Positions 1 to 64,000 of a stretch of DNA of 64,000 nt are shown piece after piece (within the stretch, counting starts at the first letter, position 1; every line of letters starts with the position of its first letter). The notes under the pieces are model-generated. The model ran no database searches. It was not told the DNA's origin and was given only the letters and a program-made list of their open reading frames with translations. The translations under genes were made by a program, and so were the position numbers. The stretch is from a virus (lineage: Duplodnaviria > Heunggongvirae > Uroviricota > Caudoviricetes): the IMG/VR virus record IMGVR_UViG_2836824207_000004, positions 10,278 through 74,277 of that record. One strand, given 5' to 3'.

Positions 1-2395
1 CACGTTCTTCTTTTAAATTGAGCTTGTTAAACTGTTCGATCACCGTTTTAGCTAGCGTTTTTTGACTTGGCTCAATAAAATAACGCGTCATCTCTGAACT
101 CAGATCTCGATCAAGTAAGGTTTTTGTTACTTTATTAATAAAATTAAATGGGTGAGCCAACACTTCTGGCGTTTCACCTGTTTTAAGTGTAAGAGCCATC
201 ATATGTTCTTGTGTTTCCAAAGACACGTCCCCGTTTTTATCCACATAGCGTTTGGCTAAACGATAATCGGTTTTTAATGTTTCAATTGCTGCTTTAGTTT
301 CTTCAAATAAAGCGATATGAGTTTCGTTTTCTTCACTTTCTGGAATGTAATCTCGCCCATTTGGTAAATCATCAGCATTTTTAATCGCCGCAACGGATTG
401 AATAAGTTTGCGAAGCACGCCAACATTACGTAGCCCAGAAAAAACTTCAGTTTCCACTTCTCGCCCATCTACGGTACTTTCCTCGCGGGTCTCAATATAG
501 CAAAAATTTTCCAAAAATTGATCCGCACCTTTAATCCCTGTAAGACCATTGACTTTTTCTTCGCCGACAGCCAAAGAAAGCATTGAATAAATTTCTAATG
601 GGGAATTCGTAATAGGGGTTGCCGTGAGACAAAGTACACCATCTTGCTTTTGATTTTGCCCTCGTATATACCAGGCTTTAACCGCACCATTCACACCTCT
701 TGCTGAGGGATCAGCAAGTGAAAGCCATTTAACACGGCTACCAAAATTTCCTTTTTTGCCATTTTTGAAATTATGAGCTTCATCAATCACAAGACTATCA
801 ATGCCCATCAGCTCCAATAATTCGTTTTTCATTTTAGAGCCAATTAATTTTTTCAATTTGGCTAATGCCGATTTAAGCCGCTCATTATCCGCTGTACGTT
901 CTCCAAATTCATATTGGCGATCAAATTGACCTTGTGCCGATAAATAACGTTCAAGCGTATCGTCTTTCAATGAAATGGATTCAAAAGCTTCCATTGTCAT
1001 AAAAATCTTATCGTGCTTATTGTCCAAAATTGACACTAAATCAGCAGGCACTTCACTGGATTTTACGCTGAGATTGCCAGCTTTATCTTCTCTAATACCA
1101 ACAAATAAACAACGTGCAAAAACCTCATCAGCGTAAATGCCTTTTGCCTCTTTTCTCCAGTTAGTCAGCGTCGTATTAGGCACACAGAAAATCGTTTTCT
1201 TTTTAATGTTAATGGATTGTAAATGCTGAATGGTTAATAACGCACTCGCCGTTTTCCCAAGCCCTACATCAAATCCACAGATCCCACCAAATTGACGTGA
1301 TTGCTGGCGAATAAACGCCGCTTGATGAGGGCGGGGTTGGAAATCTGAATTTATCCCTATCATATTTAATGGTTCGCCATTCTCAATATTGCGGAACATT
1401 AACGCATCAGGATCATTGACTTTCTTATCGATTTCACCCATTAATTTTGAATTAGATTTCACCCACGCAGAGAAACGAATATTGGCAGAAGCAAGGATTT
1501 TTTTCATTAATACTCGACGTTCTTTGTCTTCTTCTTTTGTTTTCGCCGCCGTGGTAAAGCTGTGTGTGGTGACAAAGTTCGCTACACGCTTTAATACTTT
1601 GTCTTCAATGCTTTCATAAGAAGATGAACGGGAGGGCTTAAACTCAACCACCTGCTCCCCTTTCGTATTGGTACGAACAATGAAATTGCCCCTGCCATTT
1701 GAAACATATTGATTAAGAAAACGTACACGATCTTCAAGGCTAACAAAACTGGTTGTGATCTCAAAATCCATATCACGCACATTTGCACGCAATAACCGTT
1801 CTTCTGCTGCATTAAGTTGATTAATGAGCTGTATTTTATGTTCCCCCTCAGCTTGAGCAATCGCCTCTTCGTGTAATGTTCGAAAATCTCCAAAGTTTCC
1901 CGAATAATAATCCTCAGCGGAAATAATATTTTCACCGTTTAAGCTCACACACCATTCTTGAGATTGATTTAAATCAATCTCTGGAAAATGTTGTTGGAAA
2001 ATGGCTTTTGAAATTCCTCCATTAAGCCCAAATTTCGCCCCTTGCTCATACAGCAATTTTTCGTATTGTTGTGAAACGCTAAGCGAGGTGTTTTGTTCTG
2101 CTATTTGTGCCGTTTGCCCGAGCCAATACTCAGAAAAACGATTATGTTTTACCTCATAAACTTTAGGCGTTGAAGTCATAATCTTCAATGTGCCTTTCAT
2201 TCGTTTATCAAACCACACAGGGACGCGTGTTTTAGTAAGACGCAAGCGTTTGATTTGCTCTGAAAGCGTAGGGTAGAGTTCAAGTTTGTTAATGTTAGAT
2301 TGATTGGCGTGTTTTTGTTCGGCTTCATCATAAGCCAAAACCACAGTTGCCGTGGTTAAATCATTTAAAGAGAGCATTGTTTTCCCCTTGGTCAT
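1..2395 (-). CDS. SNF2-family DEAD/DEAH-box helicase, N-terminal ~800 aa; gene runs past window start
   Basis: Manual minus-strand translation from ATG at 2393-2395 stays open to position 1. It is absent from the ORF track because no stop lies in the window. Motif I ...RQFGGICGFDVGLGKTASALL (~1230-1270) and the DEAH box SLVIDEAHNFKN (~765-800) are present. The first ~300 aa have no recognised domain. Confidence 0.8.
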   Translation of the reverse strand, partial: MTKGKTMLSLNDLTTATVVLAYDEAEQKHANQSNINKLELYPTLSEQIKRLRLTKTRVPVWFDKRMKGTLKIMTSTPKVYEVKHNRFSEYWLGQTAQIAEQNTSLSVSQQYEKLLYEQGAKFGLNGGISKAIFQQHFPEIDLNQSQEWCVSLNGENIISAEDYYSGNFGDFRTLHEEAIAQAEGEHKIQLINQLNAAEERLLRANVRDMDFEITTSFVSLEDRVRFLNQYVSNGRGNFIVRTNTKGEQVVEFKPSRSSSYESIEDKVLKRVANFVTTHSFTTAAKTKEEDKERRVLMKKILASANIRFSAWVKSNSKLMGEIDKKVNDPDALMFRNIENGEPLNMIGINSDFQPRPHQAAFIRQQSRQFGGICGFDVGLGKTASALLTIQHLQSINIKKKTIFCVPNTTLTNWRKEAKGIYADEVFARCLFVGIREDKAGNLSVKSSEVPADLVSILDNKHDKIFMTMEAFESISLKDDTLERYLSAQGQFDRQYEFGERTADNERLKSALAKLKKLIGSKMKNELLELMGIDSLVIDEAHNFKNGKKGNFGSRVKWLSLADPSARGVNGAVKAWYIRGQNQKQDGVLCLTATPITNSPLEIYSMLSLAVGEEKVNGLTGIKGADQFLENFCYIETREESTVDGREVETEVFSGLRNVGVLRKLIQSVAAIKNADDLPNGRDYIPESEENETHIALFEETKAAIETLKTDYRLAKRYVDKNGDVSLETQEHMMALTLKTGETPEVLAHPFNFINKVTKTLLDRDLSSEMTRYFIEPSQKTLAKTVIEQFNKLNLKEER

Positions 2396-2443
2396 ATTTT
2401 CTCAAGAGAATTATGAATAATGTAAAGTTAGACCATTGGGAAA

Positions 2444-2460
2444 TTTTCCTATTAGGAAAA
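2444..2460. promoter_or_regulatory. 17-bp near-palindrome TTTTCCTATTAGGAAAA (copy 1 of 6) in divergent helicase/rha intergenic region
   Basis: Exact motif, repeated at 10631, 20334, 25138 (inverse orientation), 28863 (half) and 35344 (half). All copies sit 30-70 bp upstream of minus-strand late-type genes. Confidence 0.5.
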
Positions 2461-2607
2461 ATCAAAATTTCTCTTTTCATCTATTTCTTATTATTCACTC
2501 AAGCCCTAAAAGATAGTGCCAGTACTCACGAAAGCAGCGTTTATACTTTCCGCTCGCTGTTTCTTTTAGGGTGCTTGAGTCACCTAGCGGAAATAAGGAA
2601 AGTTAAA

Positions 2608-3138
2608 ATGCAATTAGCCAACCCAGAAAATTTTAAACAGTTTGTACAAATTAAAGATAACAGTACGGTAACCACTTCTGAGATTGTGGCAAAAGTGTTT
2701 GGAAAGCGACACGATAATGTTATTCGTGATATTCGGGCTATTCTACAAGAATGCGATGAGGATTTTGCAAAACTCAATTTTGAGGTTTGTTTTAAAATCA
2801 ATAAGTTACAGAATGGTAAACCCACACCTTATTATAATTTAACTAAAAACGGATTTATGTTACTTGTAATGGGCTATAAATCCAAAAAAGCAATGAAGAT
2901 GAAAATTGCTTATATTCAAGCTTTTGATTATATGGCTGGTGAATTGGCAAAAGGGGCGGCAGGGTTACTAGAGCAGTATTATCAATTATTAGGTGAGCAT
3001 AATGCCGAAAAACAATTTGCTAGTCTTTGTGGCAAAGGGTTAAACCAATGGAAAGAGAAAAAACCATTAATTGAGGCAACACTTCGATTATTTGAAGACA
3101 AAATGCAAATTGAGCTACCATTATTGAATAAGCTCTAA
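2608..3138 (+). CDS. Rha-family phage regulatory protein (antirepressor-like)
   Basis: N-terminus MQLANPENFKQFVQIKDNSTVTTSEIVAKVFGKRHDNVIRDIR matches the Rha (pRha) domain pattern. An AAGGA RBS precedes the ATG at 2608. The track ORF starts earlier at 2347 but overlaps the helicase start. Confidence 0.7.
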   Translation: MQLANPENFKQFVQIKDNSTVTTSEIVAKVFGKRHDNVIRDIRAILQECDEDFAKLNFEVCFKINKLQNGKPTPYYNLTKNGFMLLVMGYKSKKAMKMKIAYIQAFDYMAGELAKGAAGLLEQYYQLLGEHNAEKQFASLCGKGLNQWKEKKPLIEATLRLFEDKMQIELPLLNKL

Positions 3139-3156
3139 GCATACGAAAAATTAAAT

Positions 3157-3186
3157 CCCTGTTGACCTCAGCAGGGTTTTCTTTTA
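3157..3186 (+). terminator. Rho-independent terminator after rha
   Basis: Hairpin ccctg-ttgacctcag-caggg followed by a T-run. Confidence 0.6.
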
Positions 3187-3320
3187 TATTACCCACATAG
3201 GCGTCGAAACCTACAACCAAAGGCGGTAATCCGCACCCGACAGCATAGCGGTTTTTTTATGCGTAAAATTTGTGTTTCTCCTTTTTTCTCATAACGAATT
3301 GAACGCACATATCACTCTAT

Positions 3321-3398
3321 GCCGAGAGGGCGGAGAATAAAACACCCGAAAGGGGAATAATCCCGACCGTTCCTTTGGCGGTTTTCGAACCTCTTGGC
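3321..3398 (+). ncRNA. Conserved structured 5-prime leader element, copy A (cis-regulatory RNA candidate)
   Basis: Closing stem gccgagagg / cctcttggc encloses an acccGAAAgggg GNRA hairpin and a second hairpin. It is homologous to copies B (4225-4301) and C (36564-36639) with compensatory base changes. It is preceded by a conserved block GCGGTTTTTTT..TAAAATTTGTGTTTCTCCTTTT. Confidence 0.35.
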
Positions 3399-3419
3399 AA
3401 CCCAACTTAAGGACTAGAA

Positions 3420-3899
3420 GTGCAATTTGTCGAAACAAGTGAGAATAACATCACTTATATTCATACCGAATTTAATATTGAAAATGTAACTTATTTAGCC
3501 ATTTTTTCAAAAGATGATGAAACGTTATTTTTCTTTAACGATGACGTAAATATAACAAAATACATTCATCATCGTCAGGTATATTCTATTAAATTTCTTG
3601 TGAAAGATTATCTTGAAACAGAAAATGATGATTTGTACGCGCCACCGTTGGATCATAAATTTGGCAAAAAACAAATTGCTGAATTAAAACAAAAACTTGA
3701 GGAAATTGTCTATCAGCATTATTTAAGGTTTAAGCCAGATTGCTATGTTTTTGTAGGGGAACGCCCTTCATTAATCAGAATGTATAAAAAACTTTGTGCA
3801 AACCCAAGCGATTTTATGGTAAACTTTAAGCCAATAACGGATTTAGGCAGTCATAGAGATTGTTTTGTGATAAAAACCCCATCCTACAAGGAGGAATAA
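3420..3899 (+). CDS. hypothetical protein (159 aa), GTG start
   Basis: ORF with an AAGGA RBS, lying behind leader copy A. No recognisable domain. Confidence 0.5.
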   Translation: MQFVETSENNITYIHTEFNIENVTYLAIFSKDDETLFFFNDDVNITKYIHHRQVYSIKFLVKDYLETENDDLYAPPLDHKFGKKQIAELKQKLEEIVYQHYLRFKPDCYVFVGERPSLIRMYKKLCANPSDFMVNFKPITDLGSHRDCFVIKTPSYKEE

Positions 3900-3900
3900 A

Positions 3901-4011
3901 ATGATGAAGAAAACGACCGCTGCCGAAATGAAAAAACAAGCAGCCCAAAAATTTAAAAAAGCGTATCAACAAGCGAAAAAAAATGGCGCACTAAAAGAAA
4001 TTTCAGAATAA
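3901..4011 (+). CDS. small basic protein (36 aa)
   Basis: Strong RBS AAGGAGG 8 nt upstream of ATG 3901. Sequence MMKKTTAAEMKKQAAQKFKKAYQQAKKNGALKEISE. Below the ORF-track length cutoff. Confidence 0.45.
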   Translation: MMKKTTAAEMKKQAAQKFKKAYQQAKKNGALKEISE

Positions 4012-4028
4012 CCCCCTTAGTACAATTA

Positions 4029-4060
4029 CCCCTAGCAGTGAAAATTGGTAGGGGTTTTTC
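4029..4060 (+). terminator. terminator-like hairpin plus T-run
   Basis: acccctagc...gtaggggttttt. Confidence 0.4.
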
Positions 4061-4224
4061 ATTTGACAACCCAAATTTATTTCATTACTATTAGTTTCAT
4101 AGGTGTCAGAACCTTAGTAGCGGGAATCCGCAACCGAAATCCAATGCGGTTTTTTTGTGTCTAAAATTTGGTGTTTCTCCTTTTCTCAGCCAAGTTTAAC
4201 AAAAAACGGTAAATGACAATCAAT

Positions 4225-4301
4225 GATCGAGTGGGTGAGGAATACAATACCCGAAAGGGAAATAACTCCAGCTTACTACTAGGCTTCTGAACCACTCGAT
4301 C
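4225..4301 (+). ncRNA. Conserved structured 5-prime leader element, copy B
   Basis: 10-bp closing stem gatcgagtgg / ccactcgatc, internal cccGAAAggg GNRA hairpin and agctt..aggct hairpin. About 85% identical to copy C, with GU and compensatory changes. Confidence 0.4.
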
Positions 4302-4360
4302 ACCAGTTACCTTTATGATAAAGGCAACTGACATTATTCAGAAAATTAGTAGAGGCAATT

Positions 4361-5257
4361 ATGTCAAATATCATCACCGCTGATTACAACGGCACTCAAG
4401 TTTTCTTTCAAAACGACGCTTATCTCAATGCAACAGCAATTGCTAAACGCTTTAACAAACGCCCTAATGATTGGCTAAATTTACCAACCACACAAGAGTA
4501 CATTGAAGCCTTATCAAAAGCCGAAACAAGAAAATCTGGTAACGCTACCAAAGTGGAAAAATCCCACTTTGTAAAAACAGTAAGAGGTGGTAAAAATTTA
4601 TCAAAGCAAGGAACTTGGCTACATCGCCGTTTAGCTGTTCCATTCGCCCGTTGGTTAAATGTTGAATTTGCAATTTGGTGCGATGAAGAAATCGAGAAAA
4701 TACTAATCGGGCAAAAACAGGCAAACTTATTAACAACAGAAAACGACACCATCACCCCCGAAGAACAACGCCTTATTCAAAACGCCGTTGCTGCAACTCA
4801 TCAACGTACCAAAATGAGTTATGGCGAAATCTGGGCAAGAGTGAAAAATAAATTTGCGGTGGCGAAATATGAGCAAATCAAACGCAAAGATCATCGTGAT
4901 GTGATGATTTACATTGCTTCAATGCACTCAATGCAAGAATTGCCACCCAATAGCCTTGCGTTAGATATGGAAAATTTCTATATGCTAGCTAAAGCAATGA
5001 ATTACATCAATCATTCTGTTGCCGCTTGGGAGCGTTTAGAAGATTTATTTTCTGATTTGGAAAGCCATAAAAACTACAAAACCGCTTTCAACCTTGGCAC
5101 TGCGAGCAATCGCCTTGCACAAACGCTAGAAAGCTTTATCGCCAAGCACACCCAATCGCTTAAAGATAAAAACATACGCGAAGAAATCGAAAACTTGATT
5201 TTTAACAGCCCAAGAACAGAGCAAAGCCCCACAAAAACCGTAAATTACTTACGTTAA
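4361..5257 (+). CDS. phage antirepressor: KilA-N-like N-terminal domain plus C-terminal domain shared with the 35588-36523 paralog
   Basis: N-terminus ITADYNGTQVFFQNDAYLNATAIAKRFNKRPNDWLNL is KilA-N-like. The C-terminal ~170 aa is ~95% identical to the paralog. Confidence 0.7.
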   Translation: MSNIITADYNGTQVFFQNDAYLNATAIAKRFNKRPNDWLNLPTTQEYIEALSKAETRKSGNATKVEKSHFVKTVRGGKNLSKQGTWLHRRLAVPFARWLNVEFAIWCDEEIEKILIGQKQANLLTTENDTITPEEQRLIQNAVAATHQRTKMSYGEIWARVKNKFAVAKYEQIKRKDHRDVMIYIASMHSMQELPPNSLALDMENFYMLAKAMNYINHSVAAWERLEDLFSDLESHKNYKTAFNLGTASNRLAQTLESFIAKHTQSLKDKNIREEIENLIFNSPRTEQSPTKTVNYLR

Positions 5258-5339
5258 AAACCTAACCAAAACCGACCGCACTTCCTCGTGAACCGTGTGG
5301 CGGTTTTGCTCAACCTAAATTCAGTGAAAAGGTGGAATT

Positions 5340-5456
5340 ATGTTCAGAATTTTAATGATTATCGGCTTGTTGTGGTGTGCGTACGAACTCGATTTAGCTT
5401 CAGACTGCGATGGGCATTATTGTGGAATAACCACAGATTTGTTAGTGAAAAAGTAA
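5340..5456 (+). CDS. small hydrophobic protein (38 aa), conserved in both antirepressor cassettes
   Basis: RBS AAGGTGG precedes the ATG. Sequence MFRILMIIGLLWCAYELDLASDCDGHYCGITTDLLVKK. The paralog at 35389-35505 differs only by conservative substitutions. Confidence 0.5.
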   Translation: MFRILMIIGLLWCAYELDLASDCDGHYCGITTDLLVKK

Positions 5457-5464
5457 GAAAAAAA

Positions 5465-5495
5465 CGACCGCACTTTGTTGTGCGGTTCTTTATCT
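5465..5495. terminator. bidirectional terminator formed by an inverted USS pair
   Basis: accgcac-tttgtt-gtgcggt flanked by A/T runs. It lies between convergent genes. Confidence 0.6.
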
Positions 5496-5502
5496 TTACC
5501 AC

Positions 5503-6492
5503 TTACTGAATAAACGTGTCCGTTTGAACAAATCGCATCGTAAATTCTTGCATTGCGTCTTCTCGGCGACTGAAATCATATTCAATGCCAACAGGGCGGG
5601 CGATAATGGTTTCTTCAAAGCCACCGTTATTTGTCGCATCATTCACAAAAGCGTGCAGAATGCGGATTTGCACTAAACCGTCTAATAATACGCCCACCGT
5701 GCCATCTTTATGGATCATTGCTGAGGCTTGTTGTTTGAAAAAGCGTTTGATTGTGCCTTGTTCATCGTCCATTGTGGTGATCGATATTTCCGCCTGTTGT
5801 GAGCTTTTTACGCCATCAATGATTGCCGAACCGACATTGTACTGATCAGCCTCAATGGAGAATGGCGTGTAATTAATTTCTGTCGCTAACATATTAAAAT
5901 TAGAGGTAATCCCTCCGCCTTGTTCTCCTAATGCATTCAAAACAGGGATTGAATTAATAGCGTGATTGATGGCAGTTGTTGTAATTGATCCCGCAGCTTT
6001 GCCCCACGCACCACCGATACTAGACGAGAGTTCAGAACCGACTGCCTGACTAATCATTCCGCTTAGACTTCCAAATGCAGATCCTGAATAAGGGGAGATA
6101 TTTAGGAGCCATAAATTCTTTCTTGCTTGCTCTGTCGCATAGGATAACATTATTAATCTTTTGACTTCTTCCTGAGATAACTTCGCTGTCAAAGGACTAC
6201 TTGCAAGCCAAAACTTACTGGAATCGCTACCTATTAATCCTGGTATAAACTTATTGAGTACATTTGAGTTAATAATTGATCCCACAACATTTGCGACATT
6301 CTCAGCATTAAATCCTCCATTGATAAGTTGAACCGCCCCATTAAGAAAAGGGAGCTTATCAGAAGACATTTTAGACGCTGCTATTTTTACGCCCTGATTA
6401 ACAAGCGTATTTCCTATCTTCCCTAATGGGCTATCGCCAAATAAGTCCATTGCTCCGTTTCCTTTAGAACCAACTTCATCAAAAATTCCCAT
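5503..6492 (-). CDS. hypothetical protein (329 aa), Gly/Ser-rich, co-operonic with the ejection-type protein
   Basis: Track ORF ending 1 nt before the upstream gene. No recognised domain. Confidence 0.55.
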   Translation of the reverse strand: MGIFDEVGSKGNGAMDLFGDSPLGKIGNTLVNQGVKIAASKMSSDKLPFLNGAVQLINGGFNAENVANVVGSIINSNVLNKFIPGLIGSDSSKFWLASSPLTAKLSQEEVKRLIMLSYATEQARKNLWLLNISPYSGSAFGSLSGMISQAVGSELSSSIGGAWGKAAGSITTTAINHAINSIPVLNALGEQGGGITSNFNMLATEINYTPFSIEADQYNVGSAIIDGVKSSQQAEISITTMDDEQGTIKRFFKQQASAMIHKDGTVGVLLDGLVQIRILHAFVNDATNNGGFEETIIARPVGIEYDFSRREDAMQEFTMRFVQTDTFIQ

Positions 6493-7554
6493 TTACTCCT
6501 CCCCTGTTTTATTTTGTCTAATTTGTGCTTCAACTTGATGCAAGGCAGATAATACATTAAGCTTTTGTTGTGCATTTTTTCTATCTTTCCTAAATCGCGT
6601 TGGTGTTGGATTACTTAATGTTTGGCGATAACGAGAAAATAAGGTCGCTGCTATTTTTTGTTCTTGTTCACTTAAAATATCCCCATTTTCAACTTGCATT
6701 TTTGCAATATGCCGTTCCATCTGTCGCCTTGTGGTTTGCGTTTTGACTATTTTCGTCTTATCTTTCACTTGATATTGTTTCAAAATCGCTTTCACCAAAA
6801 ACTTATGAAATCCTGCATTTTTCTGAATGGTTTGCATTACCCGCAAAACGTGTTTACAAGCAATACCGTGTAAATTAGGATTGCGGATTTTAGGATAGGC
6901 TGTTTCTTTTCGTGCTAATGGATTTGTCCCCACATAAGCAAACCCGCCAATGGTTGCAATATAGCGATACCAGAATGTATGCCGTCCACAATCACAATCA
7001 AATTTTAATAATGAGGTTTTAAGTTGTTTGGCATCAATTTCGGCTTGCTTTTTAGGTTCGAGGTTAATCAGATGTTTGGTAATTGAACCAAATGCAGTAA
7101 ATTCAACATTGACATAATGTTTAGTCTCATTATATTTACCACTTGCTGCTGTGATAAAAGTAATCACTAAAGATCCTCTTGATGGGAGATAGCTTGCAGC
7201 AACAGGCTGTGCCCAAGGAATTTCCTTACTTGCTCTGGTTCTATCAATCGCACGAGACTTATTAATCACAAACTCAGCTGTTACCCCCTCTTTATATTTG
7301 CTATCTAAACGATGTCGTTTTCTATCAAATTCAATGAGGTCCTCTGCAGTGATCGGTCTTGACACCCCACCTAATGTGGTATTTAAAATCTCAGAAAAAC
7401 TCCCCTGAGATAAATCACCATACATTTCAGCAATTCTATGTTCAGGCAATAATCGAGAATGCTCTACGTGATTTCTTCGACTAATCTCTTGTTTAGCCCG
7501 AACTTTTTGGTGATTTAATTCAATGGACGCGATAGATGCTTGTCTTGCCATCAT
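6493..7554 (-). CDS. SWIM-type zinc-finger protein (353 aa)
   Basis: CDCGRHTFWYRYIATIGGFAYVG...HGIACKHVLRV fits the CxCx(n)CxH SWIM signature. Confidence 0.55.
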   Translation of the reverse strand: MMARQASIASIELNHQKVRAKQEISRRNHVEHSRLLPEHRIAEMYGDLSQGSFSEILNTTLGGVSRPITAEDLIEFDRKRHRLDSKYKEGVTAEFVINKSRAIDRTRASKEIPWAQPVAASYLPSRGSLVITFITAASGKYNETKHYVNVEFTAFGSITKHLINLEPKKQAEIDAKQLKTSLLKFDCDCGRHTFWYRYIATIGGFAYVGTNPLARKETAYPKIRNPNLHGIACKHVLRVMQTIQKNAGFHKFLVKAILKQYQVKDKTKIVKTQTTRRQMERHIAKMQVENGDILSEQEQKIAATLFSRYRQTLSNPTPTRFRKDRKNAQQKLNVLSALHQVEAQIRQNKTGEE

Positions 7555-10500
7555 TAAATTCTCCCTTTCTGTGCTATTCCACCCGTTACGATATGAGCAA
7601 TACGACGATCAGAAACATCTTGAGTCAAATATTGAGCAGCTGGATCTAATGAATTCGATGCTTGAGCAGTAGATTGTTCGACTTTTTGTTGCTCTATTGT
7701 TGCTTTTTTTGCCGTCTCTTGCTCAACGATTTTTAGCGACTCTTTTGAGGTATCTTGTGGCTGTTTAATCTTAGGTATAACCATACCATCTATCGATGAA
7801 ACCGGTTTCATCTGAGAAAGTAAGTCTGTATTTTTCTCTACATATTGTTTACTTAATCCAGTCATCTCGACAGGGTTATTCATAAATTTATCAACAGAAT
7901 TTAATTTGCTTTGCCCTTTTAGCAAGGCATCCCTTCCGTGAGCATTTGTCGTTACATTACCAATAATACCCGCACTAAAACGCGTAAAATCTTTTCCATA
8001 AGATCGATCTTTTAAATAAGCGTCGGCGACTTTGGCGGCGATAACTGGATCATTAACTAAGTCAGGGTTATTCACTAAATCTTCCCCGATCATTTGTCCA
8101 TATCGCATATAATTAGCCCTTCCAGTCAATTGAACAAGCCCGCGACCTCTGAAACGCCAACCATCTCCCTCCTGAGTATTACCTAGCTTAGAGCCATTCG
8201 CATCAGCATATACAACGTTAGCGAGTGCCTCAGGATTACGAACTAACGTGTTTACATCCCCACCCCATTTTTTTATTTTTGCACCGTGTACAGCCATAAT
8301 GCGTTCAGCCGAGCTATAATTCATATTTTCAGATGCCCCGTGTGCGAAATCGCCTGTTTCTCTCGCCATATTAGCAAGTGCAAAACGAATATCTTGTTCT
8401 GATGCACCATTCTTTCGAGCAATTTCAATATAGGCATCTCTCGCTTTAGCGGCATCCCCTTTATTATCAAATGAAACCACACTAGATGAATTGCTCACAG
8501 GCATACCGTTTTCAGTTATAGAAGAAGTCGGGTAGCCTACTTGCTCATTTATATAAGTCGCACCTCCTAATTTCTCTTTTAGAAAAGCAAAAATGTCATT
8601 TAATGTTGTAAAAATTAAACTTAGATATTCATTACTCAATGATACTCGTTCATTCGTATTACTGATTGCATTTACATTTTCTTCTTGAGAATGATTAACT
8701 TGTTGAAGCTGTTGCTCTACCTCTTGAGGCGAGTTTTCTGTAGGAGTTGAATGATTTAGCCCCAACCACCCACTGATCGTACTGATCGCAGAATCGGCTT
8801 TATCGACCGCCCAGTTTTTTACTGATGAACCAATATTTTTTGCACCCTGTACAGCTTGAATCCCAAGTCCTACTGCACCATCCTTTATTTTTGCACCAAT
8901 ATTTTTAGTTGTTTTCCATACGCCTGAGAAATCTAATTCATTCCAAACAGATGTAATCCAACTACTCACGCCCTCCCAAATTTGGTTTAGCTTTTCCCCA
9001 AAACTTCCCCAATCAAGACTATCCCATTGCGTTTTGATCCAACTGCTTGTGCTATCCCACGCTGCACTGACTTTAGCGGAAAAACTATCCCAACTAAGAT
9101 TGTCCCAAGTATCTTTTATCCACGCAATTGAAGCATCCCAAGCACCTGTAATTTTTTTACCAATAATACTCCAATCAAAATCTGCCGCCCACGCACCAAT
9201 TTTTTCACCTATCCAGTCGCCGATCATTGCCCCTGCAATCGTGCCAACAGGCCCTAAAAGCGATCCAATCCCCCCTCCAATTAAGGTGCCAACAGCCCCG
9301 CCGACACGTTTACCACGGTTTGATTTTCCCTCTTCATCTCGGCTATCATCAAATAATCCGCCAATGCCATCGCCAATTGCTAAAAGTGAACCTAATATAG
9401 GAATTTTCTTTAATGCCCCCTTCCCTAATCGTCCAAGCCCACCAAATATACCTTTACCAAGTTTGCCAATACCTCCCAAAAGCCCAGCACCCAATTTACC
9501 CGCACCGCCAAGCATTTTTAAAAGACCTCTTCCAATTGCAGTGGCAAACATAAAAGGTAATCGAGCCAAAAGGAAAGGGAAGCGGGCAAACATTCTCAAT
9601 AACCCAAATAATCGCCCAAAAACGCCATTTCCATTAGGCTTCTTCCAGATCCGCTTTAGCCAACTATTTTGTTGGTTATCAGCTTTTTCCTGTTGCTTAG
9701 TGAATTTTTTAAAAAATCGAAAGAAACGATTATGCTGACGCTGCTCTTTATCTTGGCCTCCAAATAACTTGCCAAATCCTCGCCCAGTAGCACCAACAAC
9801 AGTTTTCGTGGTATCAAATACCGAACCTAGCGGCCCTGTAATTTCTTTGACGCCATCAATAAGCGGATCGAGATTATCAGGGGTATCTATGGCATCTTTA
9901 ATTCCACTTAGCACTTCAACCATTGCGTTTTCGCGTGCAAGTTCCTGTGTTTCCTCCTCCGAATCTGATTTAGTCGGATTTTTTATGCCTTGTTCATCAA
10001 GTTCTGCCTCTTTGACAAAACGTCCGTCTTTATCTCGAACACGCCCGTTTTTATCTCGTTGCCATTGGTTAGGAAGCACTTCAGCATTCTCAGTCCTTTC
10101 CTTTTTCTTTGGTGGTTTATTCTGTTCAAGAATAGGTTGCGTTTGCTGTTTCGAGCTTTTTGTCTGACGTGCTTTTACAACTGGATTTAATTTTTCTTTT
10201 CCTGGATGTGTTTTACGTTCTTTAAAATGTCCAGTGTCAAATCTTGATTTATCATTTCGTTCTTCTTTCTGTTTTACTTTATGCAAATTCTCCTGATTTT
10301 TTGACCGCACTTTATCAACGACCTTGGGTGTTTTCAGTGCTTGAATTAATTCCTCGTTTGTGCGTTTTTCTGACAAATGACGCGATTTTGCTTGTTTCTC
10401 GGCTTGTGCTAACAGTGCAATTTGACGACCACCAAAATTCTCCAAAATATCGCGAATAGATGCGGTATCTTCCTTAATCTCAACTAAGGTATCACGTTTT

Positions 10501-10598
10501 TGTTCTTCTACGGTTTGTGCTTCATTTTGATTCGGGTTTTCAAATAACCCATCTTTTTCTGACATTGTGCTACTCCTTGGCAAATTGAGATGCCACAT
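7554..10598 (-). CDS. large virion/ejection-type protein (1014 aa) with glycine-zipper membrane region, Trp-repeat region and GH19-like lysozyme domain
   Basis: Gly-zipper stretch GGAGKLGAGLLGGIGKLGKGIFGG. Repeated W-x-x-S/D motifs. C-terminal region ...GDGWRFRGRGLVQLTGRANYMRYGQ... is typical of GH19-like phage muralytic domains. Confidence 0.75.
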   Translation of the reverse strand: MWHLNLPRSSTMSEKDGLFENPNQNEAQTVEEQKRDTLVEIKEDTASIRDILENFGGRQIALLAQAEKQAKSRHLSEKRTNEELIQALKTPKVVDKVRSKNQENLHKVKQKEERNDKSRFDTGHFKERKTHPGKEKLNPVVKARQTKSSKQQTQPILEQNKPPKKKERTENAEVLPNQWQRDKNGRVRDKDGRFVKEAELDEQGIKNPTKSDSEEETQELARENAMVEVLSGIKDAIDTPDNLDPLIDGVKEITGPLGSVFDTTKTVVGATGRGFGKLFGGQDKEQRQHNRFFRFFKKFTKQQEKADNQQNSWLKRIWKKPNGNGVFGRLFGLLRMFARFPFLLARLPFMFATAIGRGLLKMLGGAGKLGAGLLGGIGKLGKGIFGGLGRLGKGALKKIPILGSLLAIGDGIGGLFDDSRDEEGKSNRGKRVGGAVGTLIGGGIGSLLGPVGTIAGAMIGDWIGEKIGAWAADFDWSIIGKKITGAWDASIAWIKDTWDNLSWDSFSAKVSAAWDSTSSWIKTQWDSLDWGSFGEKLNQIWEGVSSWITSVWNELDFSGVWKTTKNIGAKIKDGAVGLGIQAVQGAKNIGSSVKNWAVDKADSAISTISGWLGLNHSTPTENSPQEVEQQLQQVNHSQEENVNAISNTNERVSLSNEYLSLIFTTLNDIFAFLKEKLGGATYINEQVGYPTSSITENGMPVSNSSSVVSFDNKGDAAKARDAYIEIARKNGASEQDIRFALANMARETGDFAHGASENMNYSSAERIMAVHGAKIKKWGGDVNTLVRNPEALANVVYADANGSKLGNTQEGDGWRFRGRGLVQLTGRANYMRYGQMIGEDLVNNPDLVNDPVIAAKVADAYLKDRSYGKDFTRFSAGIIGNVTTNAHGRDALLKGQSKLNSVDKFMNNPVEMTGLSKQYVEKNTDLLSQMKPVSSIDGMVIPKIKQPQDTSKESLKIVEQETAKKATIEQQKVEQSTAQASNSLDPAAQYLTQDVSDRRIAHIVTGGIAQKGRI

Positions 10599-10630
10599 TA
10601 TCTAGCTCTGCTATCTTCTCGCCTCGGTAA

Positions 10631-10647
10631 TTTTCCTATTAGGAAAA
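10631..10647. promoter_or_regulatory. TTTTCCTATTAGGAAAA motif copy 2
   Basis: Exact 17-mer in the divergent intergenic region 10599-10714. Confidence 0.5.
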
Positions 10648-10714
10648 ATCCAAAAATCCGAATTCAGCTCATTTCTAAAATGAAAGCTCTATTTACACAA
10701 TACAGGAGCTTTTT

Positions 10715-11227
10715 ATGGCATTAACAACAGCTGGACATTTGAAAAATCATTTTTCATTACGTCAAACAATGGGGGCAGACGCGACGAACTCTGATGCCAC
10801 TTTAGTCATTGATGGTTACGAGAATTTCTTCATTAAAGTTAAGTCGTTTCCTGATCCCTCTAGTGGCATTAGCGGGAATATTGAAGTCCCTTCCCCACTT
10901 GGCAACATTTACTATAAGCCTCAACAAGCAAAAACGGCATTTAATGGTTCAGCATCATTTTTAGAAACCGAAGATCGTGCTGTTCAAGCAATGCTTGACG
11001 AGATCAAACTGAAAGGCGGTTACTTCAATGCGTGGCTATATCACGGCGATCCTGACAAATATGTCAATCGAAAACGCTTAGAAAAATGCTTCTTTGAACA
11101 AGCTGCACCAACACAGCGTGATATGCAGTCAAATACCGAAATCCTGCTTATCGAGGGTGATATTTCAGGCAATTACTTCGGTGAGATTGAACAAGGGAAC
11201 GTTCAAACCTTAATGGGAGGCTACTAA
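10715..11227 (+). CDS. hypothetical tail/baseplate-module protein (170 aa)
   Basis: First gene of a four-gene plus-strand operon ending in the gpV-like spike. Confidence 0.45.
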   Translation: MALTTAGHLKNHFSLRQTMGADATNSDATLVIDGYENFFIKVKSFPDPSSGISGNIEVPSPLGNIYYKPQQAKTAFNGSASFLETEDRAVQAMLDEIKLKGGYFNAWLYHGDPDKYVNRKRLEKCFFEQAAPTQRDMQSNTEILLIEGDISGNYFGEIEQGNVQTLMGGY

Positions 11228-11230
11228 TCA

Positions 11231-11614
11231 ATGATAGAAATGACGGTAAGCGAACTTGCTGAAAATTATTCAGGGCATTTGCGTCCGACAGGGCTTGTTA
11301 TCACTGATGATGTCATTTTATCCCAAGCCCTTAAAGCTACTCGCTATTATGAGGGTTTTGGCGGATTGGCATTTTCTGAAGAAGGATCAAAGCAAATTAC
11401 TCCTGATACCCCTTTAACCAAAAGTGAACTTACTGTCATTTCACCGTTATTTGAGCTTTATGTGGAACGAGAAAATGCACTCATTCTTGAAGCGAGCCGT
11501 ACTCTAGGCGTTGAAGTCTATGGACGAACAGTATCGGAAATCAATAGCGATATTGTACAAAAAGAACAAGAAATTCAGCATTTAGCATTTCAATTCGATA
11601 TTATCACTATCTAA
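11231..11614 (+). CDS. hypothetical tail/baseplate-module protein (127 aa)
   Basis: Tightly packed in the operon with a 3-nt spacing. Confidence 0.45.
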   Translation: MIEMTVSELAENYSGHLRPTGLVITDDVILSQALKATRYYEGFGGLAFSEEGSKQITPDTPLTKSELTVISPLFELYVERENALILEASRTLGVEVYGRTVSEINSDIVQKEQEIQHLAFQFDIITI

Positions 11615-11616
11615 TA

Positions 11617-12528
11617 ATGGAAATTATTTTACCTAATAACAAAGTGTTGCGAGGTGATTTAACGCCTCTTGTGATCAAAAGGACAGATTTAACTGCTGTG
11701 CCATCAACCCTTGAATGTTTGATTCGAGTTGATAATGAATTAAATGAATTTATTCAAGAAGGGGAAATCATATCACTCGCTGAAAAAGACGTGAAGTATC
11801 GAATTATTGCTACCTCAAAGCAAGGCGATGGAATTAGAACCCAGGGAAACCCAGACTACACCCTGACTAAAGTCATTGCAATCTTAGATTCTTGTCATCA
11901 AATTGCTTTCGCAAAACAAAAAGCCATCATAAAAGAAAATACGAATTTTAGCACAATTTATCGTGCTTGCGGAGCAACTATTGGCGTATCAAAGGATATT
12001 AAAGTGCGTCGTTTTTCCTGTTATATCGGCTCCCCACCGAGTTTTCAAATTCAACAAGCTTTGCAACGTGAAGCAGCAACGATAGTTTGGGATGGCAAAC
12101 AAACTATCGCTTTTACCCGATTACGAGATCTATTTGAACAGCCACCTAAAGAAATTTTGCAACAAGATTGTACACAAGAATTTATTAGTGGTTTTGTCGA
12201 ACGACACGAAATACCCGCCTATTATTCAAATACAGAAAATGGTGATGTAATTACATCAACCACCAAATTAGGACGAGGAGCGGATTTTGCAATGTTTGCC
12301 GATAAGCAAATCTTAAATAATCTATCCACTTACCTAATTCAACGAAAAGTATGGACAACTAGGCTGACTCCTAATATCAATGCTGGAGATATCATAGAAG
12401 TGGAACATAAAAAGTATGTAATCATCACTGCAACCCATCTATTCAGCCAGTTTGACGCTGGTTCAGGATCGCAATTAAGCCGATTTTGGCTGGGCGAATT
12501 ATCTAATATGGTGAATAAAACAAAATAG
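11617..12528 (+). CDS. hypothetical protein (303 aa), possible baseplate hub (position-based)
   Basis: Lies immediately upstream of the gpV-like gene. No motif recognised. Confidence 0.4.
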   Translation: MEIILPNNKVLRGDLTPLVIKRTDLTAVPSTLECLIRVDNELNEFIQEGEIISLAEKDVKYRIIATSKQGDGIRTQGNPDYTLTKVIAILDSCHQIAFAKQKAIIKENTNFSTIYRACGATIGVSKDIKVRRFSCYIGSPPSFQIQQALQREAATIVWDGKQTIAFTRLRDLFEQPPKEILQQDCTQEFISGFVERHEIPAYYSNTENGDVITSTTKLGRGADFAMFADKQILNNLSTYLIQRKVWTTRLTPNINAGDIIEVEHKKYVIITATHLFSQFDAGSGSQLSRFWLGELSNMVNKTK

Positions 12529-12536
12529 GAGGAAAA

Positions 12537-13076
12537 ATGAAATTATTACCTGCTGAAGTGAAAAGTTGGGACGGTGTAAAAATGCGAATCGCCATTCCAG
12601 GCTATACCGATGGAGCAGATCAATTTCCCGAAGCGGAAATTTGCTACCCGCTTGCCGATAGACCCGCTGATACGGGCTATAAAATTCTCCCCGGTGATGC
12701 CATTTGGATTATGTTTAACGGCGGCGATGAAAATAGCCCTATTGTAATGGGCTTTCGCAATAAAAATACAGGAGTCAATAAAGATAAACGCTTTCTTGAG
12801 CATAAAAACTTTGAAACCAAAGCCGAAAATGTAATGAAAGAAAGTGCCAAAACCCACGAAATAACCGCAACAGATTTATTCACCGTAACTAGCGGAAAAA
12901 TTGTCTTTAATGCACCGGTACAGATCAACGGATCATTAAGTGCTTCTGGCGATGTTTCCATAGAAGGCGGATTTAATGCCAAAGGCAATATTTCAACGGA
13001 GGGAGACATTAATGCAACTGGCGATATTCATTCTAACGGCTCTATCACTGACAGTGATGGAGATGGCGGTGCTTAG
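12537..13076 (+). CDS. baseplate spike/assembly protein V-like (179 aa)
   Basis: ILPGDAIWIMFNGGDENSPIVMGF resembles the P2 gpV OB-fold core (..GEQVLILAVGGELDTAFVLPG..). The C-terminus is a beta-helix-like GDVSIEGGFNAKGNISTEGDINATGDIHSNG. Confidence 0.6.
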   Translation: MKLLPAEVKSWDGVKMRIAIPGYTDGADQFPEAEICYPLADRPADTGYKILPGDAIWIMFNGGDENSPIVMGFRNKNTGVNKDKRFLEHKNFETKAENVMKESAKTHEITATDLFTVTSGKIVFNAPVQINGSLSASGDVSIEGGFNAKGNISTEGDINATGDIHSNGSITDSDGDGGA

Positions 13077-13161
13077 TTAAGTTATTTTGTTCTGTTCGCG
13101 TGTAGTAGTATAAATGGTCACCCTACACGCCAACATCATTGAATACCCATTATTCTAACGA

Positions 13162-14154
13162 TTAACTATAATTTCTTGCACTTACCATCAATCCTCTTAC
13201 CCATTGCGGGATTTTCTGGCTATCTAGTCCCATTGATCTCACTTGGGCGATAAGTTCCAACAACCGATTTAAATCAAGATCACTTTCAATCGCAACAAGT
13301 GGCGAATGGTATTGTTCTAATTCGGTGTAAATATCATCAATCAACGTTGGCTTCGTTTCAGCTAATTTGGCATTCACCCAAGTTCCCTTTTTATATTCTT
13401 TAAGTACACCATCAAAATATAAGGTTTCGCCCTCTTGATAGGTGATGACGGGTTCATCTGCGGCATTGAGTAATGCCCAGTCAATCCGTGAACCCTCAAA
13501 ACGACGTAATAATTTAGCAATATTGGCAACACTCTCATCAGACATTACCGCTAAAACATCTTCACCATATTTTGACCGCACTTTGCTTTCTGTACCCAGA
13601 ATATATTGTGGGTTCGCTTTAAAATAACGCCCACTGATAAAGGTTTCCCATAAAACGTTCGCTTCTTTTAATATTTCTGGTGATGAATTTGCCAACTCAT
13701 CAATAATCAGTTTGTTAGGTCGGCTATGTTTCTTAAAGACCAATACATCAGTAACCACATCAGCCCCAGCAGTTTCAAACAGTTTATTCGGCAACCGATA
13801 CGCCCCCATAAATTCCGCTTTTAGAGAAATTTGATGGCGGATTTTGCGATAGCGTGTTCCCGTCATAATGCCTGTGCCACTCATAAACACAGCCAGCCCA
13901 TTCGGACGTAATTTATCTAGCGAACGCAAAATAAAGTAACTTTCTAGGTTTTCTTTTTGATAACGGCTATCTTTAAATTGATTACCCCCGCGATTATCCC
14001 CAAAAGGAACATTGGTAATCACTGCATCAACAATTTCATCTTCTGTCGCAGCAGCAACCGCCTCAAAGGGACTGATCGTAACTTTATGGCTATCATCATT
14101 AAATAAAATCTGATTGATTGTGCCACTCGTCTGATCAAGCTCAATACTTTCCAT
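13162..14154 (-). CDS. N6-adenine DNA methyltransferase C-terminal portion (motif IV NVPF); split from upstream ORF
   Basis: VITNVPFGDNRGG lies about 50 aa from the start. Motif I of the same domain is at the C-terminus of the preceding ORF. The junction is TAATG next to a G5 run. Confidence 0.65.
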   Translation of the reverse strand: MESIELDQTSGTINQILFNDDSHKVTISPFEAVAAATEDEIVDAVITNVPFGDNRGGNQFKDSRYQKENLESYFILRSLDKLRPNGLAVFMSGTGIMTGTRYRKIRHQISLKAEFMGAYRLPNKLFETAGADVVTDVLVFKKHSRPNKLIIDELANSSPEILKEANVLWETFISGRYFKANPQYILGTESKVRSKYGEDVLAVMSDESVANIAKLLRRFEGSRIDWALLNAADEPVITYQEGETLYFDGVLKEYKKGTWVNAKLAETKPTLIDDIYTELEQYHSPLVAIESDLDLNRLLELIAQVRSMGLDSQKIPQWVRGLMVSARNYS

Positions 14155-15080
14155 TAAAACATTTTGGGGGCTGTCGCACTAAAAATCCCCGTTCCCGCAC
14201 AAGGATCAAGCACTTTCCCACCACTAAATCCCATTTCCGTTAGCAAGTCCCACATTCCTTGTGCGATGGGTTTTGGCGTGTAATATTCATAGCTTGATCC
14301 TCGAGTTCCTTCAGCGGTAGTCAACCCACCACCAGATCCAGAATAATGCGATAAAATGATTTTTTGTTCTTGTGTAATGTCATCAATATTCATCTCACCA
14401 CGTTGAACTTTCTGTACAATCTCAATTGCCGCATTGTTGGCCGCTTGTCGTTGAGTTTGAGTTATGCCTTCGGGATTGTAATTAAATAAATCTGTAGGAT
14501 TAACTACTGTTTGTGATTCGTATTTGTCTCCTAGCCCTAAACTTTTTTCATACAATGATTTTAAATCTGAATATTCACCTACTAATTGATAAGATTGAGC
14601 ATCACCAATAGAAACCCAAGCAAAATCGTGCAATTCTTCTTTTTGTAATTTCACGTTTTGAGAGGCATCAACTACCAATAAGAAACGGTGCGATTCTCCG
14701 CCACTTGGTAGCTTTTTTTGCTCTAGAAATTCAACAGTACTAGCTTTAATACCTGTTTCTTCTTTTAATTCACGAATCGCTGCTTGTGCGGGAGTTTCGT
14801 TTTCTTCAATATGTCCGCCTGGGATCCACCATTTACCAGGTTTAAATTTGTCAGAAAGCGAACGTTGAACCAATAATATATTGCGATCTAAATCCTTAAC
14901 CAGCACATCTGCATAGCTATTTTGTTTATTTGACTCACGATCAATCACGCCTAATTGAGCAAGTAAGGCCTGAACCTTACCTGCTAACGCAATTTTTTGA
15001 ATAGGATTTGCTTCCGCTGTCATTGCATCGACAGCATCATTTAATTCGCCTGCCAACTTAATTTTTAATAAAGCATCCAT
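14154..15080 (-). CDS. Nudix hydrolase domain plus N6A-methyltransferase motif I (308 aa); truncated fusion
   Basis: Perfect Nudix box GGHIEENETPAQAAIRELKEETGI. C-terminus VLDPCAGTGIFSATAPKMF* is gamma-class methyltransferase motif I. Confidence 0.75.
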   Translation of the reverse strand: MDALLKIKLAGELNDAVDAMTAEANPIQKIALAGKVQALLAQLGVIDRESNKQNSYADVLVKDLDRNILLVQRSLSDKFKPGKWWIPGGHIEENETPAQAAIRELKEETGIKASTVEFLEQKKLPSGGESHRFLLVVDASQNVKLQKEELHDFAWVSIGDAQSYQLVGEYSDLKSLYEKSLGLGDKYESQTVVNPTDLFNYNPEGITQTQRQAANNAAIEIVQKVQRGEMNIDDITQEQKIILSHYSGSGGGLTTAEGTRGSSYEYYTPKPIAQGMWDLLTEMGFSGGKVLDPCAGTGIFSATAPKMF

Positions 15081-15092
15081 TATCTATTCCCC

Positions 15093-16028
15093 TTATGCCT
15101 GTCTTGCTTTTTCAGTCATTTTGGAAACATAAGCATTTGCAGCCTGCTGAACTAACTCAATATTAGAGCTTTGCAAGCGACTTGCAATCTCTGATAATTT
15201 TGCGTTAAAAGTAGCATCAAATACATTCACATTCCCCTCAATCACATCTTGCAAAAACTGGATATCAGCTTGTTTTTGTGCATTCTCTTCTACATTATTT
15301 TCCATTGAGCTTCCCTCTTCGGCTTCTAATTGATCTAAGTCAATAAGGTTACCATTTTTATCACGAATTTCTAAGATCGTGAGCGTTGCTAATGGTTCGT
15401 CTTCTTGTGAATCATCTAAAATAGCGGTATTATTGTGCAAACCACCTTCAGCATAATTAAAGTTCCCCGCTTGCGTATTGTTACGTCCAAGACTCTGGAA
15501 TGCGTTATCTAAGGTGGTTTTATAGACTGCTGATGAATAAGCAATTAACTCTTCAAATGCCTCTAATTCCCCATTTTCTTTTTCTCCAGCCTTAGCAACA
15601 GCAAGTACTTTCATTCCATCAATGTCAAGCCATTTGTCATAACGGTGGAAAGCAACAAAATCTTTTCTTGGTTTCGTAAGTTCTTCTCTATCCTGAGCAT
15701 TTCCTGTTGTAAATACTTCGACAATTTTCGATACGGCAATAGCATTTAATTTCCCTTTTCTGCCATCACTAACTAGATGCTTAACACTTTGCTTACTGTT
15801 AAATCTGACTTCTTTGCCATCCACCGTTCTAATTGTTTTACCCTGTAAGTTCGCTTTTAACCATTTTTCAACTGCTGTGCTGAGTGCTTTACGGCTTGCA
15901 TTCTCTGGTAGCACTAATTCGGGTAAATTCTCTTCTACGTTATTTTCTATTGCGTTTCCCTGTTCAGCTCCTAATCGATCTAAGTCAATTAAATTCCCAT
16001 ATTTATCGCGAATTTCAAGAATTTCCAC
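15093..16028 (-). CDS. repeat-module protein (311 aa, GTG start), paralogous to the C-terminus of the 1401-aa protein; probably its frameshifted continuation
   Basis: ILEIRDK.GNLIDLD...LPELVLPEN...GMK..A.AKAGEKENGELE modules occur twice here and also in the 1401-aa ORF. The reading frame stays open and homologous up to a TGA at 16113-16115. Confidence 0.55.
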   Translation of the reverse strand: MEILEIRDKYGNLIDLDRLGAEQGNAIENNVEENLPELVLPENASRKALSTAVEKWLKANLQGKTIRTVDGKEVRFNSKQSVKHLVSDGRKGKLNAIAVSKIVEVFTTGNAQDREELTKPRKDFVAFHRYDKWLDIDGMKVLAVAKAGEKENGELEAFEELIAYSSAVYKTTLDNAFQSLGRNNTQAGNFNYAEGGLHNNTAILDDSQEDEPLATLTILEIRDKNGNLIDLDQLEAEEGSSMENNVEENAQKQADIQFLQDVIEGNVNVFDATFNAKLSEIASRLQSSNIELVQQAANAYVSKMTEKARQA

Positions 16029-16060
16029 TAAATAATCAGCGATTTCTTCTTGTGTTTCAT

Positions 16061-19000
16061 CTAAAAATAGCGTACCTTTATTATCAGCGATGGCATAGCC
16101 CCCGAAGGTCTTTCACCATTTGGTGATGTAAGTACTGGGGGTGCGCCATCGCTGTTACTTTCCGCATTATCTAATAACTTATGCGTATAACCGATTAGTT
16201 TACCTGTTACTTCAAGTTCCCCATTCTCTTTTTCGCCTGCTTTGGTTTGTAGCAATAACTTCATTCCGTCAATTTCAACCTGTTTTTGGTAAACGTGAAA
16301 GGCAATGAACTTATCTTTTCTCTCTTTGTAAGTCTCTTCTCTTCCTACAAATATGCCCTGTGAAAAAACCTCCGCTATTTTAGTTAAGGCTTTCGTTTCT
16401 AGCTCGCCTACCTGTGCGTTAAAAGAAAAATGTTCCACACTTTGATCACGGTTAAAATGGACAATTTTCCCATCACTGGTTTTAATGCGTTTACCTTGCA
16501 AATGTGCTTTTAAATAATCTTGAGCGATCGCATTTAACGTTTCACGATTGGCATTCTCAGGCAAGACTAACTCAGGCAAGGTTTCCCCAACAGCATTGCT
16601 TTGCTCTGACTCCACCGTTGTCTCTTGATCTTCTTTATTAGCATTAATTTCCAAAATATCCGTACCAGAGCTAAGAGTTATTTCTGGCAATGTCCCTTTC
16701 ACATAAGCTCGGAAATAATTTTCTACCCCCTCTTTTAATTCAGTCAAACTATCAAAAGTCATTTCTTTTGGTTCACCAGATGACCATTGAATATAGGCTC
16801 TATATTTTAGCGTTTCTAAATTTTGCGACACATAAAAGAAATAGGTTTTACTCCGCCCCTTTGTAGCAAAATATGTTCCACTAATATAGCCTTTTTCCTT
16901 ACGTAATGGGCGATAATGTTTTTCTTCTTGAATTAACTCCTCGGCCAGTTGGATCGCATCGGTAACACTTTTTGCGTTTTCATTAGCACCAGATACTTTA
17001 GCTTGTCCACCATTGTTTTCTTTGGCATCAGTAACATAGCCCTTTTGTGGCGAAACATTGACCCAATAGCTTTTTTTGCCATCACTGTACCAATTGGCAG
17101 TAATATGAATGTTGTAAGGCTCAGCAGTTTTATGCACAGAATAAGTACAAGATCTTCCCTCAACCGAAAATGGCTCTAGCGTATATCCTGCTTGTTTAAA
17201 TTGTTCGATTTCTTCATCACGCCCAGGTAAGAAAGGTCTATAGCCCTCGCCTTTATAGAGTAAAGAGGTGTGAAGTAAAACAGGTTCAGATTGAATGTTT
17301 TCTGGTTGAGCATTGCTGTTTTCAGGCTCTACTTCCTCATCTTCATCTTTCAATTCAACCCAATTGCCGTTTTCGTCTTTATACTCAACGAAAAGATTAA
17401 GCACATAGCCATCATCATCGACACCATCTAATGCTGGCTGGGATTGTGAGACACTTAAGGCTTCTTTGATTGAGGCAATATGTTCACGTTCAAGCTCTGC
17501 TTGGGCGATATTCCCCTCTTGCTCGTTAATTGGCAAATTATTTTCAAGGACGCTTAATGCTGCTTCAAGCTGATCTTGTGCAAGTTGTGTCGCGTCAATA
17601 ACCAATCCGTCATCAAGGGTTGCGGCATAGTTTAATGCAATCATTAAGTTAGCTTGTTGCGTATCATCAAGTAAAAGTGGATTGAGGCTATTTTTCACTT
17701 GCTTACCATTTAGAATGGCGGTATTATCAGGCTGTAGCTCAGATTGAGCTTGGATTAGGCGACTCTCACCGTATTTGCTCGGCAAGTTTGTCGCCTTTTC
17801 TACATCAATACCATCTAGAATAGCGATATTATCAAGCAGTAGCTCAGATGATTGAGCTTGGTAAAGGTTGGAAACAGAGGATTTGTTAGCCTCGTACGAT
17901 CCAACCTTTTTCATTTCTATGCTATCCATAATTGCATCGAAACCGTCTTTACTATTGCATTCTCCCTCTAAGTTTTCTATACTGTTTCCAGTTGCACTTT
18001 TTGCATTGAATGTCCCTGGAATTGTGTTCAGGAAGGGTTCTATGCTATCAAGTGCAACTTTATTTTTCTCAAGCGTTAAATCATAATGAAGTAATCCATT
18101 AGTGTCCTCTTCAATTACGACATTAATTTTTAATGGTCTATTATCAACCAAAACGTGATTTTCTAAATGAAAATATCTTAATACATTAGGCTTTTTATCG
18201 CTTTTAAAATTATCTTGGATATAGTCCTTGCTGCCTTTAGCCGTTTTGATAATCTCTTCAAGTTGTGCTAATGCTTTTAATTTTAGAGGGTTGGCTGAGT
18301 TTGCTAACGTTTTCTTAATACCTCGCTTGCGGATCTCAATATCTCTATCTAAAAATAGGTTTTTAACCCACTTTCCTTTTAAAGTTTCAGTTAAATGTTC
18401 TAACACTTTACTCCGTAATGCCTTTTTGCCCTCTTCCGTCTCAGTGTCAAACTCGCCAAATTCTTTGCCTGAAATCACTATAGGTTGATCTTCTTGTAAT
18501 TTATCCTCTGTTTTTTCTACTTGTACACTTCCCTCTTCCTCCTCAATCACATCGCCTTTTTCATCTAAAAGAATGATATTGATCATATATTCTTCTTGAG
18601 CTTCATCTAGAATAATGTTATTGTTTTCTCTAGCAAAAGCCGTTATGGTTGATTGATCTTTCTCTGGATAGGTATCAGAGCCGATATCAATATTATCCAT
18701 AATGGCTTTTGATTTTCTTGGTAAAATGAAGTCATAATGCAATAGCCCTTTTTCATCTTGCTCAATCAACACGTCAAAATTCACGTTTTCGCCAGCAATA
18801 TTTACGCTATTTGCAAAACGATAATAGCCTTTTACATTACGCTTTTTCCCCTTTTTCGTGTTTTCTTCCCAAGCTGCTATACCATTCTTAGGTTTTGCTG
18901 TTGCAATAACCTGTTCTATAACAGCCGCAATTTGCAATTTTTTAGGATTAGCAGACCACGCGATAAGCTCGTTAATTCCACGTTGTCTAATTTCAATATC

Positions 19001-20266
19001 TTGATCTAACGCTTTATTTCTAATCCATTTTCCTTTTAAGTTATTTTCTAAGTACTCACGCACTGCCATTCTAAACTTAGTCTTCCCCTCTTCGCTCTCC
19101 GTATCAAACTCGCCAAATTCTTTGCCTGAAATCGCTATAGGTTGTTCTTTATCTTCTTCCTTGTCACTTTCCACTTGACTTAAACGCAATGCTTTTAATG
19201 CCTTATCAACAGGTTCATTAATCATTTCTGCGATTGCCTCAGGGGTATCAGTTAATTCATCGGTGTAGCTAAGGTTTAATTCAGGAATTGAATAAGTTAC
19301 GCCGATCATATTTGTGCCTGATTTTGAATAATGATAGGTTTCGGTTAAAACGTACCCCTCTTTACTTAATTCTTTGTAACTCTCACCTTTCCACCCCTTA
19401 TCTCTCAACATATTGCGAACAGCAACCACTCGGGCTTGGTAAATATTATCTAACTCATCTTCGCGGTCTGATAAACGATCTAAGGCTTTTAATTCAGCGT
19501 AAAGCGAAGCGTTAAGTTCGCTATCCATTAAGCGTTCATCTTCAAGGAGCTGGTCCACCTCTTCTTGTGCCTTCAAATATTGAAGTTCATCAATTTTTTT
19601 CAATTTCTGAGCAAGAATTTTTTCCTTTTCCGCAACACGCGTACGCAACGCATTGACACGTTCAAGGCGTTCTTTGCGATTTTTATTTTGGCGAGCAAAG
19701 GCAGCAGAATTTTTAGCGGCAATTTTCATAATGCGTAATGCCACTTGACGCACATCAATATCCTTACCTTTTTCTGGGGCAACTACAATCGTAATATCTT
19801 TTTTGTTTAGCAACCATTTGAAAGAAATCACCTCATCTTGTGGGGTAATTTTTTTCGGGGTTGTATCGGGATTATGAAAATAGATAGAAACGGTTTGCCC
19901 ATCAGAGAGTTCAAATAAAGCGACTACATTTGCCGTGCCTAATCGCATAAACGGATCGGAGATTTGATAACCTACCACAGTAAGCGGTACTGTTTTCCCT
20001 TCACTATCTTTTACATCAACGCCTGATCGGGACATCACACGTTGCATAATATTCATTTTTGCTGTCAATTTGGCATATTGTGCAATAATTGCATCCATAA
20101 TCAGTGCATTACTTGGTTCTGTTCCATCAAGAACATCATCCATTGTGCAAGGCTCATACATCAGCCCTGCTTTCATATCATCGTTTCGTAATGCGTCAAA
20201 TAATTGCTCAACAGTGGTATTTACTGGGTTTTGTTGGTTATCCCAAAAAGTCAGATTAAGTGCCAT
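16061..20266 (-). CDS. very large (1401 aa) multi-module protein with internal ~170-aa repeats; polyvalent/Dar-like virion protein candidate
   Basis: Repeat pair PIAISGKEFGEFDTESEEGK...LLHYDFILPRK / PIVISGKEFGEFDTETEEGK...LLHYDLTLEKN. Coiled-coil segment. C-terminal module paralogous to 15093-16028. Confidence 0.7.
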   Translation of the reverse strand: MALNLTFWDNQQNPVNTTVEQLFDALRNDDMKAGLMYEPCTMDDVLDGTEPSNALIMDAIIAQYAKLTAKMNIMQRVMSRSGVDVKDSEGKTVPLTVVGYQISDPFMRLGTANVVALFELSDGQTVSIYFHNPDTTPKKITPQDEVISFKWLLNKKDITIVVAPEKGKDIDVRQVALRIMKIAAKNSAAFARQNKNRKERLERVNALRTRVAEKEKILAQKLKKIDELQYLKAQEEVDQLLEDERLMDSELNASLYAELKALDRLSDREDELDNIYQARVVAVRNMLRDKGWKGESYKELSKEGYVLTETYHYSKSGTNMIGVTYSIPELNLSYTDELTDTPEAIAEMINEPVDKALKALRLSQVESDKEEDKEQPIAISGKEFGEFDTESEEGKTKFRMAVREYLENNLKGKWIRNKALDQDIEIRQRGINELIAWSANPKKLQIAAVIEQVIATAKPKNGIAAWEENTKKGKKRNVKGYYRFANSVNIAGENVNFDVLIEQDEKGLLHYDFILPRKSKAIMDNIDIGSDTYPEKDQSTITAFARENNNIILDEAQEEYMINIILLDEKGDVIEEEEGSVQVEKTEDKLQEDQPIVISGKEFGEFDTETEEGKKALRSKVLEHLTETLKGKWVKNLFLDRDIEIRKRGIKKTLANSANPLKLKALAQLEEIIKTAKGSKDYIQDNFKSDKKPNVLRYFHLENHVLVDNRPLKINVVIEEDTNGLLHYDLTLEKNKVALDSIEPFLNTIPGTFNAKSATGNSIENLEGECNSKDGFDAIMDSIEMKKVGSYEANKSSVSNLYQAQSSELLLDNIAILDGIDVEKATNLPSKYGESRLIQAQSELQPDNTAILNGKQVKNSLNPLLLDDTQQANLMIALNYAATLDDGLVIDATQLAQDQLEAALSVLENNLPINEQEGNIAQAELEREHIASIKEALSVSQSQPALDGVDDDGYVLNLFVEYKDENGNWVELKDEDEEVEPENSNAQPENIQSEPVLLHTSLLYKGEGYRPFLPGRDEEIEQFKQAGYTLEPFSVEGRSCTYSVHKTAEPYNIHITANWYSDGKKSYWVNVSPQKGYVTDAKENNGGQAKVSGANENAKSVTDAIQLAEELIQEEKHYRPLRKEKGYISGTYFATKGRSKTYFFYVSQNLETLKYRAYIQWSSGEPKEMTFDSLTELKEGVENYFRAYVKGTLPEITLSSGTDILEINANKEDQETTVESEQSNAVGETLPELVLPENANRETLNAIAQDYLKAHLQGKRIKTSDGKIVHFNRDQSVEHFSFNAQVGELETKALTKIAEVFSQGIFVGREETYKERKDKFIAFHVYQKQVEIDGMKLLLQTKAGEKENGELEVTGKLIGYTHKLLDNAESNSDGAPPVLTSPNGERPSGAMPSLIIKVRYF

Positions 20267-20333
20267 ATCAAATTATCCTTTTGTGAAAATAATAGGCACA
20301 GCATACGCACTTACTTTAAAGCGATGATTGCAA

Positions 20334-20350
20334 TTTTCCTATTAGGAAAA
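20334..20350. promoter_or_regulatory. TTTTCCTATTAGGAAAA motif copy 3
   Basis: Exact 17-mer between divergent starts 20266 (-) and 20417 (+). Confidence 0.5.
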
Positions 20351-20416
20351 ATACCGCACTTTTTCTCACTGTATTTTTCATAATACGGGTATATATCTCA
20401 ATAAAAAGGAAATGCA

Positions 20417-21283
20417 ATGACAAAGATGGTAACACCGATCATTCGGTACAACTTAAAAGAACGTATGCGTCGTTTTAACGGTACGGTAAGAAATTTTAAT
20501 ATTCCCAAATTGGTTGAAAATATTAACTCCCCCGCAATGCAAGAGCGGGTAAAACTTGGGGATTTACACGGTTATTATGGACATTGGCCACGTACAAAAT
20601 TTGGGGCTGAGCCGAAAGAAGGCGGGGTAATTGATGGCAAGGTCATCAATCTTGAACCTTGCTTTCGTACGGTTTATTTAAAAGCCTATGAAGATGGCAC
20701 AATTGAACATCAAGCAGAATTTTTTGATAATGATCCGGGTCGTAAAGCCTATGCTCAATCACAAGAAAAGAGCGGTGGTTTTTCGAGTGTTATTTTAGGT
20801 CGTGATCATTCTTTTCACGGTTTTGATTATGTCTTATTCCCGAATTATTCAGCGAATCGCCCTTATTCTGTAATGCTTGACTCGGCAGACGAAAATGTTG
20901 AGCAAGTCGTGCTTGTTCTTGATGAAATAGAAACCAGCACGGGGATCGCTCCAGAGTTACAAGCAGACTATATAGACTATCTACTAGACAGTATAGACCA
21001 ACTCAAAAAGGATAAGCTGCAGCTACTTACTGAGAATAAACAGCTTGCTGATACTCTTGCAGAAACGCTTAATCATAATGATTTACTCACTGATGACGTG
21101 CTTTTTTTGCAACAGAAATTAGTTCGACAAAAAGAAAACGAAAAATTTAATCCGATCGACCTTGATGACGCAATTTCTCAAGCTAACCACTTTAAAACGG
21201 CTAAAATTGAAACGGTTGAAACCGAAGAACCCAAAGCGATCACCGAATCAATGAAGCGGTTTAATCAAGTTTGGGGATTTTAA
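20417..21283 (+). CDS. hypothetical protein (288 aa) with C-terminal coiled coil
   Basis: Track ORF. Motif copy 3 lies upstream. Confidence 0.5.
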   Translation: MTKMVTPIIRYNLKERMRRFNGTVRNFNIPKLVENINSPAMQERVKLGDLHGYYGHWPRTKFGAEPKEGGVIDGKVINLEPCFRTVYLKAYEDGTIEHQAEFFDNDPGRKAYAQSQEKSGGFSSVILGRDHSFHGFDYVLFPNYSANRPYSVMLDSADENVEQVVLVLDEIETSTGIAPELQADYIDYLLDSIDQLKKDKLQLLTENKQLADTLAETLNHNDLLTDDVLFLQQKLVRQKENEKFNPIDLDDAISQANHFKTAKIETVETEEPKAITESMKRFNQVWGF

Positions 21284-21285
21284 CA

Positions 21286-22023
21286 ATGGCAACGCGTGCA
21301 ATTAAAGAAGCTGCGGCCCATTTTATGCAACGGTTTTTTCAGCAACTTGTCGCCAATGGTAATCAAGCCATTGCCCACTTTATCACCCGCCCTGATAATA
21401 AAAAAATGGCAATTGTACCGGGCCGCCTTGTTGATCAAGTAGAAGAAGCATTAAACAAATGGCGAGAAAAAGCCGCAAATGGAACACGCAGCCCGCTACC
21501 GATCTTTTTAATGGGCTTCGCTAAGGATTATAGCTCCACGGGCTTAGAAAAAGGGCGTAGTGTGGCACTGCCAAAATACACTGTATGCGATGATCAAGGT
21601 AACTTTTTTTATCTTCGTTTAGATAAACACGATCAGCGTGTTCAAATCGTCCTTTTTGCTCCCGATCACGAAACCGCCTTTTCACTTGCTAGCCAGTTTA
21701 AATTGTATTGTGGCGATTATGGCAATCGGCATTTATTCTCTATCAACCATTACAATGACTTGAACTACGGCTTTCCAATGCAATTAGAAGATAGCCAGAT
21801 CTTTGGGGCTTCTCAACAAATTGCAGATCAAGATAATTTGACCGTTTTAGTTTTTGATCTCACCTTTAATTGCAATACTCCTTACTTTTTAGGCGATAAG
21901 GTTAATCGCACCCCTTATCTACCAACAGTTCAAGCAGTAGTATTGCAAGAACAGCAAATTAAAACTCGACAAATGTTTTTTCATAATTTAGAAGGTACAT
22001 CTATTTCGGAGTTATTAGACTAA
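21286..22023 (+). CDS. hypothetical protein (~246 aa)
   Basis: ATG at 21286 follows the stop of the upstream gene. Confidence 0.5.
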   Translation: MATRAIKEAAAHFMQRFFQQLVANGNQAIAHFITRPDNKKMAIVPGRLVDQVEEALNKWREKAANGTRSPLPIFLMGFAKDYSSTGLEKGRSVALPKYTVCDDQGNFFYLRLDKHDQRVQIVLFAPDHETAFSLASQFKLYCGDYGNRHLFSINHYNDLNYGFPMQLEDSQIFGASQQIADQDNLTVLVFDLTFNCNTPYFLGDKVNRTPYLPTVQAVVLQEQQIKTRQMFFHNLEGTSISELLD

Positions 22024-22490
22024 TGTTATTACAAGCAAACATCGGGGGATTTCAGGGGCGACCTGCAACGGTTCTCGCTGTACTAGATGAAAATGAACAG
22101 CGTCTCTATATCGATCGTGCTATTGCACTGAGAGAAGAACGAGCAAAAAACGAACTCGGTGAAATGGCAGGCTTAATCACCAATCAACCTCAGAAAGATT
22201 TTGATTATTCGTTTTCTGAAAAAGACTTCCGCCAAGCCTTTCAGGATTTTCGTTTCTATCACAATAGTAGTCGGCTTACCTTTGGACAGTTAGCCAAACA
22301 AGCCATTCCCGCTGTAGAAATTGACAAAATTACAGAAAATGGCACAAATTTTGCCATTTATGGCGAGATAACCAATGAACAATTTGCCGTAATCGCATTA
22401 TGTTTCTTCGCCCAAAAAACGACGCAGATGCAAGATTCATTGAATGCCTTTGAGCATTACTCAGATTTCAATGAATGGATTACCATTTAA
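22023..22490 (+). CDS. hypothetical protein (155 aa)
   Basis: Track ORF with an ATGA-type overlap. Confidence 0.5.
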   Translation: MLLQANIGGFQGRPATVLAVLDENEQRLYIDRAIALREERAKNELGEMAGLITNQPQKDFDYSFSEKDFRQAFQDFRFYHNSSRLTFGQLAKQAIPAVEIDKITENGTNFAIYGEITNEQFAVIALCFFAQKTTQMQDSLNAFEHYSDFNEWITI

Positions 22491-22499
22491 GGAGGAGCG

Positions 22500-22982
22500 A
22501 TGGCACAAACTCAAGTTCATCAACAGCTACACAATATAGCAAGACAGGTTACACTTAATCACCCCAATGCGTTCGATGCAACCTGCTTTCAAAAAATCTA
22601 TTTATCTGCCAATGGAAAAAATCAAATTGGGGCGTTTGATGTTCTAGGCGGAGAAGATGTATCAGAAATTGATTTTAAACATCTTGGTATGGCAAAAGTC
22701 TTATTTGTCGAGCCGTGGCAAGCCTCAAAAATTCTTGCTGACGGTGAAAATGCGAATGATACCCGCATTAAAATAATGGCAATGATTGAACCAGATATTG
22801 AGGGAGAATTTACCCTTGATAAAGGGGATATTTTTTATATCCAAATAGATCAATCGCTAGGGCTTGCCTATGAAGTTGTTGGCATTGAATTACCTATTGG
22901 GCTTCCTACTGCAATGAATGCGAAACGCTATCTACTGAATAAACGTGATGATTTGGATTACATTGAAGACTTGCCAAAATGA
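22500..22982 (+). CDS. hypothetical protein (160 aa)
   Basis: GGAGG RBS upstream. Confidence 0.5.
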   Translation: MAQTQVHQQLHNIARQVTLNHPNAFDATCFQKIYLSANGKNQIGAFDVLGGEDVSEIDFKHLGMAKVLFVEPWQASKILADGENANDTRIKIMAMIEPDIEGEFTLDKGDIFYIQIDQSLGLAYEVVGIELPIGLPTAMNAKRYLLNKRDDLDYIEDLPK

Positions 22983-22985
22983 TTA

Positions 22986-23020
22986 AAAAGTGCGGTCATT
23001 TTCTACCGCACTTTTTTCTT
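22986..23020. terminator. bidirectional terminator (inverted USS pair)
   Basis: aaagtgcggt-cattttct-accgcacttttt between convergent operons. Confidence 0.6.
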
Positions 23021-23453
23021 AGCTAAATTGTTGCTCAAATTCTATATCATAAAGCGAATAGAAACTCCCATCTTCCCAGATCGCAAAATCACGATTTCCT
23101 TGAAAATAATTCGCATTATAGTAGTCTTTAAATTCCCAAGCTGCCATTAATGTTGCTAATTCATCAATCTGTAATGTAGCGGGATTTTTGACCGTATAAG
23201 CATCACGCAATAGAATTTCTGTTTCCCCCTCATAGCCAACAAATCCTTTAGCGTGCATAATCGCTTTTACTGACCACCAATAAGGCCCAAATTTAAGGTA
23301 ATTCAGCGGCAATTTCTTGATAAAACGATCGGTGATAGCATAAATTTCTTTATGATAATCGAGATTGGGAGAATGCTGTAAAAAATGGTGTTTGGCATCA
23401 TTAAATAAATCAATTAAATACTCATATTCAAGAAAAAATTCTGTCGCTTTCAT
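23019..23453 (-). CDS. hypothetical protein (144 aa)
   Basis: Track ORF downstream of the 544-aa gene. Confidence 0.45.
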   Translation of the reverse strand: MKATEFFLEYEYLIDLFNDAKHHFLQHSPNLDYHKEIYAITDRFIKKLPLNYLKFGPYWWSVKAIMHAKGFVGYEGETEILLRDAYTVKNPATLQIDELATLMAAWEFKDYYNANYFQGNRDFAIWEDGSFYSLYDIEFEQQFS

Positions 23454-23462
23454 AAGGTGTCC

Positions 23463-25097
23463 TTAATAATCGTTCTGTTGAGATTGTGAAGATATGATAG
23501 CTTTTGCATAAAGCTCCGCTTCATCTTGATCTAACAACATCTGTTTTGTCATAAATAGCACCATCTCTTTTTCACTAAATCCGAGATTTTTTGTTTGCTC
23601 TAGGGTCTGAGAGATCAGCCCCGCACTGCCTATCGCATTAGCTCGCGTTTGCTGGCGTTCTGATTCAAAGGCTGAAATTGAGCCATAGTAATTAATTTGG
23701 AATGGACGATTTGTGTTATTCCAGCATTTACCGTATTTATATAGCATATGTTTATCAATCAAATCGATAAAAAAATCAGCCATCGCAGCTCGAATAACTC
23801 GGCTAGACTCTGCAATTTGTGCCGACATTCTGAAAAATCCGCCATCACCTAATCCGCCAGACAACTGATCAGCAAAACCTAGCATAGACAAATCAATTCC
23901 TAATGTTCCCGCCAATAAACGTGCGTGAAGCATAATATCCTCTATTGAGACTGAGCCTTGACGACGAGAGCCCATTCCTTCGCCCTGTGTAACGACTTGC
24001 TTCTCTTCGTGGGTAAATAATACGTGGCGAATGCGGCCATATTGTGGCTCACCTTGCATTGCTTTATCTGCAAGGAGTTTAGATTTAAGCAGCGTTTGCT
24101 TAACATTTTGTGCAAGTTTTATTTGCTGTTCTCGTGTACCCCCGCTCATATTCACCATAATAAAACTTTCATCAATGGCATCGACTAAACGCTGTCCGAC
24201 AAGGGAAGCAAGAGAAATATAGAAATCGGTAAAAGGTTTTTCCGCAGTGAATAATAACGATCCGCCAATCATAGCGGGAACTATCGGCAATCGGTCAGGG
24301 TTATCTTCAGCAATATTATATTTATAGGATTTTGACAACATTCCCGCCTGCGGAACAGTAACAAATCTCGCCATTGCCATTCTAGCTATTTGTAAAGTCG
24401 TTAGTCTGGTCAAATGATGTCGTGTTGATCCCGCTAAAAATCCTACGGTTCGCCCGCCTTGTTCATAAGGCAAAATCAACGTAGGGTGAACCATTTCATC
24501 AGTTACTAACCCGACAAGCCCTTTGCCTTTCTCATAATAGGTTCTTGCATAACCATCACCAAAAGCCAACGCGTTGTAGGCAACAGAAAAGGCGTGCTTG
24601 TTAAACATTTCAGATAAATCAGAACGCACCTCCTCCAAAACTTTTTTATCCACTTCTGAAGCATTTGCGGCATCTTCAATAAAAACAACATCACCACTGG
24701 TTTCGTGTCCGCCCAATGCAGCTGTAACGTGCGTTTTAAGTGCTATCGAAATAACGGGATCTTTTTCCATTAATCGCCATTGCTGGTAAATTGCCGAACG
24801 AGAACGAGGCGGAGCATTACTTGTTCCCATCAATCCTGCAATAGTTAATCCACTTAAATCATCACCATAAGGCAACTCATAGGTTGAAGCCCATTGCTGA
24901 CTTTGACTAATCTCTTTTTCTTCAGGAAAAAGTAAACGATGTCTATCATCATCTAATAAGCGAGAGATTGAATTCGGTTTCGCGACAAGTGCGGTACTCT
25001 TTTCCGCTTGTTTTTCACCCAATCCAAACATACTTTTAAAAAAAGGCTTTTTTTTCAAAGGAAGTTCCATTCTCTTATGCCGTTCAAAATTTTTCAT
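23463..25097 (-). CDS. large structural-type protein (544 aa); portal-like is a guess
   Basis: Size and late-operon position only. No Walker motifs, so not a terminase. No motif match remembered. Confidence 0.3.
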   Translation of the reverse strand: MKNFERHKRMELPLKKKPFFKSMFGLGEKQAEKSTALVAKPNSISRLLDDDRHRLLFPEEKEISQSQQWASTYELPYGDDLSGLTIAGLMGTSNAPPRSRSAIYQQWRLMEKDPVISIALKTHVTAALGGHETSGDVVFIEDAANASEVDKKVLEEVRSDLSEMFNKHAFSVAYNALAFGDGYARTYYEKGKGLVGLVTDEMVHPTLILPYEQGGRTVGFLAGSTRHHLTRLTTLQIARMAMARFVTVPQAGMLSKSYKYNIAEDNPDRLPIVPAMIGGSLLFTAEKPFTDFYISLASLVGQRLVDAIDESFIMVNMSGGTREQQIKLAQNVKQTLLKSKLLADKAMQGEPQYGRIRHVLFTHEEKQVVTQGEGMGSRRQGSVSIEDIMLHARLLAGTLGIDLSMLGFADQLSGGLGDGGFFRMSAQIAESSRVIRAAMADFFIDLIDKHMLYKYGKCWNNTNRPFQINYYGSISAFESERQQTRANAIGSAGLISQTLEQTKNLGFSEKEMVLFMTKQMLLDQDEAELYAKAIISSQSQQNDY

Positions 25098-25137
25098 AAT
25101 GACATTTTGGAAGAAGTTAAGCTTAAATTTGTGGCAA

Positions 25138-25154
25138 TTTTCCTAATAGGAAAA
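25138..25154. promoter_or_regulatory. motif copy 4, inverse orientation TTTTCCTAATAGGAAAA
   Basis: Lies 41 bp upstream of the minus-strand start at 25097. Orientation follows the single downstream gene. Confidence 0.5.
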
Positions 25155-25213
25155 AATTTCAATGAAAAAGTAAAATAATAAACGGCAATATCACTTATCG
25201 CCGTTTATTTAAC

Positions 25214-25684
25214 TTATTTCGCTTGAAGTTCGTTTAAGGTTTTGTCTGCATTTGCAATTAACTCATCTAACTCTTGTTCTCGCTGAGTTAATGTTGCTTC
25301 CTCACTGGTAATCGTTGATTTAATTTTAGGCGGCAAAGCAACTTTTGTTCTCGCTAATTTTTTCTGGAAATCTAAACGTCCTTTATCCAATTTAGCGATA
25401 ATTTCTTGTATTGCTTGATCAATATTTTGTTGGTTCTTAATAGGCATTTCTTTGCCATTGATTTTCACCTTAAAAATATCGCCTGTTTGTTTAATTTGAA
25501 AAATGACTTGCTGTGAATCAGCGAACCCTAACGCCAATTCTTTATAAGAAATCCCACTTGTACGTTTAATCGCTGACAACTCACTTGAAGCTACTTCAAT
25601 TCCCGCTTTGGTGAAATACTTAATCACCTCTTTCGTGCTTTTGTCATCTTTACCATTCATTTTTTCGAAATCAAAAACAATCAC
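25214..25684 (-). CDS. hypothetical protein (156 aa)
   Basis: Track ORF at the end of the lysis operon, with a terminator hairpin downstream. Confidence 0.45.
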   Translation of the reverse strand: MIVFDFEKMNGKDDKSTKEVIKYFTKAGIEVASSELSAIKRTSGISYKELALGFADSQQVIFQIKQTGDIFKVKINGKEMPIKNQQNIDQAIQEIIAKLDKGRLDFQKKLARTKVALPPKIKSTITSEEATLTQREQELDELIANADKTLNELQAK

Positions 25685-25965
25685 TTTTTATCTCCTTCAA
25701 TTTGTTTTCCCCACTCAATTATCCCGTTTAGACGGCTTGCACAAATCTCACGTTCTTTCTGCACCACTCGCAAATAAATAATCGCCTCACCATAGGTTGA
25801 ACCACTGAATGCCGTTTGCGGGCAAGGGATTAAATAAATGCTCGGCGGCAGGCGATATTCCGTTTCAGTTTTTGTGCTGCAACCGCTTAATAACATCATC
25901 AGGCAAAGGCTCGCGACTACAATCTTGCCCTTTAATCCTTTTATAAATAACGCGAATATCTTCAT
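25681..25965 (-). CDS. Rz1-like o-spanin lipoprotein (overlapped architecture)
   Basis: Signal peptide plus lipobox MKIFALF...LCLMMLLSGC. The start is embedded in the Rz reading frame. Confidence 0.5.
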   Translation of the reverse strand: MKIFALFIKGLKGKIVVASLCLMMLLSGCSTKTETEYRLPPSIYLIPCPQTAFSGSTYGEAIIYLRVVQKEREICASRLNGIIEWGKQIEGDKK

Positions 25966-26242
25966 CGGCTTTTTCTCGCTGCACTTGTTCAAGTGCGGTC
26001 TGTTTTTGTGTCGTTTTTCGTTCATCTTCGAGCTGTTTTGTCTTTTCCGCTAGGTGATGATTAAGTTGCTGTATGGTTTGGGCTTGCATTTGATTTTTGG
26101 CACTTAAGCTACTTATCCTCTGCGACTGATACCAAACCCAACCACACAAGCCCAAAATCACGCATAACCACAACAGCGAGGAATATTTACGGATAAACGG
26201 CACGATGTAATTCAAAATGCGGGCCATCATAAAAACGTTCAT
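25865..26242 (-). CDS. Rz-like i-spanin
   Basis: N-terminal TM segment LLWLCVILGLCGWVWY followed by a charged coiled coil. Sits downstream of the endolysin. Confidence 0.6.
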   Translation of the reverse strand: MNVFMMARILNYIVPFIRKYSSLLWLCVILGLCGWVWYQSQRISSLSAKNQMQAQTIQQLNHHLAEKTKQLEDERKTTQKQTALEQVQREKADEDIRVIYKRIKGQDCSREPLPDDVIKRLQHKN

Positions 26243-26600
26243 CTTCACTTTTCCCATTACCGTTCCAATCTCCACCCCAGCGAATAGTGACATTTAATTC
26301 TTTGGCCGCTCGAAACATTGCCTTCGCAATTTCCTTAAATTTATCCCGTTCTGACCAAGGGATTTTTCCTTCAACCAGCGGGGCTAAATCCACCGCGTGA
26401 CCGGTTAAATGACGGCTATTCATTGTCTTAGTTGCCCCTTGCTTAAAGAGTTGGGCTTGGCGTTCTTTTGTTCTCACCCCTTCAATCACCGCAAAATCAA
26501 CAGTGCTATATTCAAGGGCTTTGTTTACTACGAGAATTAAATCTGAATGCACTCCCGAGAGTCGCTTTTTACTCATTGTTGATAGTTTAAAATTACTCAT
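26187..26600 (-). CDS. endolysin, peptidase M15 (L-alanyl-D-glutamate peptidase/VanY-like)
   Basis: SRHLTGHAVDL and DGPHFEL zinc-ligand motifs. 137 aa. Confidence 0.75.
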   Translation of the reverse strand: MSNFKLSTMSKKRLSGVHSDLILVVNKALEYSTVDFAVIEGVRTKERQAQLFKQGATKTMNSRHLTGHAVDLAPLVEGKIPWSERDKFKEIAKAMFRAAKELNVTIRWGGDWNGNGKSEDERFYDGPHFELHRAVYP

Positions 26601-26934
26601 TTTTTATACCAGCTTTACTTTTAAAAAAACCTAGTAAAAGTTGCCTTACCGCACTCGTTCCAGCCAACCCTATCGCAGCTCCAGCAGGCGTTATTAAAGA
26701 AATATCAAAATGAAAGTGCATTAATACTGGTTGCATAACCCCAGCAATTAAACTACATAACAGTGCTTCTGCTGTCACACGTCTTGGACTATCTGTCTTA
26801 CCATATAAAAAAGCCTTAAGTAATGATGCAAAAAATGCAACCACTACCGCACAGATAAGATGATTATGATTAGATAAATGAAATGTAATAAATGTCCAAA
26901 TTTGATTCCATACATCCGGATTTTTTTCTGGCAT
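26593..26934 (-). CDS. holin (113 aa, three predicted TM segments)
   Basis: Three hydrophobic helices. Lies immediately upstream of the endolysin with overlapping ends. Confidence 0.6.
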   Translation of the reverse strand: MPEKNPDVWNQIWTFITFHLSNHNHLICAVVVAFFASLLKAFLYGKTDSPRRVTAEALLCSLIAGVMQPVLMHFHFDISLITPAGAAIGLAGTSAVRQLLLGFFKSKAGIKNE

Positions 26935-26938
26935 AATT

Positions 26939-27109
26939 CTACAACCTTGTTTTGGCTATTGTTTTTAATAATGCTTCAAATTTTCGCTGCTCATTTTCCT
27001 TATAGCGTTTAAACTCCGCACCTTCAAATAAAGACTTCGTATCGCTTATGGTACTATTTGCAGCTTGTTTAAAGCTCCAGTGATACTCTAAAACAAGTGA
27101 ATTAACCAT
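26939..27109 (-). CDS. small hypothetical protein
   Basis: Track ORF 26939-27190. A later internal Met is more compatible with the upstream gene end. Confidence 0.35.
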   Translation of the reverse strand: MVNSLVLEYHWSFKQAANSTISDTKSLFEGAEFKRYKENEQRKFEALLKTIAKTRL

Positions 27110-27905
27110 CTTGGTCAAATTTTCCGAATAATTGTTTCGCTGGATCACTGATTGAGTCAGTAGAGCGAAATCGGGCAGGAAGTAATTCAACTTCCTCTCC
27201 TTTTTTATTAGTGGCTATAGGATAAGATGGTTGAATAATTACTCCTTGATTATCAAGATTAATATCAAAAAGATGAGTAATTGATTTCATCCCTTTATAA
27301 ATAAACATCATTAGCAAAGAGCAAAAAGCACTTTCAGGTAAACGTCTTAATCGCTCAACCCGAGACTCTAGCCAATCACCATAATTTATTGCATTCAGAT
27401 AAGGGGATACAACCTCCTCCTCTTTGCGAAAAAATTGGGCTGCCATCGTATAAAGAAACCAGTCCGCACGATTTGGCGTTTTATCTGCCATAAAGAGACG
27501 TTCTTCAATGACATCAAGCATAGCTCCTGTTAATGGTTGAATAAACCAAAGGTCTTCATCATCTGGAATCTGACCAATTTCAACCTGATCTAATTTATAT
27601 TGTTTTTCAACTTGCAAATAATTCGTGTAATGCCCATTACCAACATTAAAATCTGGTACATCTGACACGCTAGATAAATAAGTTGCCTCAATAAAAATGC
27701 GTTCTTGTGCCGTCAAGTGATCAATTGATAGCTCTGAATAGCCTTTATGCCAAGTAAGTTCTTTGATAGCAAATCGAAGAAATGCAGAGCGTGTAGTCTC
27801 AAGTAAATGAGTAGGAATATTAAGCAGCTCTTGTATATCTGCTATAGTTAACTCTTGTAATGTGAAAGTAAAACGTGCTGTGCGTACAGGTTGAAAATAA
27901 ATCAT
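27102..27905 (-). CDS. hypothetical protein (267 aa)
   Basis: Track ORF with overlapping stop/start against the 302-aa gene. Confidence 0.5.
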   Translation of the reverse strand: MIYFQPVRTARFTFTLQELTIADIQELLNIPTHLLETTRSAFLRFAIKELTWHKGYSELSIDHLTAQERIFIEATYLSSVSDVPDFNVGNGHYTNYLQVEKQYKLDQVEIGQIPDDEDLWFIQPLTGAMLDVIEERLFMADKTPNRADWFLYTMAAQFFRKEEEVVSPYLNAINYGDWLESRVERLRRLPESAFCSLLMMFIYKGMKSITHLFDINLDNQGVIIQPSYPIATNKKGEEVELLPARFRSTDSISDPAKQLFGKFDQDG

Positions 27906-28810
27906 TTTTTCCCTCCATAAATCCTCTGAATGTCTGCCTTATCCCAAGCGGTCAATGATGATATAGTCAGCGAAACTTCAGCTTTAGCATAACTACCATC
28001 AGAAGTGGTTGGAGATGTTATAGGATCACTAATCATTTCTATCACCAGTGGCTTATAAATACGACCTTTATATTCCATTGCAATAAGCCTAGGTGCTTTT
28101 GATGGCATTAATACATCAAGCCATTTCCCCTCACCTGATATCGCCTGCATCACATTTACCAATGCACCATCTGGCGACAGTTCTTGTGGCATAGCCCACT
28201 TAATAAGCGTTTTAATAGGATCCATAACTTCTGACTTTGGATCGCTATATGCTCGAAATAAAAGCTTCATCGTACATTTAACTGGTGGCATTCCAGCAAA
28301 CGTTTGGGTAGAGTTAAGCTTTGTTATTCCAGTTCTCCCTTCAAGACTTTTAAGCGCGCCCTGTATTGCACCTTGATTTTGGGTAGGATTCTCGCTATTT
28401 GCCCCTCCAACACCAACGGAACGCGTAAACTGACCAAAAAAGTCTGATAATAGCCCACTCTGTAACATTGCACTGATAGCTGGAGCTTTAGCTTCTGTTC
28501 CCATTTGTTCAAAAGGTGATTGCCAATTAAGTTGATATTCCATTTCCGCACCATCAAGAATCGGTGCGTATACCGCCAACTCATCAGGGTCCTTGACATA
28601 TCTACGATCTTTACCTTCCCCTACAGAATTTACTGGGTAAAATCTTGCTATTAAATGATTATTTAACCCTTGCCAATCTGAGCCTAAACCAGGGTTCAAA
28701 GAAGTTAATGCCTTATCAAAAGTTCCTTTCAGGAATTCATTCGTTTTATCTACAGCATCAGAAATAAATTGTTTTGTACTATCAAAAATCCCCATAGCAT
28801 CTAAACTCAT
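27902..28810 (-). CDS. hypothetical protein (302 aa)
   Basis: First gene behind motif half-copy 5. Confidence 0.5.
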   Translation of the reverse strand: MSLDAMGIFDSTKQFISDAVDKTNEFLKGTFDKALTSLNPGLGSDWQGLNNHLIARFYPVNSVGEGKDRRYVKDPDELAVYAPILDGAEMEYQLNWQSPFEQMGTEAKAPAISAMLQSGLLSDFFGQFTRSVGVGGANSENPTQNQGAIQGALKSLEGRTGITKLNSTQTFAGMPPVKCTMKLLFRAYSDPKSEVMDPIKTLIKWAMPQELSPDGALVNVMQAISGEGKWLDVLMPSKAPRLIAMEYKGRIYKPLVIEMISDPITSPTTSDGSYAKAEVSLTISSLTAWDKADIQRIYGGKK

Positions 28811-28862
28811 AATGTGTCTTTTACGTAAAATATGCTACGGAACAAAAAATCGAACAGTGCAA

Positions 28863-28879
28863 TTTTCCTATAATGACAA
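28863..28879. promoter_or_regulatory. motif half-copy 5 TTTTCCTATAATGACAA
   Basis: Left half-site conserved. It contains a TATAAT hexamer. Confidence 0.35.
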
Positions 28880-28920
28880 TATTCAAAAAAATGACCGCAC
28901 TTTATGCGGTCAATGAAAAA

Positions 28921-29244
28921 TCACTTTATAGCGGTAAAATCCTCCGGATATTGCCGCCGTTTCACCTCGCTTTCATAGGCGGTTTTGCAATGGTCTTTGT
29001 CGAAAAACAGCCCATTCACCAGCCGAAACCAAAACCGCCAGCGGGCTTTGGGTTTGCTCTCTAACACGGCTCGGCGGTAACAACGGCTGGAAAAGGTTTC
29101 ATCTGCCCCACCGCCCGTTAAGGCGTTGCAAAGTTGGTCGAGGGCAATCAAAACGTGATAGCCCCAAGTTTTAAATGGATTTTTCTTGCTCATTTTGGTA
29201 TTCCTCATAGGTTTGCGACCAGCCGATTGACCAGTCATACTCAA
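28921..29244 (-). CDS. hypothetical protein (107 aa)
   Basis: Track ORF that overlaps the end of the upstream tail-fibre assembly gene. Confidence 0.35.
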   Translation of the reverse strand: MSMTGQSAGRKPMRNTKMSKKNPFKTWGYHVLIALDQLCNALTGGGADETFSSRCYRRAVLESKPKARWRFWFRLVNGLFFDKDHCKTAYESEVKRRQYPEDFTAIK

Positions 29245-29809
29245 GCGGATTTTCCGCTTGTTCTAACAAAATTTTGTGCATATAGGCGTTTTCAAACATT
29301 TTTTCTTTGAGCGTTTTCGCCGCGTTCCACACCGCTTTGAATTTACCAAAATCTAACGGTTGAGCGGTGTTATCCGCACAAATCAGGGTGAAAATACGTG
29401 GCTCGCCGTTTTCTTCCGTTTTGCCGTTTAAGTCAAAATCCGCTTTGATTTCTACCAAGGTGGCACGCCCTTTTTCATCTGTATCCACCCATTTGCCGAT
29501 TTCTGGCACATACACGCCGCCATCAACACAGTTATCTCGTTTGGCATTAATTTTTGACCGCACTTGATTTCGCTGCTCGCTGAGCCGTTCCCCTTGTCTT
29601 GCCTCATCCATCACCCATTTTCCCCCTTGCAATCGGTGATATGGGCTTGGTTGTGGCTCAATCAAAACGGGATAGCCCCGCTCATCGGGGATAATCTGTT
29701 TTCCCTCACTTTGCCCTTCAAGTAAAGTGCGGTAGGTTTCTTCGCTGATTTCTATAGCACCTTCAGGTGCTGTGCCGTGATAAAAGCCTGATTTAAAATA
29801 AATCGTCAT
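29171..29809 (-). CDS. tail fibre assembly/chaperone protein (Tfa-like, 212 aa)
   Basis: Position immediately 3-prime of the tail fibre gene. Size and GKW/E-rich pattern are consistent with phage tail assembly chaperones. Confidence 0.5.
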   Translation of the reverse strand: MTIYFKSGFYHGTAPEGAIEISEETYRTLLEGQSEGKQIIPDERGYPVLIEPQPSPYHRLQGGKWVMDEARQGERLSEQRNQVRSKINAKRDNCVDGGVYVPEIGKWVDTDEKGRATLVEIKADFDLNGKTEENGEPRIFTLICADNTAQPLDFGKFKAVWNAAKTLKEKMFENAYMHKILLEQAENPLEYDWSIGWSQTYEEYQNEQEKSI

Positions 29810-29824
29810 AAATTCCCCTTAATG

Positions 29825-32437
29825 TTAAGTTAATAAGCCAGCTTCTCTAAAATAACTTTCCAGTTCCTCTAATACTTCTGGTGCAAGTACAGTCTCTCTG
29901 CTTCTGCGGCTCGTTTTCCATCTACCGATTGCCAAAAACTGAATTCGCATCGCTCCTTGATTAATGGTTCTGTGTTCATACTCATAATAAAAACACTGTG
30001 ATTTGTTAGATTTAGTTAAAATATTTATACCGAAACTGTGAGGGGTATTAACCGAAGTGGTTAGTGATGCGAAAATTAATGGTATATCAATGAAGGCTTC
30101 AGGCCACATAAAGGATTTCTCTCGCGTACCCACAATATCATTTTGATTAAAACAATAGGTCTGAATCATTGTCCCATCGGGGTACTTCATCACTTCGAAC
30201 CCACCTATGACGGATTTATTTGAAATTGATCTTGCAATAGACTCTTTTATCAATAGCTTTAAATCCGTTATCTCACTTGCGGTATGCGTATGCGAAATGT
30301 CCGCTTTTTCTGCCCGCACTTGTTGGATATCTTGAGCCAAACGGCCCACCTCAAGCTCACCCGCATTGCTCACATTGCCAAAGGCTTTAATCCAAAACTG
30401 CACCCCATCGAGCGTGTTTTGTGCTTTAATGCAGAGTTTGAGAACAAGGGATTTCGGGCGCGTTTCTTCCGCAGTTCGTGTATCTTTATCCGTACCATCC
30501 TTCGTAGAAGCAAGGTAGGTTTTTGCCCTTACCCCATCGGCGACTGCCGTGTTGTTCGCCTGCACCCTGCCTTGTTGTGCAGACTTAAACGAACCTGGCT
30601 CCACATCGGTGGTATCACCATCACGAATGACGAGAGTGATATCTTTCTCGGCTTGATAATCGCCCCCTGCTTCGGTAGGAATATAGTGAAAGTGGTCTTG
30701 AAGGGTATCTTCTTGCACCTCACCCACCGCAAGCAATGCCCCCGCGTTACGAATAAAGCGGTCTTTCGCTTTCGGCACGGCGGAAAGGCTGCCATATTTC
30801 GCCACAAGGTGGCGATACAGTTCGGGATAAGCCTGTTCACTCACCTGCTCTTCAATGTCATCAAAGGCAATCCAGCCCGCCGGAATGTTATCTGTGGGAA
30901 AATACGCCGTCATTCCCACATCAGAGCGGCGTAAATCAGGCAGTTTGTTGTTATTGCCTAACGTGCGGTATAAATCGGGGTAAGTGCTACTACCAAAAGT
31001 TGAGCCATCGCATCGCAAAAATCCGTGCGGATTTTGCACCGCACTTGGAAATGCCACGACCGCGCCGACAGGAATGATGCTTTGGATTTTCTCGTCGACC
31101 CAACCCCGATACGCTACAACCTCATTTTTAGTAAGCTGCGGAAATGCTAAACAGCGTTGCTCGCCACTTGCAGAGCGATAGACATAATTAAATCTTGGGT
31201 CGGTTGCTGAGGCAGGATTGACGTCCCACTGCCAATAGCCACCATCGGGTAGGGTGGCACGGATGCGCCCCCAACGATTGTTAGCAATATTAATAAGACC
31301 TGTTGCGGTTATATCTGGTGCGGCAATATTACCCGTAAATGTCCCACCAAGCTCGGTCATAATGCGCTTTTGACCAAGGTGATTGCCATTGGCATCAAAG
31401 GCTGTCGTAAATATATCCCAAGCAATATTGCCCGTTGAGCTACCATAGCTAAAGCAAATCCCTCTAGCGTGAGCATTGGTGCTGTAGCTTGGGTGGGTAA
31501 TGTGCATCATCAACCCATTGAGTGGGAGATTATTAAGTCTAGCGCCGTTTGGACGATAAAACCCGCTGTAGGTATAGCCATTAGCCTTGGTATAGTCGAT
31601 GGTTTTCAAAAATGCCTCGCCACCAACCTTATCTAGCTTGATGTCGTTAAGGTCATACACTGCCTTACTGGTCGCCACGGTGTCGCTACTTGCCAAATTA
31701 ATTGCATTAGATTTTTTGCTGTTGGGGATATAGTTACTCAGATTGCGGGTTAAGGCATCAATCAGCCCTTTCAACGTTTTCCCCGCTTTGGCGGTGAGCC
31801 CTAGGGTTTCTGCTTCGCTATCGGTGGCGTTGGTGAGTTGCACAATGCCCGCTTGGCTTGTGCTTGCTTTGTCGATTTCGTGGCTGTGGCCCGTTTCCTC
31901 CACGGCGTTTTGGCTAGTGGCGGTGAGAGTTTTTGGGGTATATTGAGGGTGTGGATTATCTTCATTTTCGTGCTGATTTATGAGCTGAATAAGTTTATCT
32001 TGATCTTGCATTATTTGCACATCAATACGTTCAACAGGCATTGCTTCCAAGGCAAGCGAAAATGAAATTGTTGTCTCCACTTTATCAGAGATAAAAATTA
32101 ACCCTTCGCCTTTTATTTCATCCGAAGAATAAACAGCGATAAGCGTATTATTTGCCCAAAAACCAATTTCATTACACCAAAAACCTTCATCTTGTTCTGC
32201 TTTTATAACAAAACGCATCTGGATTGTTTTCTCATCTAATCTTACAGCGGATGCAATACCTACACGCAATCTCTCTTGTTTTAGGGAAGTTTCTTCTCCC
32301 GTTGGTCGATATTTTTCCGTACCAAATGCCGCGTGTGTAATAGTCAGCGATAAATGCTGATTATTATTCATCGTAGCGAGTTTTAATCCTGCCTTAGTTA
32401 TTGTTGGGGGGCTATTGATTTGATTTACAGCCATCAC
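29825..32437 (-). CDS. tail fibre protein, P2 gpH-like N-terminus (870 aa)
   Basis: GFWCNEIGFWANNTLIAV and ASTSQAGIVQLTNATDSEAETLGLTAKAGKTL parallel P2 H (GFWMRELGLYDDAGTLIAV; ASLTAKGFTQLSSATNSTSETLAATPKA). Also has C-terminal HTHT motifs. Confidence 0.8.
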   Translation of the reverse strand: MMAVNQINSPPTITKAGLKLATMNNNQHLSLTITHAAFGTEKYRPTGEETSLKQERLRVGIASAVRLDEKTIQMRFVIKAEQDEGFWCNEIGFWANNTLIAVYSSDEIKGEGLIFISDKVETTISFSLALEAMPVERIDVQIMQDQDKLIQLINQHENEDNPHPQYTPKTLTATSQNAVEETGHSHEIDKASTSQAGIVQLTNATDSEAETLGLTAKAGKTLKGLIDALTRNLSNYIPNSKKSNAINLASSDTVATSKAVYDLNDIKLDKVGGEAFLKTIDYTKANGYTYSGFYRPNGARLNNLPLNGLMMHITHPSYSTNAHARGICFSYGSSTGNIAWDIFTTAFDANGNHLGQKRIMTELGGTFTGNIAAPDITATGLINIANNRWGRIRATLPDGGYWQWDVNPASATDPRFNYVYRSASGEQRCLAFPQLTKNEVVAYRGWVDEKIQSIIPVGAVVAFPSAVQNPHGFLRCDGSTFGSSTYPDLYRTLGNNNKLPDLRRSDVGMTAYFPTDNIPAGWIAFDDIEEQVSEQAYPELYRHLVAKYGSLSAVPKAKDRFIRNAGALLAVGEVQEDTLQDHFHYIPTEAGGDYQAEKDITLVIRDGDTTDVEPGSFKSAQQGRVQANNTAVADGVRAKTYLASTKDGTDKDTRTAEETRPKSLVLKLCIKAQNTLDGVQFWIKAFGNVSNAGELEVGRLAQDIQQVRAEKADISHTHTASEITDLKLLIKESIARSISNKSVIGGFEVMKYPDGTMIQTYCFNQNDIVGTREKSFMWPEAFIDIPLIFASLTTSVNTPHSFGINILTKSNKSQCFYYEYEHRTINQGAMRIQFLAIGRWKTSRRSRETVLAPEVLEELESYFREAGLLT

Positions 32438-32506
32438 ATATCCTTAACGATAAAAATCTGTGAGGCTAGTATAAAAAGATAGATATATTTAATACTTGTT
32501 TTTTTC

Positions 32507-32833
32507 CTAAATCACCGTTTTATAAAATTCTCTTTTTTCTTGGTTATTTTCATATCCAGCACGAGATTTTATTTCTTTAAGCTGTTTTTCAGTAGGCAGA
32601 ACAAGAATCTGTTCATTAAGTGGCTCATCAAAAGAACCAAGCCCAGCGGCTGCCATAATAGTAAGAAACTCATTTCGTCGCCCATACACCCGTAGGCTTA
32701 CCAAAGTAAGATCGTGCTTTTCATCAAATTTTGTTTCATAACGAATTGCTGGTTCCCATTTTTTAGTTCTGATCGAAAAATCACGAACAAGTTGTACAAA
32801 CCTATTACAAGCCATAGAATGACTTTCTATCAT
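32507..32833 (-). CDS. hypothetical protein between the I-like and H genes
   Basis: Track ORF 32507-32920. It was trimmed to an internal Met to avoid overlap. Confidence 0.4.
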   Translation of the reverse strand: MIESHSMACNRFVQLVRDFSIRTKKWEPAIRYETKFDEKHDLTLVSLRVYGRRNEFLTIMAAAGLGSFDEPLNEQILVLPTEKQLKEIKSRAGYENNQEKREFYKTVI

Positions 32834-32846
32834 AAATCCCCCTGCC

Positions 32847-33512
32847 TTAAATAATTGGTAATCGGCACTTGCCTTTAAATGAGGCAAAATTAAACCCAGA
32901 AAATCCCGTTCCAATAACAACTTTTGAAGGCTTGTTTTTATTTCCTAGTTCTTTTTTTACAGTCAGTCCAACAACAAATCTAGCTCCTATAATTGATTGA
33001 ATTGTAGATACATACTGCAGTATTTGTTGCCCATCTTCGCTTATATCGGTGATTGAAATTTTTATCCTAGATGTAAGCCAATGAGGGGTGTTTTTTCTAC
33101 GAACTCCTTCGGCATTTACAAGCGATGTTGTATATGGTTTATCTGTTTCCTGCCACAATTGCTCAATAGTGAAGCCATCTGGATAAAGCATTTGTAAATA
33201 AGTACGCAGAAAATGAAAACCTCTTTTAGGGTTTTTAACTCGCCAAGCCTTAAAAAGATAACGAAGTCTATCAATATCGCCATCAGCACGCATTAGACTT
33301 AGCCCATCATTTAACGCAAATTTCGTTAATAATGCACTTTGAGCCAAATAAGGCGATCCATAATGTAATAAGTCCCTTTGTCTATGCCATAGCATTTTCT
33401 TAAAAACCCTAAGAAAAACATTTTTCCAAGCTAGTTCAATTTCCTCTGTCATTTCTGAGGCCACAAATGGATAAATAGGCGTGACCTCTTTTGCTCCTGT
33501 CTGATTTACCAT
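32847..33512 (-). CDS. tail protein I-like (221 aa), position-based
   Basis: Lies between the J-like and fibre genes, as in P2 and Mu. Confidence 0.4.
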   Translation of the reverse strand: MVNQTGAKEVTPIYPFVASEMTEEIELAWKNVFLRVFKKMLWHRQRDLLHYGSPYLAQSALLTKFALNDGLSLMRADGDIDRLRYLFKAWRVKNPKRGFHFLRTYLQMLYPDGFTIEQLWQETDKPYTTSLVNAEGVRRKNTPHWLTSRIKISITDISEDGQQILQYVSTIQSIIGARFVVGLTVKKELGNKNKPSKVVIGTGFSGFNFASFKGKCRLPII

Positions 33513-33514
33513 AA

Positions 33515-34978
33515 TTACTCCACTGTATTATATCCACCGCCCCACACGCTACTTTCATACCCATTAGACGTTAAATTAATTGTGATTGACTCTTTATCTA
33601 GGTATCGAAATACTTCGGGAGCGGAATTCACTCCATTAGATATTGATACATTTAAATCACTTCTTTTGTCCGCAAGTGCTGGAATTGCCTGCTCTATCAA
33701 ACTAAATACTTCTTTATTTTTTACAACAACCTTCCCTTGCTTGGTTGAAAAAGCATTTTTGCCATATTCTTGTAACAAAAGATCAATGATTTGAGCTTTA
33801 ACTTGTAATACATCATAAGCTCTTGCAATGATTGCATTAACGGTAATATGAATTTTTTCTGTAATTGGTTCAACGAACTTTGTCTTATAGGAGTCATCAG
33901 CTTCCGCAATGACTTGTGATATTTGTCGCTTGATAGATTCTTTACTTTCAACTGAATTATCGGGTAAAGCAAAAGAGTAAAATAGCGTATTAACATTATT
34001 AATGTCAGCCCCTCGTATTTTTTCTTCTATCTGTTCATTCCATACGGCTAGAAATGCCAAATGATTAAAGTTTTTACGAAGTAATTTATCAAACTCACCG
34101 AGAAATACAGCATTATCATCATAAGTCGAAGGATAATTACACAAGTTTCTTAATGTTGCTATGTCAATAGGATTTTTCCCCGCCCGTTTTAATGCTTTCA
34201 TTTCTAAATTAATCTCGTTTTCCTCATTAGCTTGAATATATTGAAATGAAAATGTACTTCCAAGCTCAGGCTGAATGTCGCCAAAACATTGTCCGCACTC
34301 TATCGTTATAACATCATTAATCGAGGGTTGAAATCCCACAACGGAGGTTTCACCAAACTTGACATATAAACGTTTATATTCATCTGACTCAATATGAAAA
34401 ACCTTTTCTCCCGCATCAACACCATTAAATTTAAAACAGGGGTCAAATACCTCACCATTGACTTTCACTTGAATAGTAGATATATAACTACCATCCTTTG
34501 GCTCTTCAACCTCAATAGCATAAAATGGATAGGACTCGCTCATAGTATGAGAGTGTTTAACAAATTGTAATTGGGTTGCCATAATTTCTCCCTCACCATT
34601 ATTTTGCGTTGAAGCTGGTAATGTAACAGGGCTGTCAATTCGATACATACGTCCGCTTGCGTCAAATAAATAACGACCCGCTTCAATCCTAACAGGCGTA
34701 TTGCCATTATTAATGGCTTTAATCTGAACAATCGCGGGCTTTGCAGTAAAGATTAATCCTTTCAAGGCGGCATCTGCCAATACGGTTGCGTCTCTTGATT
34801 TCAAAAAAGGCTCTTGCATTGCGACTTCAAGTTGCTGGCTATACATAGCAAGCATTTGAGCGATTGCCCCTTGCATTTGTAAAAATCTCGGATCGCCCGC
34901 GTGATACAAGGCGGCAGTCAGCTCGTTTTTTAACGCCTCTTCTTTCACCGCTTCAAGGAAGTCTTCTTTGGTGTACAT
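33515..34978 (-). CDS. baseplate J-like protein (487 aa), position-based
   Basis: Large baseplate-sized gene upstream of the I-like and fibre genes. Confidence 0.45.
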   Translation of the reverse strand: MYTKEDFLEAVKEEALKNELTAALYHAGDPRFLQMQGAIAQMLAMYSQQLEVAMQEPFLKSRDATVLADAALKGLIFTAKPAIVQIKAINNGNTPVRIEAGRYLFDASGRMYRIDSPVTLPASTQNNGEGEIMATQLQFVKHSHTMSESYPFYAIEVEEPKDGSYISTIQVKVNGEVFDPCFKFNGVDAGEKVFHIESDEYKRLYVKFGETSVVGFQPSINDVITIECGQCFGDIQPELGSTFSFQYIQANEENEINLEMKALKRAGKNPIDIATLRNLCNYPSTYDDNAVFLGEFDKLLRKNFNHLAFLAVWNEQIEEKIRGADINNVNTLFYSFALPDNSVESKESIKRQISQVIAEADDSYKTKFVEPITEKIHITVNAIIARAYDVLQVKAQIIDLLLQEYGKNAFSTKQGKVVVKNKEVFSLIEQAIPALADKRSDLNVSISNGVNSAPEVFRYLDKESITINLTSNGYESSVWGGGYNTVE

Positions 34979-34988
34979 TGTTCAATCC

Positions 34989-35300
34989 TCACATAATATC
35001 TAACACAATATTGCCAATCTCTAAGATAAAGTGCATTTTATCTGGACTCACAGGCACAGAATAAATGTTCACCGCATCAGGAGGGAGCATATCCAAAACG
35101 GGAACATCTCGACGCAATTTAGCAATCACTTCATCAGCCGCCCCCATTGTAAGCGGAGCGAATAACAGGGCGTGTTTATCAAAACCATAATCAGACCCTA
35201 AATAGCTATTCACAGGTGTTGCCAACCAATGCCGCACCATTTTTTCAACATCACTTTGTGTAATTTTTGCTGTTTCCATAATGACAATGAACCTCATCAA
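34989..35300 (-). CDS. baseplate W/gp25-like small protein (103 aa), position-based
   Basis: First gene of the operon, directly behind motif half-copy 6. Confidence 0.35.
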   Translation of the reverse strand: MMRFIVIMETAKITQSDVEKMVRHWLATPVNSYLGSDYGFDKHALLFAPLTMGAADEVIAKLRRDVPVLDMLPPDAVNIYSVPVSPDKMHFILEIGNIVLDIM

Positions 35301-35343
35301 ATTAATGCTATTATCGGGGTTTACTTTCCTTGACTTCGCTAAA

Positions 35344-35360
35344 TTTTCCTAATAAAAAAC
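35344..35360. promoter_or_regulatory. motif half-copy 6 TTTTCCTAATAAAAAAC
   Basis: Half-site upstream of the start at 35300. It overlaps a USS hairpin. Confidence 0.35.
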
Positions 35361-35388
35361 CGCACAACAAAGTGCGGTCGTTTTTTTC
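35356..35388. terminator. terminator from an inverted USS pair
   Basis: accgcac-aacaaa-gtgcggt followed by a T-run. Confidence 0.6.
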
Positions 35389-35505
35389 TTACTTTTTCAC
35401 CAATAAATCTGTTGTTATTCCACAATAATGCCCGTTGCAGTCTGAGCTTAAATCTAATTCGTACGCACACCACAACAAGCCAATAATCATTACAATCTTG
35501 AACAT
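35389..35505 (-). CDS. small hydrophobic protein (38 aa), paralog of 5340-5456
   Basis: MFKIVMIIGLLWCAYELDLSSDCNGHYCGITTDLLVKK with an AAAGGTG RBS. Confidence 0.5.
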   Translation of the reverse strand: MFKIVMIIGLLWCAYELDLSSDCNGHYCGITTDLLVKK

Positions 35506-35587
35506 AATTTCACCTTTTTACTGAATTTGAGGTAAGTAAAACCGCCACACGGTTCACGGGGAAGTGCGGTCGGTTTTGGTTAGGTTT

Positions 35588-36523
35588 TTAACGTAAGTAA
35601 TTTACGGTTTTTGTGGGGCTTTGCTCTGTTCTTGGGCTGTTAAAAATCAAGTTTTCGATTTCTTGCTGTATTTTTTTATCTTTAAGCGATTGGGTGTGCT
35701 TGGCGATAAAGCTTTCTAGCGTTTGTGCAAGTCGATTGCTAGCAGTACCAAGGTTGAAAGCGGTTTTGTAGTTTTTATGGCTTTCCAAGTCGGAAAATAG
35801 CTCCTCTAAACGCTCCCAAGCGGCAACAGAATGATTGATGTAATTCATTGCTTTAGCTAGCATATAGAAATTTTCCATATCTAACGCAAGGCTATTGGGT
35901 GGCAATTCTTGCATTGGGTGCATTGAAGCAATGTAAATCATCACATCACGATGATCTTTGCGTTTGATTTGCTCATATTTCGCCACCGCAAATTTATTTT
36001 TCACTCTTGCCCAGATTTCGCCATAACTCATTTTTGTGCGTTGATGGGTTGCAGCAACGGCGTTTTGAATAAGGCGTTGTTCTTCGGGGGTGATGGTGTC
36101 GTTTTCATTTATTGATAAAACTTTTTCTGCCTTGCCTTTATTCCAATAATCAAACAATGCTTGATAACATTCTCTTTTGTAGGTGATCAAGGTTTCTCTG
36201 ATTTCAGGTTTCACCCGTTTTACATCAATGCCAAATAGCCAGCCGTTGAGGTATTGGATTGGAAGGCATAATGTTTGTTGTTCACCACCTTGTGAAGGTA
36301 TGGTTATAATGACCATACCTTGAGAAAGAACTTCATCGCGTTTAATTCTTGCATATTGAGCTTTCCAGTCCAGACCAATATTTTCACAAATTGGCTTCAT
36401 TGCGACATAATGAACGTTGTTTTGCTCAAATGTAGTTAAAGTGCGGTCGTAAAATTGGATTGTTTGGAGTTGAGTTTGAATTGACATAATAGCCTCTGTA
36501 ATTTTCGAAATTTTGCTAGCCAA
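35588..36523 (-). CDS. phage antirepressor with P22 Ant-type N-terminal domain plus the shared C-terminal domain
   Basis: YVAMKPICENIGLDWKAQYARIKRDEVLSQGMVIITIPSQGGEQQTLCLPIQYLNGWLFGIDVKRVKPEIRETLITYKRECY matches the P22 antirepressor N-terminal pattern. The C-terminal 170 aa is ~95% identical to 4361-5257. Confidence 0.75.
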   Translation of the reverse strand: MASKISKITEAIMSIQTQLQTIQFYDRTLTTFEQNNVHYVAMKPICENIGLDWKAQYARIKRDEVLSQGMVIITIPSQGGEQQTLCLPIQYLNGWLFGIDVKRVKPEIRETLITYKRECYQALFDYWNKGKAEKVLSINENDTITPEEQRLIQNAVAATHQRTKMSYGEIWARVKNKFAVAKYEQIKRKDHRDVMIYIASMHPMQELPPNSLALDMENFYMLAKAMNYINHSVAAWERLEELFSDLESHKNYKTAFNLGTASNRLAQTLESFIAKHTQSLKDKKIQQEIENLIFNSPRTEQSPTKTVNYLR

Positions 36524-36563
36524 TTTAAGGTGTTCTTATAACACGAATACCTTTTGAAATTGG

Positions 36564-36639
36564 TGATCGAGCGGTTCGAAAGCCTACAGCAGGCTGGAGT
36601 TATTTCCCTTGCGGGTATTGTATTCCTCGCCCACTCGAT
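36564..36639 (-). ncRNA. Conserved structured 5-prime leader element, copy C
   Basis: gatcgagtggg / cccgctcgatc closing stem with a GU wobble. Internal cccGCAAggg GNRA tetraloop and perfect agcct-gctgt-aggct hairpin. Confidence 0.4.
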
Positions 36640-36787
36640 CATAGATTAAAATTACCATTTTTGTCCAAACTTGGCTGAGAAAAGGAGAAACACCAAATTC
36701 TAGATACAAAAAAACCGCAATGGATTTAGGTCTTGCGGAACTGACCGCTGTAAGGTTTCGACACCTATCAGACTAATACTAATAAAA

Positions 36788-36810
36788 AGCCTATTGCTTG
36801 TCAATAGGCT
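36788..36810. terminator. hairpin AAAAGCCTATTG..CAATAGGCT bordering the accessory island
   Basis: 9-bp stem. The same 12-mer AAAAGCCTATTG starts the hairpin at 39085. Confidence 0.4.
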
Positions 36811-36831
36811 ATATTGATGTTCGGCAACAGA

Positions 36832-37068
36832 TCACTTTCTACGTCGTTTTCGGCGTTTTTTAGATGAATTGGAACCAAAAATACCTAATATTGATATTGC
36901 AACAAACAATACAAAAAACACAATTTTAAATATCCAAACTAGGATAGAAAATATCTTTTTAAATATCTTTTTTTTGCTGCCTTTTCTTTCTGCCAGCCAA
37001 ACTTCCTTAGGAATAAGATGAAGAACTGGTTTAGTCGGTTCGTTAGACATTTTCGTTATCCTCATCAT
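36832..37068 (-). CDS. small membrane protein with poly-basic tail (78 aa or shorter)
   Basis: TM segment ILVWIFKIVFFVLFVAISILGIF followed by KKRRKRRRK. It overlaps the end of the upstream gene. Confidence 0.4.
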   Translation of the reverse strand: MMRITKMSNEPTKPVLHLIPKEVWLAERKGSKKKIFKKIFSILVWIFKIVFFVLFVAISILGIFGSNSSKKRRKRRRK

Positions 37069-38305
37069 CTGATTCTGTTATTTCGTTATATTGATTGGAT
37101 TTTTTCATAGCTTGTGATTGGCGATATTCATTGGCTTCTGCAACCATTGTGAACTCCACTTCACAACCTAATTTTTCAGCAGCTTTTGCAATTTCGGCAA
37201 GATCGACCTCAAAAAATTCTTTTTTAGTATTAACTCTATTGACCTGACAATGTGCGAATTTTTTATGTAATGTGTTTTCTAGTTTTGGTGCATCATCTGT
37301 CCTAATTAAAGCGTGGACATCAAAAGGGAATGGAACACTGGCATCACCTAATTCTTTAACTCGATCTAACGGTTCTAATCTTCTTGTCATTCCGATTTTA
37401 TAAACATTTTCCCCAAAAGAACCAATGTTAGAAATGACATATACCGTACCTTGTTTGGTGAGTTGAGCCATTGATATAGCACGTTGAGAGTCTTCTATCG
37501 CTTGCTTTAAATCTTGTTCTGCTTGAGCCAGTTTAGCTAATAACTCTTTATTGGTTTTATCTAATTCAAGCAATTTTTTATACTGTGCGATCTCTTTTTG
37601 AGCTTCCCTCTCTTTTTGTTCCGCTAGTTTTCTTTGTTTTTCAGCTTCACGTTGAACTTTTTGTTCTTCTCTCATCTCTTCTTGAATACGTTGCTGTTCC
37701 TCTTTTTCTCGTTGTTTTTTAAGTTCATATTCAAAGGCTAGGTGTAATTCTTCGTGTTTCAGAGCTAAATAATCTTCGCTAATGAAGATCCGAAATATCA
37801 CGCCTTGTTTGTTTAACCTTTCAAAGGACTTAGTCATTTTATTCTTGAACAAATCAAAGTTTCGGAAAGAGACATCGTTAATCAATAAATCACATTCTTT
37901 GTCAAATGCCGTAAGCATTATAGTTGATATGTTATTCATCATAGTAAAACCATCTTTTTCAGCTGTTTTACCTAGCCCGACGACCCATTCAGCATCGGAA
38001 TATGTAGCTTGCTCTGATTTTTTTAATTCAGCTTGTTTCTGTTTATTTTCATTCCATTTTTCTTTGAAACGTTTAGAAGAGCGAAATCTGAATTTTGGTG
38101 TGTAAGGAGCAATAGTGGAGACTTCTTGAGCGCATTCTGATTGACTGCCCTTAGAAAAGGGTTGTCCTTGATTGTTTTTGAGTTTCTTCCATTTTCTATA
38201 GTAAATAACAAATAAGATTAAAAAAATAGGGGAGGATAAAAACCAAATGATTGGTAATGCGGCGTCCATAAATAAACTCCTAAAATGAATGTGGGAATTT
38301 ATCAT
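37043..38305 (-). CDS. membrane-anchored DUF4041-like coiled-coil protein with C-terminal T5orf172 (GIY-YIG-like) domain
   Basis: N-terminal TM, long E/K/Q coiled coil. C-terminus VYVISNIGSFGENVYKIGMTRRLEPLDRVKELGD...EFFEVDL fits the T5orf172 pattern. Confidence 0.6.
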   Translation of the reverse strand: MINSHIHFRSLFMDAALPIIWFLSSPIFLILFVIYYRKWKKLKNNQGQPFSKGSQSECAQEVSTIAPYTPKFRFRSSKRFKEKWNENKQKQAELKKSEQATYSDAEWVVGLGKTAEKDGFTMMNNISTIMLTAFDKECDLLINDVSFRNFDLFKNKMTKSFERLNKQGVIFRIFISEDYLALKHEELHLAFEYELKKQREKEEQQRIQEEMREEQKVQREAEKQRKLAEQKEREAQKEIAQYKKLLELDKTNKELLAKLAQAEQDLKQAIEDSQRAISMAQLTKQGTVYVISNIGSFGENVYKIGMTRRLEPLDRVKELGDASVPFPFDVHALIRTDDAPKLENTLHKKFAHCQVNRVNTKKEFFEVDLAEIAKAAEKLGCEVEFTMVAEANEYRQSQAMKKSNQYNEITESDDEDNENV

Positions 38306-38491
38306 ACCAAAATTAAGAAACTTTTAAAGTAAGTGAGAACACCTTAATCAGATTGTATTCAACGAGCTTAAAATTGAGCTGGCCAAATTTATCACTGAGA
38401 TAGCAGCATTAAAACTAACAAAAATTAACTCATTGAAAAAGTGTAGTGCTATGATATACAATAACCGTATTATTAATTAAATTCTTACCTT

Positions 38492-38770
38492 ATGATACTT
38501 TCATTTAAGCATAAAGGCTTGGAAAAATTCTATAAAACTGGCTCAACTGCTGGGATTATTGTTGCACATTCGGCTAAATTAAAGCGAATTTTAGCGCGAT
38601 TAAATAGCTCAAAACAAATACAAGATATGAATATCCCGGGTTGGAATTTGCACCCATTAGCTGGAAACCTAACCAATCATTGGAGTGTTAAGGTAAATGG
38701 TAATTGGCGAGTTACGTTTAAACTGGAAAATGGACACGCTGAAATTGTGGATTATCAAGATTATCATTAG
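38492..38770 (+). CDS. higB: HigB toxin (RelE/ParE superfamily)
   Basis: MILSFKHKGLEKFYKTGS... matches the HigB killer-protein family. Toxin-first gene order. Confidence 0.8.
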   Translation: MILSFKHKGLEKFYKTGSTAGIIVAHSAKLKRILARLNSSKQIQDMNIPGWNLHPLAGNLTNHWSVKVNGNWRVTFKLENGHAEIVDYQDYH

Positions 38771-38779
38771 GAGATTACG

Positions 38780-39073
38780 ATGAATATGTATTGCCCACCG
38801 CACCCAGCAGAAGTTATCAAAGAAGATATTTTACCCGAGTTAGGCTTAACTGTAACACAGGCGGCTAAACAGTTAGGCGTAAACAGGGTAACCTTTTCCC
38901 GATTATTAAACGGCAAGTCCGCAATTAGTGCTGAAATGGCTTTACGGCTGCACGCTTGGCTAGGGGAAAATAGCCCTAGTCCAGAGAGCTGGTTACATCA
39001 GCAAGCGGATTATGATTTATGGAAAGCCTCACAAAAGCAAACATTTTCGGTTCAGCCTGCTTTTGTAGTATAG
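38780..39073 (+). CDS. higA: HigA antitoxin (XRE HTH)
   Basis: HTH segment LTVTQAAKQLGVNRVTFSRLLNGKSAISAEMALRL. Gene follows higB with a 9-nt gap. Confidence 0.8.
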   Translation: MNMYCPPHPAEVIKEDILPELGLTVTQAAKQLGVNRVTFSRLLNGKSAISAEMALRLHAWLGENSPSPESWLHQQADYDLWKASQKQTFSVQPAFVV

Positions 39074-39084
39074 CGAATATAAGA

Positions 39085-39110
39085 AAAGCCTATTGATTAT
39101 CTATAGGCTT
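39085..39110. terminator. bidirectional hairpin aaagcctat..ataggcttt
   Basis: 9-bp stem after higA and after the convergent small terminase gene. Confidence 0.5.
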
Positions 39111-39182
39111 TGAACATATCTATTTTATTGATAATTCAACCAACCTGAAATGGGGTCGGCTAAACTCATCATCGTCCGTGTT

Positions 39183-39845
39183 TTACGCTTCTTCATTTTC
39201 CGCATCTAACAGTGCCTTTCTTTCTTCCATTTCAGCACGCTCCTGCATTAACCGCGTCTCTTCCTGTCCTGAAGCTAAAATTGCGTCAAGTTCTTCGTAA
39301 ACTTTATCCATACTTTTCACTTCAACGGTTGATTCGACTTGTTGTTTTGGAACTAAATCATAATTTACATTCCCCAAGAATTGCACAAGTCTTGAGTCAT
39401 ACATTCCAACTAAACCGCCCTCAACAAGCATTGTTTTGCCTAGATCTTTAAACCTTTTGTACGCACCGAATAATTGTTTATTTTTTATACTTCCATCTTC
39501 ATTTTTCGCAGTACAATTATCTGTAAATGTTTGTTCATCAACACCACACAATAGAGCCATTCTTGTTATTGTTGGGAAAGCAACGCCAAGTATATCCATT
39601 TTCTTTCCCTCACTGTCTTTTTGAATTAACTCATAGTATTTGAGTTTCCCTTCAACATAATCATTGATCGCAGCCTCCATTTTCTCAATAGCTAAATCTG
39701 GATCAAACTTATAGGGACGTCCCCGTTTGGTTTCCCATTGCCCCTCTTCTAATTTGAGTTCCCTCTTCGAAATTGCGGCACTCACTTTTGCTTTACGTTT
39801 AACTTTTGTTTTTGCCGTTGTTGCAGCTTCCTTTCTAGTCGCCAT
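39183..39845 (-). CDS. terminase small subunit (Terminase_2-like)
   Basis: KRGRPYKFDPD...PTITRMALLCGVDEQTF...LVGMYDSRLVQFLGNVNYD match the pattern of Terminase_2 small subunits. No large subunit follows. Confidence 0.6.
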   Translation of the reverse strand: MATRKEAATTAKTKVKRKAKVSAAISKRELKLEEGQWETKRGRPYKFDPDLAIEKMEAAINDYVEGKLKYYELIQKDSEGKKMDILGVAFPTITRMALLCGVDEQTFTDNCTAKNEDGSIKNKQLFGAYKRFKDLGKTMLVEGGLVGMYDSRLVQFLGNVNYDLVPKQQVESTVEVKSMDKVYEELDAILASGQEETRLMQERAEMEERKALLDAENEEA

Positions 39846-40476
39846 ATCTATATCCCACTAAATCCAGTTGCTTTTCGCTTCCATCACTTAACACGCTTTT
39901 GAATTGACGCAATATATTGTCATCATAGGATTCTTTTGATAGCCTTCTTCGAGTGGATGAAATACGTTGGTTGATTTTATCGACTTGCTTCATCACTAAT
40001 GACCCCGCTTTAATATCCTCATCGAAATTAGGGTTGAGTTCACGCATTCGATTTACCGCATCAACGAGTTCAGCACTCTCATCACAAAGCATTGATAAGT
40101 GCATACTCAGAACCTGAGCTGACGCACCTTTAACTATGGTTTCTGTCAGCCCCTCTAAAAGCTGATTAGCATAATGCTGCACACTGCTATAAATAGCGAG
40201 TTGCTCAACACTTCTTGGATCTCGTTCTGGGTAATTCGACATACCCAGCAAATAATCCATTGACACGCCATAGCACAATGATGCCCGAGCAAGAAAATTA
40301 TGATTAATCGCCGTTTTCGAGGTTTTTCTTTCCATCTTGGAAATCATACTCGTATTAGTATAGCCCATTTCCGCTGCGGCTCTCTCTGGGCTTTTCCTTG
40401 CAAGTAAACGCGCACTTAAACAACGTGCACGGATTAAATCAGGATTTAACTTAAAGTTACTAATTTTTTTCGTCAT
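39835..40476 (-). CDS. XRE-family HTH protein (213 aa) at the late-regulator (Q) position
   Basis: HTH AAEMGYTNTSMISKMERK...ASLCYGVSMDYLLGMS. Sits between NinG and the small terminase gene. Confidence 0.5.
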   Translation of the reverse strand: MTKKISNFKLNPDLIRARCLSARLLARKSPERAAAEMGYTNTSMISKMERKTSKTAINHNFLARASLCYGVSMDYLLGMSNYPERDPRSVEQLAIYSSVQHYANQLLEGLTETIVKGASAQVLSMHLSMLCDESAELVDAVNRMRELNPNFDEDIKAGSLVMKQVDKINQRISSTRRRLSKESYDDNILRQFKSVLSDGSEKQLDLVGYRYGD

Positions 40477-40549
40477 ACAACAACCTTACTTAACTAATCC
40501 ACTTAACCACACTCTCATTTCTAACTTTTTATAAACGACTAAATCAATA

Positions 40550-41224
40550 TTACCGCTCCCGCTTTTCTAATAACTTCACTTTCCGTTCAAAAATCCGCTT
40601 AATCCGTCTTAAATCCTCATCGCTATAATGCCTTGGGCGTTGGTCGTTTTCGATTTCTTGCACCTTTTCAATACCCAAACGCTCAATGATCCCAATGCGA
40701 TATTGATGATAGTTTCCGTCAAGCCAGCGATTACAGCGTTTGCACTGACCAAAAATGTTTAACGAATAAAACCGCAAGTGCGGGGCTGAACCCCGACTAC
40801 GATAATGCCCCGCGTCAAATCCCCCGCCTAATTTCTCGCTAATCAACGGCGTACCGCACGAGATACATTCCTTATTCGCATCACGAAAACGGATATATTT
40901 ATTCACCGCACTTTGTGCTTCAGCAATGAGCTGATGATGCGTTTTATTCTTCTCTTTAAGTGCGGTCATTCTTTTGCGAGTTTCTGTTCGCTCCACCTTA
41001 GCCATTTTTTCACGCTTTTTGCGTGATTGTTCTGCCGATAATTTGATCGCACAATCCACACTACAGACTTTCTGTAAGCTACTTACTGTCTTTGTGTAAT
41101 AAGTGCCACACACTTTGCATTTATGCTGTTTTGGTGCTTTTGCCATTATTACCCCACAAGCACGAGCGTTATCATATATGTGGTATAGCAAACCACCCCA
41201 ACGCAAATTGCGATATAAAACCAT
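40550..41224 (-). CDS. ninG: NinG/Rap-like protein
   Basis: CISCGT...DAGHYRSRGSAPHLRF...NIFGQCKRCN parallels lambda NinG (CISCGT..DAGHYR..AP.LRF..NI.KQC..CN). Confidence 0.8.
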   Translation of the reverse strand: MVLYRNLRWGGLLYHIYDNARACGVIMAKAPKQHKCKVCGTYYTKTVSSLQKVCSVDCAIKLSAEQSRKKREKMAKVERTETRKRMTALKEKNKTHHQLIAEAQSAVNKYIRFRDANKECISCGTPLISEKLGGGFDAGHYRSRGSAPHLRFYSLNIFGQCKRCNRWLDGNYHQYRIGIIERLGIEKVQEIENDQRPRHYSDEDLRRIKRIFERKVKLLEKRER

Positions 41225-41297
41225 TTATCGCCCATTGTTACTTTCTCCTGTTAAAAACCGTCCCAAGCCTCTTTCAATTCCATCAATAATCCCTTTT

Positions 41298-41459
41298 TCA
41301 TTTGAATAACAACAAGAAGCTCAATCCGCCAACACCGAAAATGACTAGCAACATTAACGCCTCAATTCTATTGATATGGTGTTTACTCTGTTTTTCCGCC
41401 ACCCAAAAGCCAAAGTACACACCTAAAAAACTTATAACACTTGATAAAATCGATAACAT
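41298..41459 (-). CDS. small two-TM membrane protein (53 aa)
   Basis: GGGAGGAAAG RBS precedes the ATG. Sequence MLSILSSVISFLGVYFGFWVAEKQSKHHINRIEALMLLVIFGVGGLSFLLLFK. Below the track cutoff. Confidence 0.45.
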   Translation of the reverse strand: MLSILSSVISFLGVYFGFWVAEKQSKHHINRIEALMLLVIFGVGGLSFLLLFK

Positions 41460-41470
41460 CTTTCCTCCCG

Positions 41471-41920
41471 TTAAAAAAATGAATGAAGTTGATTGATCAC
41501 ATTCGGATCGGTCGTATCGTTGAAAATATGCTTAATTGCCGCATTAATCAGAGCGGAGTAGCATTGTTCAAACTCGTCTTGTTCCATATTGCCGTAACTT
41601 AAACTTTGAGGCTCTACTCGCATTCTGCCGTCAATGGTGTAAGTAACCTCTCGAAACCCAGCAAGCACAGTAAGATTTTTGCGAAAGGTATCAAACTGCT
41701 TCGCCTCGCTTTGGAACTGCAGTTCTGTGTTTTCTGCGGCCCAATACTCAAAACAAAATTTAAAGAAAGCGAACACTTTACGATGAAACTGTGGATTGCG
41801 TGTACGTTTGATTTCAACGGAATACATTTCCCCGTTTTTGAAGCCTTGAAGTGCGGGCAAAAACATTTCATCAGCTGGCACAAACGTGCCTCCCGCACCT
41901 TTAACCATTTCAATAATCAC
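41471..41920 (-). CDS. conserved phage early protein (149 aa)
   Basis: Track ORF co-operonic with dam. I could not place it in a family. Confidence 0.5.
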   Translation of the reverse strand: MIIEMVKGAGGTFVPADEMFLPALQGFKNGEMYSVEIKRTRNPQFHRKVFAFFKFCFEYWAAENTELQFQSEAKQFDTFRKNLTVLAGFREVTYTIDGRMRVEPQSLSYGNMEQDEFEQCYSALINAAIKHIFNDTTDPNVINQLHSFF

Positions 41921-42528
41921 GGGTTATACCCACCGCACTTCTTCACAAAATCCAACGTAACCGACCGCTGTACAAAATCTTCCATCGCGGGATCGAACAC
42001 CACAACCATTTGCCCTTTTGTGTTGCCTTTGATTTCTTCGCCCGTGATAGGGTGAATAAAATTAATGCGGCCGCCGACAATGTCGATGACCTCATTGGCA
42101 ACATTGTGAATGTGGTTTTGATACCATTGCGTCGATTTATCGTTATTGAGCAACATCACCACCAAATAACCTGCGTCGCGTAATTCCTTTGCCCGTTTGA
42201 GGTAAGGCGTAACGTTGGAGTAAGGCGGATTGACGAAAATACGCAAAGGAAAATGGCAGGTTTCCGCCACCTCATCAAGCAATCGATCGAATAAATCCTC
42301 ACCGAGAAAATCTGTTGCTATGCACGTTTTATTAAATCCCTCCGCATCGTCATCATCTTCAGGGGCTGGCTTACCGATATAACGGTAAGCCAAGGCATTT
42401 TTGTGGTCGGCACAGCCGTCAATATCAAACCAGTTAAAACGCTGTAAAAGCCAGTCAAAAAAATATCTCGGGGTTCGCCACGTGTCTTTGTCAAATTGTT
42501 GTTCGGTCATTGTCTGTAGCTCTCCCAA
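41917..42528 (-). CDS. dam: phage DNA N6-adenine methyltransferase (Dam-type)
   Basis: VNPPYSN catalytic motif. 203 aa, typical of phage Dam. Confidence 0.8.
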   Translation of the reverse strand: MGELQTMTEQQFDKDTWRTPRYFFDWLLQRFNWFDIDGCADHKNALAYRYIGKPAPEDDDDAEGFNKTCIATDFLGEDLFDRLLDEVAETCHFPLRIFVNPPYSNVTPYLKRAKELRDAGYLVVMLLNNDKSTQWYQNHIHNVANEVIDIVGGRINFIHPITGEEIKGNTKGQMVVVFDPAMEDFVQRSVTLDFVKKCGGYNP

Positions 42529-43346
42529 TCAAAATTTATCACTGCACCTTTACCTTCCCGCATTCGATCAATGATTCTCTCACCGACATATCTGCTCAAT
42601 TCATCTTCCGATAGGTTGCTGATTAAAATTGTTGGTTTCATTTGCTCATAACGCTCATTGATGATTTCAAATAAAATAATCTTTTCCGATTCAGAGCAAA
42701 ATTGAATGCCTACCTCATCAATGATAAGTAAGTCCTTATCTGTGTAGATCTCCATTACTTCATTCTCGGTTAAAGAGGAATTTTTATCCCAAGTTGATTT
42801 TACTTTGCGGATAATTCTTAACGCGGTGGTTATCAACACTTCATCTTGATGTTGCTCGATGATGTGATGAGCAATCGCACTAGCAAGATGATTTTTCCCT
42901 GTACCGGGTTTCCCACAAAGAATTAGCCCTCCACCAACTGATTTGCGATCAACCCATTTTGTTGCATAAGCCTCACAAAAACGTTTAGCCTTACGGTTAT
43001 ATTCGGTTTCTTGATAATTACTAAAACGAGCCTGTTCAAAACGTTTAGCAATGCCAGAAGTCATTTTTAATACGTTAATGTTATGCTCACGTTCCGTTTG
43101 TTCCTGACGCGCTTTATCTGCCTCAAGTTTAAGGATTTTTTCCTTTAGGCATTCTGGGCATTGCGTTTTTGACTCAATCCCTCCCCCCATAGGAAAGTGT
43201 ATTTTTCGATAAAATTGGCGATACGATCCGTGCTTTTCACAGTCACCAATTTGTTCTTTCACTTCAGCATTTTCGACTTCAGAATTAAACCCTTCTAAAG
43301 CATTTTTCAATTCCTTTTGCAGGCCTTCTAGCGTTACTTTAAACAT
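42507..43346 (-). CDS. DnaC/IstB-like helicase loader
   Basis: Walker A LILCGKPGTGKNHLASAIAH and Walker B LLIIDEVG. The track start at 43418 overlaps the upstream gene, so an internal Met was chosen. Confidence 0.75.
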   Translation of the reverse strand: MFKVTLEGLQKELKNALEGFNSEVENAEVKEQIGDCEKHGSYRQFYRKIHFPMGGGIESKTQCPECLKEKILKLEADKARQEQTEREHNINVLKMTSGIAKRFEQARFSNYQETEYNRKAKRFCEAYATKWVDRKSVGGGLILCGKPGTGKNHLASAIAHHIIEQHQDEVLITTALRIIRKVKSTWDKNSSLTENEVMEIYTDKDLLIIDEVGIQFCSESEKIILFEIINERYEQMKPTILISNLSEDELSRYVGERIIDRMREGKGAVINFDWESYRQ

Positions 43347-44151
43347 TAATAAAATCCTCCGCCCATTCTGGTGTTTTGGTTTCCCCGTATATTTTTTTTG
43401 CAAATCCATTGTGTGCATCTGGCTTGTTATTCAACGGATTTGGCAATGCTTTCACATTTTCAGGTTGTGAATAATCATCTTCCCAACGGCGGTTGTTCAG
43501 GTATGTTGTCGGATGTAATTTTTCAAAACCGAACTGCCCAAGTGAAAATCGCCTGCGAATATCCAAAACGAGCATATCGGTAAACTCACGAATGGATTTA
43601 CCTGATGACTTAAACGCGGTGCCAAAACTTTTTAGTGCTTTTGCACGGTTGACTTTAACCAAGCCTGCCTGCCAGAAATCGGCAAAACACAGCTCAAATT
43701 CAGATTGCTCAACCGAGCTTTTTTTATTTATTTTTTTATTGTTATTTTGAGTAGTGTTTTTATTGTTATTTTGTGTGTGAACTTTTTTCACAGGATCTTG
43801 TGAACTTTCTTCACAGGTGCTATGAACTTTTTTCACAGGTGAACTTTCTTCACTAGTGAACTTTTTACACAGGTTAGGCGTGAAAACATTCACCCCTCTT
43901 GCCCCTTTTTGGCGAGTTAATAACCCGATTTCCGTTAAATGATTGCAGGCATCAATCACAGCTCTGTTGCTCAACCCTGTCACTTCCATTAACTGGCTAA
44001 TAGAAATCGCATCACAATCTTTGTTCCAGCCTTTTGTTTTACGCACAATCACTAAGTAACATTTAAGTTCTGAACCAGTTAAATCGCAGATTAAGTCATC
44101 AACCACTGCATTAGGAAGCTGGAATGAATTTGGGATAAATTGGTTACTCAT
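43339..44151 (-). CDS. replication initiator/replisome organiser (O-like)
   Basis: N-terminal winged-helix region [33 protein letters not shown]...[19 protein letters not shown] resembles a phage replisome organiser N-terminus. Confidence 0.6.
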
Positions 44152-44936
44152 AGCCCCACCGCCTTATCTTGCGTAAATTCACCGTTCCAATTTGCTTTCA
44201 TCGGCAAATTGCCTTTCACATACCATTCATAGAGCTTTGCTGCTCCTTTCTTTAACAACACGGGTTTATAAGCGATAAATGGATCTTTACCGTGTTGAGA
44301 AATTTCTGTGGTTTCTTCCGTGAGATATTGATCTCGGGCGTAGGACTTAACGCGTTTTGTTCGGTTATCTTGATACAGCCAGTTTTTGCCAATCAAAAAC
44401 TCACCCACTTTTAACGCATTAACCCCATTCAACCCTTTCACAAATTCAAATGGAGAAATTCCATTGCGGAAATAACTTTCCATCGAAGCGATTTGTTCAG
44501 ATTTTTGTTGATTTTCCAGTAAAGCCTGTTGCTCTCGAACCAATGCCCGCTGCTCGCGTTCTTTTGCGTCCGCCCAAGCCCGAGCGGCAGCAACAGGATC
44601 GTTAAAATTAGGCAAAAGTGCGGTGTTTTTTTGCTGATTTTCTAGTTCATTTAAACGATCAATAATCTTGGCTCTTAACTCAATCCGATAGCCAGAAACT
44701 AAAATCATCGTTTCTCGTTTTGGTAAACGAATTTCACTTGTTAAACCTGTTTCAGGATTTTTAATAATAAAAATCCCTTTAAAATCAAGACTATCCATAT
44801 TTGGATAGAGTTCATCAAGCATATTACGAATATCACGCATAACGTGAGCGTGTTGTTTTTCACATAATTGAGCAATTTCGCGACTGCTCATCGTAATACT
44901 TGATTTTTCTGTATTTATCGGTAATAATTTCGTCAT
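44148..44936 (-). CDS. Rha-family regulatory protein (second copy)
   Basis: [27 protein letters not shown] matches the Rha N-terminal domain. Confidence 0.7.
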
Positions 44937-44963
44937 CTATGTAGCTCCTTATAGCTCTTAATT

Positions 44964-44989
44964 GCCACCGTGCCAACGGTGGCTTTTTA
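44964..44989 (+). terminator. plus-strand terminator hairpin inside the minus-strand early operon
   Basis: gccaccg-tgccaa-cggtggc followed by TTTTT. Confidence 0.45.
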
Positions 44990-45049
44990 TTGCTTAAAAT
45001 TTACTTTTTTCTTACAATCTAATGCATTTTCACAACGAGTAGATTTGCT

Positions 45050-45457
45050 ATGGATATGTCCTCTATTTTCACTTCTGTCAAAACCACGCTTGATTTGCTC
45101 TCTGGTTTTGAGAGTAACGCTGTCTTGAGTGAGCGTGTTGCTTTGCTCAAGGATCAAATTGAAATACTCAGATATGCTCACGAAACGGCTCAAAAAGAAC
45201 TGTCCGAATATAAAGAAAAGTGTGCCGCACTTGAGAATGAAATAGCGAGTTATCGCCAAGCTGAACAATTTATCTTTGAACATGGTGCGGCGTTTAAAAA
45301 AACCTCTAGCGGGTACATCGAAGCGGTTTATTGCCCAAACTGTCTCACGGTCGCAGGAGGAAGTTTCAGCACATTCCCGTTTCAGTGTGGAAAATGTAAG
45401 TGGCGAAGCATGTTTAAGGTTTCTGAATTTAAAGGCATCTTTAAATCTCTGCCGTAA
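45050..45457 (+). CDS. coiled-coil plus zinc-ribbon protein (135 aa) on the strand opposite to the early operon
   Basis: CPNC...CGKC ribbon and heptad coiled coil. Own TACAAT -10 element upstream. The overlapping minus-strand ORF 44987-45463 is low-complexity. Confidence 0.5.
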   Translation: MDMSSIFTSVKTTLDLLSGFESNAVLSERVALLKDQIEILRYAHETAQKELSEYKEKCAALENEIASYRQAEQFIFEHGAAFKKTSSGYIEAVYCPNCLTVAGGSFSTFPFQCGKCKWRSMFKVSEFKGIFKSLP

Positions 45458-45474
45458 GCTCATTTTCTATCTCC

Positions 45475-45915
45475 CTATTGCTTATGAATAGCAATCGCCA
45501 CTTCGATCGCTTTTGCCGTGGTCTGTTGTGATTTGTGCAATAACTTATGCAACACATCTTGCTCTTCCTGCGTCAGTACGCCGTCGCTCAAAAACTCGTT
45601 GAGCTTGGCAAATAAAATCCCACGCTCTGCCAGTTCTTGCAGTTGTAACTGCGATAGCTCGACTAAGTCAGTTTCGTTTTCGTTCGGTACAGCAAAACTC
45701 ACCTTGCCTAAACGCCGATTGATTTCATCCGACCAATTACTTACGCCATATTCAAGCTCAATGGCAATCAATTCTTCGCAGGTGAAACGCTGTCCTTTCG
45801 TTTGATAAAGGCGGTTATTCAATGCCTGCTCTGTCATACCAAGAAAGCCCGCAACGGCTGCTTTTCCGCCTTGGCACTTTTCTATCATTTCAATAATCGT
45901 TTTCTTCATTGCCAT
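45475..45915 (-). CDS. CII-like HTH regulatory protein (146 aa)
   Basis: HTH KAAVAGFLGMTEQALNNRL. Located between the cro-like gene and the replication genes. Confidence 0.45.
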   Translation of the reverse strand: MAMKKTIIEMIEKCQGGKAAVAGFLGMTEQALNNRLYQTKGQRFTCEELIAIELEYGVSNWSDEINRRLGKVSFAVPNENETDLVELSQLQLQELAERGILFAKLNEFLSDGVLTQEEQDVLHKLLHKSQQTTAKAIEVAIAIHKQ

Positions 45916-45963
45916 AAATTCCTTGTGGATTTTGTGGTTTTGTTTTTGGGTGGGTTTGGTAAA

Positions 45964-46161
45964 TTAATCCTGAAATTCTGGGAAGAGCTCTCTTTTAGAT
46001 AGCCCTGTTACTTCTTTCCACTTATCCGCAGAAATATCTTGCGTAGAGATCCTTCCCCCAGATTTTTTCATTCTATAAATGAATTGAGAATTTTTGCCTA
46101 GAGCTTTAGCAAGTTTGGCTTGTGAGCCAACAGCCAAGATTGCTTTTTCTATTGGTGTCAT
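45964..46161 (-). CDS. Cro-like HTH repressor
   Basis: MTPIEKAILAVGSQAKLAKALGKNSQFIYRMKK is a Cro/YdaS-type HTH. Transcribed divergently from the CI-like gene. Confidence 0.6.
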   Translation of the reverse strand: MTPIEKAILAVGSQAKLAKALGKNSQFIYRMKKSGGRISTQDISADKWKEVTGLSKRELFPEFQD

Positions 46162-46266
46162 AAATAACCTCAACTATAAATTTAATTGCAATCAACAAAT
46201 GATAAATCAAGAGTTGATTTTTGTAAACATTTAATTTATTGAAAAACTAAATAATTTATTTAATCT

Positions 46267-46746
46267 ATGCAAAATCAAAACAAGGAGAAGCAAATGGAAA
46301 GTTTGGAGCATCAAGAAGTAGAACTAAGTCTGAAAGATCAGCTCGTTATTAAGCGTTTAGAGCAAATGGTTAAAGAAATTGGAAGTAAAATCGGATTAGC
46401 AAAAATAGCAGATGTATCTCCTCAAGCCGTAAATAACTGGTTTAAGAATGGCAAGGTCAGTGTTGATTCAGCACTAAAGTTACACAAGCACTTTGGCTAT
46501 CCTGTTGAGTGGATATTAGGGAAGGATAATAGCGATAATTCAGTTATATCTGGTAATAAATCACTAAATGTCGTTGGTACAACAATGAATGGCGGTTTGG
46601 TAAATCAAGTAAATAATGAAGGCACTTTGTATACAGAAGATTTGGTTGAGATCAAAGCTCAATTGGCACGCCTTGAGACTAAATTGGATCTATTGCAGCG
46701 TATTGAAACTAAAATTGATGTAATACTAATGCAGAAAGAAAAATGA
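46267..46746 (+). CDS. CI-like repressor, XRE HTH plus coiled-coil C-terminus, no S24 peptidase domain
   Basis: HTH LAKIADVSPQAVNNWFKNGKVSVDSALKL. The C-terminus lacks the LexA-type Ser/Lys motifs. Confidence 0.65.
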   Translation: MQNQNKEKQMESLEHQEVELSLKDQLVIKRLEQMVKEIGSKIGLAKIADVSPQAVNNWFKNGKVSVDSALKLHKHFGYPVEWILGKDNSDNSVISGNKSLNVVGTTMNGGLVNQVNNEGTLYTEDLVEIKAQLARLETKLDLLQRIETKIDVILMQKEK

Positions 46747-47081
46747 AAAACATAGCCAAACGAATTAAAGAAATCAGAGAACGAAAAGGTATATCAAGAG
46801 AAGATCTTGCTGATAACCTACATTTGTCTGTAGAAACATTGATCGGTTATGAAGAGGGATTAACCAAATTATCTACTGACTTAATCAGCGAGTTTGCTTT
46901 TGTTGATGAACATGGAGAATTATTCATTAAACGCCTACAACAAGTGCCGAATGGCGGAATAAAAATTTTATCGGACAATCCTCACTACGCCCCATTAGAT
47001 TTTACTCAAGAGGAATTGGAACGTTGTTACATTATGGGAAAATTGGTCAAAGCACTGCCATTACATATGATTGATCTATAA
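46743..47081 (+). CDS. XRE-family HTH protein (112 aa) co-transcribed with the repressor
   Basis: ATGA overlap with the repressor gene. HTH RIKEIRERKGISREDLADNLHLSVETL. Confidence 0.55.
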   Translation: MKNIAKRIKEIRERKGISREDLADNLHLSVETLIGYEEGLTKLSTDLISEFAFVDEHGELFIKRLQQVPNGGIKILSDNPHYAPLDFTQEELERCYIMGKLVKALPLHMIDL

Positions 47082-47093
47082 ACTCAAACATAA

Positions 47094-47230
47094 TGGGCGT
47101 GGCGGTTGAGCATAGGAGTTATTTGTAACCACCAAACCAGTAATTGAATTTTATTGGGTGTGGCGGTTGAGCATAGGCTGGAGCTGTAACAATAGTCCAC
47201 CAAAGCCAGAAGTTGAATTTTGTGGGCTAG
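47094..47230 (+). repeat. about 2.1 tandem copies of a ~62-bp repeat (TGGGYGTGGCGGTTGAGCATAGG...TTGAATTTT)
   Basis: Direct repeat units at 47094 and 47155, with a partial third at 47222. Confidence 0.6.
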
Positions 47231-47302
47231 GTAAAAGAACGAATAGAGCTTTGTAGCAACTAGAAGAGCGAATATCAATGATATAAAGTTTAAAGGAACG
47301 AT

Positions 47303-47842
47303 ATGGCAAGTATTGAAGATATTATTATTCCCCAGCAAGAAATCAATCATATCATGGCGATAGAAAAACAAATTCATTTTAAAGGAGCCACATGGGGGAA
47401 AAAACAAAAAACTCAGCCTTATCCTTATTGGCTTGAGTTAAAGCTTCCGTTCTTCGATAGTGATGGATTACCTATACCTCAGCTTAGGGCCTATTTTGCC
47501 TATCGTCCTGCTCGTAGAGAAAATTTAATGCCATCGATGAACTTTATTGCTTTTTATAAAAACAGACGGTTATTTGCTATTGATCAAGGTGAAAAGTTAG
47601 TTCATGTAAATAAAATAACTCATGTAAAGCCCATAGCCGAAAGCCGTATTTGTGGTGCTCACTACCACATTCTACACGGTAAAGAAAACCAAGAAACGGG
47701 CTATTTACTAGATGAAAAATATCAAAAATCAAATGATTTTTTTGAATTGATGTGCTATTTTCTAGCAAAATTTAATACTGTCGCAGTGGGGCAAATTCCT
47801 CACCCAATCTTATCAAACAACGGACAAATGGAGCTATTATGA
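47303..47842 (+). CDS. hypothetical protein (179 aa), first gene of the rex-position pair
   Basis: Track ORF. No recognised domain. Confidence 0.55.
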   Translation: MASIEDIIIPQQEINHIMAIEKQIHFKGATWGKKQKTQPYPYWLELKLPFFDSDGLPIPQLRAYFAYRPARRENLMPSMNFIAFYKNRRLFAIDQGEKLVHVNKITHVKPIAESRICGAHYHILHGKENQETGYLLDEKYQKSNDFFELMCYFLAKFNTVAVGQIPHPILSNNGQMELL

Positions 47843-48603
47843 TATGCAGCACAGTCTTATCCAATCTAGGCTATGAATGTCATTCTATTGCCGATGATTT
47901 GATTTTAATTAATACCCCTTTCACTCTTGAAGATGGTAGCGTTATTCAGGCATACATTGAACAAGTGGGAGAAAATCGTTTTACTGTCACTGACGATGCT
48001 CAAACTTTGTGGGAAATGAACGCTCGAGGAATCAATCTAACCACTAACCGTATCGACCAAATAAAAAGCACGTTAAAACGTTACGGATTAAACTTGAACG
48101 ATCGAGCGGAAATCAACACGACAACAAGCGGTGAAATGCTTACACATAATTTGCAACGCATCATTCAAGCGGCAATTATCACAGATACGCTTGCTATGGA
48201 TTGGTACAACGTGCCAATAGATAAATTCGAGATGATGGTAAAGTCTGATTTTCGCCATCATCAATTCCCTCAAAATATCGGATTTGATGTGAAAAAATCA
48301 GGATTGAGCGGTCATCAAATTACAATCCCAATTTCATTAACCGGCGGAGAGCGACACACCAAACAGATTTTTACAACGAGTGTAAAAGCAAAAGGCAGTT
48401 GGAGCAGTGCTTATGGCGTTCTAGGTAAAATAATGGATCTGACCAATCCAACAGCACAAACAAATGATGAATCTTATGTGGTCATTGATGATAAAGCAGT
48501 AGGTGATCAATTAAATAAACTTATTCTGCTCTTTAATCAATCTCCGGCAAAGATTCTGCCTTATGATAAAAAAGATATTTGGCTTGAAAAACTCGCCGCT
48601 TAA
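47839..48603 (+). CDS. hypothetical protein (254 aa), second gene of the rex-position pair
   Basis: Start overlaps the upstream stop (ATGA), so the two are translationally coupled. A terminator follows. Confidence 0.55.
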   Translation: MICSTVLSNLGYECHSIADDLILINTPFTLEDGSVIQAYIEQVGENRFTVTDDAQTLWEMNARGINLTTNRIDQIKSTLKRYGLNLNDRAEINTTTSGEMLTHNLQRIIQAAIITDTLAMDWYNVPIDKFEMMVKSDFRHHQFPQNIGFDVKKSGLSGHQITIPISLTGGERHTKQIFTTSVKAKGSWSSAYGVLGKIMDLTNPTAQTNDESYVVIDDKAVGDQLNKLILLFNQSPAKILPYDKKDIWLEKLAA

Positions 48604-48610
48604 AACATCA

Positions 48611-48636
48611 AACCGCCCCCACGGCGGTTTTCTTTT
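48611..48636 (+). terminator. Rho-independent terminator
   Basis: aaccgcc-cccac-ggcggtt followed by TTTC TTTT. Confidence 0.65.
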
Positions 48637-48894
48637 GCCTCAAATCCCTTAGAACCATTTTCGTGACGCCACGAAAATGGTATTCCAGCAAAATTCATTT
48701 CTCAATTTCCACTTTTTTACGCCTTCTTTGTTTAAAAGATAAGCAATTAAACAAATTTTTTCAAATTATTTTCCTTTAAAAATCAACAATATATTTACTT
48801 TTGGTGTAAATTTTATATTTATTTGATAAATTAAATATTTACAAATAATTAAATTTTTGATTTAATACCCCCATCAAAACGAAACAACGTTTAA

Positions 48895-48908
48895 TGCTCT
48901 TTAACAAT
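48895..48908 (+). promoter_or_regulatory. boxA-like antitermination element TGCTCTTTAACAAT (copy 1), with hairpin 48924-48943
   Basis: 14/14 match to the start of E. coli rrn boxA (TGCTCTTTAACAATTTA). A hairpin agccctg-cggtaa-cagggct lies 15 nt downstream, the spacing expected for a nut site. Confidence 0.5.
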
Positions 48909-48950
48909 CAAGATGAAATAAAAAGCCCTGCGGTAACAGGGCTTGGATAA

Positions 48951-49121
48951 TTAAACTTCGCGAACAGGTGTTTGTCGGTTAGTGTCCATAACAAGCCCGA
49001 TACAATGTAAGCAGTTTTGTTTGGTCGTATAACCTTCACTTTGAGCTATAGGTTCGTGATTGGCGGCTTTTAGTCGCCAATACCACTGACCATTAACACC
49101 TTTGAAAATTTCAAAATACAT
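48951..49121 (-). CDS. DUF1508 (YegP-like) small protein (56 aa)
   Basis: MYFEIFKGVNGQWYWRLKAANHEPIAQSEGYTTKQNCLHCIGLV fits the DUF1508 repeat. Confidence 0.7.
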   Translation of the reverse strand: MYFEIFKGVNGQWYWRLKAANHEPIAQSEGYTTKQNCLHCIGLVMDTNRQTPVREV

Positions 49122-49135
49122 AGAGGTAACTCCTT

Positions 49136-49357
49136 ATGCAAAACGAAATGAAACGCTATGCAATTTCTTACTTCTTCAAAGGAAAGAAGTGGTGTTCAGA
49201 TGTCTACGCCAACTCATTTGAAGAAGCACAAGAAAAAGTCAAAGCAATGTCCCAAGCAACTATTGATGGTGAGCTTTACTGTTCAATATATGTTCCAGTC
49301 AAGCCACAATCACGCATTGCAAGGTTGCTTTTAAAGCTACTACATAAATTTAGCTAA
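49136..49357 (+). CDS. hypothetical protein (73 aa)
   Basis: Track ORF with an AGGTAA-like RBS. Confidence 0.45.
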   Translation: MQNEMKRYAISYFFKGKKWCSDVYANSFEEAQEKVKAMSQATIDGELYCSIYVPVKPQSRIARLLLKLLHKFS

Positions 49358-49381
49358 TTCAATATTTCATCTTGGTGATGA

Positions 49382-49395
49382 TGCTCTTTAACAAT
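49382..49395 (+). promoter_or_regulatory. boxA-like element TGCTCTTTAACAATTTAGAAC (copy 2)
   Basis: 17/20 identical to rrnB boxA. Confidence 0.5.
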
Positions 49396-49613
49396 TTAGA
49401 ACCCACTCCCCTTTTTACAAAAGGAAGCCGAAAGGTTGGCAAGTCTGTGCCAGTGGGGCTGAGGCAAACAGGCTTATTTATTCAATGCCGTATTTACGGA
49501 GAACCAAGGCAGCAGAACCGAGAGGAATGCAATGCAAAGAATCAACCGTGATACCGAGCCGAGATGAACGTTAGACAAGTGCGGCATTGAATAAATAACA
49601 ACAACGGAGGTGA

Positions 49614-49931
49614 ATGATGAATATCGTCATTGAACGTAACCCAGCGAGCAAAAAATACTGCGAAAAGGCAGAAATTCGCTCAATGGGCAAGGCTGGCAGA
49701 TTAGCAAGAATGTTTGCCAAATCTCGCCAGAAAAAAATCAAAACGGGAAAACCTGACCGAATTAAGACCGCACTTGTAATGTTGCCGATTCCGTCAAAAT
49801 CCCAAATTGAAAAAGCGGCGGCTCAATTTCAAGCCGTCAAACCGAATTACCACAAAGGCGAAATCGGCGTAAATACCGTGCGGGCCACACAAAAAATCCG
49901 CCGTGGTTGTCAGGAGTTAATGAGGATTTAG
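49614..49931 (+). CDS. small basic protein (105 aa); N-like antiterminator is only a guess
   Basis: Lys/Arg-rich. First sizeable ORF after the second boxA. Confidence 0.45.
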   Translation: MMNIVIERNPASKKYCEKAEIRSMGKAGRLARMFAKSRQKKIKTGKPDRIKTALVMLPIPSKSQIEKAAAQFQAVKPNYHKGEIGVNTVRATQKIRRGCQELMRI

Positions 49932-49934
49932 ACG

Positions 49935-50192
49935 ATGAAAAATAAAATTACTGATTTAAACAACCATCTTTTTAGTCAATTAGAAAAATTGTTAGATGAA
50001 GATTTAACAGATGAAGAATTAAAAAGGGAAATTGCTAGAGCGAATGCGGTATCTGGTATTGCATCGAATATCATTCAAAATTCTAATACAGCCATTAAAG
50101 CAATGCAGCTTTTCGGTGACCGCACTATTGAGGCAGATGCACCCGATTTTTTAAGAATATCAAAGGCACAAAATGACAAAAAAACGCTTTAG
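49935..50192 (+). CDS. hypothetical protein (85 aa)
   Basis: Track ORF. Confidence 0.45.
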   Translation: MKNKITDLNNHLFSQLEKLLDEDLTDEELKREIARANAVSGIASNIIQNSNTAIKAMQLFGDRTIEADAPDFLRISKAQNDKKTL

Positions 50193-50880
50193 GTTTACTG
50201 ATGAACATATTGCTTTTATCCGTGAACATAAAGATTTAGCTCCTAAAGATCTCATTCAGGCCTTTTATCAACAATTTGGTTTGCTAAAGAATAGGCAGGT
50301 TTTTAGAAAGCTAAAAAAACGATTAGGAATTATCTCAACGGTTCAACATTGCAATCGATATACCAAAGAAGAGTTAGCCTTTATCAAAGAAAATTGCACT
50401 TTACCGCAAGCGGAATTAACCAAACTATTTAATCAAAAGTTTAACCGTAATCAGACCGCACAAGTAATTAGGGCACTGTGTGCTAAAAGAGGTTGGCTGA
50501 CTGGTAGAAATGGGCGATTTAAAAAAGGAGAACATTTAAAGCCTATTGGTTACGAGCGATTTTGCCCTATGGCAAAAGCCGTGTTGATAAAAACAGGAGT
50601 TAAGCGTTATGAAAGAAAATCACACGTTATCTGGGAACAAGCCTTTGGCAAAATCCCTCAAGGATTTGTTTTGTGGTTTAAAGACGGCAATATTCAAAAT
50701 TGTGAGTTATCTAATTTAGAACTAATCAGTCGTAATGAAATGCTATGGCGACATAAGCTGAATTACCACGAATTAGACAGCAGTGTGAAACAAACTTTTA
50801 ATGTGTTTATTCAACTACGAGAAAAATTGATAAAACTCAAAAAGCAACAGCAACAAAAGGACCGCATAGCAAAAGGATAA
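50173..50880 (+). CDS. HNH endonuclease (HNH_3-like)
   Basis: SHVIWEQAFGKIPQGFVLWFKDGNIQNCELSNLELISRNE is typical of HNH_3 homing-type endonucleases. Confidence 0.7.
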   Translation: MTKKRFRFTDEHIAFIREHKDLAPKDLIQAFYQQFGLLKNRQVFRKLKKRLGIISTVQHCNRYTKEELAFIKENCTLPQAELTKLFNQKFNRNQTAQVIRALCAKRGWLTGRNGRFKKGEHLKPIGYERFCPMAKAVLIKTGVKRYERKSHVIWEQAFGKIPQGFVLWFKDGNIQNCELSNLELISRNEMLWRHKLNYHELDSSVKQTFNVFIQLREKLIKLKKQQQQKDRIAKG

Positions 50881-50935
50881 GCTAAGGTGCTGTCACCACC
50901 TGAGATTGTAGGTTCAAGTCCTACTGCGGTCGCCA
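50860..50935 (+). tRNA. tRNA-like element with Asp (GUC) anticodon arm, non-canonical 5-prime half that overlaps the HNH stop
   Basis: Perfect acceptor pairing GACCGCA/TGCGGTC with a G discriminator and CCA. T-arm gtagg-ttcaagt-cctac. Anticodon arm aggtg-cuGUCac-cacct. The D-arm is one nt short and the V-loop is 6 nt. Confidence 0.3.
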
Positions 50936-50943
50936 ATTTATCA

Positions 50944-51009
50944 CAAGGCACACTGAGTCATTATCTACGGATTATTTTAGACCAATCTTCTTGCCGTAGT
51001 TAGTGTGCC
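50944..51009. repeat. nested inverted repeat (12-bp arms ACAAGGCACACT / AGTGTGCCTTGT with an inner 6-bp pair)
   Basis: Perfect 12-bp arms separated by 42 bp. Lies directly after the tRNA-like element. Confidence 0.6.
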
Positions 51010-51116
51010 TTGTCATAACTTTCATTCAAAACCGCATTCTTAGCCGCTCGTTTTTAGTCTTTTTCATCGTGGCTTTGCGTGCGGTTCTAAATGAGATGAG
51101 AAATAGGAGAAACGCA

Positions 51117-52265
51117 GTGAAAAAATATGAATTAACCGATGAATATATTGAGATCGGATTTACAACTAAAATTAAACTCTATCGCATAAAAGCTTTAGTA
51201 GCAATCGCATCAATCGGCGTTAGTGCTGGTGATTTGGGTGGCTATATTGAGAAAGAGTCAAACTTAGATCAGAGCGGCGATGCCTGGGTGTACGATAATG
51301 CCAAGGTGTACGATAATGCCAAGGTGTACGGCGATGCCGTGGTGTCCGGTAATGCCAAGGTGTCCGGTAATGCCAAGGTGTCCGGCGATGCCGTGGTGTG
51401 CGGTAATGCCGTGGTGTACGGTAATGCCAAGGTGTACGGCGATGCCAAGGTGTGCGGCGATGCCAAGGTGTACGGTGATGCCGAGGTGTACGGTGATGCC
51501 GTGGTGTGCGGTGATGCCAAGGTGTACGATAATGCCGTGGTGTGCGGTGATGCCGAGGTGTACGATAATGCCGTGGTGTCCGGTGATGCCGAGGTGTCCG
51601 GCGATGCCAAGGTGTACGGCGATGCCGTGGTGTGCGGTAATGCCGTGGTGTACGATAATGCCGAGGTGTGCGGTGATGCCGTGGTGTACGGTGATGCCGA
51701 GGTGTACGGTGATGCCAAGGTGTACGGCGATGCCGTGGTGTCCGGTGATGCCAAGGTGTCCGGCGATGCCGTGGTGTGCGGTGATGCCGTGGTGTACGGT
51801 AATGCCAAGGTGTACGGCGATGCCGTGGTGTACGGTGATGCCGTGGTGTCCGGTGATGCCGTGGTGTACGGTGATGCCGAGGTGTACGGTGATGCCAAGG
51901 TGTACGGCGATGCCGTGGTGTCCGGTGATGCCAAGGTGTCCGGCGATGCCGTGGTGTGCGGTGATGCCGTGGTGTACGGTAATGCCGTGGTGTGCGGTGA
52001 TGCCAAGGTGTACGGTAATGCCGTGGTGTGCGGTGATGCCAAAGTGTCCGAGAGATCTGATATTGTATGGTTTTCGAATGTTGGTACGGAGTACGGAACA
52101 TTAACCGTATTTAAAACTAAGCAAGGAGTATTGTGGGCTACTAGAGGATGTTTTAGTGGCTCTGTTGAGGAGTTTTTGAAAAAATCCGCGGAAGTTCACG
52201 ATGAAAAAACGAAAAGAGAATATCAACTCTTGATCGAAGTGGCTAAATCCAGATTAGGTGAATAA
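51117..52265 (+). CDS. 6-residue-repeat (beta-solenoid-like) protein, about 43 copies of V-[YSC]-G-[DN]-A-[KVE] plus unique N- and C-terminal domains
   Basis: GTG at 51117 has an AGGAGA RBS. The in-frame ATG at 51096 is an alternative start. The repeats are encoded by 18-bp tandem DNA repeats. Confidence 0.6.
   Translation: MKKYELTDEYIEIGFTTKIKLYRIKALVAIASIGVSAGDLGGYIEKESNLDQSGDAWVYDNAKVYDNAKVYGDAVVSGNAKVSGNAKVSGDAVVCGNAVVYGNAKVYGDAKVCGDAKVYGDAEVYGDAVVCGDAKVYDNAVVCGDAEVYDNAVVSGDAEVSGDAKVYGDAVVCGNAVVYDNAEVCGDAVVYGDAEVYGDAKVYGDAVVSGDAKVSGDAVVCGDAVVYGNAKVYGDAVVYGDAVVSGDAVVYGDAEVYGDAKVYGDAVVSGDAKVSGDAVVCGDAVVYGNAVVCGDAKVYGNAVVCGDAKVSERSDIVWFSNVGTEYGTLTVFKTKQGVLWATRGCFSGSVEEFLKKSAEVHDEKTKREYQLLIEVAKSRLGE
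51271..52050 (+). repeat. about 43 tandem 18-bp repeats (GGTGTACGGCGATGCCAA variants)
   Basis: Variation is concentrated at codon positions giving Y/S/C, D/N and K/V/E. All three minus and plus frames are open here, which is an artefact. Confidence 0.8.
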
Positions 52266-52318
52266 TACGCCCACACGGAAGGCGTTAAACCCGTGCAGAC
52301 ATAAATACTCCTAAGTTT

Positions 52319-52346
52319 GCCCACTGTAACAGGTGGGCTTTTTTAT
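52319..52346 (+). terminator. Rho-independent terminator
   Basis: gcccac-tgtaaca-ggtgggc followed by TTTTTT. Confidence 0.7.
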
Positions 52347-52358
52347 AGGTACAAAAAA

Positions 52359-52667
52359 ATGAAAATTTTTATTAATTTAACCGCAAAAGAAGCAACACCA
52401 GAGCAAAAATCTGCTGGTGTTATTGATGTCGATCCAGCGTTACGCCATCAATTCAACCGAGCATTAACCTTCTTCAGCCAGCCGAGCAAAGCATTGATTG
52501 AAGAGCGTGCCGCCTATCTAACCACAATGGCGGCACAACTTAATGCCGATTATGTGTTGGTTGATGCACCTCTGTTTTTAATTTCAACCCTTGAAAGCAA
52601 ACTCAAAGCAAGAGGCATTCAGCCCGTTTATTCCCTCTATCCCTATAGTGGATTTGTTGAAGTTTAG
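52359..52667 (+). CDS. hypothetical protein (102 aa)
   Basis: ATG 52359 lies downstream of the terminator. The track ORF started earlier at 52317. Confidence 0.45.
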   Translation: MKIFINLTAKEATPEQKSAGVIDVDPALRHQFNRALTFFSQPSKALIEERAAYLTTMAAQLNADYVLVDAPLFLISTLESKLKARGIQPVYSLYPYSGFVEV

Positions 52668-52688
52668 CCTGCACAGAGGAAACAAAAA

Positions 52689-52964
52689 ATGCACGACCTT
52701 ATCAAACACACAATACAAACCCTACTCTTTCTTGTTGCCACTATCGTTGTGCTTAGCCTTGCCGAAGCCTACGCACAAACAGCGGAAGATTACTACGCAA
52801 TGCAAGGTTTCAGCACTGAACAACTCGCCGAAATGGAACGCCAAGCCAACCTTGAGTGGCAACAAGAACAAGGCGACTTACCGCCCAATTTAACCGTTGA
52901 GGCTGAAAAATACCTCAAAAATTACACCGCACTTTTGCAGGAGGCGTTAGACAATGGCAAGTAA
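52689..52964 (+). CDS. small secreted protein (signal peptide)
   Basis: LLFLVATIVVLSLAEAYAQ signal sequence. Confidence 0.5.
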   Translation: MHDLIKHTIQTLLFLVATIVVLSLAEAYAQTAEDYYAMQGFSTEQLAEMERQANLEWQQEQGDLPPNLTVEAEKYLKNYTALLQEALDNGK

Positions 52965-53628
52965 AAAACGCAAGTATCTTTACAAACTCATTCAAGACCC
53001 TGTTTCATTTTATTGGCACGGTGAATGTTGGATTAATGACAAATTATGGAAAGCCACATTAAAAATGGTGAATCAAAAAGTGGCAATCAACCGTCTAAAT
53101 AAAATTATTGATAGCTACAACTTACAACATTCAGGAGCGGTGAAAACCTCAACGGTTATTCCAAACTTCGACCTTGAAAAAACTTCTCCTTATCAAGTTA
53201 TTCTGCCCGCAATACCTGATGATAAATGGCGAACTGCCACACCAAAGCCCAAAAATACGCCTGAGTTGCCCGTTATTCCAATGCGAAAAGAAGAACCCAC
53301 ACAGACAAAGGAAGCCACAATGAACACCGAAAGCCCACAAGAAATCCAAACCGTAACGATTAAAACCCAACGTAAAAAAGTCACGCCACGCAAGCCGTTT
53401 ACGCCTTATGGCTTGAATGGTTATCTCGTGGACAAAAACGGCAAAGTACGGCTAATGCTTGACCGCAAAGCCAACGCCCAAACCATCACGCTTGAACCTG
53501 AAATGTTCGCAATGCTTGCGGATATGGTCAAGGCGACACAAGCACAGGAGAGGAACAATGAATTACCTACAAATCGCACAAGCCTACGATCGCCAAAGCG
53601 AACGATTGTTAGAAGCCCATTACGCTGA
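52954..53628 (+). CDS. hypothetical protein (224 aa)
   Basis: Track ORF. Its 3-prime end overlaps the next gene by ~70 nt, so the true end is uncertain. Confidence 0.4.
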   Translation: MASKKRKYLYKLIQDPVSFYWHGECWINDKLWKATLKMVNQKVAINRLNKIIDSYNLQHSGAVKTSTVIPNFDLEKTSPYQVILPAIPDDKWRTATPKPKNTPELPVIPMRKEEPTQTKEATMNTESPQEIQTVTIKTQRKKVTPRKPFTPYGLNGYLVDKNGKVRLMLDRKANAQTITLEPEMFAMLADMVKATQAQERNNELPTNRTSLRSPKRTIVRSPLR

Positions 53629-54784
53629 AGATGGCTTTGAAGAACGGTTACAAGCAGAAATCCAACGCATTGACGAGCAAATCAGAAAGGGCGATGAAAC
53701 GCTCTTTGACGAGTTCACCCAAACCCTGTGCGACAACGATTTATTTTGGCTTGCCGTAGGAAGCGGAGCGGATTACCTCCCCTACCGACAACAAACCATC
53801 GAGAAATTAGCCAAGCAAAAAAATCATTCAGAGGATTTAATAATGGAATTCAATTTAATTTTATCCACCGAAAGCAAAGTGCTTTCAACCAACATTTCCA
53901 CCTTCCAACAACAAGCCGAAAACTATCTTGCCGGGCTTAGCAACAGATTTGAAACGGATGACGACTTCGCCCAAGCAAAGCAAGACATTAAAGATTTAAC
54001 CGAGCTAGAAAAACGCACTAAAGAAGCCATTGCCAATGCTCAAAATGGCGAAATTAAACAGCTTATTGAACAGGCTCAAGCGATGGCAGAACGTTTCCGC
54101 CAAGCTCGTTTAGAGCGTGAAAAGCTGGTGAAAACCAAAGAAGCGGAAATCAAAGCGAGCATTGTTAATGACGCATTTGAGCGACTTGCCGTCATTAAAT
54201 CAGGCTTTGAAAATGATGTGTGCATTGCACTTGAACAGGTTATCTCAAAAGCCACGATTAAAAAACGCTTAGACGAAGCAACCAAACGCCGTAGCACCCT
54301 TGCTACTCTCACGAAAGCTGTAAATGCCGAAGAAACCCTTATCGGGGCAGAAATTGCAGCAGAAGCCGCACGCCTTTCAGCGCGCCGCAAGCTAATCCCT
54401 ATCTCTTATGAGTATCTCTTTAAGGATTGGCTCAACCTGATTACTGGTGATGACGACCTTGAACCTATCATTCAAGCACGCATTGCTGATGAAGAAAAAC
54501 GTGAAGCGAAAATCAAAGCCAAAGCGGAGCAAGAGGCAAAAGCTCGCGCAGAAGCGAAAGCAAACCTTAACGCATTACAAACCAACGAGAAAACAGAAAC
54601 CAATGAAAACACGGCGCATATTGAACCGCAAACGCCAACACAAGAAACGGCAGCAACGGCAACGCAATTTATTCTCAAAATCCCAGCTCAAGAAATCCCA
54701 TTTACAGGAACGCTTGAACAATTAAGAGAATATTTCGCTCCAGTGAAAGCGTTGGGAATTACTGCAACGATTGTTAAACAATAA
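53558..54784 (+). CDS. coiled-coil protein (408 aa) upstream of recT
   Basis: Strong RBS GGAGAGG precedes ATG 53558. Long E/K/A-rich coiled coil. Confidence 0.5.
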   Translation: MNYLQIAQAYDRQSERLLEAHYAEDGFEERLQAEIQRIDEQIRKGDETLFDEFTQTLCDNDLFWLAVGSGADYLPYRQQTIEKLAKQKNHSEDLIMEFNLILSTESKVLSTNISTFQQQAENYLAGLSNRFETDDDFAQAKQDIKDLTELEKRTKEAIANAQNGEIKQLIEQAQAMAERFRQARLEREKLVKTKEAEIKASIVNDAFERLAVIKSGFENDVCIALEQVISKATIKKRLDEATKRRSTLATLTKAVNAEETLIGAEIAAEAARLSARRKLIPISYEYLFKDWLNLITGDDDLEPIIQARIADEEKREAKIKAKAEQEAKARAEAKANLNALQTNEKTETNENTAHIEPQTPTQETAATATQFILKIPAQEIPFTGTLEQLREYFAPVKALGITATIVKQ

Positions 54785-54794
54785 GGATTATACG

Positions 54795-55574
54795 ATGACA
54801 ACAGCACTTCAAACCTTAACAAATAAACTCGCTGAACGCTTTGAAATGGGCAGTAGCGAAAATCTACCACAAACCCTAATGGCAACTGCCTTTCGTGGGC
54901 AAAATGTAAGCCCCGACCAAATGACCGCCCTACTGGTTGTTGCTAACCAACACGGCTTAAACCCTTGGACAAATGAAATCTACGCATTCCCAAATAACGG
55001 TGGCATTGTGCCGATTGTCGGCGTGGATGGTTGGTCTCGCATTATGAACGACCACCCACAATTTGACGGTATTGAATTTACCTTTAATGATGATAACAGT
55101 TGCACCTGTAATATCTACCGCAAAGACCGCACTCGCCCAACAACAGTTACGGAATATATGATCGAATGTAGCCGCAACACGCAACCGTGGAAATCGCACC
55201 CAAAACGAATGTTACGCCACAAAGCGATGATCCAATGTGCAAGGTTAGCTTTTGGCTTTACTGGTATTTATGACCAAGACGAAGCTGAACGCATTGTAGA
55301 AAATCAAAAAGAACCGTTAAATGTAACGCCAAAACCGAATGTGATTGAAGGGCAAGCAGTCGAATTAGCCACATCTGAACAAATCGACACCCTCAATCAG
55401 CTTATTCAGCTCACGAACACTGACACTGAAAAAGCCTTTGCCTACTACAGTGTGCAAAGTATTGAGCAGTTGTCAAAAGCGAAAGCGGAGCATTTTATCA
55501 AGACCCTTAACGGGCGATTAGATGAATCTGCACAAAATGACAACAACAAGGCGAGCGAGGAAGTTCCACTATGA
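54795..55574 (+). CDS. recT: RecT-family single-strand annealing protein
   Basis: ..IYAFPNNGGIVPIVGVDGWSRIMNDHPQFDGIEF.. and ..RMLRHKAMIQCARLAFG.. match RecT. Confidence 0.85.
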   Translation: MTTALQTLTNKLAERFEMGSSENLPQTLMATAFRGQNVSPDQMTALLVVANQHGLNPWTNEIYAFPNNGGIVPIVGVDGWSRIMNDHPQFDGIEFTFNDDNSCTCNIYRKDRTRPTTVTEYMIECSRNTQPWKSHPKRMLRHKAMIQCARLAFGFTGIYDQDEAERIVENQKEPLNVTPKPNVIEGQAVELATSEQIDTLNQLIQLTNTDTEKAFAYYSVQSIEQLSKAKAEHFIKTLNGRLDESAQNDNNKASEEVPL

Positions 55575-56203
55575 TAGACGGTTTGATCACCCTTGATTGT
55601 GAACAAGGTTCGGAAGAATGGCTAACCGCACGGTTAGGCATTCCTACCGGTACGGGGTTCAAAAATATCGTTCGAATAAGCGGTGATAGATCCGCTACCT
55701 ATATAAAATACCTTGCCGAGTTGGTCGAAGAAAGCATTTTAGGTTTACCTGATAGCCGTTATAAATCTGATTATATGGAGCGTGGCAACCAGCTTGAACC
55801 GCTTGCACGCGGTGCTTATGAGTTCTTGACTGGCAACAAAGTACAGCAAGTCGGCGGCGTGTACCTTGATGAGAAACGAGAAGTAATGGTTAGCCCTGAT
55901 GGACTCATTCCCGAACTGAAAAAAGGGTTAGAAATTAAATGCCCGAAAATGAGCACACACATTACTTACATTATTGAAGGGGGCATACCGCTTGAATATG
56001 TTATCCAAGTGCAAGCGAATCTGTGGGTAACAGGCTATGAAACGTGGGATTTCGTCAGCTACTGCCCCGAATATCAAAAGCAGCCGCTTTATTTATTCAC
56101 GGTAGAACGAAATCAAGCATTGATGGAAGCGTTTGATTACCATATTCCCGAATTTTTGACCGCACTTAAGGCACTTAAAGGAGAAAACCAATGGCAGGCA
56201 TAA
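55571..56203 (+). CDS. YqaJ-like recombination exonuclease
   Basis: [21 protein letters not shown]...VSPDGLI... fits the YqaJ/lambda Exo-like fold. Paired with recT. Confidence 0.8.
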
Positions 56204-56670
56204 ACAAAGCCATCATCGTCGGCAATTTAGGCAACGATCCAGAAATCCGCACAATGCAAAATGGCGATCAGGTTGCAACAATCAGCGTGGCGACATCAGA
56301 AAGCTGGACGGATAAACAAACAGGCGAACGGCGAGAACTCACCGAATGGCACAGAATTGTACTTTATCGGCGGTTAGCGGAAATTGCAGGGCAATACCTC
56401 AAAAAAGGCTCAAAAGTTTATGTGGAAGGTCGTATCAGAACCAGAAAATGGCAAGATCAACAAGGCATTGAGCGTTACACCACCGAAATTCAAGGCGATG
56501 TATTGCAAATGCTAGACAGTCGCCAAGATGGACAAGGTGCGCAAACAAACGCACCACCACGTCAAACGCAATCAACAAAATCCAATGCTTATGCCAACGC
56601 TAAAAACGGCAACTACACGCCACCAGCGCAGAATAATGGTGATGAGCTAGATGATGATATTCCGTTCTAA
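56191..56670 (+). CDS. ssb: single-stranded DNA-binding protein
   Basis: [39 protein letters not shown]... with acidic tail DDDIPF. Confidence 0.9.
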
Positions 56671-56672
56671 GT

Positions 56673-56721
56673 TGTCTAATTTAGACAATTCTAGACAAAA
56701 TCTAGACAATTTTTTAGACAA
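56673..56721. promoter_or_regulatory. array of five TAGACAA sites (one inverted, four direct at 10-12 bp spacing)
   Basis: ttgtcta at 56673, then tagacaa at 56682, 56692, 56703 and 56715. Iteron or operator-like. Confidence 0.5.
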
Positions 56722-56723
56722 AT

Positions 56724-56745
56724 GCCCTCAGTTGAGGGCTTTTTT
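56724..56745 (+). terminator. Rho-independent terminator
   Basis: gccctca-gt-tgagggc followed by TTTTTT. Confidence 0.7.
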
Positions 56746-56756
56746 ACGAGGTAACA

Positions 56757-57074
56757 ATGAACACAGACCTACTCAACGAACGAGCAAAAACGCACGGCGA
56801 TTTTATCAGCGGTGCAGAAACCTTTTATCACCTGATGAAACCGATTATTGACAGCCAGCTTTTTGAACGCAACAAAGTCAAAGCCTACGCCGCCACAATG
56901 ATTGCCGCCAAACTTACCCGAATTTGCAACGGTGATGAAAACTTCCCCGACCACTGGGACGACATTATCGGCTACGCTCAATTAGCAACGGGCAAGCAAT
57001 TTGAGCCAACTTCGGCAGTAAGTCTGCCTTTTGCTCAACATATTCATCCAGACTTAGGAGGAGAAAACATATGA
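56757..57074 (+). CDS. hypothetical protein (105 aa)
   Basis: Track ORF. Confidence 0.45.
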   Translation: MNTDLLNERAKTHGDFISGAETFYHLMKPIIDSQLFERNKVKAYAATMIAAKLTRICNGDENFPDHWDDIIGYAQLATGKQFEPTSAVSLPFAQHIHPDLGGENI

Positions 57075-57466
57075 TTATCGAAATACCAACAACAAAACAA
57101 GTTAATATCAAATATATAAAACTAGTAATCCCTGTTAGATATGACGACGAAGATATCCCTTATAATTTTCCGTTGCGCGATGGTGATCAATGGTGCGGAA
57201 TAATTGATTTAGATGCATCTAAAATTGAAAACTGGCCAGAAAACCATCCCGCAAAAATGAATATGAAAATCTGTGATGAGGGAGAATATTATTTACTAGA
57301 TGAAAATAAAAATGTTATTAGCTCACTGATTAATGATTATATTCCTGATTGTTTACCTAATGATTATGGCGATTATATTGATTTACATATTGATGAAGCG
57401 GGTAAGGTTACCAATATGCCTAACAAATTAATATTTGATCAGTTCTTTGGTGGTTGCAGTGAATGA
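57071..57466 (+). CDS. hypothetical protein (131 aa)
   Basis: Track ORF with an ATGA overlap. Confidence 0.45.
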   Translation: MIIEIPTTKQVNIKYIKLVIPVRYDDEDIPYNFPLRDGDQWCGIIDLDASKIENWPENHPAKMNMKICDEGEYYLLDENKNVISSLINDYIPDCLPNDYGDYIDLHIDEAGKVTNMPNKLIFDQFFGGCSE

Positions 57467-57525
57467 TCATTAAAAATTCATAAAATTTAACCGCTAAATA
57501 GCGGTTTTTTATTGGAGAAAAGAAA

Positions 57526-58422
57526 ATGTTTTGGTTTAAAAATGCAATGATTTACCGCTTAACAAAAGCGATGGATTTTTCCAACCTCTCAAGCCAACTT
57601 GAGGCCTGTGAATTTACGCCTTGCGGTAGTAGTGAGGCAAGTAAATTTGGCTGGATTGCACCACTTAGCACGAGTGAACAGCTCTGCTTTGAGGCAAATG
57701 GGCAAATCCTACTTGTGGCCCAGCGAGAAGAAAAAATCTTGCCAAATTATGTCGTAACCAAAGAGCTAACTAACCGAGTAAAAGCGTTAGAAGAAAAAGA
57801 AGGGCGTAAACTCAAAAAAGTCGAAAGGCTGTCTATTAAAGATGATGTGGTTGCCTCTCTTTTGCCTCAAGCCTTTACCCGTAGCACCTACACCGCACTT
57901 TGGATTGATACGCAAAACCAGTTGATTTATGTGGACGCGGCTTCCGCTAAACGAGCCGAAGATGCATTAGCGTTACTACGTAAATCCCTAGGCTCATTGC
58001 CAGTTATTCCACTCGCCTTTGCAAATGACGCATCGCTAGTTATGACAAACTGGGTAAATGAAGCACCTGATTGGCTAACCGTGCTGGAAGAAGCCGAATT
58101 GACGGGGTTAAAAGAAGATGGCATAGCTAAATTTAAGCGACAAGATTTAGATAGCAACGAAATTTACTCATTACTTGAGGCGGGAAAAGTGGTAACAAAA
58201 ATCGCTCTAGAATGGGAAGGGAATTTAAGTTTTGTACTTTGTGATGATGGCACACTCAAACGCCTTAAATTTGCTGATGAAATCAAAGAGAAAAATGATG
58301 ACATTGCCAAAGAAGATATTGCTCAATGCTTTGACGCGGATTTTTTATTAATGGCTGCAACCATTTCAGAATTAACTAAGAGATTGCTCAATGAATTTGG
58401 TGGAGAAAAGGAAAGAGTATGA
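57526..58422 (+). CDS. rdgC: RdgC recombination-associated protein
   Basis: Full-length collinear similarity to E. coli RdgC (MFWFKNAMIYRL...FTPCGS...LRKSLGSLPVIPL...KRLKFADEI...). Confidence 0.85.
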   Translation: MFWFKNAMIYRLTKAMDFSNLSSQLEACEFTPCGSSEASKFGWIAPLSTSEQLCFEANGQILLVAQREEKILPNYVVTKELTNRVKALEEKEGRKLKKVERLSIKDDVVASLLPQAFTRSTYTALWIDTQNQLIYVDAASAKRAEDALALLRKSLGSLPVIPLAFANDASLVMTNWVNEAPDWLTVLEEAELTGLKEDGIAKFKRQDLDSNEIYSLLEAGKVVTKIALEWEGNLSFVLCDDGTLKRLKFADEIKEKNDDIAKEDIAQCFDADFLLMAATISELTKRLLNEFGGEKERV

Positions 58423-58628
58423 ACATTATAAAACGCTTGGCAGCAAAAATATTAAAAGCTGAAATTAATGCTTATGCCAAACAAATTGCTGTATTAGAAG
58501 ACGCAATCAGCAAGCAAACTAAACAAATGCTCGGCTTGCAAAAAATTATCGAAAATCAAAGAATCGATATTCTTGAATTAAGAAAACAAGCACAAAAACG
58601 ACCGCACTTTAAACGTAAAAGAAAATAG
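58419..58628 (+). CDS. small coiled-coil protein (69 aa)
   Basis: Track ORF. Confidence 0.4.
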   Translation: MNIIKRLAAKILKAEINAYAKQIAVLEDAISKQTKQMLGLQKIIENQRIDILELRKQAQKRPHFKRKRK

Positions 58629-58643
58629 CAAGGGGAATAAATA

Positions 58644-58841
58644 ATGACAGAAATAGAATATATAAATCCACAAAAAGGGAAATACATTCTTTTAGAATAT
58701 TCCAAATCCTCTGGCTGGGATATAGTCCGAGAAACAAGATATGGTTTGCCACTTGATGAAATAAAACAAGTACACGCATATCAAATTAAATATCGTGATA
58801 TTAGCCCTAAAAATTTATTGATTGTGCCAGTGGAGGATTGA
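58644..58841 (+). CDS. hypothetical protein (65 aa)
   Basis: AAGGGGAA RBS upstream. Confidence 0.4.
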   Translation: MTEIEYINPQKGKYILLEYSKSSGWDIVRETRYGLPLDEIKQVHAYQIKYRDISPKNLLIVPVED

Positions 58842-59173
58842 TTATGGAAATTAAAGAAACTTTACACGTACGAGACTTTATTTATCACGGCTTGCGTTTT
58901 GTCTCGGAAGATTGTCCCCTACTAAAAGAGCCAGGAGATATTAATTATGCACGTTGGATTATGTCAATGCACGATGTTCCCGCCACCTTAAGTTTTGACA
59001 TTGAGGAGTATGTTAAACAATTCCCTTTATATTGTATGTATAACGGGATTAAACATAAATTTATTAATGTTTCACGGTTAGGTGATGTATTTATTACTGA
59101 TAATCTAGAAAGTGAATCTTATAACAAACGAGTGTCAATTACTAACTTATATCAATTTTCAAAGGAAGTTTAA
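58838..59173 (+). CDS. hypothetical protein (111 aa)
   Basis: Track ORF. Confidence 0.45.
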   Translation: MIMEIKETLHVRDFIYHGLRFVSEDCPLLKEPGDINYARWIMSMHDVPATLSFDIEEYVKQFPLYCMYNGIKHKFINVSRLGDVFITDNLESESYNKRVSITNLYQFSKEV

Positions 59174-59175
59174 TT

Positions 59176-59277
59176 ATGTATTTAAACGATTTTGGTACAG
59201 CAATACTAACAATACTTATTTTTATAGCAGTTGTTGTTTTCGGTCTAGGTGTGCTAGTAGGTTGGTTATTTTTGTAA
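59176..59277 (+). CDS. small membrane peptide (33 aa)
   Basis: AAAGGAAG RBS precedes the ATG. Sequence MYLNDFGTAILTILIFIAVVVFGLGVLVGWLFL. Confidence 0.4.
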   Translation: MYLNDFGTAILTILIFIAVVVFGLGVLVGWLFL

Positions 59278-59288
59278 GGAAAATTAAA

Positions 59289-59792
59289 ATGAAACCATTT
59301 AATTTAGAAAAAGCCTTAGCGGGTGAGCCAGTTAGATTGAGTAACGGAAGAAAAGCGTATATTAAATACGTTCTCGGTGATGAATATAGTACGAATTACC
59401 CATTACGGGGCTTCGTAGAATGGAAAAGATTTCGTGACAGAAGTATTAGTATCGGAGAACACAGTTGGACACTTAAAGGCGAGTTCGCCAAATGCAAAGA
59501 AAACGAGTTAGATATTGTCGGAATGTGGGAAGAACCTAAACCTAAACCTAAACGTTTTATTAATGGTATCGAAGTGCCTGAACCAGTAACAGAAGAAACG
59601 TGGATAAATGGTGCAAAGTATTATTACGTAACATTAGTTACACCTAATTTAATTAATATAAGTAGCTTTTATATAGATAATGCTATTGATTACCACCTAA
59701 TTAAAAACAATCTAGTCTTTGAAACTCAAGAAGGGGCAGAAGCAATGGCTAAAGCATTGCTAAATTATAAAGTAGAGGTAAAAAATGAGTGA
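59289..59792 (+). CDS. hypothetical protein (167 aa)
   Basis: ATG 59289 has an AAGGAAAA RBS. The upstream part of the track ORF is probably untranslated. Confidence 0.45.
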   Translation: MKPFNLEKALAGEPVRLSNGRKAYIKYVLGDEYSTNYPLRGFVEWKRFRDRSISIGEHSWTLKGEFAKCKENELDIVGMWEEPKPKPKRFINGIEVPEPVTEETWINGAKYYYVTLVTPNLINISSFYIDNAIDYHLIKNNLVFETQEGAEAMAKALLNYKVEVKNE

Positions 59793-60018
59793 GTGGATTA
59801 GTGCGAATGAAAAACAGCCCGATATTGGTTCAGAAGTTTTATATTATTCAATAGAGAATGGAGCGGGATTAGGTTTAGTTAAAGCAATTGACTATGACTT
59901 TATCAATGACGAAGGCAAACCATACAAATTACTGCTTATCTATGATCCAAATGATGAGACAGAATTTATTACTTCTGCTGAATATTGGATACCAGTACCC
60001 CAGCCACCAAAAGCATAA
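59785..60018 (+). CDS. DUF551-like phage protein (77 aa)
   Basis: N-terminus EWISANEKQPD and C-terminus YWIPVPQPP match the DUF551 pattern. Confidence 0.55.
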   Translation: MSEWISANEKQPDIGSEVLYYSIENGAGLGLVKAIDYDFINDEGKPYKLLLIYDPNDETEFITSAEYWIPVPQPPKA

Positions 60019-60020
60019 CA

Positions 60021-60048
60021 AGCCACTGTAACAAGTGGCTTTTTATTA
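60021..60048 (+). terminator. Rho-independent terminator
   Basis: agccact-gtaaca-agtggc followed by TTTTT. Confidence 0.65.
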
Positions 60049-60093
60049 TCATAATGATTAACGGTGTTTTCGTCAAATAACAGGATTTATAAA

Positions 60094-60378
60094 ATGAAAG
60101 TAGAAATCGCAAGATATGAACTTAATGATTTAGTGGTTTATGCAGAAAGATATGCACTAGGAAGAAGCACTTATGCAGTAAATGATGTCTGTTCTTTCAT
60201 AAAAAATCATTATAAGAAATTATCAAAAAACACACTAAATATCTTGATAAAAGATATTCAAGACTACTGTGATAATCGCGGAGAGGTTACCTTCAGAGAA
60301 ATGTGGAAAGAAATATTAGGTTTATTAGAAGAAGAATATGCACATTGGCAACCATTACCTGATGAACCAAAATCTTAA
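60094..60378 (+). CDS. hypothetical protein (94 aa)
   Basis: ATG 60094. A terminator follows at 60404-60432. Confidence 0.45.
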   Translation: MKVEIARYELNDLVVYAERYALGRSTYAVNDVCSFIKNHYKKLSKNTLNILIKDIQDYCDNRGEVTFREMWKEILGLLEEEYAHWQPLPDEPKS

Positions 60379-60444
60379 CTCAATTACCAACATATTTATC
60401 ACTAGCCTAACCTAGCAAGTTAGGCTTTTTTATTGGAATAAATT

Positions 60445-60927
60445 ATGCAAAAACCCATTTTAGATGCCTGTTGTGGTAGCCGTATGTTTTGGTTCGACAA
60501 GCAAAATCCGAATGTGTTGTTTGCCGATAATAGACGGCTTGAAACCACAATGAAAGATAGGGATAAGCTCCGCAAACTTGAGATAAATCCTGACGTTATC
60601 CACGATTTCACCGATATGCCCTACCCCGATAAATCATTCAAACTTGTCATCTTTGACCCACCACATTTAAAGGCAGGTGGTGATAGTAGCTGGCTCGTGA
60701 AAAAGTATGGCCGTCTAAACAAAGACTGGCAAACACAGCTCAAAAAAGGTTTTGATGAATGTATGCGTGTGCTTGATGGCTGCGGCACGCTCGTTTTCAA
60801 GTGGAATGAAACGCAAATCACAGTCAGTGAAATTATTAAAGCTATCGGACATCAACCGCTAATTGGGCATAAATCAGGTAAAGCCAATAACACACATTGG
60901 CTTTTGTTTTTTAAATTCCCAGTATAA
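60445..60927 (+). CDS. small DNA methyltransferase-like protein (160 aa; motif I LDACCGSRMFWF, DPPH motif)
   Basis: FDPPHL resembles the amino-methyltransferase motif IV. The order of motifs I and IV is preserved. Confidence 0.45.
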   Translation: MQKPILDACCGSRMFWFDKQNPNVLFADNRRLETTMKDRDKLRKLEINPDVIHDFTDMPYPDKSFKLVIFDPPHLKAGGDSSWLVKKYGRLNKDWQTQLKKGFDECMRVLDGCGTLVFKWNETQITVSEIIKAIGHQPLIGHKSGKANNTHWLLFFKFPV

Positions 60928-60943
60928 TCTTAGGAAAACCTCA

Positions 60944-61540
60944 ATGCAAAAACTCATCAAATCCAAGGCGAGGGTAAGAGCGTTTGGCGAGGTGTACACA
61001 CCTCAAAAACTGGTGCAAAAAATGACCGCACTTTTACCCGAAGAGAGCTTTGAGCCTGAAAAGAAAATCCTCGAACCCAGCTGTGGCACGGGGAATTTTT
61101 TATACGACATTCTAAACCGCAAGCTATGTAAAATCCTCGTAGGTCCAAAGCACCCTTATTACAAAGTGCTGAATATGTATCAAGCACTAGCGAGCGTTTA
61201 CGGCGTAGATATTCAACTCGACAACGTGATCGAATGCCAACAACGTTTAAAAAGCCTATTTTACGAACGCCTCGCAATGCTGCACGTTAAGCCTTTTGAC
61301 TATTTTGTCGATCACGTCTTAATTAACAACATCAGGCGAGGAAACGCCCTTGAGGACGCATTCACCTTTATTGATGTCGAGATCGTTTTCAAAGATCGTG
61401 ATATTGGTATTAAGGTAGAGAAAGATAGTTTTTTGCTTAGCGAATATGAATGCCATTTGCAACAGAACACATCTCAACTCCAAGCCGTGCGATTGCTGGC
61501 ATTTGAAGATGAGATAGGGATTACTCGCAACAGTCAATAA
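60944..61540 (+). CDS. N6A-methyltransferase N-terminal-domain-like protein lacking the NPPY catalytic motif (198 aa)
   Basis: FGEVYTPQKLVQKM...EPSCGTGNFL is an HsdM/type IIG-style motif X-I pair. No motif IV was found. Confidence 0.45.
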   Translation: MQKLIKSKARVRAFGEVYTPQKLVQKMTALLPEESFEPEKKILEPSCGTGNFLYDILNRKLCKILVGPKHPYYKVLNMYQALASVYGVDIQLDNVIECQQRLKSLFYERLAMLHVKPFDYFVDHVLINNIRRGNALEDAFTFIDVEIVFKDRDIGIKVEKDSFLLSEYECHLQQNTSQLQAVRLLAFEDEIGITRNSQ

Positions 61541-61559
61541 TTTTCTACAGGAAATCAAA

Positions 61560-62948
61560 ATGTTTACTTATGGCTCAATCTGTTCAGGCATTGAGGCGGT
61601 TTCTTGTGCTTGGCATAAATTCGCTACGCCATTATGGTTCAGCGAAATTGAACCCTTCCCAAGTGCGGTGCTGGCTCACCATTTCCCAACCGTGCCAAAT
61701 CTAGGTGATATGACCGCCTTGCCTAACAAAATTTTACACCGTGAAGTCCCCGCTCCTGATGTGCTTGTTGGTGGCACACCTTGCCAAGCCTTTTCTGTGG
61801 CAGGGCTTCGACAATCCCTAGATGATGAGCGGGGGAATTTAACCTTAGTTTTAATCAATATTTTAGAGGCAATTGATTATGTTAGATACCAAGACGGAAA
61901 GCCCCCGTGCGTTCTTGTGTGGGAAAACGTTCCGGGTGTGTTATCCACCAAGGACAACGCTTTCGGACACCTTTTGGCTGGATTGGCTCAAGAATCAAAG
62001 CCTTTACAACCAGCAGGGCGAAAATGGACAAACGCTGGTTATGTGCATTCAAAACGCACCCTCGTCTGGCGAACCCTCGACGCTCAATATTTCGGAGTCG
62101 CCCAACGCCGTAAAAGAGTGTTCCTTGTGGCAAGTGCTAGAGGGCGAAGTGTCGCCGAAATACTCGTTGAGCGCCAAAGCCTGTCTGGGAATATTACGCC
62201 GTGCGGAAATCCGCAAGAAAACCCTACCGCCTTTGCTGAAAGCAGCTTTGGAGCATACCGTTCAACAAACATCGCTGGGACGCTAAAACGTTGCGGTGGT
62301 GCGTTAAGTGGCGGGAGTGAAACATTCATTATACACGGAACGCAAAACCCGATGATTGCTAAAAATCAAGCCCATTATTTGGGACGAAATAATGGACAAG
62401 AAAATGTCCTTTTTGAAATCAAAGGCGTGGAAGCGGTAAGGATAGCGGAAAAATCCTTATCCCCCACTTTAAAAGCCCGAATGGGAACAGGCGGTAACAA
62501 CGTCCCCTGTATTGCTCTTACAGGTAACACCATCGGACGGCAGCCTCATAACGGCGGTAATGGCAACGGCTTTGATGACACGGGTGTAAGTTATACCTTA
62601 ACCAGCACGGATGTTCACGCCGTTGCTTACGACAACCAATGTGTGAGCTGGAACGGCAATACAACGCCTAAGAGTAGCAATAACATTGCCCTCACAATGC
62701 GGGCAAATCAAGGTGGCGAAGGATATGGCGTTGCTTACGCCCACACCATAAGAAAACTCACCCCAAAAGAATGTGAACGATTACAAGGGTTTCCTGATGA
62801 TTGGACGAAAATCCCCTATCGCAACAAACCCACCGAAGATTGCCCCGACAGCCCACGCTACAAGTCCATTGGAAACAGTATGGCTGTCCCCGTAATGGAA
62901 TGGATAGGGCTACGCTTAAAACAATATTTAAAATATACCGCACTTTAA
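61560..62948 (+). CDS. dcm: DNA cytosine-5 methyltransferase
   Basis: CSGIE (motif I variant), GGTPCQAFSVAG (motif IV), ENV (motif VI), and QGFPDDW near the C-terminus. Confidence 0.85.
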   Translation: MFTYGSICSGIEAVSCAWHKFATPLWFSEIEPFPSAVLAHHFPTVPNLGDMTALPNKILHREVPAPDVLVGGTPCQAFSVAGLRQSLDDERGNLTLVLINILEAIDYVRYQDGKPPCVLVWENVPGVLSTKDNAFGHLLAGLAQESKPLQPAGRKWTNAGYVHSKRTLVWRTLDAQYFGVAQRRKRVFLVASARGRSVAEILVERQSLSGNITPCGNPQENPTAFAESSFGAYRSTNIAGTLKRCGGALSGGSETFIIHGTQNPMIAKNQAHYLGRNNGQENVLFEIKGVEAVRIAEKSLSPTLKARMGTGGNNVPCIALTGNTIGRQPHNGGNGNGFDDTGVSYTLTSTDVHAVAYDNQCVSWNGNTTPKSSNNIALTMRANQGGEGYGVAYAHTIRKLTPKECERLQGFPDDWTKIPYRNKPTEDCPDSPRYKSIGNSMAVPVMEWIGLRLKQYLKYTAL

Positions 62949-62981
62949 CGTGCTTTTTTAACTTAAACACAGGAGAAAACA

Positions 62982-63845
62982 ATGAAAAAATCGTATTTAG
63001 TTTTAGCACTCACGGCAGCATTAAGCCTTTCTGCTTGTACGCCATTCTCAGTGGACGAGGGGGAAATTGGGTTAGTTACCAAGTATGGCGAAATTGTCGA
63101 AACAAAATCGGCAGGTTTGCACTGGCGGTCGTGGTTGGAAGATGACATTAAGTTTTCCACCCGTGAGCAAAAAATCACGTTAGGTTCATTCGATAGTTCT
63201 GGAGATTTAACAAGTGGCATTTCTGCCTACACTCGCGATACACAGACCGTTACTACCGCTTTAGTGATTACTTATAAGCTCACTGACCCAATTTTAGTTT
63301 ATAAAAACTACCGCACTACGGAGAATATGATTAACCAGCTAATTGAGCCACGCAGTCGCCAAGCCCTTGAAATTGTGTTCAGCGGCTACACGGCCCAGCG
63401 TGCTTTGGAAAACCGAGCAAAACTCACAACGGATATTACCGCTCAAATTCGCGAAGCAGTAAAAGGCTATCCACTGGAAATCACGGCGGTTCAAACGGTT
63501 ATTCAGTTTAACAAAGAGTATGAAAAGCGAGTTGAAGAAAGCGTGCAGAAGAACGTTGCAATTCAGACCGCAGAGCGTGAGCTGATTATCCAGCAAAAAC
63601 AGGCGGAGATTGTAAAAGTCAATGCACAAGCTAAGGCAGACGCTGAGGTTATTCAGGCAAAAGCTGACGCGGAGAAAGTACGTTTAGCGGGTGAGGCAGA
63701 GGCCGCTGCTATCCGCGCCAAGGGTGAAGCGTTGAAAGAAAATCGTCAACTCGTTGAACTCACCGCTGCGGAAAAATGGAATGGTGTACTACCAACCACA
63801 ATGACACCAAATAGTTCAGTGCCATTTATTAAGGTAGGTCAATAA
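62982..63845 (+). CDS. SPFH/band-7 (prohibitin-like) lipoprotein
   Basis: Lipobox LSLSAC. SPFH core ...GEIGLVTKYGEIVETKSAGLHW... and an Ala/Glu/Lys-rich coiled coil. Confidence 0.7.
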   Translation: MKKSYLVLALTAALSLSACTPFSVDEGEIGLVTKYGEIVETKSAGLHWRSWLEDDIKFSTREQKITLGSFDSSGDLTSGISAYTRDTQTVTTALVITYKLTDPILVYKNYRTTENMINQLIEPRSRQALEIVFSGYTAQRALENRAKLTTDITAQIREAVKGYPLEITAVQTVIQFNKEYEKRVEESVQKNVAIQTAERELIIQQKQAEIVKVNAQAKADAEVIQAKADAEKVRLAGEAEAAAIRAKGEALKENRQLVELTAAEKWNGVLPTTMTPNSSVPFIKVGQ

Positions 63846-64000
63846 TGGTAGATGTACTTGAGGTGATTTTTTATTTAATCTGTATCGGCGTAATGTGCTT
63901 AGTTGGCAATGTGATGTACGAGTCAAAAAAGCTACTTAAACGCCAGCAAGATCAAGTTGAGATGCAAATCAAGAAACTTCAATCAGACAATAAGGAGTAA
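63845..64000 (+). CDS. small TM protein (51 aa) coupled to the SPFH gene
   Basis: ATG overlaps the SPFH stop (TAATG). Sequence MVDVLEVIFYLICIGVMCLVGNVMYESKK.... Ends exactly at 64000. Confidence 0.4.
   Translation: MVDVLEVIFYLICIGVMCLVGNVMYESKKLLKRQQDQVEMQIKKLQSDNKE

Follow-up and report, generated by a model that had tools for sequence, protein, structure and literature searches.

The 64,000 nucleotides of DNA analysed here (the window) carry, at their left edge, the beginning of a gene for an SNF2 helicase and, 10.7 kb away on the same strand, a fragmentary gene for an adenine methylase. A preliminary description of the sequence had pointed out that removal of the DNA between them would give Nudix, methyltransferase and helicase in the order found in phage P1 DarB, and proposed that the distant methyltransferase was the natural partner of the helicase. 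Are these genes two halves of one protein, and if so, how did they come apart and do they still act together? The window is from an Avibacterium paragallinarum prophage combining P1-like morphogenesis genes with a P1-type Dar (defence against restriction) set: Hdf-like, portal, Ulx-like, a DarA_N/LPD3 polyvalent protein and the DarB homologue. Its counterpart in strain NCTC11296, a second A. paragallinarum genome of independent assembly, has the identical gene order at 97-99% identity and is an integrated prophage on a 173-kb contig, with lambdoid-type replication genes. A near-identity search of window positions 1-16000 against GenBank phages gave no match, P1-like phages being only distantly related to the window, at the protein level. 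The features of the locus are as follows.

1..2377, minus strand: helicase half of the split DarB homologue, its first 792 codons lying in the window, from the conserved start ATG 2377-2375
2384..2389, minus strand: Shine-Dalgarno sequence AAGGGG, 6 nt 5′ of ATG 2377
2608-3138, plus strand: Rha-like regulator, in part 1 of the intervening block (2608..5509)
3420-3899, plus strand: 159-aa ORF, in part 1 of the block
4361-5257, plus strand: KilA-N/ORF6C antirepressor-like gene, in part 1 of the block
Within 2608..5509, plus strand: 73-aa ORF, in part 1 of the block
5503..10598, minus strand: tail operon, part 2 of the block (1014-aa protein, 353-aa and 329-aa tail proteins)
10715..13076, plus strand: tail/baseplate operon of four genes (170, 127, 303 and 179 aa), part 3 of the block, convergent with the methylase gene
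13077..13161: gap of 85 nt separating the ends of the convergent genes, with a stable hairpin (z = -4.05)
13162..14154, minus strand: C-terminal ORF of the methylase half, with N6_Mtase (Pfam), the catalytic NVPF motif and a C-terminal helical region
14154..15080, minus strand: N-terminal ORF of the methylase half, with NUDIX and the start of N6_Mtase (Pfam)
14166..14170, minus strand: C5 run, one base missing relative to C6 in NCTC11296, the 1-nt frameshift that divides the methylase half
15093..20266, minus strand: DarA_N + LPD3 polyvalent protein, first gene of the DarA-methylase operon (DarA_N E = 7.8e-40)
23019-23453, minus strand: Ulx-like gene of the Dar system
23463-25097, minus strand: portal gene of the Dar system
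25214-25684, minus strand: Hdf-like gene of the Dar system

Homology identifies the SNF2 ORF at 1-2395 and the ORFs at 13162-15080 as parts of one P1 DarB-type protein encoded by genes 10.7 kb apart. The three pieces match successive, non-overlapping parts of the family phrog_11801 (2269 positions), at 74-186, 190-510 and 535-1302 (E = 4e-45, 7e-101 and 4e-162), and are collinear with P1 DarB (residues 47-130, 135-392 and 787-1560), which bears out the proposed partnership as an evolutionary one. Fused homologues have only about 10-20 linker residues between the halves, the median implied gap being -4 residues. A total of 472 homologues were found; among the 120 listed, nearly all are 2100-2500 aa long, with both halves spanned in one alignment. 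The methylase lies just 5′ of the helicase in 64 of 68 viral loci, and in 24 of 26 loci, including a Gallibacterium anatis prophage, both domains occupy a single open frame. The synteny comparison that had been advised did turn up an uninterrupted giant gene in the Pasteurellaceae (G. anatis locus L006, 2227 aa), and the Nudix-methylase-helicase order of the reconstructed protein exists in single polypeptides such as P0066, which covers 98% of it. In the polyvalent-protein survey of Iyer et al. 2017 (PMC5512222), the methylase is "nearly always fused" to the helicase.

The window has the other marks of the DarB type: a G-x-G-[GAS] stretch at the LPD36 position, an N6-adenine methylase, an SNF2 core behind an inter-domain region, and the company of DarA, Hdf, Ulx and portal genes. 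It departs from the type in not making one polypeptide, the helicase having its own candidate promoter and Shine-Dalgarno sequence, in a layout shared by NCTC11296. Alignment-based scans of viral contigs for more split cases returned only the NCTC11296 prophage itself. In one further locus, L108, methylase and helicase are adjacent and in different frames; the break is at another position and may be a frameshift error.

The helicase frame is open on the minus strand from ATG 2395 past the left edge of the window (798 codons without a stop), and lies, as first described, on the same strand as the methyltransferase ORF ending at 13162. Its conserved start, however, is the second ATG, at 2377 and not 2395: this is where each of the three helicase-only relatives starts, with MLxL, and a CCAAGG(G/A)GA element likewise precedes the helicase start in loci L097 and L089. 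In NCTC11296 the full gene is an intact ORF of 1708 aa, counted from the equivalent of ATG 2377, in a genome of ~39% GC. Matches to the Pfam families SNF2-rel_dom, ResIII and DEAD come solely from ORF residue 352 onward; Helicase_C is also matched, and the motifs GLGKT, DEAH and QRNGRGVRQG are present. The first ~300 residues, devoid of helicase motifs, had been suspected of being a linker from a former fusion. This surmise proved correct: residues ~1-340 correspond to the DarB inter-domain region, after which come the SNF2 core and a long C-terminal region, and ORF residues ~20-350 align with the inter-domain region of fused homologues (residues 539-849 of P0001, for example). When this region of ~340 residues was searched exhaustively against 1.84 billion representatives, 90 matches were obtained at E <= 0.001, located at about position 500-1000, behind an N-terminal part of methylase length, in nearly all full-length proteins. 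Judged by this distribution, the region preceding the SNF2 core is specific to DarB-type proteins.

The DarA operon ends with the methylase half (13162-15080). The N-terminal ORF of this half contains a conserved 45-aa N-terminal helix motif, the Nudix domain, a YSGSGGG stretch and methylase motif I (VLDPCAGTGIF). Residues 211-305 of this ORF align to residues 47-130 of P1 DarB at 39% identity, including YSGSGGG...EYYTPKPIA; this alignment places the YSGSGGG stretch where Iyer et al. describe the LPD36 domain. The N6_Mtase match has a Pfam E-value of 1.5e-10, with TNVPFG where P1 DarB has GNVPFG at the aligned position, and the C-terminal ORF ends 12 residues past a conserved P-x-W, with its stop at 13162-13164. 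Fused relatives share the 45-aa helix motif with the methylase half, and the helicase half lacks it; the motif is not similar to the first 30 residues of P1 DarB.

The methyltransferase fragment is itself cut, in the motif I region, by the frameshift at 14166-14170. The NCTC11296 gene has C6 and is intact (726 aa). The indel is the sole isolated homopolymer indel in conserved coding sequence over the 24 kb compared with NCTC11296; sequencing error and real mutation are therefore both possible. With its methylase half frameshifted, the Dar system may be inactive in the sequenced strain. The DarA_N/LPD3 protein is also found in two ORFs (16061-20266 and 15093-16028), with a frame change near 16030-16110, and the DarA-methylase operon may be decaying in this strain.

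Comparison with relatives indicates that the split is of long standing and has been kept, and is no recent disruption. Two helicase-only proteins, P0121 (1714 aa, 66% identity) and P0122 (1727 aa, 40%), can be aligned with the helicase half over the full length, from the same start Met, and the -10 hexamer, its spacing, the leader and the Shine-Dalgarno sequence are conserved 5′ of the helicase-only genes in L097 and L089. The helicase gene is found 3′ of portal-Ulx in L089, from SRR22071719, and 3′ of Ulx in L090, from SRR24915833. Methylase-only proteins (P0002, P0200 from Rodentibacter pneumotropicus and P0201 from Chelonobacter oris) end at or near the residue at which the methylase half of the window ends; the Chelonobacter protein extends ~25 residues further, and a single shared breakpoint is therefore unproven for that lineage. 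In the R. pneumotropicus loci and in the metagenomic relative L001 the order is V-like operon, portal/Ulx, DarA, methylase and sheath operon, the methylase ending at about the same residue where it adjoins the sheath operon. The helicase-only proteins form one clade beside fused P0001 and the Gallibacterium proteins, and the methylase half falls in the same clade, in rough neighbour-joining trees made without support values. The preliminary description had allowed that related elements might always have the helicase as a separate gene; this is true of near relatives and untrue of more distant ones.

Both halves are under purifying selection. For the methylase half, dN/dS is 0.07 between the window and L001 (dS ~1.9) and 0.13 between the window and NCTC11296; for the helicase half, 9 synonymous and 3 non-synonymous differences from NCTC11296 give a dN/dS of 0.09. 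In the AF2 model of a fused homologue, the fission point is a 4-residue loop between helices 521-530 and 535-558, and pLDDT is 91-96 across the junction. Such a confidently modelled helical junction, in place of a floppy linker, suggests that the two sides may still pack together.

A possible link between the two genes at the level of expression is a repeated element, copies of which stand at the following positions.

2444..2460: 17-bp perfect palindrome TTTTCCTATTAGGAAAA, copy 1, with a TATTAT hexamer (2489-2494) on its far side, facing the Rha-like gene
2410..2415, minus strand: -10-like hexamer CATAAT, candidate helicase promoter, 28 nt 3′ of the palindrome and 32 nt 5′ of the ATG
10631..10647: palindrome copy 2, between the tail operon and the 170-aa operon
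20334..20350: palindrome copy 3, 5′ of the DarA-methylase operon (TATGCT, 20300-20305)
25138-25154: palindrome copy 4, near the portal/Ulx genes (CAAAAT hexamer, 25104-25109)

Copy 2 has hexamers 28 nt to either side (GATAAT, 10597-10602, and TAAAAT, 10676-10681), and copy 3 is also 5′ of the divergent 288-aa tail-fibre-like operon (CATAAT, 20379-20384). Exact palindromes number four in the window against 0.03 expected, and a -10-like hexamer stands exactly 28 nt off in seven of the eight directions (P ~6e-11). The same arrangement heads the helicase, DarA-methylase, portal-Ulx and tape-measure operons, and CATAATTCC at the candidate helicase -10 is kept in L097 and L089. From its position, the helicase half thus has a putative promoter of its own, of the palindrome-28 nt-(-10) design, which is a candidate late-promoter signature for these prophages. 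The exact Avibacterium palindrome was not found in G. anatis L006. Identification of the palindrome with the -22 element of P1 late promoters (AAGTGAC...) was rejected, the sequences being different. The element is a plausible substrate for the shuffling of operons between genera.

These data are best explained, probably though by no means certainly, by a conserved fission that turned darB into two genes whose products are made together late and would re-associate. Conservation of the fission, collinearity, the fission point, purifying selection and the shared promoter design are the part of this explanation that rests on data. The fission would have taken place once, at a short inter-helix loop, in an ancestor of a Pasteurellaceae prophage lineage, with nothing lost. 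The operons carrying the halves would have been reshuffled afterwards, at least some breakpoints falling at the palindromic promoter element, and the 10.7 kb between the halves would be merely the present layout in Avibacterium. Both halves would be produced late from one promoter design (17-bp palindrome, 28 nt, -10 hexamer, ~31-33-nt leader), re-associate non-covalently and enter the head with the other Dar proteins; injected with the DNA, they would block type I restriction as P1 DarB does. Covalent rejoining by a split intein or trans-splicing was rejected because there are ~12 residues after P-x-W and ~4 non-homologous residues before the helicase homology, where an N-intein of ~100 aa and a C-intein of ~35 aa are needed. 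Since only the methylase half has the N-terminal helix motif, the helicase half would have, by analogy with P1, no evident route into the capsid.

It is possible, and we put it forward tentatively, that the DarB activities are naturally separable, with methylase and SNF2 translocase made as separate proteins, each of which can be kept alone (methylase only in Rodentibacter-type elements, helicase only in L089-type ones). Where both occur, the helicase half would enter the capsid bound to the methylase half or to Ulx, the gene for which is directly 5′ of the helicase half in two relatives. Somewhat more doubtful is the idea that the halves are partners no longer, and became after fission independent effectors, injected or intracellular, each kept or lost on its own. 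This would fit the R. pneumotropicus loci (<=18.6 kb) and L001, which have a methylase and no helicase within up to 19.8 kb, as well as L089 (9.2 kb), where the helicase half follows portal-Ulx and is accompanied by an N-helix/LPD3 protein that ends exactly where the methylase would begin. Furthermore, no helicase above 47% identity was found beside P0002 in a word-indexed protein database, a search with the linker alone returned nothing for the helicase half of Rodentibacter-type elements (whose contigs are short), and relatives freely exchange the accessory domains at the N-terminus of the methylase half, having Nudix, LPD3, both or neither. On the other hand, the methylase-only and helicase-only contigs are all short, and the one species in which split halves are seen together, A. 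paragallinarum, has them in both of its genomes, both being intact in NCTC11296. The promoter design common to the two operons, the rarity with which the domains occur apart across the family (64/68 and 24/26 loci; PMC5512222) and the location of the junction within a confidently modelled helical region likewise speak for continued partnership.

We regard as very improbable that an intact DarB gene was disrupted recently, by insertion of the 10.7-kb block or by rearrangement across it, and that the halves are decaying remnants. The halves are collinear and on the same strand, the methylase half is frameshifted in the window and the DarA-like gene is also broken by a frame change, all of which speak for this reading. 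Yet start codon, Shine-Dalgarno sequence and -10 are kept in helicase-only genes at 66% identity, the start Met even at 40%; the Rodentibacter methylase ends at the same residue at a dS of ~1.9; and dN/dS values of 0.07-0.13 go with a helicase ORF of 1708 intact codons and an intact methylase in NCTC11296. The preliminary description had treated 2396-13161 as an insertion whose removal restores the gene. This view does not hold: no repeat pair brackets 2396 and 13161, there is no target duplication, no recombinase, transposase or other mobility gene is found in the block, and the split is already present in relatives. A search for junction repeats indicative of insertion, excision or inversion gave chance-level pairs only (e.g., 1959-1986 with 13255-13282, 75% complementarity).

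The block consists of tail genes and regulators. Its KilA-N/ORF6C gene (4361-5257) is antirepressor-like; the labels "ejection trio" and "gpV operon" were not upheld. The supposed ejection trio (5503-10598) encodes a tape-measure/endolysin-transglycosylase-type protein and two tail proteins. The former, the 1014-aa protein (probable start 10565), has tape-measure and endolysin/transglycosylase matches in PHROGs and a Pfam glycoside-hydrolase match (Chitinase class I) near its C-terminus. None of the four proteins of the supposed gpV operon (10715-13076) matches a Pfam family at E <= 0.001, and Phage_base_V, GPW_gp25, Baseplate_J and Tail_P2_I, which stand for the P2 V/W/J/I families, are all unmatched; PHROGs relates these genes to a tail tube protein (phrog_1120), a family of unknown function (phrog_5551) and a tail protein (phrog_1390), with no match for the fourth gene (12537-13076). 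A scan of the methylase 3′ region with sigma-70 and terminator consensus sequences gave no match, and the 13077..13161 gap has no canonical terminator. No single inversion or deletion converts the Gallibacterium or Rodentibacter order into that of Avibacterium (an inversion with endpoints at the fission point and at the end of the 179-aa gene gives the methylase/179-aa convergent junction and the wrong helicase orientation), and therefore no rearrangement pathway is claimed. Finally, that the layout is an assembly artefact, or the helicase an unrelated SNF2 protein near a methylase fragment, is hardly credible: the helicase does leave the window at its edge, with its full context outside, but the NCTC11296 contig of 173 kb, assembled independently, has the same order at 97-99% identity, and the region before the SNF2 core is DarB-type-specific (90 matches among 1.84 billion representatives).

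Conserved fission of this kind marks a tolerated cut site in DarB, a defined inter-helix loop, and parts the capsid-targeting end from the ATPase. It provides strains in which either half can be deleted or expressed alone, the 250-kDa fused DarB being hard to dissect. Annotators of Pasteurellaceae prophages should note that a "truncated N-6 methylase" and a separate "SNF2 helicase" can belong to one antirestriction system and are not necessarily a pseudogene plus an unrelated helicase. It has been argued that the methylase depends on the ATPase (Iyer, Burroughs, Anand, de Souza, Aravind 2017; PMC5512222). Were the activities indeed separable, a strict need for a covalently attached ATPase would be overturned, and these elements would offer a ready two-component system for studying Dar loading and the role of each activity.

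The split DarB shares domain order and NVPF motif with P1 DarB, a virion-packaged methylase-helicase of 2255 aa, identity being 38% for the methylase and 28% over 834 aligned helicase residues. P1 and the window are also alike in the company of Hdf, DarA_N protein, Ulx and portal and in the late-gene setting. Packaging and activity of the Avibacterium protein are predicted by analogy. P1 DarB, unlike its Avibacterium homologue with two genes 10.7 kb apart, is one polypeptide, and carries an N-terminal capsid-targeting signal (PMC9024508). The Avibacterium methylase half has in addition a Nudix domain, and a different N-terminal helix motif; moreover, P1 is a plasmid prophage whereas the NCTC11296 element is integrated, with replication genes of lambdoid type. 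Closer at hand, in the same family Pasteurellaceae, G. anatis L006 has a fused DarB-like gene (WP_039095727-type, 2224-2447 aa) whose product is among the nearest fused relatives (48% identity for the methylase, 40-44% for the helicase). There the order is DarA-like (1342 aa), methylase-helicase (2227 aa) and Ulx-like (147 aa), with homologues of the 329-aa and 170-aa tail genes nearby; in contrast to Avibacterium, the ORF is uninterrupted and the neighbours are all on one strand. The methylase-ATPase dyad of Iyer et al. 2017 has the same order of LPD36-position stretch, EcoKI/TaqI-like adenine methylase and SWI2/SNF2 ATPase, the same association with DarA-N and LPD3, and equally variable N-terminal add-ons; it is fused, whereas the Avibacterium dyad forms two transcription units. 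As to the promoters, the late promoters of P1 (-22 element plus -10 hexamer, from the P1 record) resemble the palindromic element in their fixed spacing, in having no -35 and in recurring ahead of many operons for morphogenesis, including divergent ones. They differ in the element itself, which in P1 is AAGTGAC-like and placed at -22; the Avibacterium candidate, recognized by its position, has instead a perfect palindrome of 17 bp, TTTTCCTAWTAGGAAAA, at 28 nt from the -10 and centred near -49.

Collinearity with fused relatives indicates that the helicase and the methylase fragment of the Avibacterium paragallinarum prophage are parts of one protein, a DarB homologue now carried by separate genes. 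The features concerned are the following (domains from Pfam).

2395 to beyond the left window edge, minus strand: helicase ORF, open frame of 798 codons
2608-3138: Rha-like regulator, within the 10.7 kb separating the halves
13162-14154, minus strand: remainder of N6_Mtase
14154-15080, minus strand: NUDIX and first part of N6_Mtase
15093-16028, minus strand: LPD3
16061-20266, minus strand: DarA_N and three LPD3 domains, 1401 aa

The SNF2-related, ResIII and DEAD matches of the helicase ORF are confined to residue 352 onward (Pfam). The three pieces of the protein match a single 2269-position PHROGs family, the giant DarB-type phrog_11801, at positions 74-186, 190-510 and 535-1302 (E-values 4e-45, 7e-101 and 4e-162). 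A BLASTP search with a reconstructed query (halves joined, frameshift repaired) found 472 homologues; among the 120 listed, nearly all are 2100-2500 aa long and align over 85-98% of the query in a single alignment. The Nudix domain is also present in some fused homologues (P0066, 98% coverage). In eight fused proteins only 9-17 residues separate the methylase match from the helicase match, and the median implied gap between the halves is -4 residues (119 fused proteins). At the junction, ...IPQWVRGLMVSARNYS* followed by MLSLNDLTTATVVLAY... tile the variable-length linker of the fused proteins. P1 DarB is collinear with the three pieces (residues 47-130, 135-392 and 787-1560) and has the NVPF catalytic motif in common with them. 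Residues up to ~340 of the helicase ORF therefore correspond to the DarB inter-domain region. The preliminary description had suggested that this region could be the linker of a former fusion, and that the distant methyltransferase fragment may be the natural partner of the helicase; both proposals are borne out.

Fusion is the norm elsewhere. Of the 68 viral loci recovered with the helicase, 64 have the methylase 1.2-2 kb upstream on the helicase strand, and both domains share one open frame in 24/26 loci of a second set; in Iyer et al. 2017 (PMC5512222) the methylase is characterised as "nearly always fused" to its helicase. An uninterrupted methyltransferase-helicase giant gene, which the preliminary description suggested looking for in Pasteurellaceae prophages, is present within the family in a Gallibacterium anatis prophage (L006; gene order: DarA-like, 1342 aa; methylase-helicase, 2227 aa; Ulx-like, 147 aa). 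Separately, in a high-GC relative (L108 8423-15250, IMGVR_UViG_2900588628_000001) a 599-aa methylase ORF adjoins a 1671-aa helicase ORF in a different frame; this break, ~75 residues into the linker at a site other than that of the Pasteurellaceae fission, may be either an independent split or a frameshift error.

The element is integrated as a prophage and has P1-like morphogenesis genes. PHROG matches identify head and Dar genes (Hdf-like, portal, Ulx-like, PmgG-like), tail and baseplate genes (sheath, baseplate, tail fibre), lysis genes and lambdoid-type replication genes (O-like, DnaC-like, NinB, NinG). The halves are separated by genes for the Rha-like regulator, a KilA-N protein, two tail proteins and a protein matching tape-measure and endolysin/transglycosylase PHROGs as well as Pfam Chitinase class I; the same 10.7 kb includes a four-gene tail operon, in which Pfam detected none of the P2 V/W/J/I families. 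Upstream of a 159-aa ORF and of the KilA-N gene lie two ~110-nt segments (3252-3360 and 4151-4265) that are 76-82% similar to one another and look like repeated cassette leaders. The segment 2631-3199 is replaced in strain NCTC11296 by a different, longer one. The ~113-nt leader of the Rha-like gene (2495-2607) contains an inverted repeat, CCCTAAAAG...CTTTTAGGG, seen by eye only, that may be an attenuator or antisense target. Elsewhere the prophage carries a toxin/HTH-antitoxin pair and two more DNA methyltransferase genes, of phrog_111 and phrog_116 types (38492-39073, 41917-42528, 61560-62948); none of these is related to the DarB-type methylase.

The split is not a recent event. In the nearest genome, A. 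paragallinarum NCTC11296 (its prophage identical to IMG/VR contig 2651869797_000027), gene order is as in the window at 97-99% identity. The helicase gene is present there in full (ORF of 1714 aa; counted from the conserved start, 1708 aa), and an undisrupted ORF of 726 aa encodes the methylase half, ending at the same residue as in the window. When 1.84 billion representatives were searched exhaustively with the linker region as query, helicase-only proteins came up whose first residue pairs with residue 7 of the window ORF: P0121 (1714 aa, full-length identity 66%), P0122 (1727 aa, identity 40%) and the fragment P0123. Their contexts differ: portal, Ulx, helicase in L089 and terS-like gene, Ulx, helicase in L090. 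The window, L097 and L089 share, upstream of the helicase start, a CATAAT -10 hexamer, its spacing and a CCAAGG(G/A)GA Shine-Dalgarno sequence, which places the true start at ATG 2377 and not at ATG 2395 as described initially. On the other side, the methylase-only proteins P0002 (metagenomic, 827 aa, 81%) and P0200 (Rodentibacter pneumotropicus, 499 aa, 81%) end at a shared P-x-W-V-R-x-x-M and are both followed by the tail-sheath operon; that of Chelonobacter oris (P0201, 52%) extends ~25 residues further. At the nucleotide level, the resemblance of the window to the related locus L001 fades about five codons before the methylase stop. The methylase half has a dN/dS of 0.07 at dS ~1.9 against L001 and of 0.13 against NCTC11296; between the helicase halves of the window and NCTC11296 there are 9 synonymous and 3 non-synonymous changes. 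Rough NJ trees group the helicase-only proteins in a single clade, next to the fused P0001 and the Gallibacterium proteins, and place the methylase half in the same clade. Repeats or mobility genes bracketing 2396-13161 were looked for in the window and none was found. The view of 2396-13161 as an insertion interrupting the gene here thus gives way, the separate halves being conserved in relatives, to one in which, as sequence comparisons indicate, the gene underwent a fission that has been conserved, and operons were reshuffled afterwards.

A second break, within the methylase half, is of another kind. ORFs 14154-15080 and 13162-14154 overlap by one base, the upstream frame ending in ...FSATAPKMF* and the other reading ...PQNVLMESIELD; judged from these frames, the boundary at 14154 is a frameshift, a natural gene boundary being ruled out. 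At 14166-14170 the window has a C5 run versus C6 in NCTC11296, and the missing C generates the two ORFs; in relatives the methylase half is one ORF of 499-827 aa. This is the sole isolated homopolymer indel in conserved coding sequence between the two strains (24 kb), and could reflect either a real inactivation or a sequencing error. The DarA-like polyvalent protein (DarA_N/LPD3) is likewise split between frames (16061-20266 and 15093-16028); the change lies at ~16030-16110, between ...TSPNG and KTFGGYAIA..., close to A and G runs, and the C-terminus of ORF 15093-16028 matches that of the relatives' single-ORF proteins. A ~90-nt linker encoding ...I(R/T)D(K/L)xGNxI(D/S)L(D/E)... at domain boundaries is repeated at 15282-15371 and 15927-16016. 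The N-terminal cassettes ahead of the methylase vary among relatives (Nudix, LPD3, both or none; loci compared: L089 8438-9190 and L074 8813-10993), and the L089 N-helix/LPD3 protein terminates right at the linker, without methylase. These sequences suggest that cassettes are shuffled at the linker.

A perfect 17-bp palindrome, TTTTCCTA(T/A)TAGGAAAA (= TTTTCCTAWTAGGAAAA), is present in four exact copies in the 64 kb (2444-2460, 10631-10647, 20334-20350 and 25138-25154) versus 0.03 expected. On 7/8 flanks a -10-like hexamer (CATAAT, TATTAT, GATAAT, TAAAAT, TATGCT, CATAAT, CAAAAT) lies exactly 28 nt away (chance probability ~6e-11); the remaining flank faces a gene 3′ end. The minus-strand hexamers lie 31-33 nt upstream of Shine-Dalgarno-preceded starts of the helicase half and the tape-measure, DarA-methylase and portal-Ulx operons. 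Both DarB halves and the head and tail genes thus have one promoter design, and the unit looks like a putative bidirectional late-promoter element. In the tape-measure-like and portal ORFs (10565-10598; 25070-25097), the first in-frame ATG falls inside or beside a predicted -10 hexamer; the Shine-Dalgarno-preceded ATGs 10565 and 25070, 27-33 nt downstream, are more likely the starts. Operon order differs between genera, and variants of the palindrome occupy corresponding places in Rodentibacter-type loci. There, the portal/DarA intergenic region (L091 6400-6620) is a chimera, joined at the palindrome, of the window's portal-side flank of palindrome 4 (25060-25280) and DarA-side flank of palindrome 3 (20220-20440); at least some operon-shuffling breakpoints therefore fall at the element. 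Where the methylase and 179-aa genes converge, a gap of 85 nt (13077-13161) holds a stable hairpin (-27.4 kcal/mol, z = -4.05) without a U-tract, which may be a bidirectional terminator.

In an AlphaFold2 model of P0143, a 987-residue fused homologue spanning the junction (mean pLDDT 88), the fission-equivalent position is a four-residue loop between helices 521-530 and 535-558, with pLDDT 91-96 across it. The cut thus falls in a loop whose helical surroundings are modelled with confidence, rather than in a disordered tether, and at such a site two fragments could still pack together. A live alternative is that the halves are used independently: they were seen together only in A. paragallinarum, Rodentibacter loci show the methylase half only, and L089 shows the helicase half with an N-helix/LPD3 protein ending exactly at the would-be methylase start. 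The Rodentibacter and L089 contigs are short, however, and so do not demonstrate absence of the other half. By homology with P1, the main proposal is that the halves would associate, be packaged and be active: both would be made late, the methylase half would enter the head via a conserved N-terminal helix motif, and the helicase half would join it non-covalently. Fused relatives carry the motif, as do those methylase-only proteins whose N-terminus is complete (the Chelonobacter sequence is truncated by a contig end and falls outside this comparison); the helicase half lacks it.

In P1, Dar proteins are packed in the head and co-ejected with the DNA, which they protect from type I restriction; DarB requires an N-terminal targeting signal, and Ulx helps its localisation (PMC9024508, PMC12810830). 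In two split relatives (L089 1710-7393, L090 1522-7264) the Ulx-like gene immediately precedes the helicase half, and in Gallibacterium (L006 8381-15518), the L075 prophage and P1 it immediately follows the fused gene, whereas in the window it follows the portal gene. The palindrome element differs from the P1 -22 late-promoter element. The Avibacterium split DarB is a variant of the known P1 DarB system.

Follow-up and report, generated by a model that had tools for sequence, protein, structure and literature searches.

A repeated element in a P1-like prophage of Avibacterium paragallinarum as the probable upstream recognition site of activator-dependent late promoters

How the late genes of a P1-like phage are switched on, when they are dispersed over both strands, is the question raised by a short near-palindromic repeat in a 64,000-nt stretch of viral DNA, analysed here as a whole and referred to as the window. 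The initial annotation had described six copies of the repeat as marking the late operons and left open whether an activator or a repressor binds them. The DNA belongs to a P1-like myovirus whose early region is lambdoid. This phage resides as a prophage in Avibacterium paragallinarum and exceeds the window, continuing past 64 kb rightward and for about 10 kb leftward. Matches in the window to Prt, Pro, BplA, PmgG, gp5, gp25, DarA, DarB, Hdf, Ulx and Sit (tblastn, 20-41% identity), together with tblastx matches to P1 ssb, hrdC and dmt, replace the P2-style gene labels (W-J-I-H) used earlier by P1-like ones, whereas the integrase and the lambdoid immunity/nin region set the phage apart from P1. 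Megablast against 50,697 phage records revealed no annotated near-identical phage, only a 334-bp endolysin match, and a search of IMG/VR with close alignment returned the same three Avibacterium contigs and nothing more.

The motif scan of the window placed exact copies of TTTTCCTATTAGGAAAA at 2444, 10631 and 20334, one exact copy of TTTTCCTAATAGGAAAA at 25138, and copies of the 17-mer with three mismatches at 28863 and 35344. The four palindromes and two half-sites are thus present where they had been annotated, but a seventh site, TTTTTTCCTA at 32500-32509 (minus strand TAGGAAAAAA) upstream of the tail-fibre gene, had been overlooked. The 17-mer scan gave 10 strand-matches against 0.84 expected, a count of at least 10 being reached in 0 of 100 shuffles, and the 10-mer AATTTTCCTA occurs six times exactly, on the plus strand only (2442, 10629, 20332, 25136, 28861 and 35342). 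The repeat can be written as TTTTCCTA-T-TAGGAAAA, represented by four exact 17-bp palindromes plus half-sites. The copy at 25138, formerly read as reversed, differs from the other palindromes in its central base alone (A) and shares its left flank GCAATTTTCCTA with the sites at 20334 and 28863, and it is therefore not functionally inverted. The central T/A base was considered as an indicator of orientation and rejected, having no consistent relation to the direction of transcription. A hairpin or terminator reading of the palindrome was also discarded on inspection, since 8-bp arms with a 1-nt loop are unable to fold.

Each of the seven gaps at operon heads in the late region carries the element, which is present in none of the convergent or early-region gaps of the window. 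In agreement with the initial annotation, no copy with promoter architecture is present from 35.5 to 64 kb, where TAGGAAAA occurs once more, at 60931, but lacks a -10 at the fixed distance. The copies do lie upstream of minus-strand modules as had been stated, but the three palindromes of divergent regions stand at a mirror-image distance upstream of plus-strand operons as well.

Our analysis revealed that, of the 12 TAGGAAAA octamers in the window, 10 have a -10-like hexamer exactly 2+26 bp downstream, against a background of 2.6-7% for such a hexamer at a set distance (P about 1e-10 to 1e-14). The resulting promoter consensus consists of TAGGAAAAWT, 26 bp and a -10 box without a -35 box; conservation across promoters at the -35 position is zero, and TAGG is invariant in 12/12 promoters of the phage. 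A2 and T6 are found in all ten hexamers, each with at least four of six matches to TATAAT, and the start codon lies 30-33 nt past the hexamer in seven of the ten promoters. A sigma-70 consensus scan did not detect these late promoters, and its promoter-like matches were fewer than expected from shuffles; this is the expected outcome where the -35 is absent. Seven sites thus give ten promoters in the window, on both strands. In all three divergent intergenic regions each half of the palindrome has its own -10, and the promoters there are accordingly predicted to be bidirectional. The functional unit is the half-site TAGGAAAA(W)(W). Isolated half-sites, judged by architecture, appear to suffice at several promoters, yet full palindromes are kept at some unidirectional ones (25138 here, 7497 in the related phage L128, 11389 and 17647 in L131).

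In the palindrome at 2444..2460, a predicted bidirectional late promoter, two half-sites stand back to back, minus-strand TAGGAAAATT at 2442-2451 and plus-strand TAGGAAAAAT at 2453-2462. On the minus strand, CATAAT (2410..2415) lies 26 bp past the half-site and 32 nt before ATG 2377 of the DarB-like helicase gene; on the plus strand, TATTAT (2489..2494), again 26 bp past its half-site, is separated by a 113-nt leader from ATG 2608 of a Rha-like gene, which is followed by KilAC/Ant genes. A comparison of the Rha-gene leader with Rfam gave zero credible families. The second palindrome (10631..10647), likewise predicted to serve both directions, is flanked on the minus strand by GATAAT (10597..10602), 31 nt before ATG 10565 (SD AAGGAG) of the Sit-like tape-measure/transglycosylase operon, and on the plus strand by TAAAAT (10676..10681), 33 nt before ATG 10715 of the tail-tube operon. 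The upstream ATG 10598 chosen by the ORF-finder falls within the minus-strand hexamer. At the third putative bidirectional promoter (20334..20350), TATGCT (20300..20305, minus) precedes by 33 nt ATG 20266 of a 1401-aa DarA-like protein, whose gene heads an operon continuing with NUDIX and DarB methyltransferase genes, and CATAAT (20379..20384, plus) precedes by 32 nt ATG 20417 of a Pro-like 288-aa gene with three genes downstream.

The fourth palindrome (25138..25154) shows promoter architecture on its minus-strand side only, where CAAAAT (25104..25109) stands before two genes, portal (Prt-like) and Ulx-like, and not before a single gene as annotated. The portal ATG 25097 is 6 nt past this hexamer and an alternative ATG 25070 is 33 nt past it; an mRNA read from ATG 25097 would possibly be leaderless. 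The remaining sites are minus-strand half-sites. TAGGAAAATT at 28861..28870, with a degenerate distal half, is followed by CATATT (28829..28834) and an operon (ATG 28810 or 28795) in which the PmgG-like gene precedes holin, endolysin and spanin genes and then an Hdf-like gene. The seventh site, TAGGAAAAAA at 32500..32509, is followed by TATACT (32468..32473), 33 nt before ATG 32434 (SD AAGGA) of the tail-fibre gene, which is accompanied by an assembly gene. At 35342..35351 TAGGAAAATT abuts the T-tail of the early-operon terminator (35358-35379), and GATAAT (35310..35315) lies 30 nt before ATG 35279 of a gene of ~95 aa (listed ORF 34989-35300), followed by a BplA-like baseplate gene. Altogether the late genes fall into 10-12 units on the two strands, each with a promoter of its own and set apart from the next by terminators.

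This constant arrangement bears on whether the repeat acts at the level of DNA, as a packaging or partition site or as the crossover of an invertase or shufflon in recombination. Such a role would suit dyads that are nearly perfect and asymmetric at the central base, and also the split DarB-like gene, which lies in two pieces (13162-15080 and 1-2377) with 10.8 kb of tail genes between them, a block bounded by motif-bearing regions. Yet the placement relative to gene starts and the -10 hexamer does not vary between copies, half-sites are conserved alone, no invertase gene was found among the annotated ORFs of the window, partition is unneeded in a prophage with an integrase, and near-identical relatives share the gene order with no inversions between copies; we regard a DNA-level function as extremely unlikely. 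An element read by the host, either as an UP-element-like A-tract for the alpha subunit of RNA polymerase or as the site of a Pasteurellaceae transcription factor, would account for the A-rich GGAAAAWT at the position of the proximal UP subsite (about -46 to -38) and for conservation over phages of several Pasteurellaceae genera. An A-tract does not explain the invariant TAGG, the four matches of the full 17-mer in the Avibacterium representative genome are all within the prophage, and if the host alone recognized the element, the lysogen would express lysis and virion genes constitutively; this explanation is very improbable.

The fixed -10 spacing, the absence of a -35, the presence of the element at every late operon head and its conservation in diverged phages agree with its being the site of a late-gene regulator, as initially proposed. 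We consider it fairly probable that at least ten late promoters depend on an activator which recognizes the repeat as their upstream element, and that a 213-aa XRE protein is the most probable activator. Virion, lysis and anti-restriction operons would all be switched on by late promoters carrying the repeat. If the hexamer is taken as -12 to -7, the element TAGGAAAA(A/T)(T/A) would occupy about -48 to -39, a numbering which, like the transcription start, is assumed from the hexamer, and would be followed by 26 bp without a -35 box and then by the sigma-70-type -10 hexamer. Since the -35 box is absent, the promoters are expected to be silent without the activator, which would bind the element and recruit host RNA polymerase, probably through contact with sigma region 4 or with the C-terminal domain of alpha immediately past the site. 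In divergent late operons the two half-sites fused back to back as the 17-bp palindrome might allow one bound site to fire both ways, with a parallel in the LP26/LPpmgL pair of P1. Computation establishes the motif, its constant distance from the -10 hexamers, the missing -35, its confinement to late operon heads, its conservation, and the XRE fold and synteny of the candidate; transcription starting at the hexamers, positive action, the 213-aa protein as the binder and its binding as a dimer are what we infer.

An activator is much likelier than the repressor that had been left open as an option. A 17-bp site that is dispersed and phage-specific does resemble the scattered 17-bp operators of P1 C1, through which late operons might be silenced in the lysogen, and XRE proteins are often repressors. 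However, the site lies upstream of the -10 and of the would-be -35, overlapping neither; promoters without a -35 need help and not blocking, and a phasing to the -10 kept strictly at 26 bp is what contact between activator and polymerase typically brings about. The element is also missing around cI-cro, the place expected for immunity operators, and tblastx with P1 91.5-94.8 kb detected no C1 homologue and no C1-like operators. The candidate gene, moreover, sits in the repressed early operon and would therefore be unexpressed in the lysogen, so that a repressor operator seems quite implausible.

The candidate late activator (213 aa, 39835..40476, minus strand) combines an N-terminal XRE/Cro-C1 HTH, a five-helix lambda-repressor-like DNA-binding domain, with a C-terminal domain of long helices (about 120 aa, without known relative). 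It belongs to phrog_7396, in a family with 545 cluster representatives at E <= 1e-3, and showed zero Q-type Pfam or PHROG matches; Mor/C-type Pfam domains were matched neither by it nor by its 119 relatives. Its gene, one of the last in the early-right operon, directly follows NinG, and synthesis so near the operon's end would provide the early-to-late delay. The element spacing is preserved in six diverged Pasteurellaceae phages, and all six encode a homologue (35-81% identity, recognition helix conserved), always between the nin genes and TerS/TerL, like lpa in P1. The late switch is thus probably the 213-aa XRE protein, as initially suggested, on the circumstantial grounds of co-occurrence with the element and a conserved recognition helix; this co-occurrence is confounded by common descent of the entire late region.

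It is rather unlikely that the late-activator site is read by a different phage protein, such as the 220-aa partner, a Rha/Ant-type protein or the product of a gene outside the window, with the 213-aa protein as a packaging or immunity accessory. The window holds only part of the prophage, and a gene of 220-235 aa is as tightly linked to the late region. This partner (220 aa, 39183..39845, minus strand), always downstream of the candidate activator, has weak small-terminase PHROG matches and is followed by TerL in L133, L140 and L142, and is probably the small terminase. The Rha and Ant genes lie downstream of the element and would therefore be late products, and the left extension encodes only an integrase, the sheath, a phrog_1014 protein, TerL and a helicase. 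Of the DNA-binding proteins, in turn, the 213-aa protein alone keeps its linkage to the late genes as immunity and replication modules vary.

Within the 17-bp dyad the half-site centres are 9-11 bp apart, a spacing compatible with the 213-aa protein binding as a dimer. The regulator had been assumed to be dimeric; the palindrome, however, is not always kept, and the promoter-proximal half-site is the conserved unit. In relatives without the palindrome, outward-facing half-sites are separated by 14 bp in L137 and by about 36 bp in L014, and because of this separation obligatory dimer binding to the full dyad is not established. Half-site-only promoters and the 14/36-bp separations sit awkwardly with a simple dimer-on-palindrome model. 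In the more distant homologue contexts L141 (from a 65% GC host) and L142 (with a changed recognition helix) zero GGAAA elements were present among few intergenic regions, too few to define an alternative element, and co-variation of recognition helix and half-site was set aside for these two. The exact palindrome in Spirabiliibacterium mucosae (L018), with zero similarity to the window, was taken as a chance singleton, like ~100 further matches scattered over genomes.

The 11 LP promoters of P1 carry a 9-bp inverted repeat AAGTNACTT at -22, followed by 4 bp and TANNNT, and depend on the activator Lpa (PMC10695390). Both phages are P1-type myoviruses with late genes in many operons on both strands, headed by a short dyad-type element and a -10 hexamer without a -35; in both, one palindrome can serve two divergent promoters, the activator gene lies just upstream of the terminase genes (lpa-pacA-pacB versus 213 aa-TerS-TerL), and control extends to orthologous operons (portal, sit/tail, dar/lysis, tail fibre). 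The element itself is unrelated in sequence and lies about 26 bp farther upstream, with a spacer of 26 bp instead of 4 bp: all extracted P1 promoters read AAGT/ACTT-N4-TANNNT, whereas the sites of the window read TAGGAAAAWW-N26-hexamer. Lpa is phrog_1704, unlike the XRE HTH candidate, and no homologue of it was detected in the window by tblastn (E <= 0.01) or by PHROG; the candidate gene belongs to a lambdoid nin-type early operon, and that of P1 is under a C1 operator.

Mu C (and Mor) recognizes a 16-bp dyad centred at -43.5 and overlapping the -35 (PMC2582627). Mu late promoters also have a -10 without a -35, and a small phage HTH activator bound upstream of or over the -35 region, at a centre close to that deduced here for the proximal half-site (about -44). 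Mor/C are nevertheless of a different fold and family, Mu has only four late promoters, all unidirectional, and here the dyad centre, at about -49, does not overlap the -35 and a half-site alone could suffice. By the assumed numbering, neither the dyad centre (about -49) nor the proximal half-site (about -44) falls on one of the classical class I/II positions. Lambda cI at PRM and the C-proteins of restriction-modification systems are XRE-type HTH dimers activating via sigma region 4, but their main task is repression or autoregulation, at one or two promoters. The 213-aa protein has an extra C-terminal helical domain and, as an activator dedicated to late genes, would run at least ten promoters. 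The gene position is shared by lambdoid Q, the last regulatory gene after ninG/rusA and before the late genes; Q acts through one PR'-qut site and a single long late transcript, and antitermination from one site cannot serve here because there are 10-12 separate units on both strands with terminators between them. Ogr, B and Delta of P2/186/P4 bind TGT-N12-ACA at about -55 of four unidirectional promoters. These phages likewise combine an upstream dyad at a fixed distance from -10-only late promoters with a temperate myovirus lifestyle, but their activators are zinc-finger proteins and the site differs in sequence and position.

Positive late-gene control via -35-less promoters is a textbook expectation and no concept is overturned. 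The motif, the phage type and the protein family as a late activator were not found described in the literature. If confirmed, the analysis would provide a complete sequence-defined late regulon (12 promoters in the prophage) for a hitherto undescribed group, the integrated P1-like myoviruses of Pasteurellaceae, including those of the poultry pathogen Avibacterium paragallinarum, as well as a testable function for an uncharacterised XRE-domain family of hundreds of phage and prophage clusters. It would also mean that a non-homologous activator, using another promoter geometry, can run P1-style scattered bidirectional late operons, the regulator having been replaced while the genome plan stayed conserved. 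Going further, and somewhat short of an even chance in our judgement, the 213-aa protein might be the founder of a widespread, hitherto unrecognized late-activator family that replaces Lpa of P1-like phages and Q of lambdoid early regions, acting via a single 8-10-bp half-site at a rigid 26 bp from the -10 in an about -44 geometry distinct from P1, Mu, P2 and lambda, and able to drive a divergent promoter pair from a single fused dyad. In practice, late operons of related prophages can be annotated with the help of the element, which also corrects several start-codon calls, for example to 10565 instead of 10598.

The palindromic repeats listed in the initial annotation proved exact in position, both the four full 17-mers (2444, 10631, 20334 and 25138) and the two half copies (28863 and 35344). 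With up to three mismatches allowed, 10 strand-matches were found in the window against 0.84 expected, a number that no shuffle reached, and all six occurrences of the 10-mer AATTTTCCTA are on the plus strand. A seventh site, TAGGAAAAAA (32500-32509, minus strand), had been overlooked upstream of the tail-fibre gene. The copy at 25138 had been described as a reverse-complement form, and its central base does differ, but as this is the sole difference and the left flank is common to the other three palindromes, the label has no functional meaning.

Alignment of the sites along the gene direction revealed an invariant TAGGAAAATT and, after 10 of the 12 TAGGAAAA octamers of the window, a -10-like hexamer (A2, T6 and at least four of six matches to TATAAT) at offset 37-42, that is, 26 bp past the 10-mer, while every other offset gathers at most two. 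Such hexamers are found at 2.6% of window positions (binomial P 9e-15), and at the same offset they follow 7% of 228 background half-sites drawn from unrelated genomes that chance to carry the 17-mer (binomial P 1.6e-10). At 2444, 10631 and 20334 the promoter architecture is present on both strands, with the hexamers TATTAT, TAAAAT and CATAAT on the plus side and CATAAT, GATAAT and TATGCT on the minus side, respectively; at 25138 it is found on the minus side only, in agreement with the lack of a plus-strand gene there. Across the 12 paralogous promoters of this phage (10 in the window and two in the related contig L014), numbered with the hexamer set at -12 to -7, positions -48 to -41 are invariant, T at -39, C at -37 and the -10 are conserved, and the distal half (-55 to -51) is partly conserved, with no conservation at -35.

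In seven of the 10 window promoters the hexamer lies 30-33 nt ahead of the start codon. The upstream ATG of the Sit-like gene (10598) falls within the -10 hexamer, which shows that the predicted start of this gene is 10565. All seven operon-head gaps of the late region carry the element and none of the three convergent gaps does. The cI-cro gap holds a PR-like promoter with an ordinary -35 (TTTACA-17-TATCAT) and without the element. In the portal gene (25097-25109) and the TerL gene (L014 5950-5964) the ATG lies exactly 6 nt past the hexamer, so that transcription would begin at or beside its A, and leaderless mRNAs are possible for both; an alternative portal ATG (25070) stands at the usual 33-nt distance.

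In the divergent gap of L014 between the phrog_1014/sheath operon and TerL, two outward-facing half-sites lie about 36 bp apart, each with its own -10 at N26; two half-sites are 14 bp apart in L137, another related locus, and three promoters of the window (28870, 32509 and 35351) have no more than a degenerate distal half. Given these separated half-sites and degenerate distal halves, the predicted unit is the half-site, and the palindrome is two promoter-proximal half-sites fused back to back. Full dyads are retained at unidirectional promoters (25138 in the window; 7497-7513 in L128, and 11389 and 17647 in L131, two further related loci), and cooperative or dimeric binding, with the distal half used when available, is plausible.

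Operon ends carry intrinsic terminators formed by inverted pairs of AAGTGCGGT (5467-5486, 22988-23013, 28894-28917 and 35358-35379), a motif with 28 copies in the window that we take to be the Haemophilus-type uptake signal sequence (USS). Such a USS-pair terminator (35379-35358) closes the early-right operon, and its T-tail extends as far as the half-site at 35351. We propose that the 213-aa XRE-type protein (39835-40476, minus strand), produced near the end of the early-right transcript, would bind TAGGAAAA at about -48 to -41 and recruit the sigma-70 holoenzyme to promoters that have a -10 and lack a -35. One fused dyad would drive both directions in divergent regions, and USS-pair terminators would set the transcription units apart; the rigid 26-bp spacer suggests direct, stereospecific contact between protein and polymerase. 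A dispersed repressor operator, the other role initially suggested for a dimeric factor, is very unlikely, as the site lies clear of the core promoter, no -35 is present and the candidate gene itself belongs to the repressed early operon. Sites for recombination, packaging or partition are scarcely credible, since the copies show promoter architecture and gene order is stable among relatives.

The 17-mer was found in 112 stretches in 596 Gb of genomes, approximately the chance number, scattered over unrelated taxa, and it clusters only in this Avibacterium prophage family. Independent lineages were reached through diverged homologues of the 213-aa protein. In Rodentibacter (81% identity), TGGGAAAATC-N26-CATAAT precedes the DarB helicase and TAGGAAAATC-N26-GATAAT the baseplate operon, and CAGGAAAATA-N26-TACAAT is also present. 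A metagenomic phage (80%) carries CGGGAAAAAT-N26-GATAAT, TAGGAAAATC-N27-TACAAT and CAGGAAAATT-N26-CATAAT, and two more phages (46% and 44%) carry TAGGAAAATT-N26-GAAAAT and TAGGAAAAAT-N26-CAAAAT. The element likewise stands at the heads of late operons in L137 (39%) and Gallibacterium (35%). When these six loci are pooled in an unfiltered histogram, offset 37 holds 12 hexamers, whereas the remaining 47 offsets average 3.2 and reach at most 7. Recognition by the host, UP-like or through a host factor, is highly improbable, considering that TAGG is invariant, that the distribution is exclusive to phage and that lysis genes need to stay silent.

Near-identical Avibacterium prophages carry an extra full palindrome (L012 6756-6772, L046 7584-7600, L005 6932-6948 and L006 6578-6594) some 231 bp past the counterpart of window position 38778 (equivalent to about 38540), a place taken in the window by higB and the T5orf172 gene. 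Of its two sides, the one with TAATTT at N26 leads into a Bro/KilAC-type gene and the one with TAGAAT at N25 points toward the HigA-like XRE gene.

Only eight clusters are close to the 213-aa protein, and all come from Pasteurellaceae or metagenomes. In every context its gene follows nin genes (NinG, or YbcO/RusA) and precedes a 220-238-aa gene with weak small-terminase matches, directly after which TerL is found in three related loci (L133, L140 and L142). This placement (213-aa gene, TerS-like gene, TerL) matches the lpa-pacA-pacB order of P1, and it is kept although these phages differ in their immunity and replication modules. Conservation is high over the N-terminal ~95 residues. Among the eight closest homologues, down to 44% identity, N41-E49 (NTSMISKME) does not vary; those at 39% and 35% show only conservative changes there and still use GGAAA(A). 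A profile search collected 545 family representatives of 200-280 aa (196 at E <= 1e-10), most of them with HTH_31 or HTH_3, and against structures the family profile matched XRE/Cro-C1 HTH proteins (ImmR, 4.8e-16; also SinR, 434 and P22 c2). The AlphaFold model (119 sequences; pLDDT 90.6) has a five-helix HTH followed by long helices; in fold searches the HTH alone finds matches, among them lambda cI-NTD in complex with sigma region 4 and the restriction-modification controller proteins. That another phage protein binds the element retains a small but real probability. Homology of the 213-aa protein to Lpa was ruled out by tblastn and PHROG comparison. Within the HTH-coding part of the 213-aa gene, AAGGAAAAGC-N27-TATACT (40358-40399, minus strand) is conserved in L128 and L131, which probably reflects coding-sequence conservation and not a promoter. 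At the TerL position, L137 (10729-13305) and L140 (11315-13885) encode a protein of ~857 aa with domains of the homing-endonuclease/intein kind (Hom_end_hint, LAGLIDADG), which suggests an intein-containing large terminase.

The closest known system in logic is the P1 Lpa regulon, whose 11 promoters combine a 9-bp inverted repeat with a -10 but no -35 and include one bidirectional pair that shares its repeat (PMC10695390), and the closest in position is Mu C, with a dyad centre at -43.5 (PMC2582627). Element sequence, spacing and protein family all differ from both, so the present system belongs to neither class. A late-promoter scheme of this kind is not surprising as a concept; it is of interest mainly because it supplies a predicted late regulon in full and gives an uncharacterised XRE-domain family a function that can be tested.

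The prophage is a P1-like myovirus that is integrated and has lambda-style early control, a combination of which no description was found in the literature. The window is 93-99% identical to Avibacterium paragallinarum NCTC11296 and to three IMG/VR contigs, which, together with the USS copies, identifies A. paragallinarum as the host. According to PHROG assignments and tblastn with P1 proteins, 1-35.4 kb holds P1-like late functions: a DarB-like methyltransferase/helicase (split into separate genes), a DarA-like protein of 1401 aa, a Sit-like tape-measure/transglycosylase, tail tube, gp25-, gp5- and Pro-like proteins, portal (Prt), Ulx, Hdf, holin/endolysin/spanin, a PmgG-like protein, tail fibre and the BplA baseplate protein. 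The lambdoid early-right operon (35.6-46.2 kb, minus strand) runs cro, cII, Ant-like, O-like, DnaC, methylase, NinB and NinG, followed by the 213-aa protein, the 220-aa protein, a HigBA pair, a T5orf172 protein and Ant. The stretch at 46.3-64 kb (plus strand) holds the repressor and the early-left operon, in which recombination genes are accompanied by P1-like ssb, hrdC and dmt, and L014 reaches about 10 kb further left through TerL, a phrog_1014 protein, sheath and integrase. The ssb, hrdC and dmt homologues (56197-56490, 57673-58416 and 61554-62918; up to 63% amino-acid identity to P1 in tblastx segments) extend the P1 relationship past the virion and dar genes.

The P1 DarB-like antirestriction protein is split into three genes, two of which (13162-14154 and 14154-15080) encode the methyltransferase and the NUDIX plus N-terminus parts, and the third (1-2377) a helicase of 1714 aa; a late promoter of its own serves the helicase gene, and 10.8 kb of tail genes stand between it and the other two. 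The HigB/HigA-like toxin-antitoxin pair and the T5orf172/MUG113/DUF4041 protein (jointly 38492-39073, plus strand, and 37043-38305, minus strand) sit between the TerS-like gene and the late region, an insertion absent from close relatives. A tRNA gene lies within the early-left operon (50860-50932, plus strand; Rfam tRNA, 42 bits).

Leaders of about 110 nt run from the late promoter to Rha or Bro/KilAC genes (window 2495-2607, L012 6807-6916, L137 13427-13530) and have in common a long-range stem in which the changes are compensatory (CCCTAAAAG/CTTTTAGGG, CCTGTAAG/CTTACAGG and CCATAGGA/TCCTATGG); they match no Rfam family and may represent an undescribed cis-regulatory leader. Three copies of sRNA-Xcc1 (RF02221; 3321-3406 and 4225-4309, plus strand, and 36558-36639, minus strand) score 72, 61 and 60 bits against a gathering score of 53 (Rfam). 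Each lies directly 5' of an accessory or antirepressor-type gene (a 159-aa ORF at 3420, KilAC/Ant at 4361 and Ant ending at 36523), and they look like conserved leaders of moron-type gene cassettes.

Follow-up and report, generated by a model that had tools for sequence, protein, structure and literature searches.

The C4 RNA of the immI operon c4-icd-ant (Rfam RF01695), together with c4-a1b1 (RF03163), is among the closest known counterparts of the system described here. In phage P1, c4 reportedly masks the Shine-Dalgarno (SD) sequence of an icd-like open reading frame upstream of ant, and an RNase P step is said to take part in its release. The c4 RNA acts at the ribosome-binding site to prevent translation of ant, and it determines the heteroimmunity of P1 and P7 (PMC12197685). 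The CI RNA of phage P4, with its seqA and seqC sites, and the IsrK-STnc1160-orf45-anrP region of Gifsy-1 share an order of parts: a promoter, a short terminated target-like RNA, read-through, a processed structured RNA and the ribosome-binding site of an antirepressor-pathway gene. CI pairs with both seqA and seqC, the CI-seqA pairing causing termination in P4, and the short IsrK RNA activates its own read-through mRNA (PMC4825925). A further RNA, sRNA-Xcc1, entered Rfam in about 2012 under the label of a Xanthomonas "virulence sRNA" with no mechanism given; annotation pipelines now report it, likewise unexplained, in Haemophilus, Xylella, Aeromonas and E. coli. It is described (Jiang 2010, Chen 2011) as an integron-cassette sRNA of Xanthomonas campestris, trans-acting and linked to virulence. 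A discrete 88-nt Xcc1 RNA accumulates in Xanthomonas and has been mapped in X. campestris (PMC2996969); its ends coincide with those of the Rfam model, RF02221.

Three sRNA-Xcc1 copies within a larger module

The window analysed here is a 64,000-nucleotide stretch of viral DNA whose phage matches, at 71-76% identity, are to Aggregatibacter phage Aaphi23 and to phages of Pasteurella; the host is therefore a Pasteurellaceae-type bacterium. Two NCBI assemblies encode an identical Ant protein. The preliminary description of the window had reported a repeated structured leader RNA in three copies, and the copies lie where it placed them, at 3321-3398/3406 (+), 4225-4301/4309 (+) and 36558/36564-36640 (-). 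The Rfam search that it suggested has now been run: in a covariance-model search all three copies match RF02221 over model positions 1-87 of 87, each above the curated gathering score of 53 bits (bit scores are given with the features below). The repeated element is thus an already catalogued RNA family, sRNA-Xcc1, a point that the earlier account missed, and the window copies share with RF02221 its three-way junction and conserved P2 arm.

At about 190 phage and genome loci Xcc1 lies within a fixed module made up of a sigma-70 promoter, T1, a spacer, Xcc1, a small hairpin (P4) and T2, where T1 is a roughly 60-nt 5′ RNA ending in a T-run and T2 is the ribosome-binding site preceding a gene of antirepressor type (KilA-N, Bro-N, P22_AR_N, AntA, ORF6N or Rha). 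The T1, P4 and T2 parts all fall outside the Rfam model. The order of parts in the module is that of the P4 CI and Gifsy-1 IsrK systems (PMC4825925), although the folds of those RNAs differ from that of Xcc1. In the window the parts are as follows.

3157-3176, terminator hairpin of the upstream Rha gene, enclosing the module A -35
3162-3190 (+), module A promoter, TTGACC-17-TATATT (promoter scan; aligned with copies B and C)
3197-3258 (+), T1-A, short 5′ RNA, T-run at 3252-3258
3199-3212 (+), T1-A hairpin H1, with box1 TCGAAA (3204-3209) in its loop
3217-3223 (+), T1-A box2, CCAAAGG
3223-3234 (+), T1-A GCGG/CCGC hairpin
3259-3320 (+), spacer A, with conserved block TAAAATTTGTGTTTCTCCTTTTTTCTCA
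3321-3406 (+), Xcc1-A, RF02221, 72.1 bits
3372-3378 (+), Xcc1-A P3 loop, CCTTTGG
3383-3388 (+), Xcc1-A junction J3/1, TTTCGA
3409-3422 (+), SD AAGGA and GTG start, a weak, non-canonical T2-A
3420-3899 (+), copy A downstream open reading frame, 159 aa
4063-4091 (+), module B promoter, TTGACA-17-TACTAT (promoter scan)
4099-4156 (+), T1-B, T-run at 4150-4156
4101-4114 (+), T1-B H1, with box1 TCAGAA (4106-4111)
4115-4120 (+), T1-B box2, TAGTAG
4120-4131 (+), T1-B GCGG/CCGC hairpin
4225-4309 (+), Xcc1-B, RF02221, 61.4 bits
4276-4281 (+), Xcc1-B P3 loop, CTACTA
4285-4291 (+), Xcc1-B J3/1, TTCTGAA
4305-4330 (+), P4 hairpin CAGTT...AACTG, between Xcc1-B and the downstream target
4337-4363 (+), predicted T2-B operator, ATG at 4361
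4337-4343 (+), T2-B box1, TTCAGAA
4346-4352 (+), T2-B box2, TTAGTAG, running into SD GAGG (4352-4355)
4361-5257 (+), gene B, KilA-N and ORF6C (Pfam), 298 aa, antirepressor-type
36810-36788, upstream terminator hairpin enclosing the module C -35
36776-36804 (-), module C promoter, TTGACA-17-TAGTAT (promoter scan)
36708-36768 (-), T1-C, T-run at 36714-36708
36761-36756 (-), T1-C box1, TCGAAA, in the H1 loop
36752-36745 (-), T1-C box2, TACAGCGG
36738-36735 (-), T1-C CCGC
36558-36640 (-), Xcc1-C, RF02221, 59.9 bits
36595-36581 (-), Xcc1-C P3, loop GCTGT
36581-36575 (-), Xcc1-C J3/1, TTTCGAA
36527-36553 (-), P4 hairpin between Xcc1-C and the downstream target
36485-36509 (-), predicted T2-C operator, ATG at 36487-36485
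36509-36503 (-), T2-C box1, TTCGAAA
36500-36496 (-), T2-C box2, TACAG, running into SD GAGG (36496-36493)
35588-36487 (-), gene C, antirepressor, P22_AR_N and ORF6C (Pfam), 299 aa

A terminator and conserved block had been noted ahead of each copy, and a terminator-like T-run with the block TAAAAT...TTTCTCCTTTT is indeed present upstream of all three; what changes is the role assigned to them, which we would now read as that of a working part of the module, the T1 decoy or target RNA. The promoter and the T-run of T1 stand at conserved positions. The putative terminator hairpins of T1 have weak stems or large loops, and a terminator scan did not pick them out. A search for a pairing partner of the conserved terminator-loop motif CCCGAYAG and of the 45-nt block found none. 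Between the T-run of T1 and Xcc1 the promoter scan called no further promoter in modules A and B; in module C there is a weak promoter-like site (36667-36638) from which a transcript would start inside the closing stem, P1. Hairpins equivalent to P4 are found in most homologues.

Antirepressor-type genes do follow the element, as had been proposed, in copies B and C, and the 159-aa reading frame behind copy A has no Pfam match. Among the proteins encoded downstream at 76 homologous loci there are 69 Pfam matches to antirepressor-type N-terminal domain families (KilA-N 16, P22_AR_N 13, Bro-N 13, AntA 10, ORF6N 10 and Rha 7), and the same families lie downstream in the genome set. This genomic context suggests that the Xcc1 cassette controls the antirepressor gene.

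Fold and compensatory change

The preliminary description argued for a conserved, structured and functional leader RNA, and a larger alignment supports it. All three helices recur in every copy: the closing stem P1 as originally drawn, the ACCC-GNRA-GGG hairpin with loops GAAA (A), GAAA (B) and GCAA (C), and the variable hairpin P3, formed by accg/cggt (A), agctt/aggct (B) or agcct/aggct (C). A covariation test on 102 homologues lends strong support to the compensatory changes. Positions in P1, P2a and P3 pair in 87.7% of cases versus 68.1% in shuffles, cells changed on both sides number 387 against 143 in shuffles, a figure that none of 500 shuffles reached, and both-side changes occur in 15 of 19 pairs. 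As a control, sliding the partner strand by 1-3 columns dropped pairing to 28-54%. The structure was supplied by hand; RNAalifold, given the raw MAFFT alignment, missed P1 owing to offsets of 1 nt at the 5′ end. The three-way junction of RF02221, with its closing stem, P2a/P2 arm bearing the GNRA loop and variable P3, is thereby upheld. The P2 arm, with an internal loop and the GNRA tetraloop, is extremely conserved across phyla, and the invariance of the P2 hairpin in our homologue set arises partly because the pattern used to gather the homologues fixes P2.

A small open reading frame was considered and rejected. In copy A and in the E. coli type, a conserved AUG immediately 5′ of P1 starts a frame of 13 codons that closes at a conserved UAA, but the frame is shifted in copy B, in copy C and in numerous others whose P1 is 1 nt longer, and no SD precedes the AUG. 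The UG at the start of P1 fits better as the opening base pairs of that stem than as part of a start codon.

Complementary boxes on both sides of Xcc1

Two single-stranded parts of Xcc1, the junction segment J3/1 just before the closing stem and the P3 loop, are complementary to two boxes that occur in both T1 and T2, the T2 box overlapping the SD sequence, and the sites in Xcc1, T1 and T2 all co-vary (permutation z of 11 to 20). Downstream, 62 of the 67 non-redundant phage loci have both pairings at the ribosome-binding site, as c4 does at a2b2: J3/1 forms 6-8 bp with one box and the P3 loop 6-11 bp with the other, the two boxes lying 1-6 nt apart. In these 62 loci the helix at box2 stops 5-11 nt short of the start codon, with start codons called heuristically, and in 59 it extends into the SD. 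Cognate T2 partners score 15.56 versus 9.69 for permuted ones (z 11.8, 0/10000), and z is 11.2 in an independent genome set. Upstream, both boxes recur in an a1b1-like site pair at about 100-170 nt in 64 of 67 phage loci and in all three window copies, box1 lying in a hairpin loop, and a T-run follows box2 at a near-fixed 29-30 nt in 56 phage loci. Here z is 19.7 for the phage loci and 18.4 and 16.3 for the genome sets. Such permutation tests remove shared ancestry only in part, and a single-clade control was added: in a clade of near-identical scaffolds (n=14), the P3 loop alone still follows T2 (z 6.9) and T1 (z 5.6).

Cognate duplexes in the window mostly fall between -18 and -22 kcal/mol, namely -21.1, -18.2 and -22.3 kcal/mol for T1-A, T1-B and T1-C with their own Xcc1 recognition segments and -20.5 and -21.5 kcal/mol for T2-B and T2-C. 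The exception is T2-A, where the SD match is only 5 bp and the duplex reaches -8.7 kcal/mol; a box1-like GTCGAAAC lies at 3431-3438, 3′ of the copy A gene's start codon. Non-cognate duplexes of Xcc1-B are weaker (-6 to -12 kcal/mol).

The published Xcc1 differs from the element as it occurs here and at most phage loci, where it is a leader element with cognate boxes at a downstream ribosome-binding site. Members of the Xanthomonadales/integron subfamily have the upstream site only, a search of the 600 nt downstream finding no T2 (z 0.7 and 0.0), which means that masking of the SD cannot be what all members of the family do.

A c4-type reading and its alternatives

The topology of Xcc1 is that of the C4 consensus, and both recognition elements occupy the same places. 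Both RNAs run in the order A|UG, closing stem, tetraloop hairpin, large-loop hairpin and single-stranded J3/1, and both finish with the 3′ strand of the stem, a CC tail and then a hairpin, so that a′ of c4 corresponds to J3/1 and b′ to the large hairpin loop. The c4 RNA is co-transcribed with its targets, as Xcc1 is predicted to be; in both the targets are duplicated up- and downstream, the downstream one at a ribosome-binding site, both are tied to antirepressor control (for Xcc1, from genomic context), and in both specificity varies between elements, which in c4 is the basis of heteroimmunity (PMC12197685). The shared U/G start of P1, the common 3′ CA|CC end and the 88-nt Xanthomonas species are suggestive of a C4-like release of Xcc1 from the leader. 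The differences are that P1 comprises 9-11 bp in Xcc1 versus about 17 bp in C4, that the elaborate invariant P2 arm is peculiar to Xcc1, that T1 consists of one hairpin and a single-stranded box whereas c4-a1b1 has two hairpins, and that Xcc1 is predicted to mask the SD of the antirepressor gene itself, unlike P1 c4. The C4, c4-a1b1 and isrK models match nowhere in the window at gathering score, nor at E<=10 in 3100-4400, which holds copies A and B, and isrK (RF01394) and c4-a1b1 match T1 neither in the window nor at 10 further loci, so that these searches do not establish a common origin with c4. A looser Rfam search of 3100-4400 for similarity to C4, isrK or riboswitches returned chance-level matches only. 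The C4 model does find the C4 of Stx2 phage WGPS6 (66.7 bits), and this RNA uses the same pairing positions: its J3/1 (ACGCCAA) and P3 loop (GGTTTC) pair upstream in isrK/c4-a1b1 and downstream beside the SD. In WGPS6 the isrK/a1b1+C4 module stands in tandem with a T1+Xcc1 module, and an ant gene follows each of the two.

On this evidence from sequence we consider it probable, with some reservation, that Xcc1 acts as a c4-type antisense translational repressor equipped with an upstream decoy or attenuator. Each copy would be the central element of a tripartite regulatory RNA cassette that moves together with an antirepressor-type gene. A constitutive-looking promoter would give rise to a transcript whose first ~60 nt, T1, carry two short boxes and a T-run terminator; polymerases reading through would go on to make Xcc1, a three-way-junction RNA of about 85 nt, and then the second box pair, T2, over the SD. 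Pairing of J3/1 with box1 and of the hairpin-3 loop with box2 would mask the ribosome-binding site at T2 and leave the antirepressor untranslated, either within the same molecule or in trans once Xcc1 is freed as a stable small RNA. T1, the likely counterpart of a1b1 in c4, seqA in P4 and IsrK in Salmonella, would compete for both Xcc1 sites; it may mask Xcc1 in the primary transcript or titrate it as a short decoy RNA, and/or accumulated Xcc1 may, through T1, exert feedback on how often transcripts end at the T1 terminator. The boxes are not the same from cassette to cassette, and each Xcc1 should accordingly be specific for its own gene; in the window, B appears orthogonal, and A and C share box1 and may cross-talk. 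The idea of a translational operator was thus half right, in that the element touches the translation start, yet it appears itself to be the antisense RNA. Among the observations that count against the antisense translational repressor are that copy A combines a good T1 with a weak, atypical T2 and that the invariance of the P2 arm is left unaccounted for by an antisense role.

In a rival reading transcriptional immunity of the P4 kind is the main function, Xcc1-T1 pairing on the nascent RNA driving or preventing termination at the T-run, with SD masking secondary. T1 pairing is universal and T2 pairing is not, the T-run stands at a fixed distance past box2, and P4 offers a precedent in CI-seqA pairing (PMC4825925); moreover, the Pasteurellaceae copies have a GCGG-loop-CCGC-loop-GCGG-U7 arrangement that could form alternative hairpins beside box2. 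We nevertheless judge this reading unlikely, as no conserved antiterminator/terminator alternative, the GCGG/CCGC/GCGG one included, was found in the enterobacterial or Xanthomonadales types, and the Xanthomonadales terminators look strong by themselves. The conserved P2 arm, which the pairing logic does not need, would fit a riboswitch-like or protein-binding cis sensor in which a ligand or protein bound there decides whether an SD-sequestering double pseudoknot forms and T1 is only a folding competitor, and SD pairing is possible within one molecule. Such a sensor is distinctly improbable: the downstream genes are regulators rather than enzymes or transporters, with no ligand-related gene association seen among them, programmable two-box specificity and a duplicated target are hallmarks of antisense immunity such as c4, and SD pairing is absent in the Xanthomonadales type.

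The published picture of Xcc1 as a free-standing, possibly Hfq-dependent sRNA acting in trans on unlinked host or virulence genes, with the antirepressor neighbourhood incidental, draws on its Rfam type (Gene; sRNA), the discrete 88-nt species (PMC2996969), its description in papers citing Chen 2011 as trans-acting and controlled by HrpG/HrpX, and the finding of Xylella copies in vesicles. The published target lists are predictions, however, while the two variable single-stranded segments co-vary with Xcc1's own transcript at fixed positions. Such local covarying targets argue for a cis-encoded role; the distance from Xcc1 to the start codon, fixed at 41-53 nt in most phage loci, and the predominance of antirepressor-type matches downstream also speak against the published picture. 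We give this account little credence as the whole explanation, and a trans role besides the local one would be compatible with the data. The preliminary description had also named HK022 put and the P22 sar target as models, and both resemble Xcc1 in that phage antirepressor or early gene expression is controlled at the RNA level. A put-like processive antitermination RNA might be favoured by the terminator in the same leader and by the position of the module in Aaphi23, directly 3′ of the Q antiterminator gene, but the element lies 3′ rather than 5′ of the leader terminator, modules are found in numerous other places that have no relation to Q, and the variable loops follow the flanking RNA, whereas put acts on RNA polymerase and needs no complementarity to its flanks. 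The sar RNA originates on the strand opposite ant and runs across the start of that gene, and the promoter scan found no opposite-strand promoter-like site within any of the three leaders or copies. Both ideas are accordingly highly improbable.

As a more tentative proposal, which at present we would not favour over doubt, Xcc1 with T1 and T2 may constitute another class of programmable RNA immunity cassette of the c4 type, different in structure from c4 and of much wider taxonomic reach, extending over Gamma-, Beta- and Alphaproteobacteria, Desulfovibrionaceae and a few further phyla. In it the promoter-proximal T1 RNA would be the universal and primary partner, the integron cassettes that have no ribosome-binding-site target would use Xcc1 as an antisense-controlled attenuator or as a decoy pair, and several cassettes in one prophage would make up an RNA specificity code for which antirepressor fires. 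The cassette is a variation on a known theme, not a new principle. If the antisense reading is true, Xcc1 is the antisense part of a portable cassette that silences phage antirepressors and, in some lineages, would keep other potentially toxic genes silent likewise. This would explain why Xcc1 is always found 5′ of such genes, why its loops drift and why a prophage may carry several copies, and the principle of P1 c4, P4 CI and IsrK would then hold for far more temperate phages and for integron cassettes as well. It would also give a testable handle on prophage induction and cross-immunity, with two 7-nt boxes predicting the antirepressor that responds.

Identity of the Xcc1 element and layout of its module

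All three window copies of the leader RNA match the sRNA-Xcc1 family (Rfam RF02221; here Xcc1) over its full 87-position model, with bit scores of 72.1, 61.4 and 59.9 that all lie above the gathering score of 53. The preliminary description had reported three such elements, each with three helices, had tied them to antirepressor genes and had recommended an Rfam search and a covariation analysis. Its positions were exact on re-inspection, and its helices correspond to the closing stem P1, the GNRA-capped P2a/P2 arm and the variable hairpin P3 of RF02221. Homologues were gathered by a P2-arm pattern, 102 distinct sequences were aligned, and a structure specified by hand was compared with column shuffles and with versions in which the 3′ partner was slid by 1–3 columns. 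Pairing was 87.7% versus 68.1% in shuffled columns, with the invariance of P2 being partly imposed by the search pattern, and sliding the 3′ partner by one to three columns left 28–54% paired. Two-sided change cells numbered 387 versus 143 in the shuffles, none of which (0/500) equaled the observed value. The structured RNA is thus real, and its helices are upheld as originally described, as is its tie to antirepressor genes. Since Xcc1 is already in Rfam, the element itself is a catalogued RNA and not a new one.

When the three copies are aligned with their flanks, the shared block far exceeds the 85-nt RNA. It forms a module in the order sigma-70-type promoter, short RNA, spacer, Xcc1, small hairpin and ribosome-binding site of the gene. 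The short 5′ RNA of the window copies, here T1, begins ATAGGYGTC and ends with GCGG and a T-run.

Features of the three Xcc1 modules in the window
3162–3190, + strand: sigma-70-type promoter, module A
3321–3406, + strand: Xcc1 copy A
3420–3899, + strand: gene behind copy A, 159-aa protein, no Pfam match
4063–4091, + strand: sigma-70-type promoter, module B
4225–4309, + strand: Xcc1 copy B
Behind copy B: antirepressor-type gene, KilA-N + ORF6C (Pfam)
36804–36776, − strand: sigma-70-type promoter, module C
36558–36640, − strand: Xcc1 copy C
Behind copy C: gene with P22_AR_N + ORF6C (Pfam)

In a set of 76 distinct proteins encoded downstream on phage contigs, the Pfam domains found were KilA-N (16), P22_AR_N (13), Bro-N (13), AntA (10), ORF6N (10) and Rha (7). 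The same families prevail in bacterial genomes scanned separately, where HTH regulators and SymE toxins also appear in small numbers. The RNA therefore tracks a functional class of gene and not a single protein family.

Several other features adjoin the modules. The promoters of modules A and C have their −35 hexamer inside the terminator hairpin of the upstream gene (3157–3176, +; 36810–36788, −), an overlap characteristic of 'moron' insertions. Xcc1-C is overlapped at its 5′ edge by another promoter-like site, TGGACA-18-TATGAT (36667–36638, −); a transcript from this site, if used, would begin inside P1. Directly 5′ of module A is a Rha + ORF11CD3 regulatory protein gene (2608–3138, +), the third antirepressor-type gene in the cluster, 5′ of which Rfam found no Xcc1 leader. 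A 36-aa lysine-rich ORF (3901–4011, +) follows the copy A gene, a gene with DUF4041 and T5orf172/MUG113 domains (37046–38305, −) lies just 5′ of module C, and a tRNA gene is found at 50860–50932 (+; Rfam tRNA model, 42.3 bits). In the homologous locus L083 (IMGVR_UViG_2651869797_000027), a prophage backbone ~98% identical to window positions 31709–41148 carries a B-type Xcc1 and KilA-N cassette in the slot of copy C, with a C-like T1 mismatched to its own Xcc1; this mosaic suggests cassette exchange via recombination within the module. Of 5426 complete E. coli genomes, 161 carry a Stx-type T1-Xcc1 leader; in the RefSeq records listed it either lacks annotation or overlaps nothing but a gene for an ORF6N-domain protein.

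Two complementary sites for the same Xcc1 segments

Two parts of Xcc1, the 7-nt junction immediately 5′ of the P1 3′ strand (J3/1) and the P3 loop, stay unpaired in the Rfam structure and differ among copies. Of 67 non-redundant phage loci, 62 have a 6–8 bp complement of J3/1 (box1) 3′ of Xcc1, usually past the small hairpin P4, followed 1–6 nt later by a 6–11 bp complement of the P3 loop (box2). The helix of box2 in this downstream site, T2, ends 5–11 nt 5′ of the start codon, and in 59 of the 62 loci it extends into the Shine-Dalgarno sequence. P1 lies within a narrow range of 41–53 nt from the start codon. Both boxes recur in the same order near the transcript 5′ end, in the ~60-nt T1, in 64/67 phage loci. 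There, box1 occupies the loop of a 5′-proximal hairpin and box2 is single-stranded right behind it, with CGG directly 3′ (46/64 loci) and a T-run 29–30 nt farther on, a spacing fixed in most loci.

Permutation tests of cognate versus permuted pairing, with phylogeny only partly corrected
T2, phage set: 15.56 versus 9.69; z 11.8; 0/10000
T2, genome set (non-Xanthomonadales): 15.57 versus 8.94; z 11.2; 0/5000
T2, P3 loop alone, single near-identical scaffold (n=14): 8.67 versus 5.75; z 6.9; 0/10000
T1, phage set: 17.15 versus 12.52; z 19.7; 0/10000
T1, genome set (non-Xanthomonadales): 17.32 versus 12.73; z 18.4; 0/5000
T1, P3 loop alone, same scaffold (n=14): 8.57 versus 6.91; z 5.6; 0/10000

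Three-way covariation of Xcc1, T1 and T2 is thus established, and the significance of the single-scaffold tests lessens the concern about shared ancestry.

Examples of cognate pairs
Homologous locus L013: P3 loop CUCGUUGA, T2 UCAACGAG, T1 CUCAACG
Homologous locus L024: P3 loop CUCACUGA, T2 UCAGUGAG, T1 CUCAGUG
Window copy B: upstream T1 GUCAGAACCUUAGUAGCGG, downstream T2 UUCAGAAAAUUAGUAGAGGC
Window copy C: upstream T1 GUCGAAACCUUACAGCGG, downstream T2 UUCGAAAAUUACAGAGGC

Cognate duplexes in the window have energies of −18 to −22 kcal/mol. Copy B is orthogonal to copies A and C, which have box1 in common and could cross-pair. Copy A combines a good T1 with a weak, atypical T2 (−8.7 kcal/mol), and looks partly decayed or wired differently; a box1-like GTCGAAAC is present at 3431–3438, within the coding start of its gene. 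The T1 terminator hairpins (3231–3258, 4128–4156 and 36735–36708) are weak, and a terminator scan called none; in these and many other loci the hairpin loop carries a conserved motif, CCCGAUAG, CCCGUCAG or CUCCGACAA, for which a search found no pairing partner.

In Xanthomonadales and integron Xcc1, T1 is strong (z 16.3), and the search for a T2 was negative both ahead of the first ORF (z 0.7) and over 600 nt downstream (z 0.0). As this type has T1 and lacks T2, the T1 interaction must count by itself. In Xanthomonadales loci within L122–L241 (e.g. L122, L128 and L238), T1 covaries strongly and the terminator is strong; their first downstream ORF had no Pfam match.

Resemblance to the c4, CI and IsrK RNAs

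The Xcc1 module has the same layout as the P1 immI and P4 immunity systems. The c4 RNA binds around the ribosome-binding site, which blocks expression of ant, and it sets P1/P7 heteroimmunity (PMC12197685). In P4, the pairing partners of the processed CI RNA are seqA upstream and seqC downstream, and in Salmonella IsrK, a short terminated seqA homologue, turns on translation of its own read-through mRNA in trans (PMC4825925). The topology of the C4 consensus (cmscan) is that of Xcc1: from 'A|UG' at the 5′ edge it runs through the closing stem, one hairpin capped by a tetraloop and another with a large loop rich in U and C, then an unpaired junction and the 3′ strand of the stem plus 'CC', after which comes a further hairpin. 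In the Stx2-converting phage Stx2a_WGPS6 (locus L001; AP012539.1, 1777–2630), both RNA immunity types are arranged in tandem.

RNA elements of phage WGPS6
1777–1866: isrK/c4-a1b1 (Rfam)
1892–1975: C4 (Rfam), preceding a decayed antirepressor gene
2503–2586: Xcc1, which with its T1 directly follows the C4 module, ahead of an intact ant

The C4 junction ACGCCAA of this phage complements UUGGCGU, which occurs in the hairpin loop of isrK/a1b1 and once more just 3′ of C4, and its C4 loop GGUUUC complements GAGACC upstream and GAAACC beside the Shine-Dalgarno sequence. From these sites, J3/1 equates with the c4 pairing segment a′, the P3 loop with b′, T1 with the upstream target a1b1 and T2 with the downstream target a2b2. 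The C4, c4-a1b1 and isrK models gave no match at gathering score anywhere in the window, nor any in the A/B region (3100–4400) at the looser cut-off of E≤10; Xcc1 is therefore classed as c4-like in its working and not as a member of C4.

In Xanthomonas campestris, sRNA-Xcc1 was cloned as a discrete 88-nt RNA (PMC2996969), and it is described as a trans-acting integron sRNA under HrpG/HrpX control (Chen 2011, as cited by later authors). Later literature names it simply as an annotation match: in APSE phages it was noted 5′ of an ORF6N protein, in Xanthomonas cassettes 5′ of symE, in a Xylella prophage beside C4 and isrK, and in Haemophilus influenzae as a variable 'gene'. Our literature search on sRNA-Xcc1 found no published mechanism, no published tie to c4 and no description of a c4-like two-box cassette with an upstream duplicate target for this family.

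A proposed antisense mechanism

The Xcc1 module is most likely an antisense cassette of the c4 kind, with two boxes and a duplicate of its target upstream, and from the conserved complementarity we infer both repression and the role of T1. Pairing of Xcc1 with T2 would block ribosome binding and keep the antirepressor silent, in cis and/or once Xcc1 has been freed as a stable small RNA. RNase P could plausibly carry out this step: maturation of c4 RNA includes an RNase P step, and the end features common to Xcc1 and C4, together with the 88-nt species, fit such a release. T1 would vie for the two Xcc1 segments that pair with T2. Because it is transcribed first, T1 may mask Xcc1 in the primary transcript, and as an abundant terminated RNA it may titrate Xcc1 in the fashion of IsrK. 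Alternatively, Xcc1 acting on nascent T1 may change termination, as CI does on seqA in P4. None of these roles accounts for the invariant P2 arm, the conserved terminator-loop motif or the 45-nt block of the preliminary description. The two-box cassette proposed here would be a broad extension of a known principle and not a new one; its added value is a specific mechanism, open to testing, for a known Rfam family.
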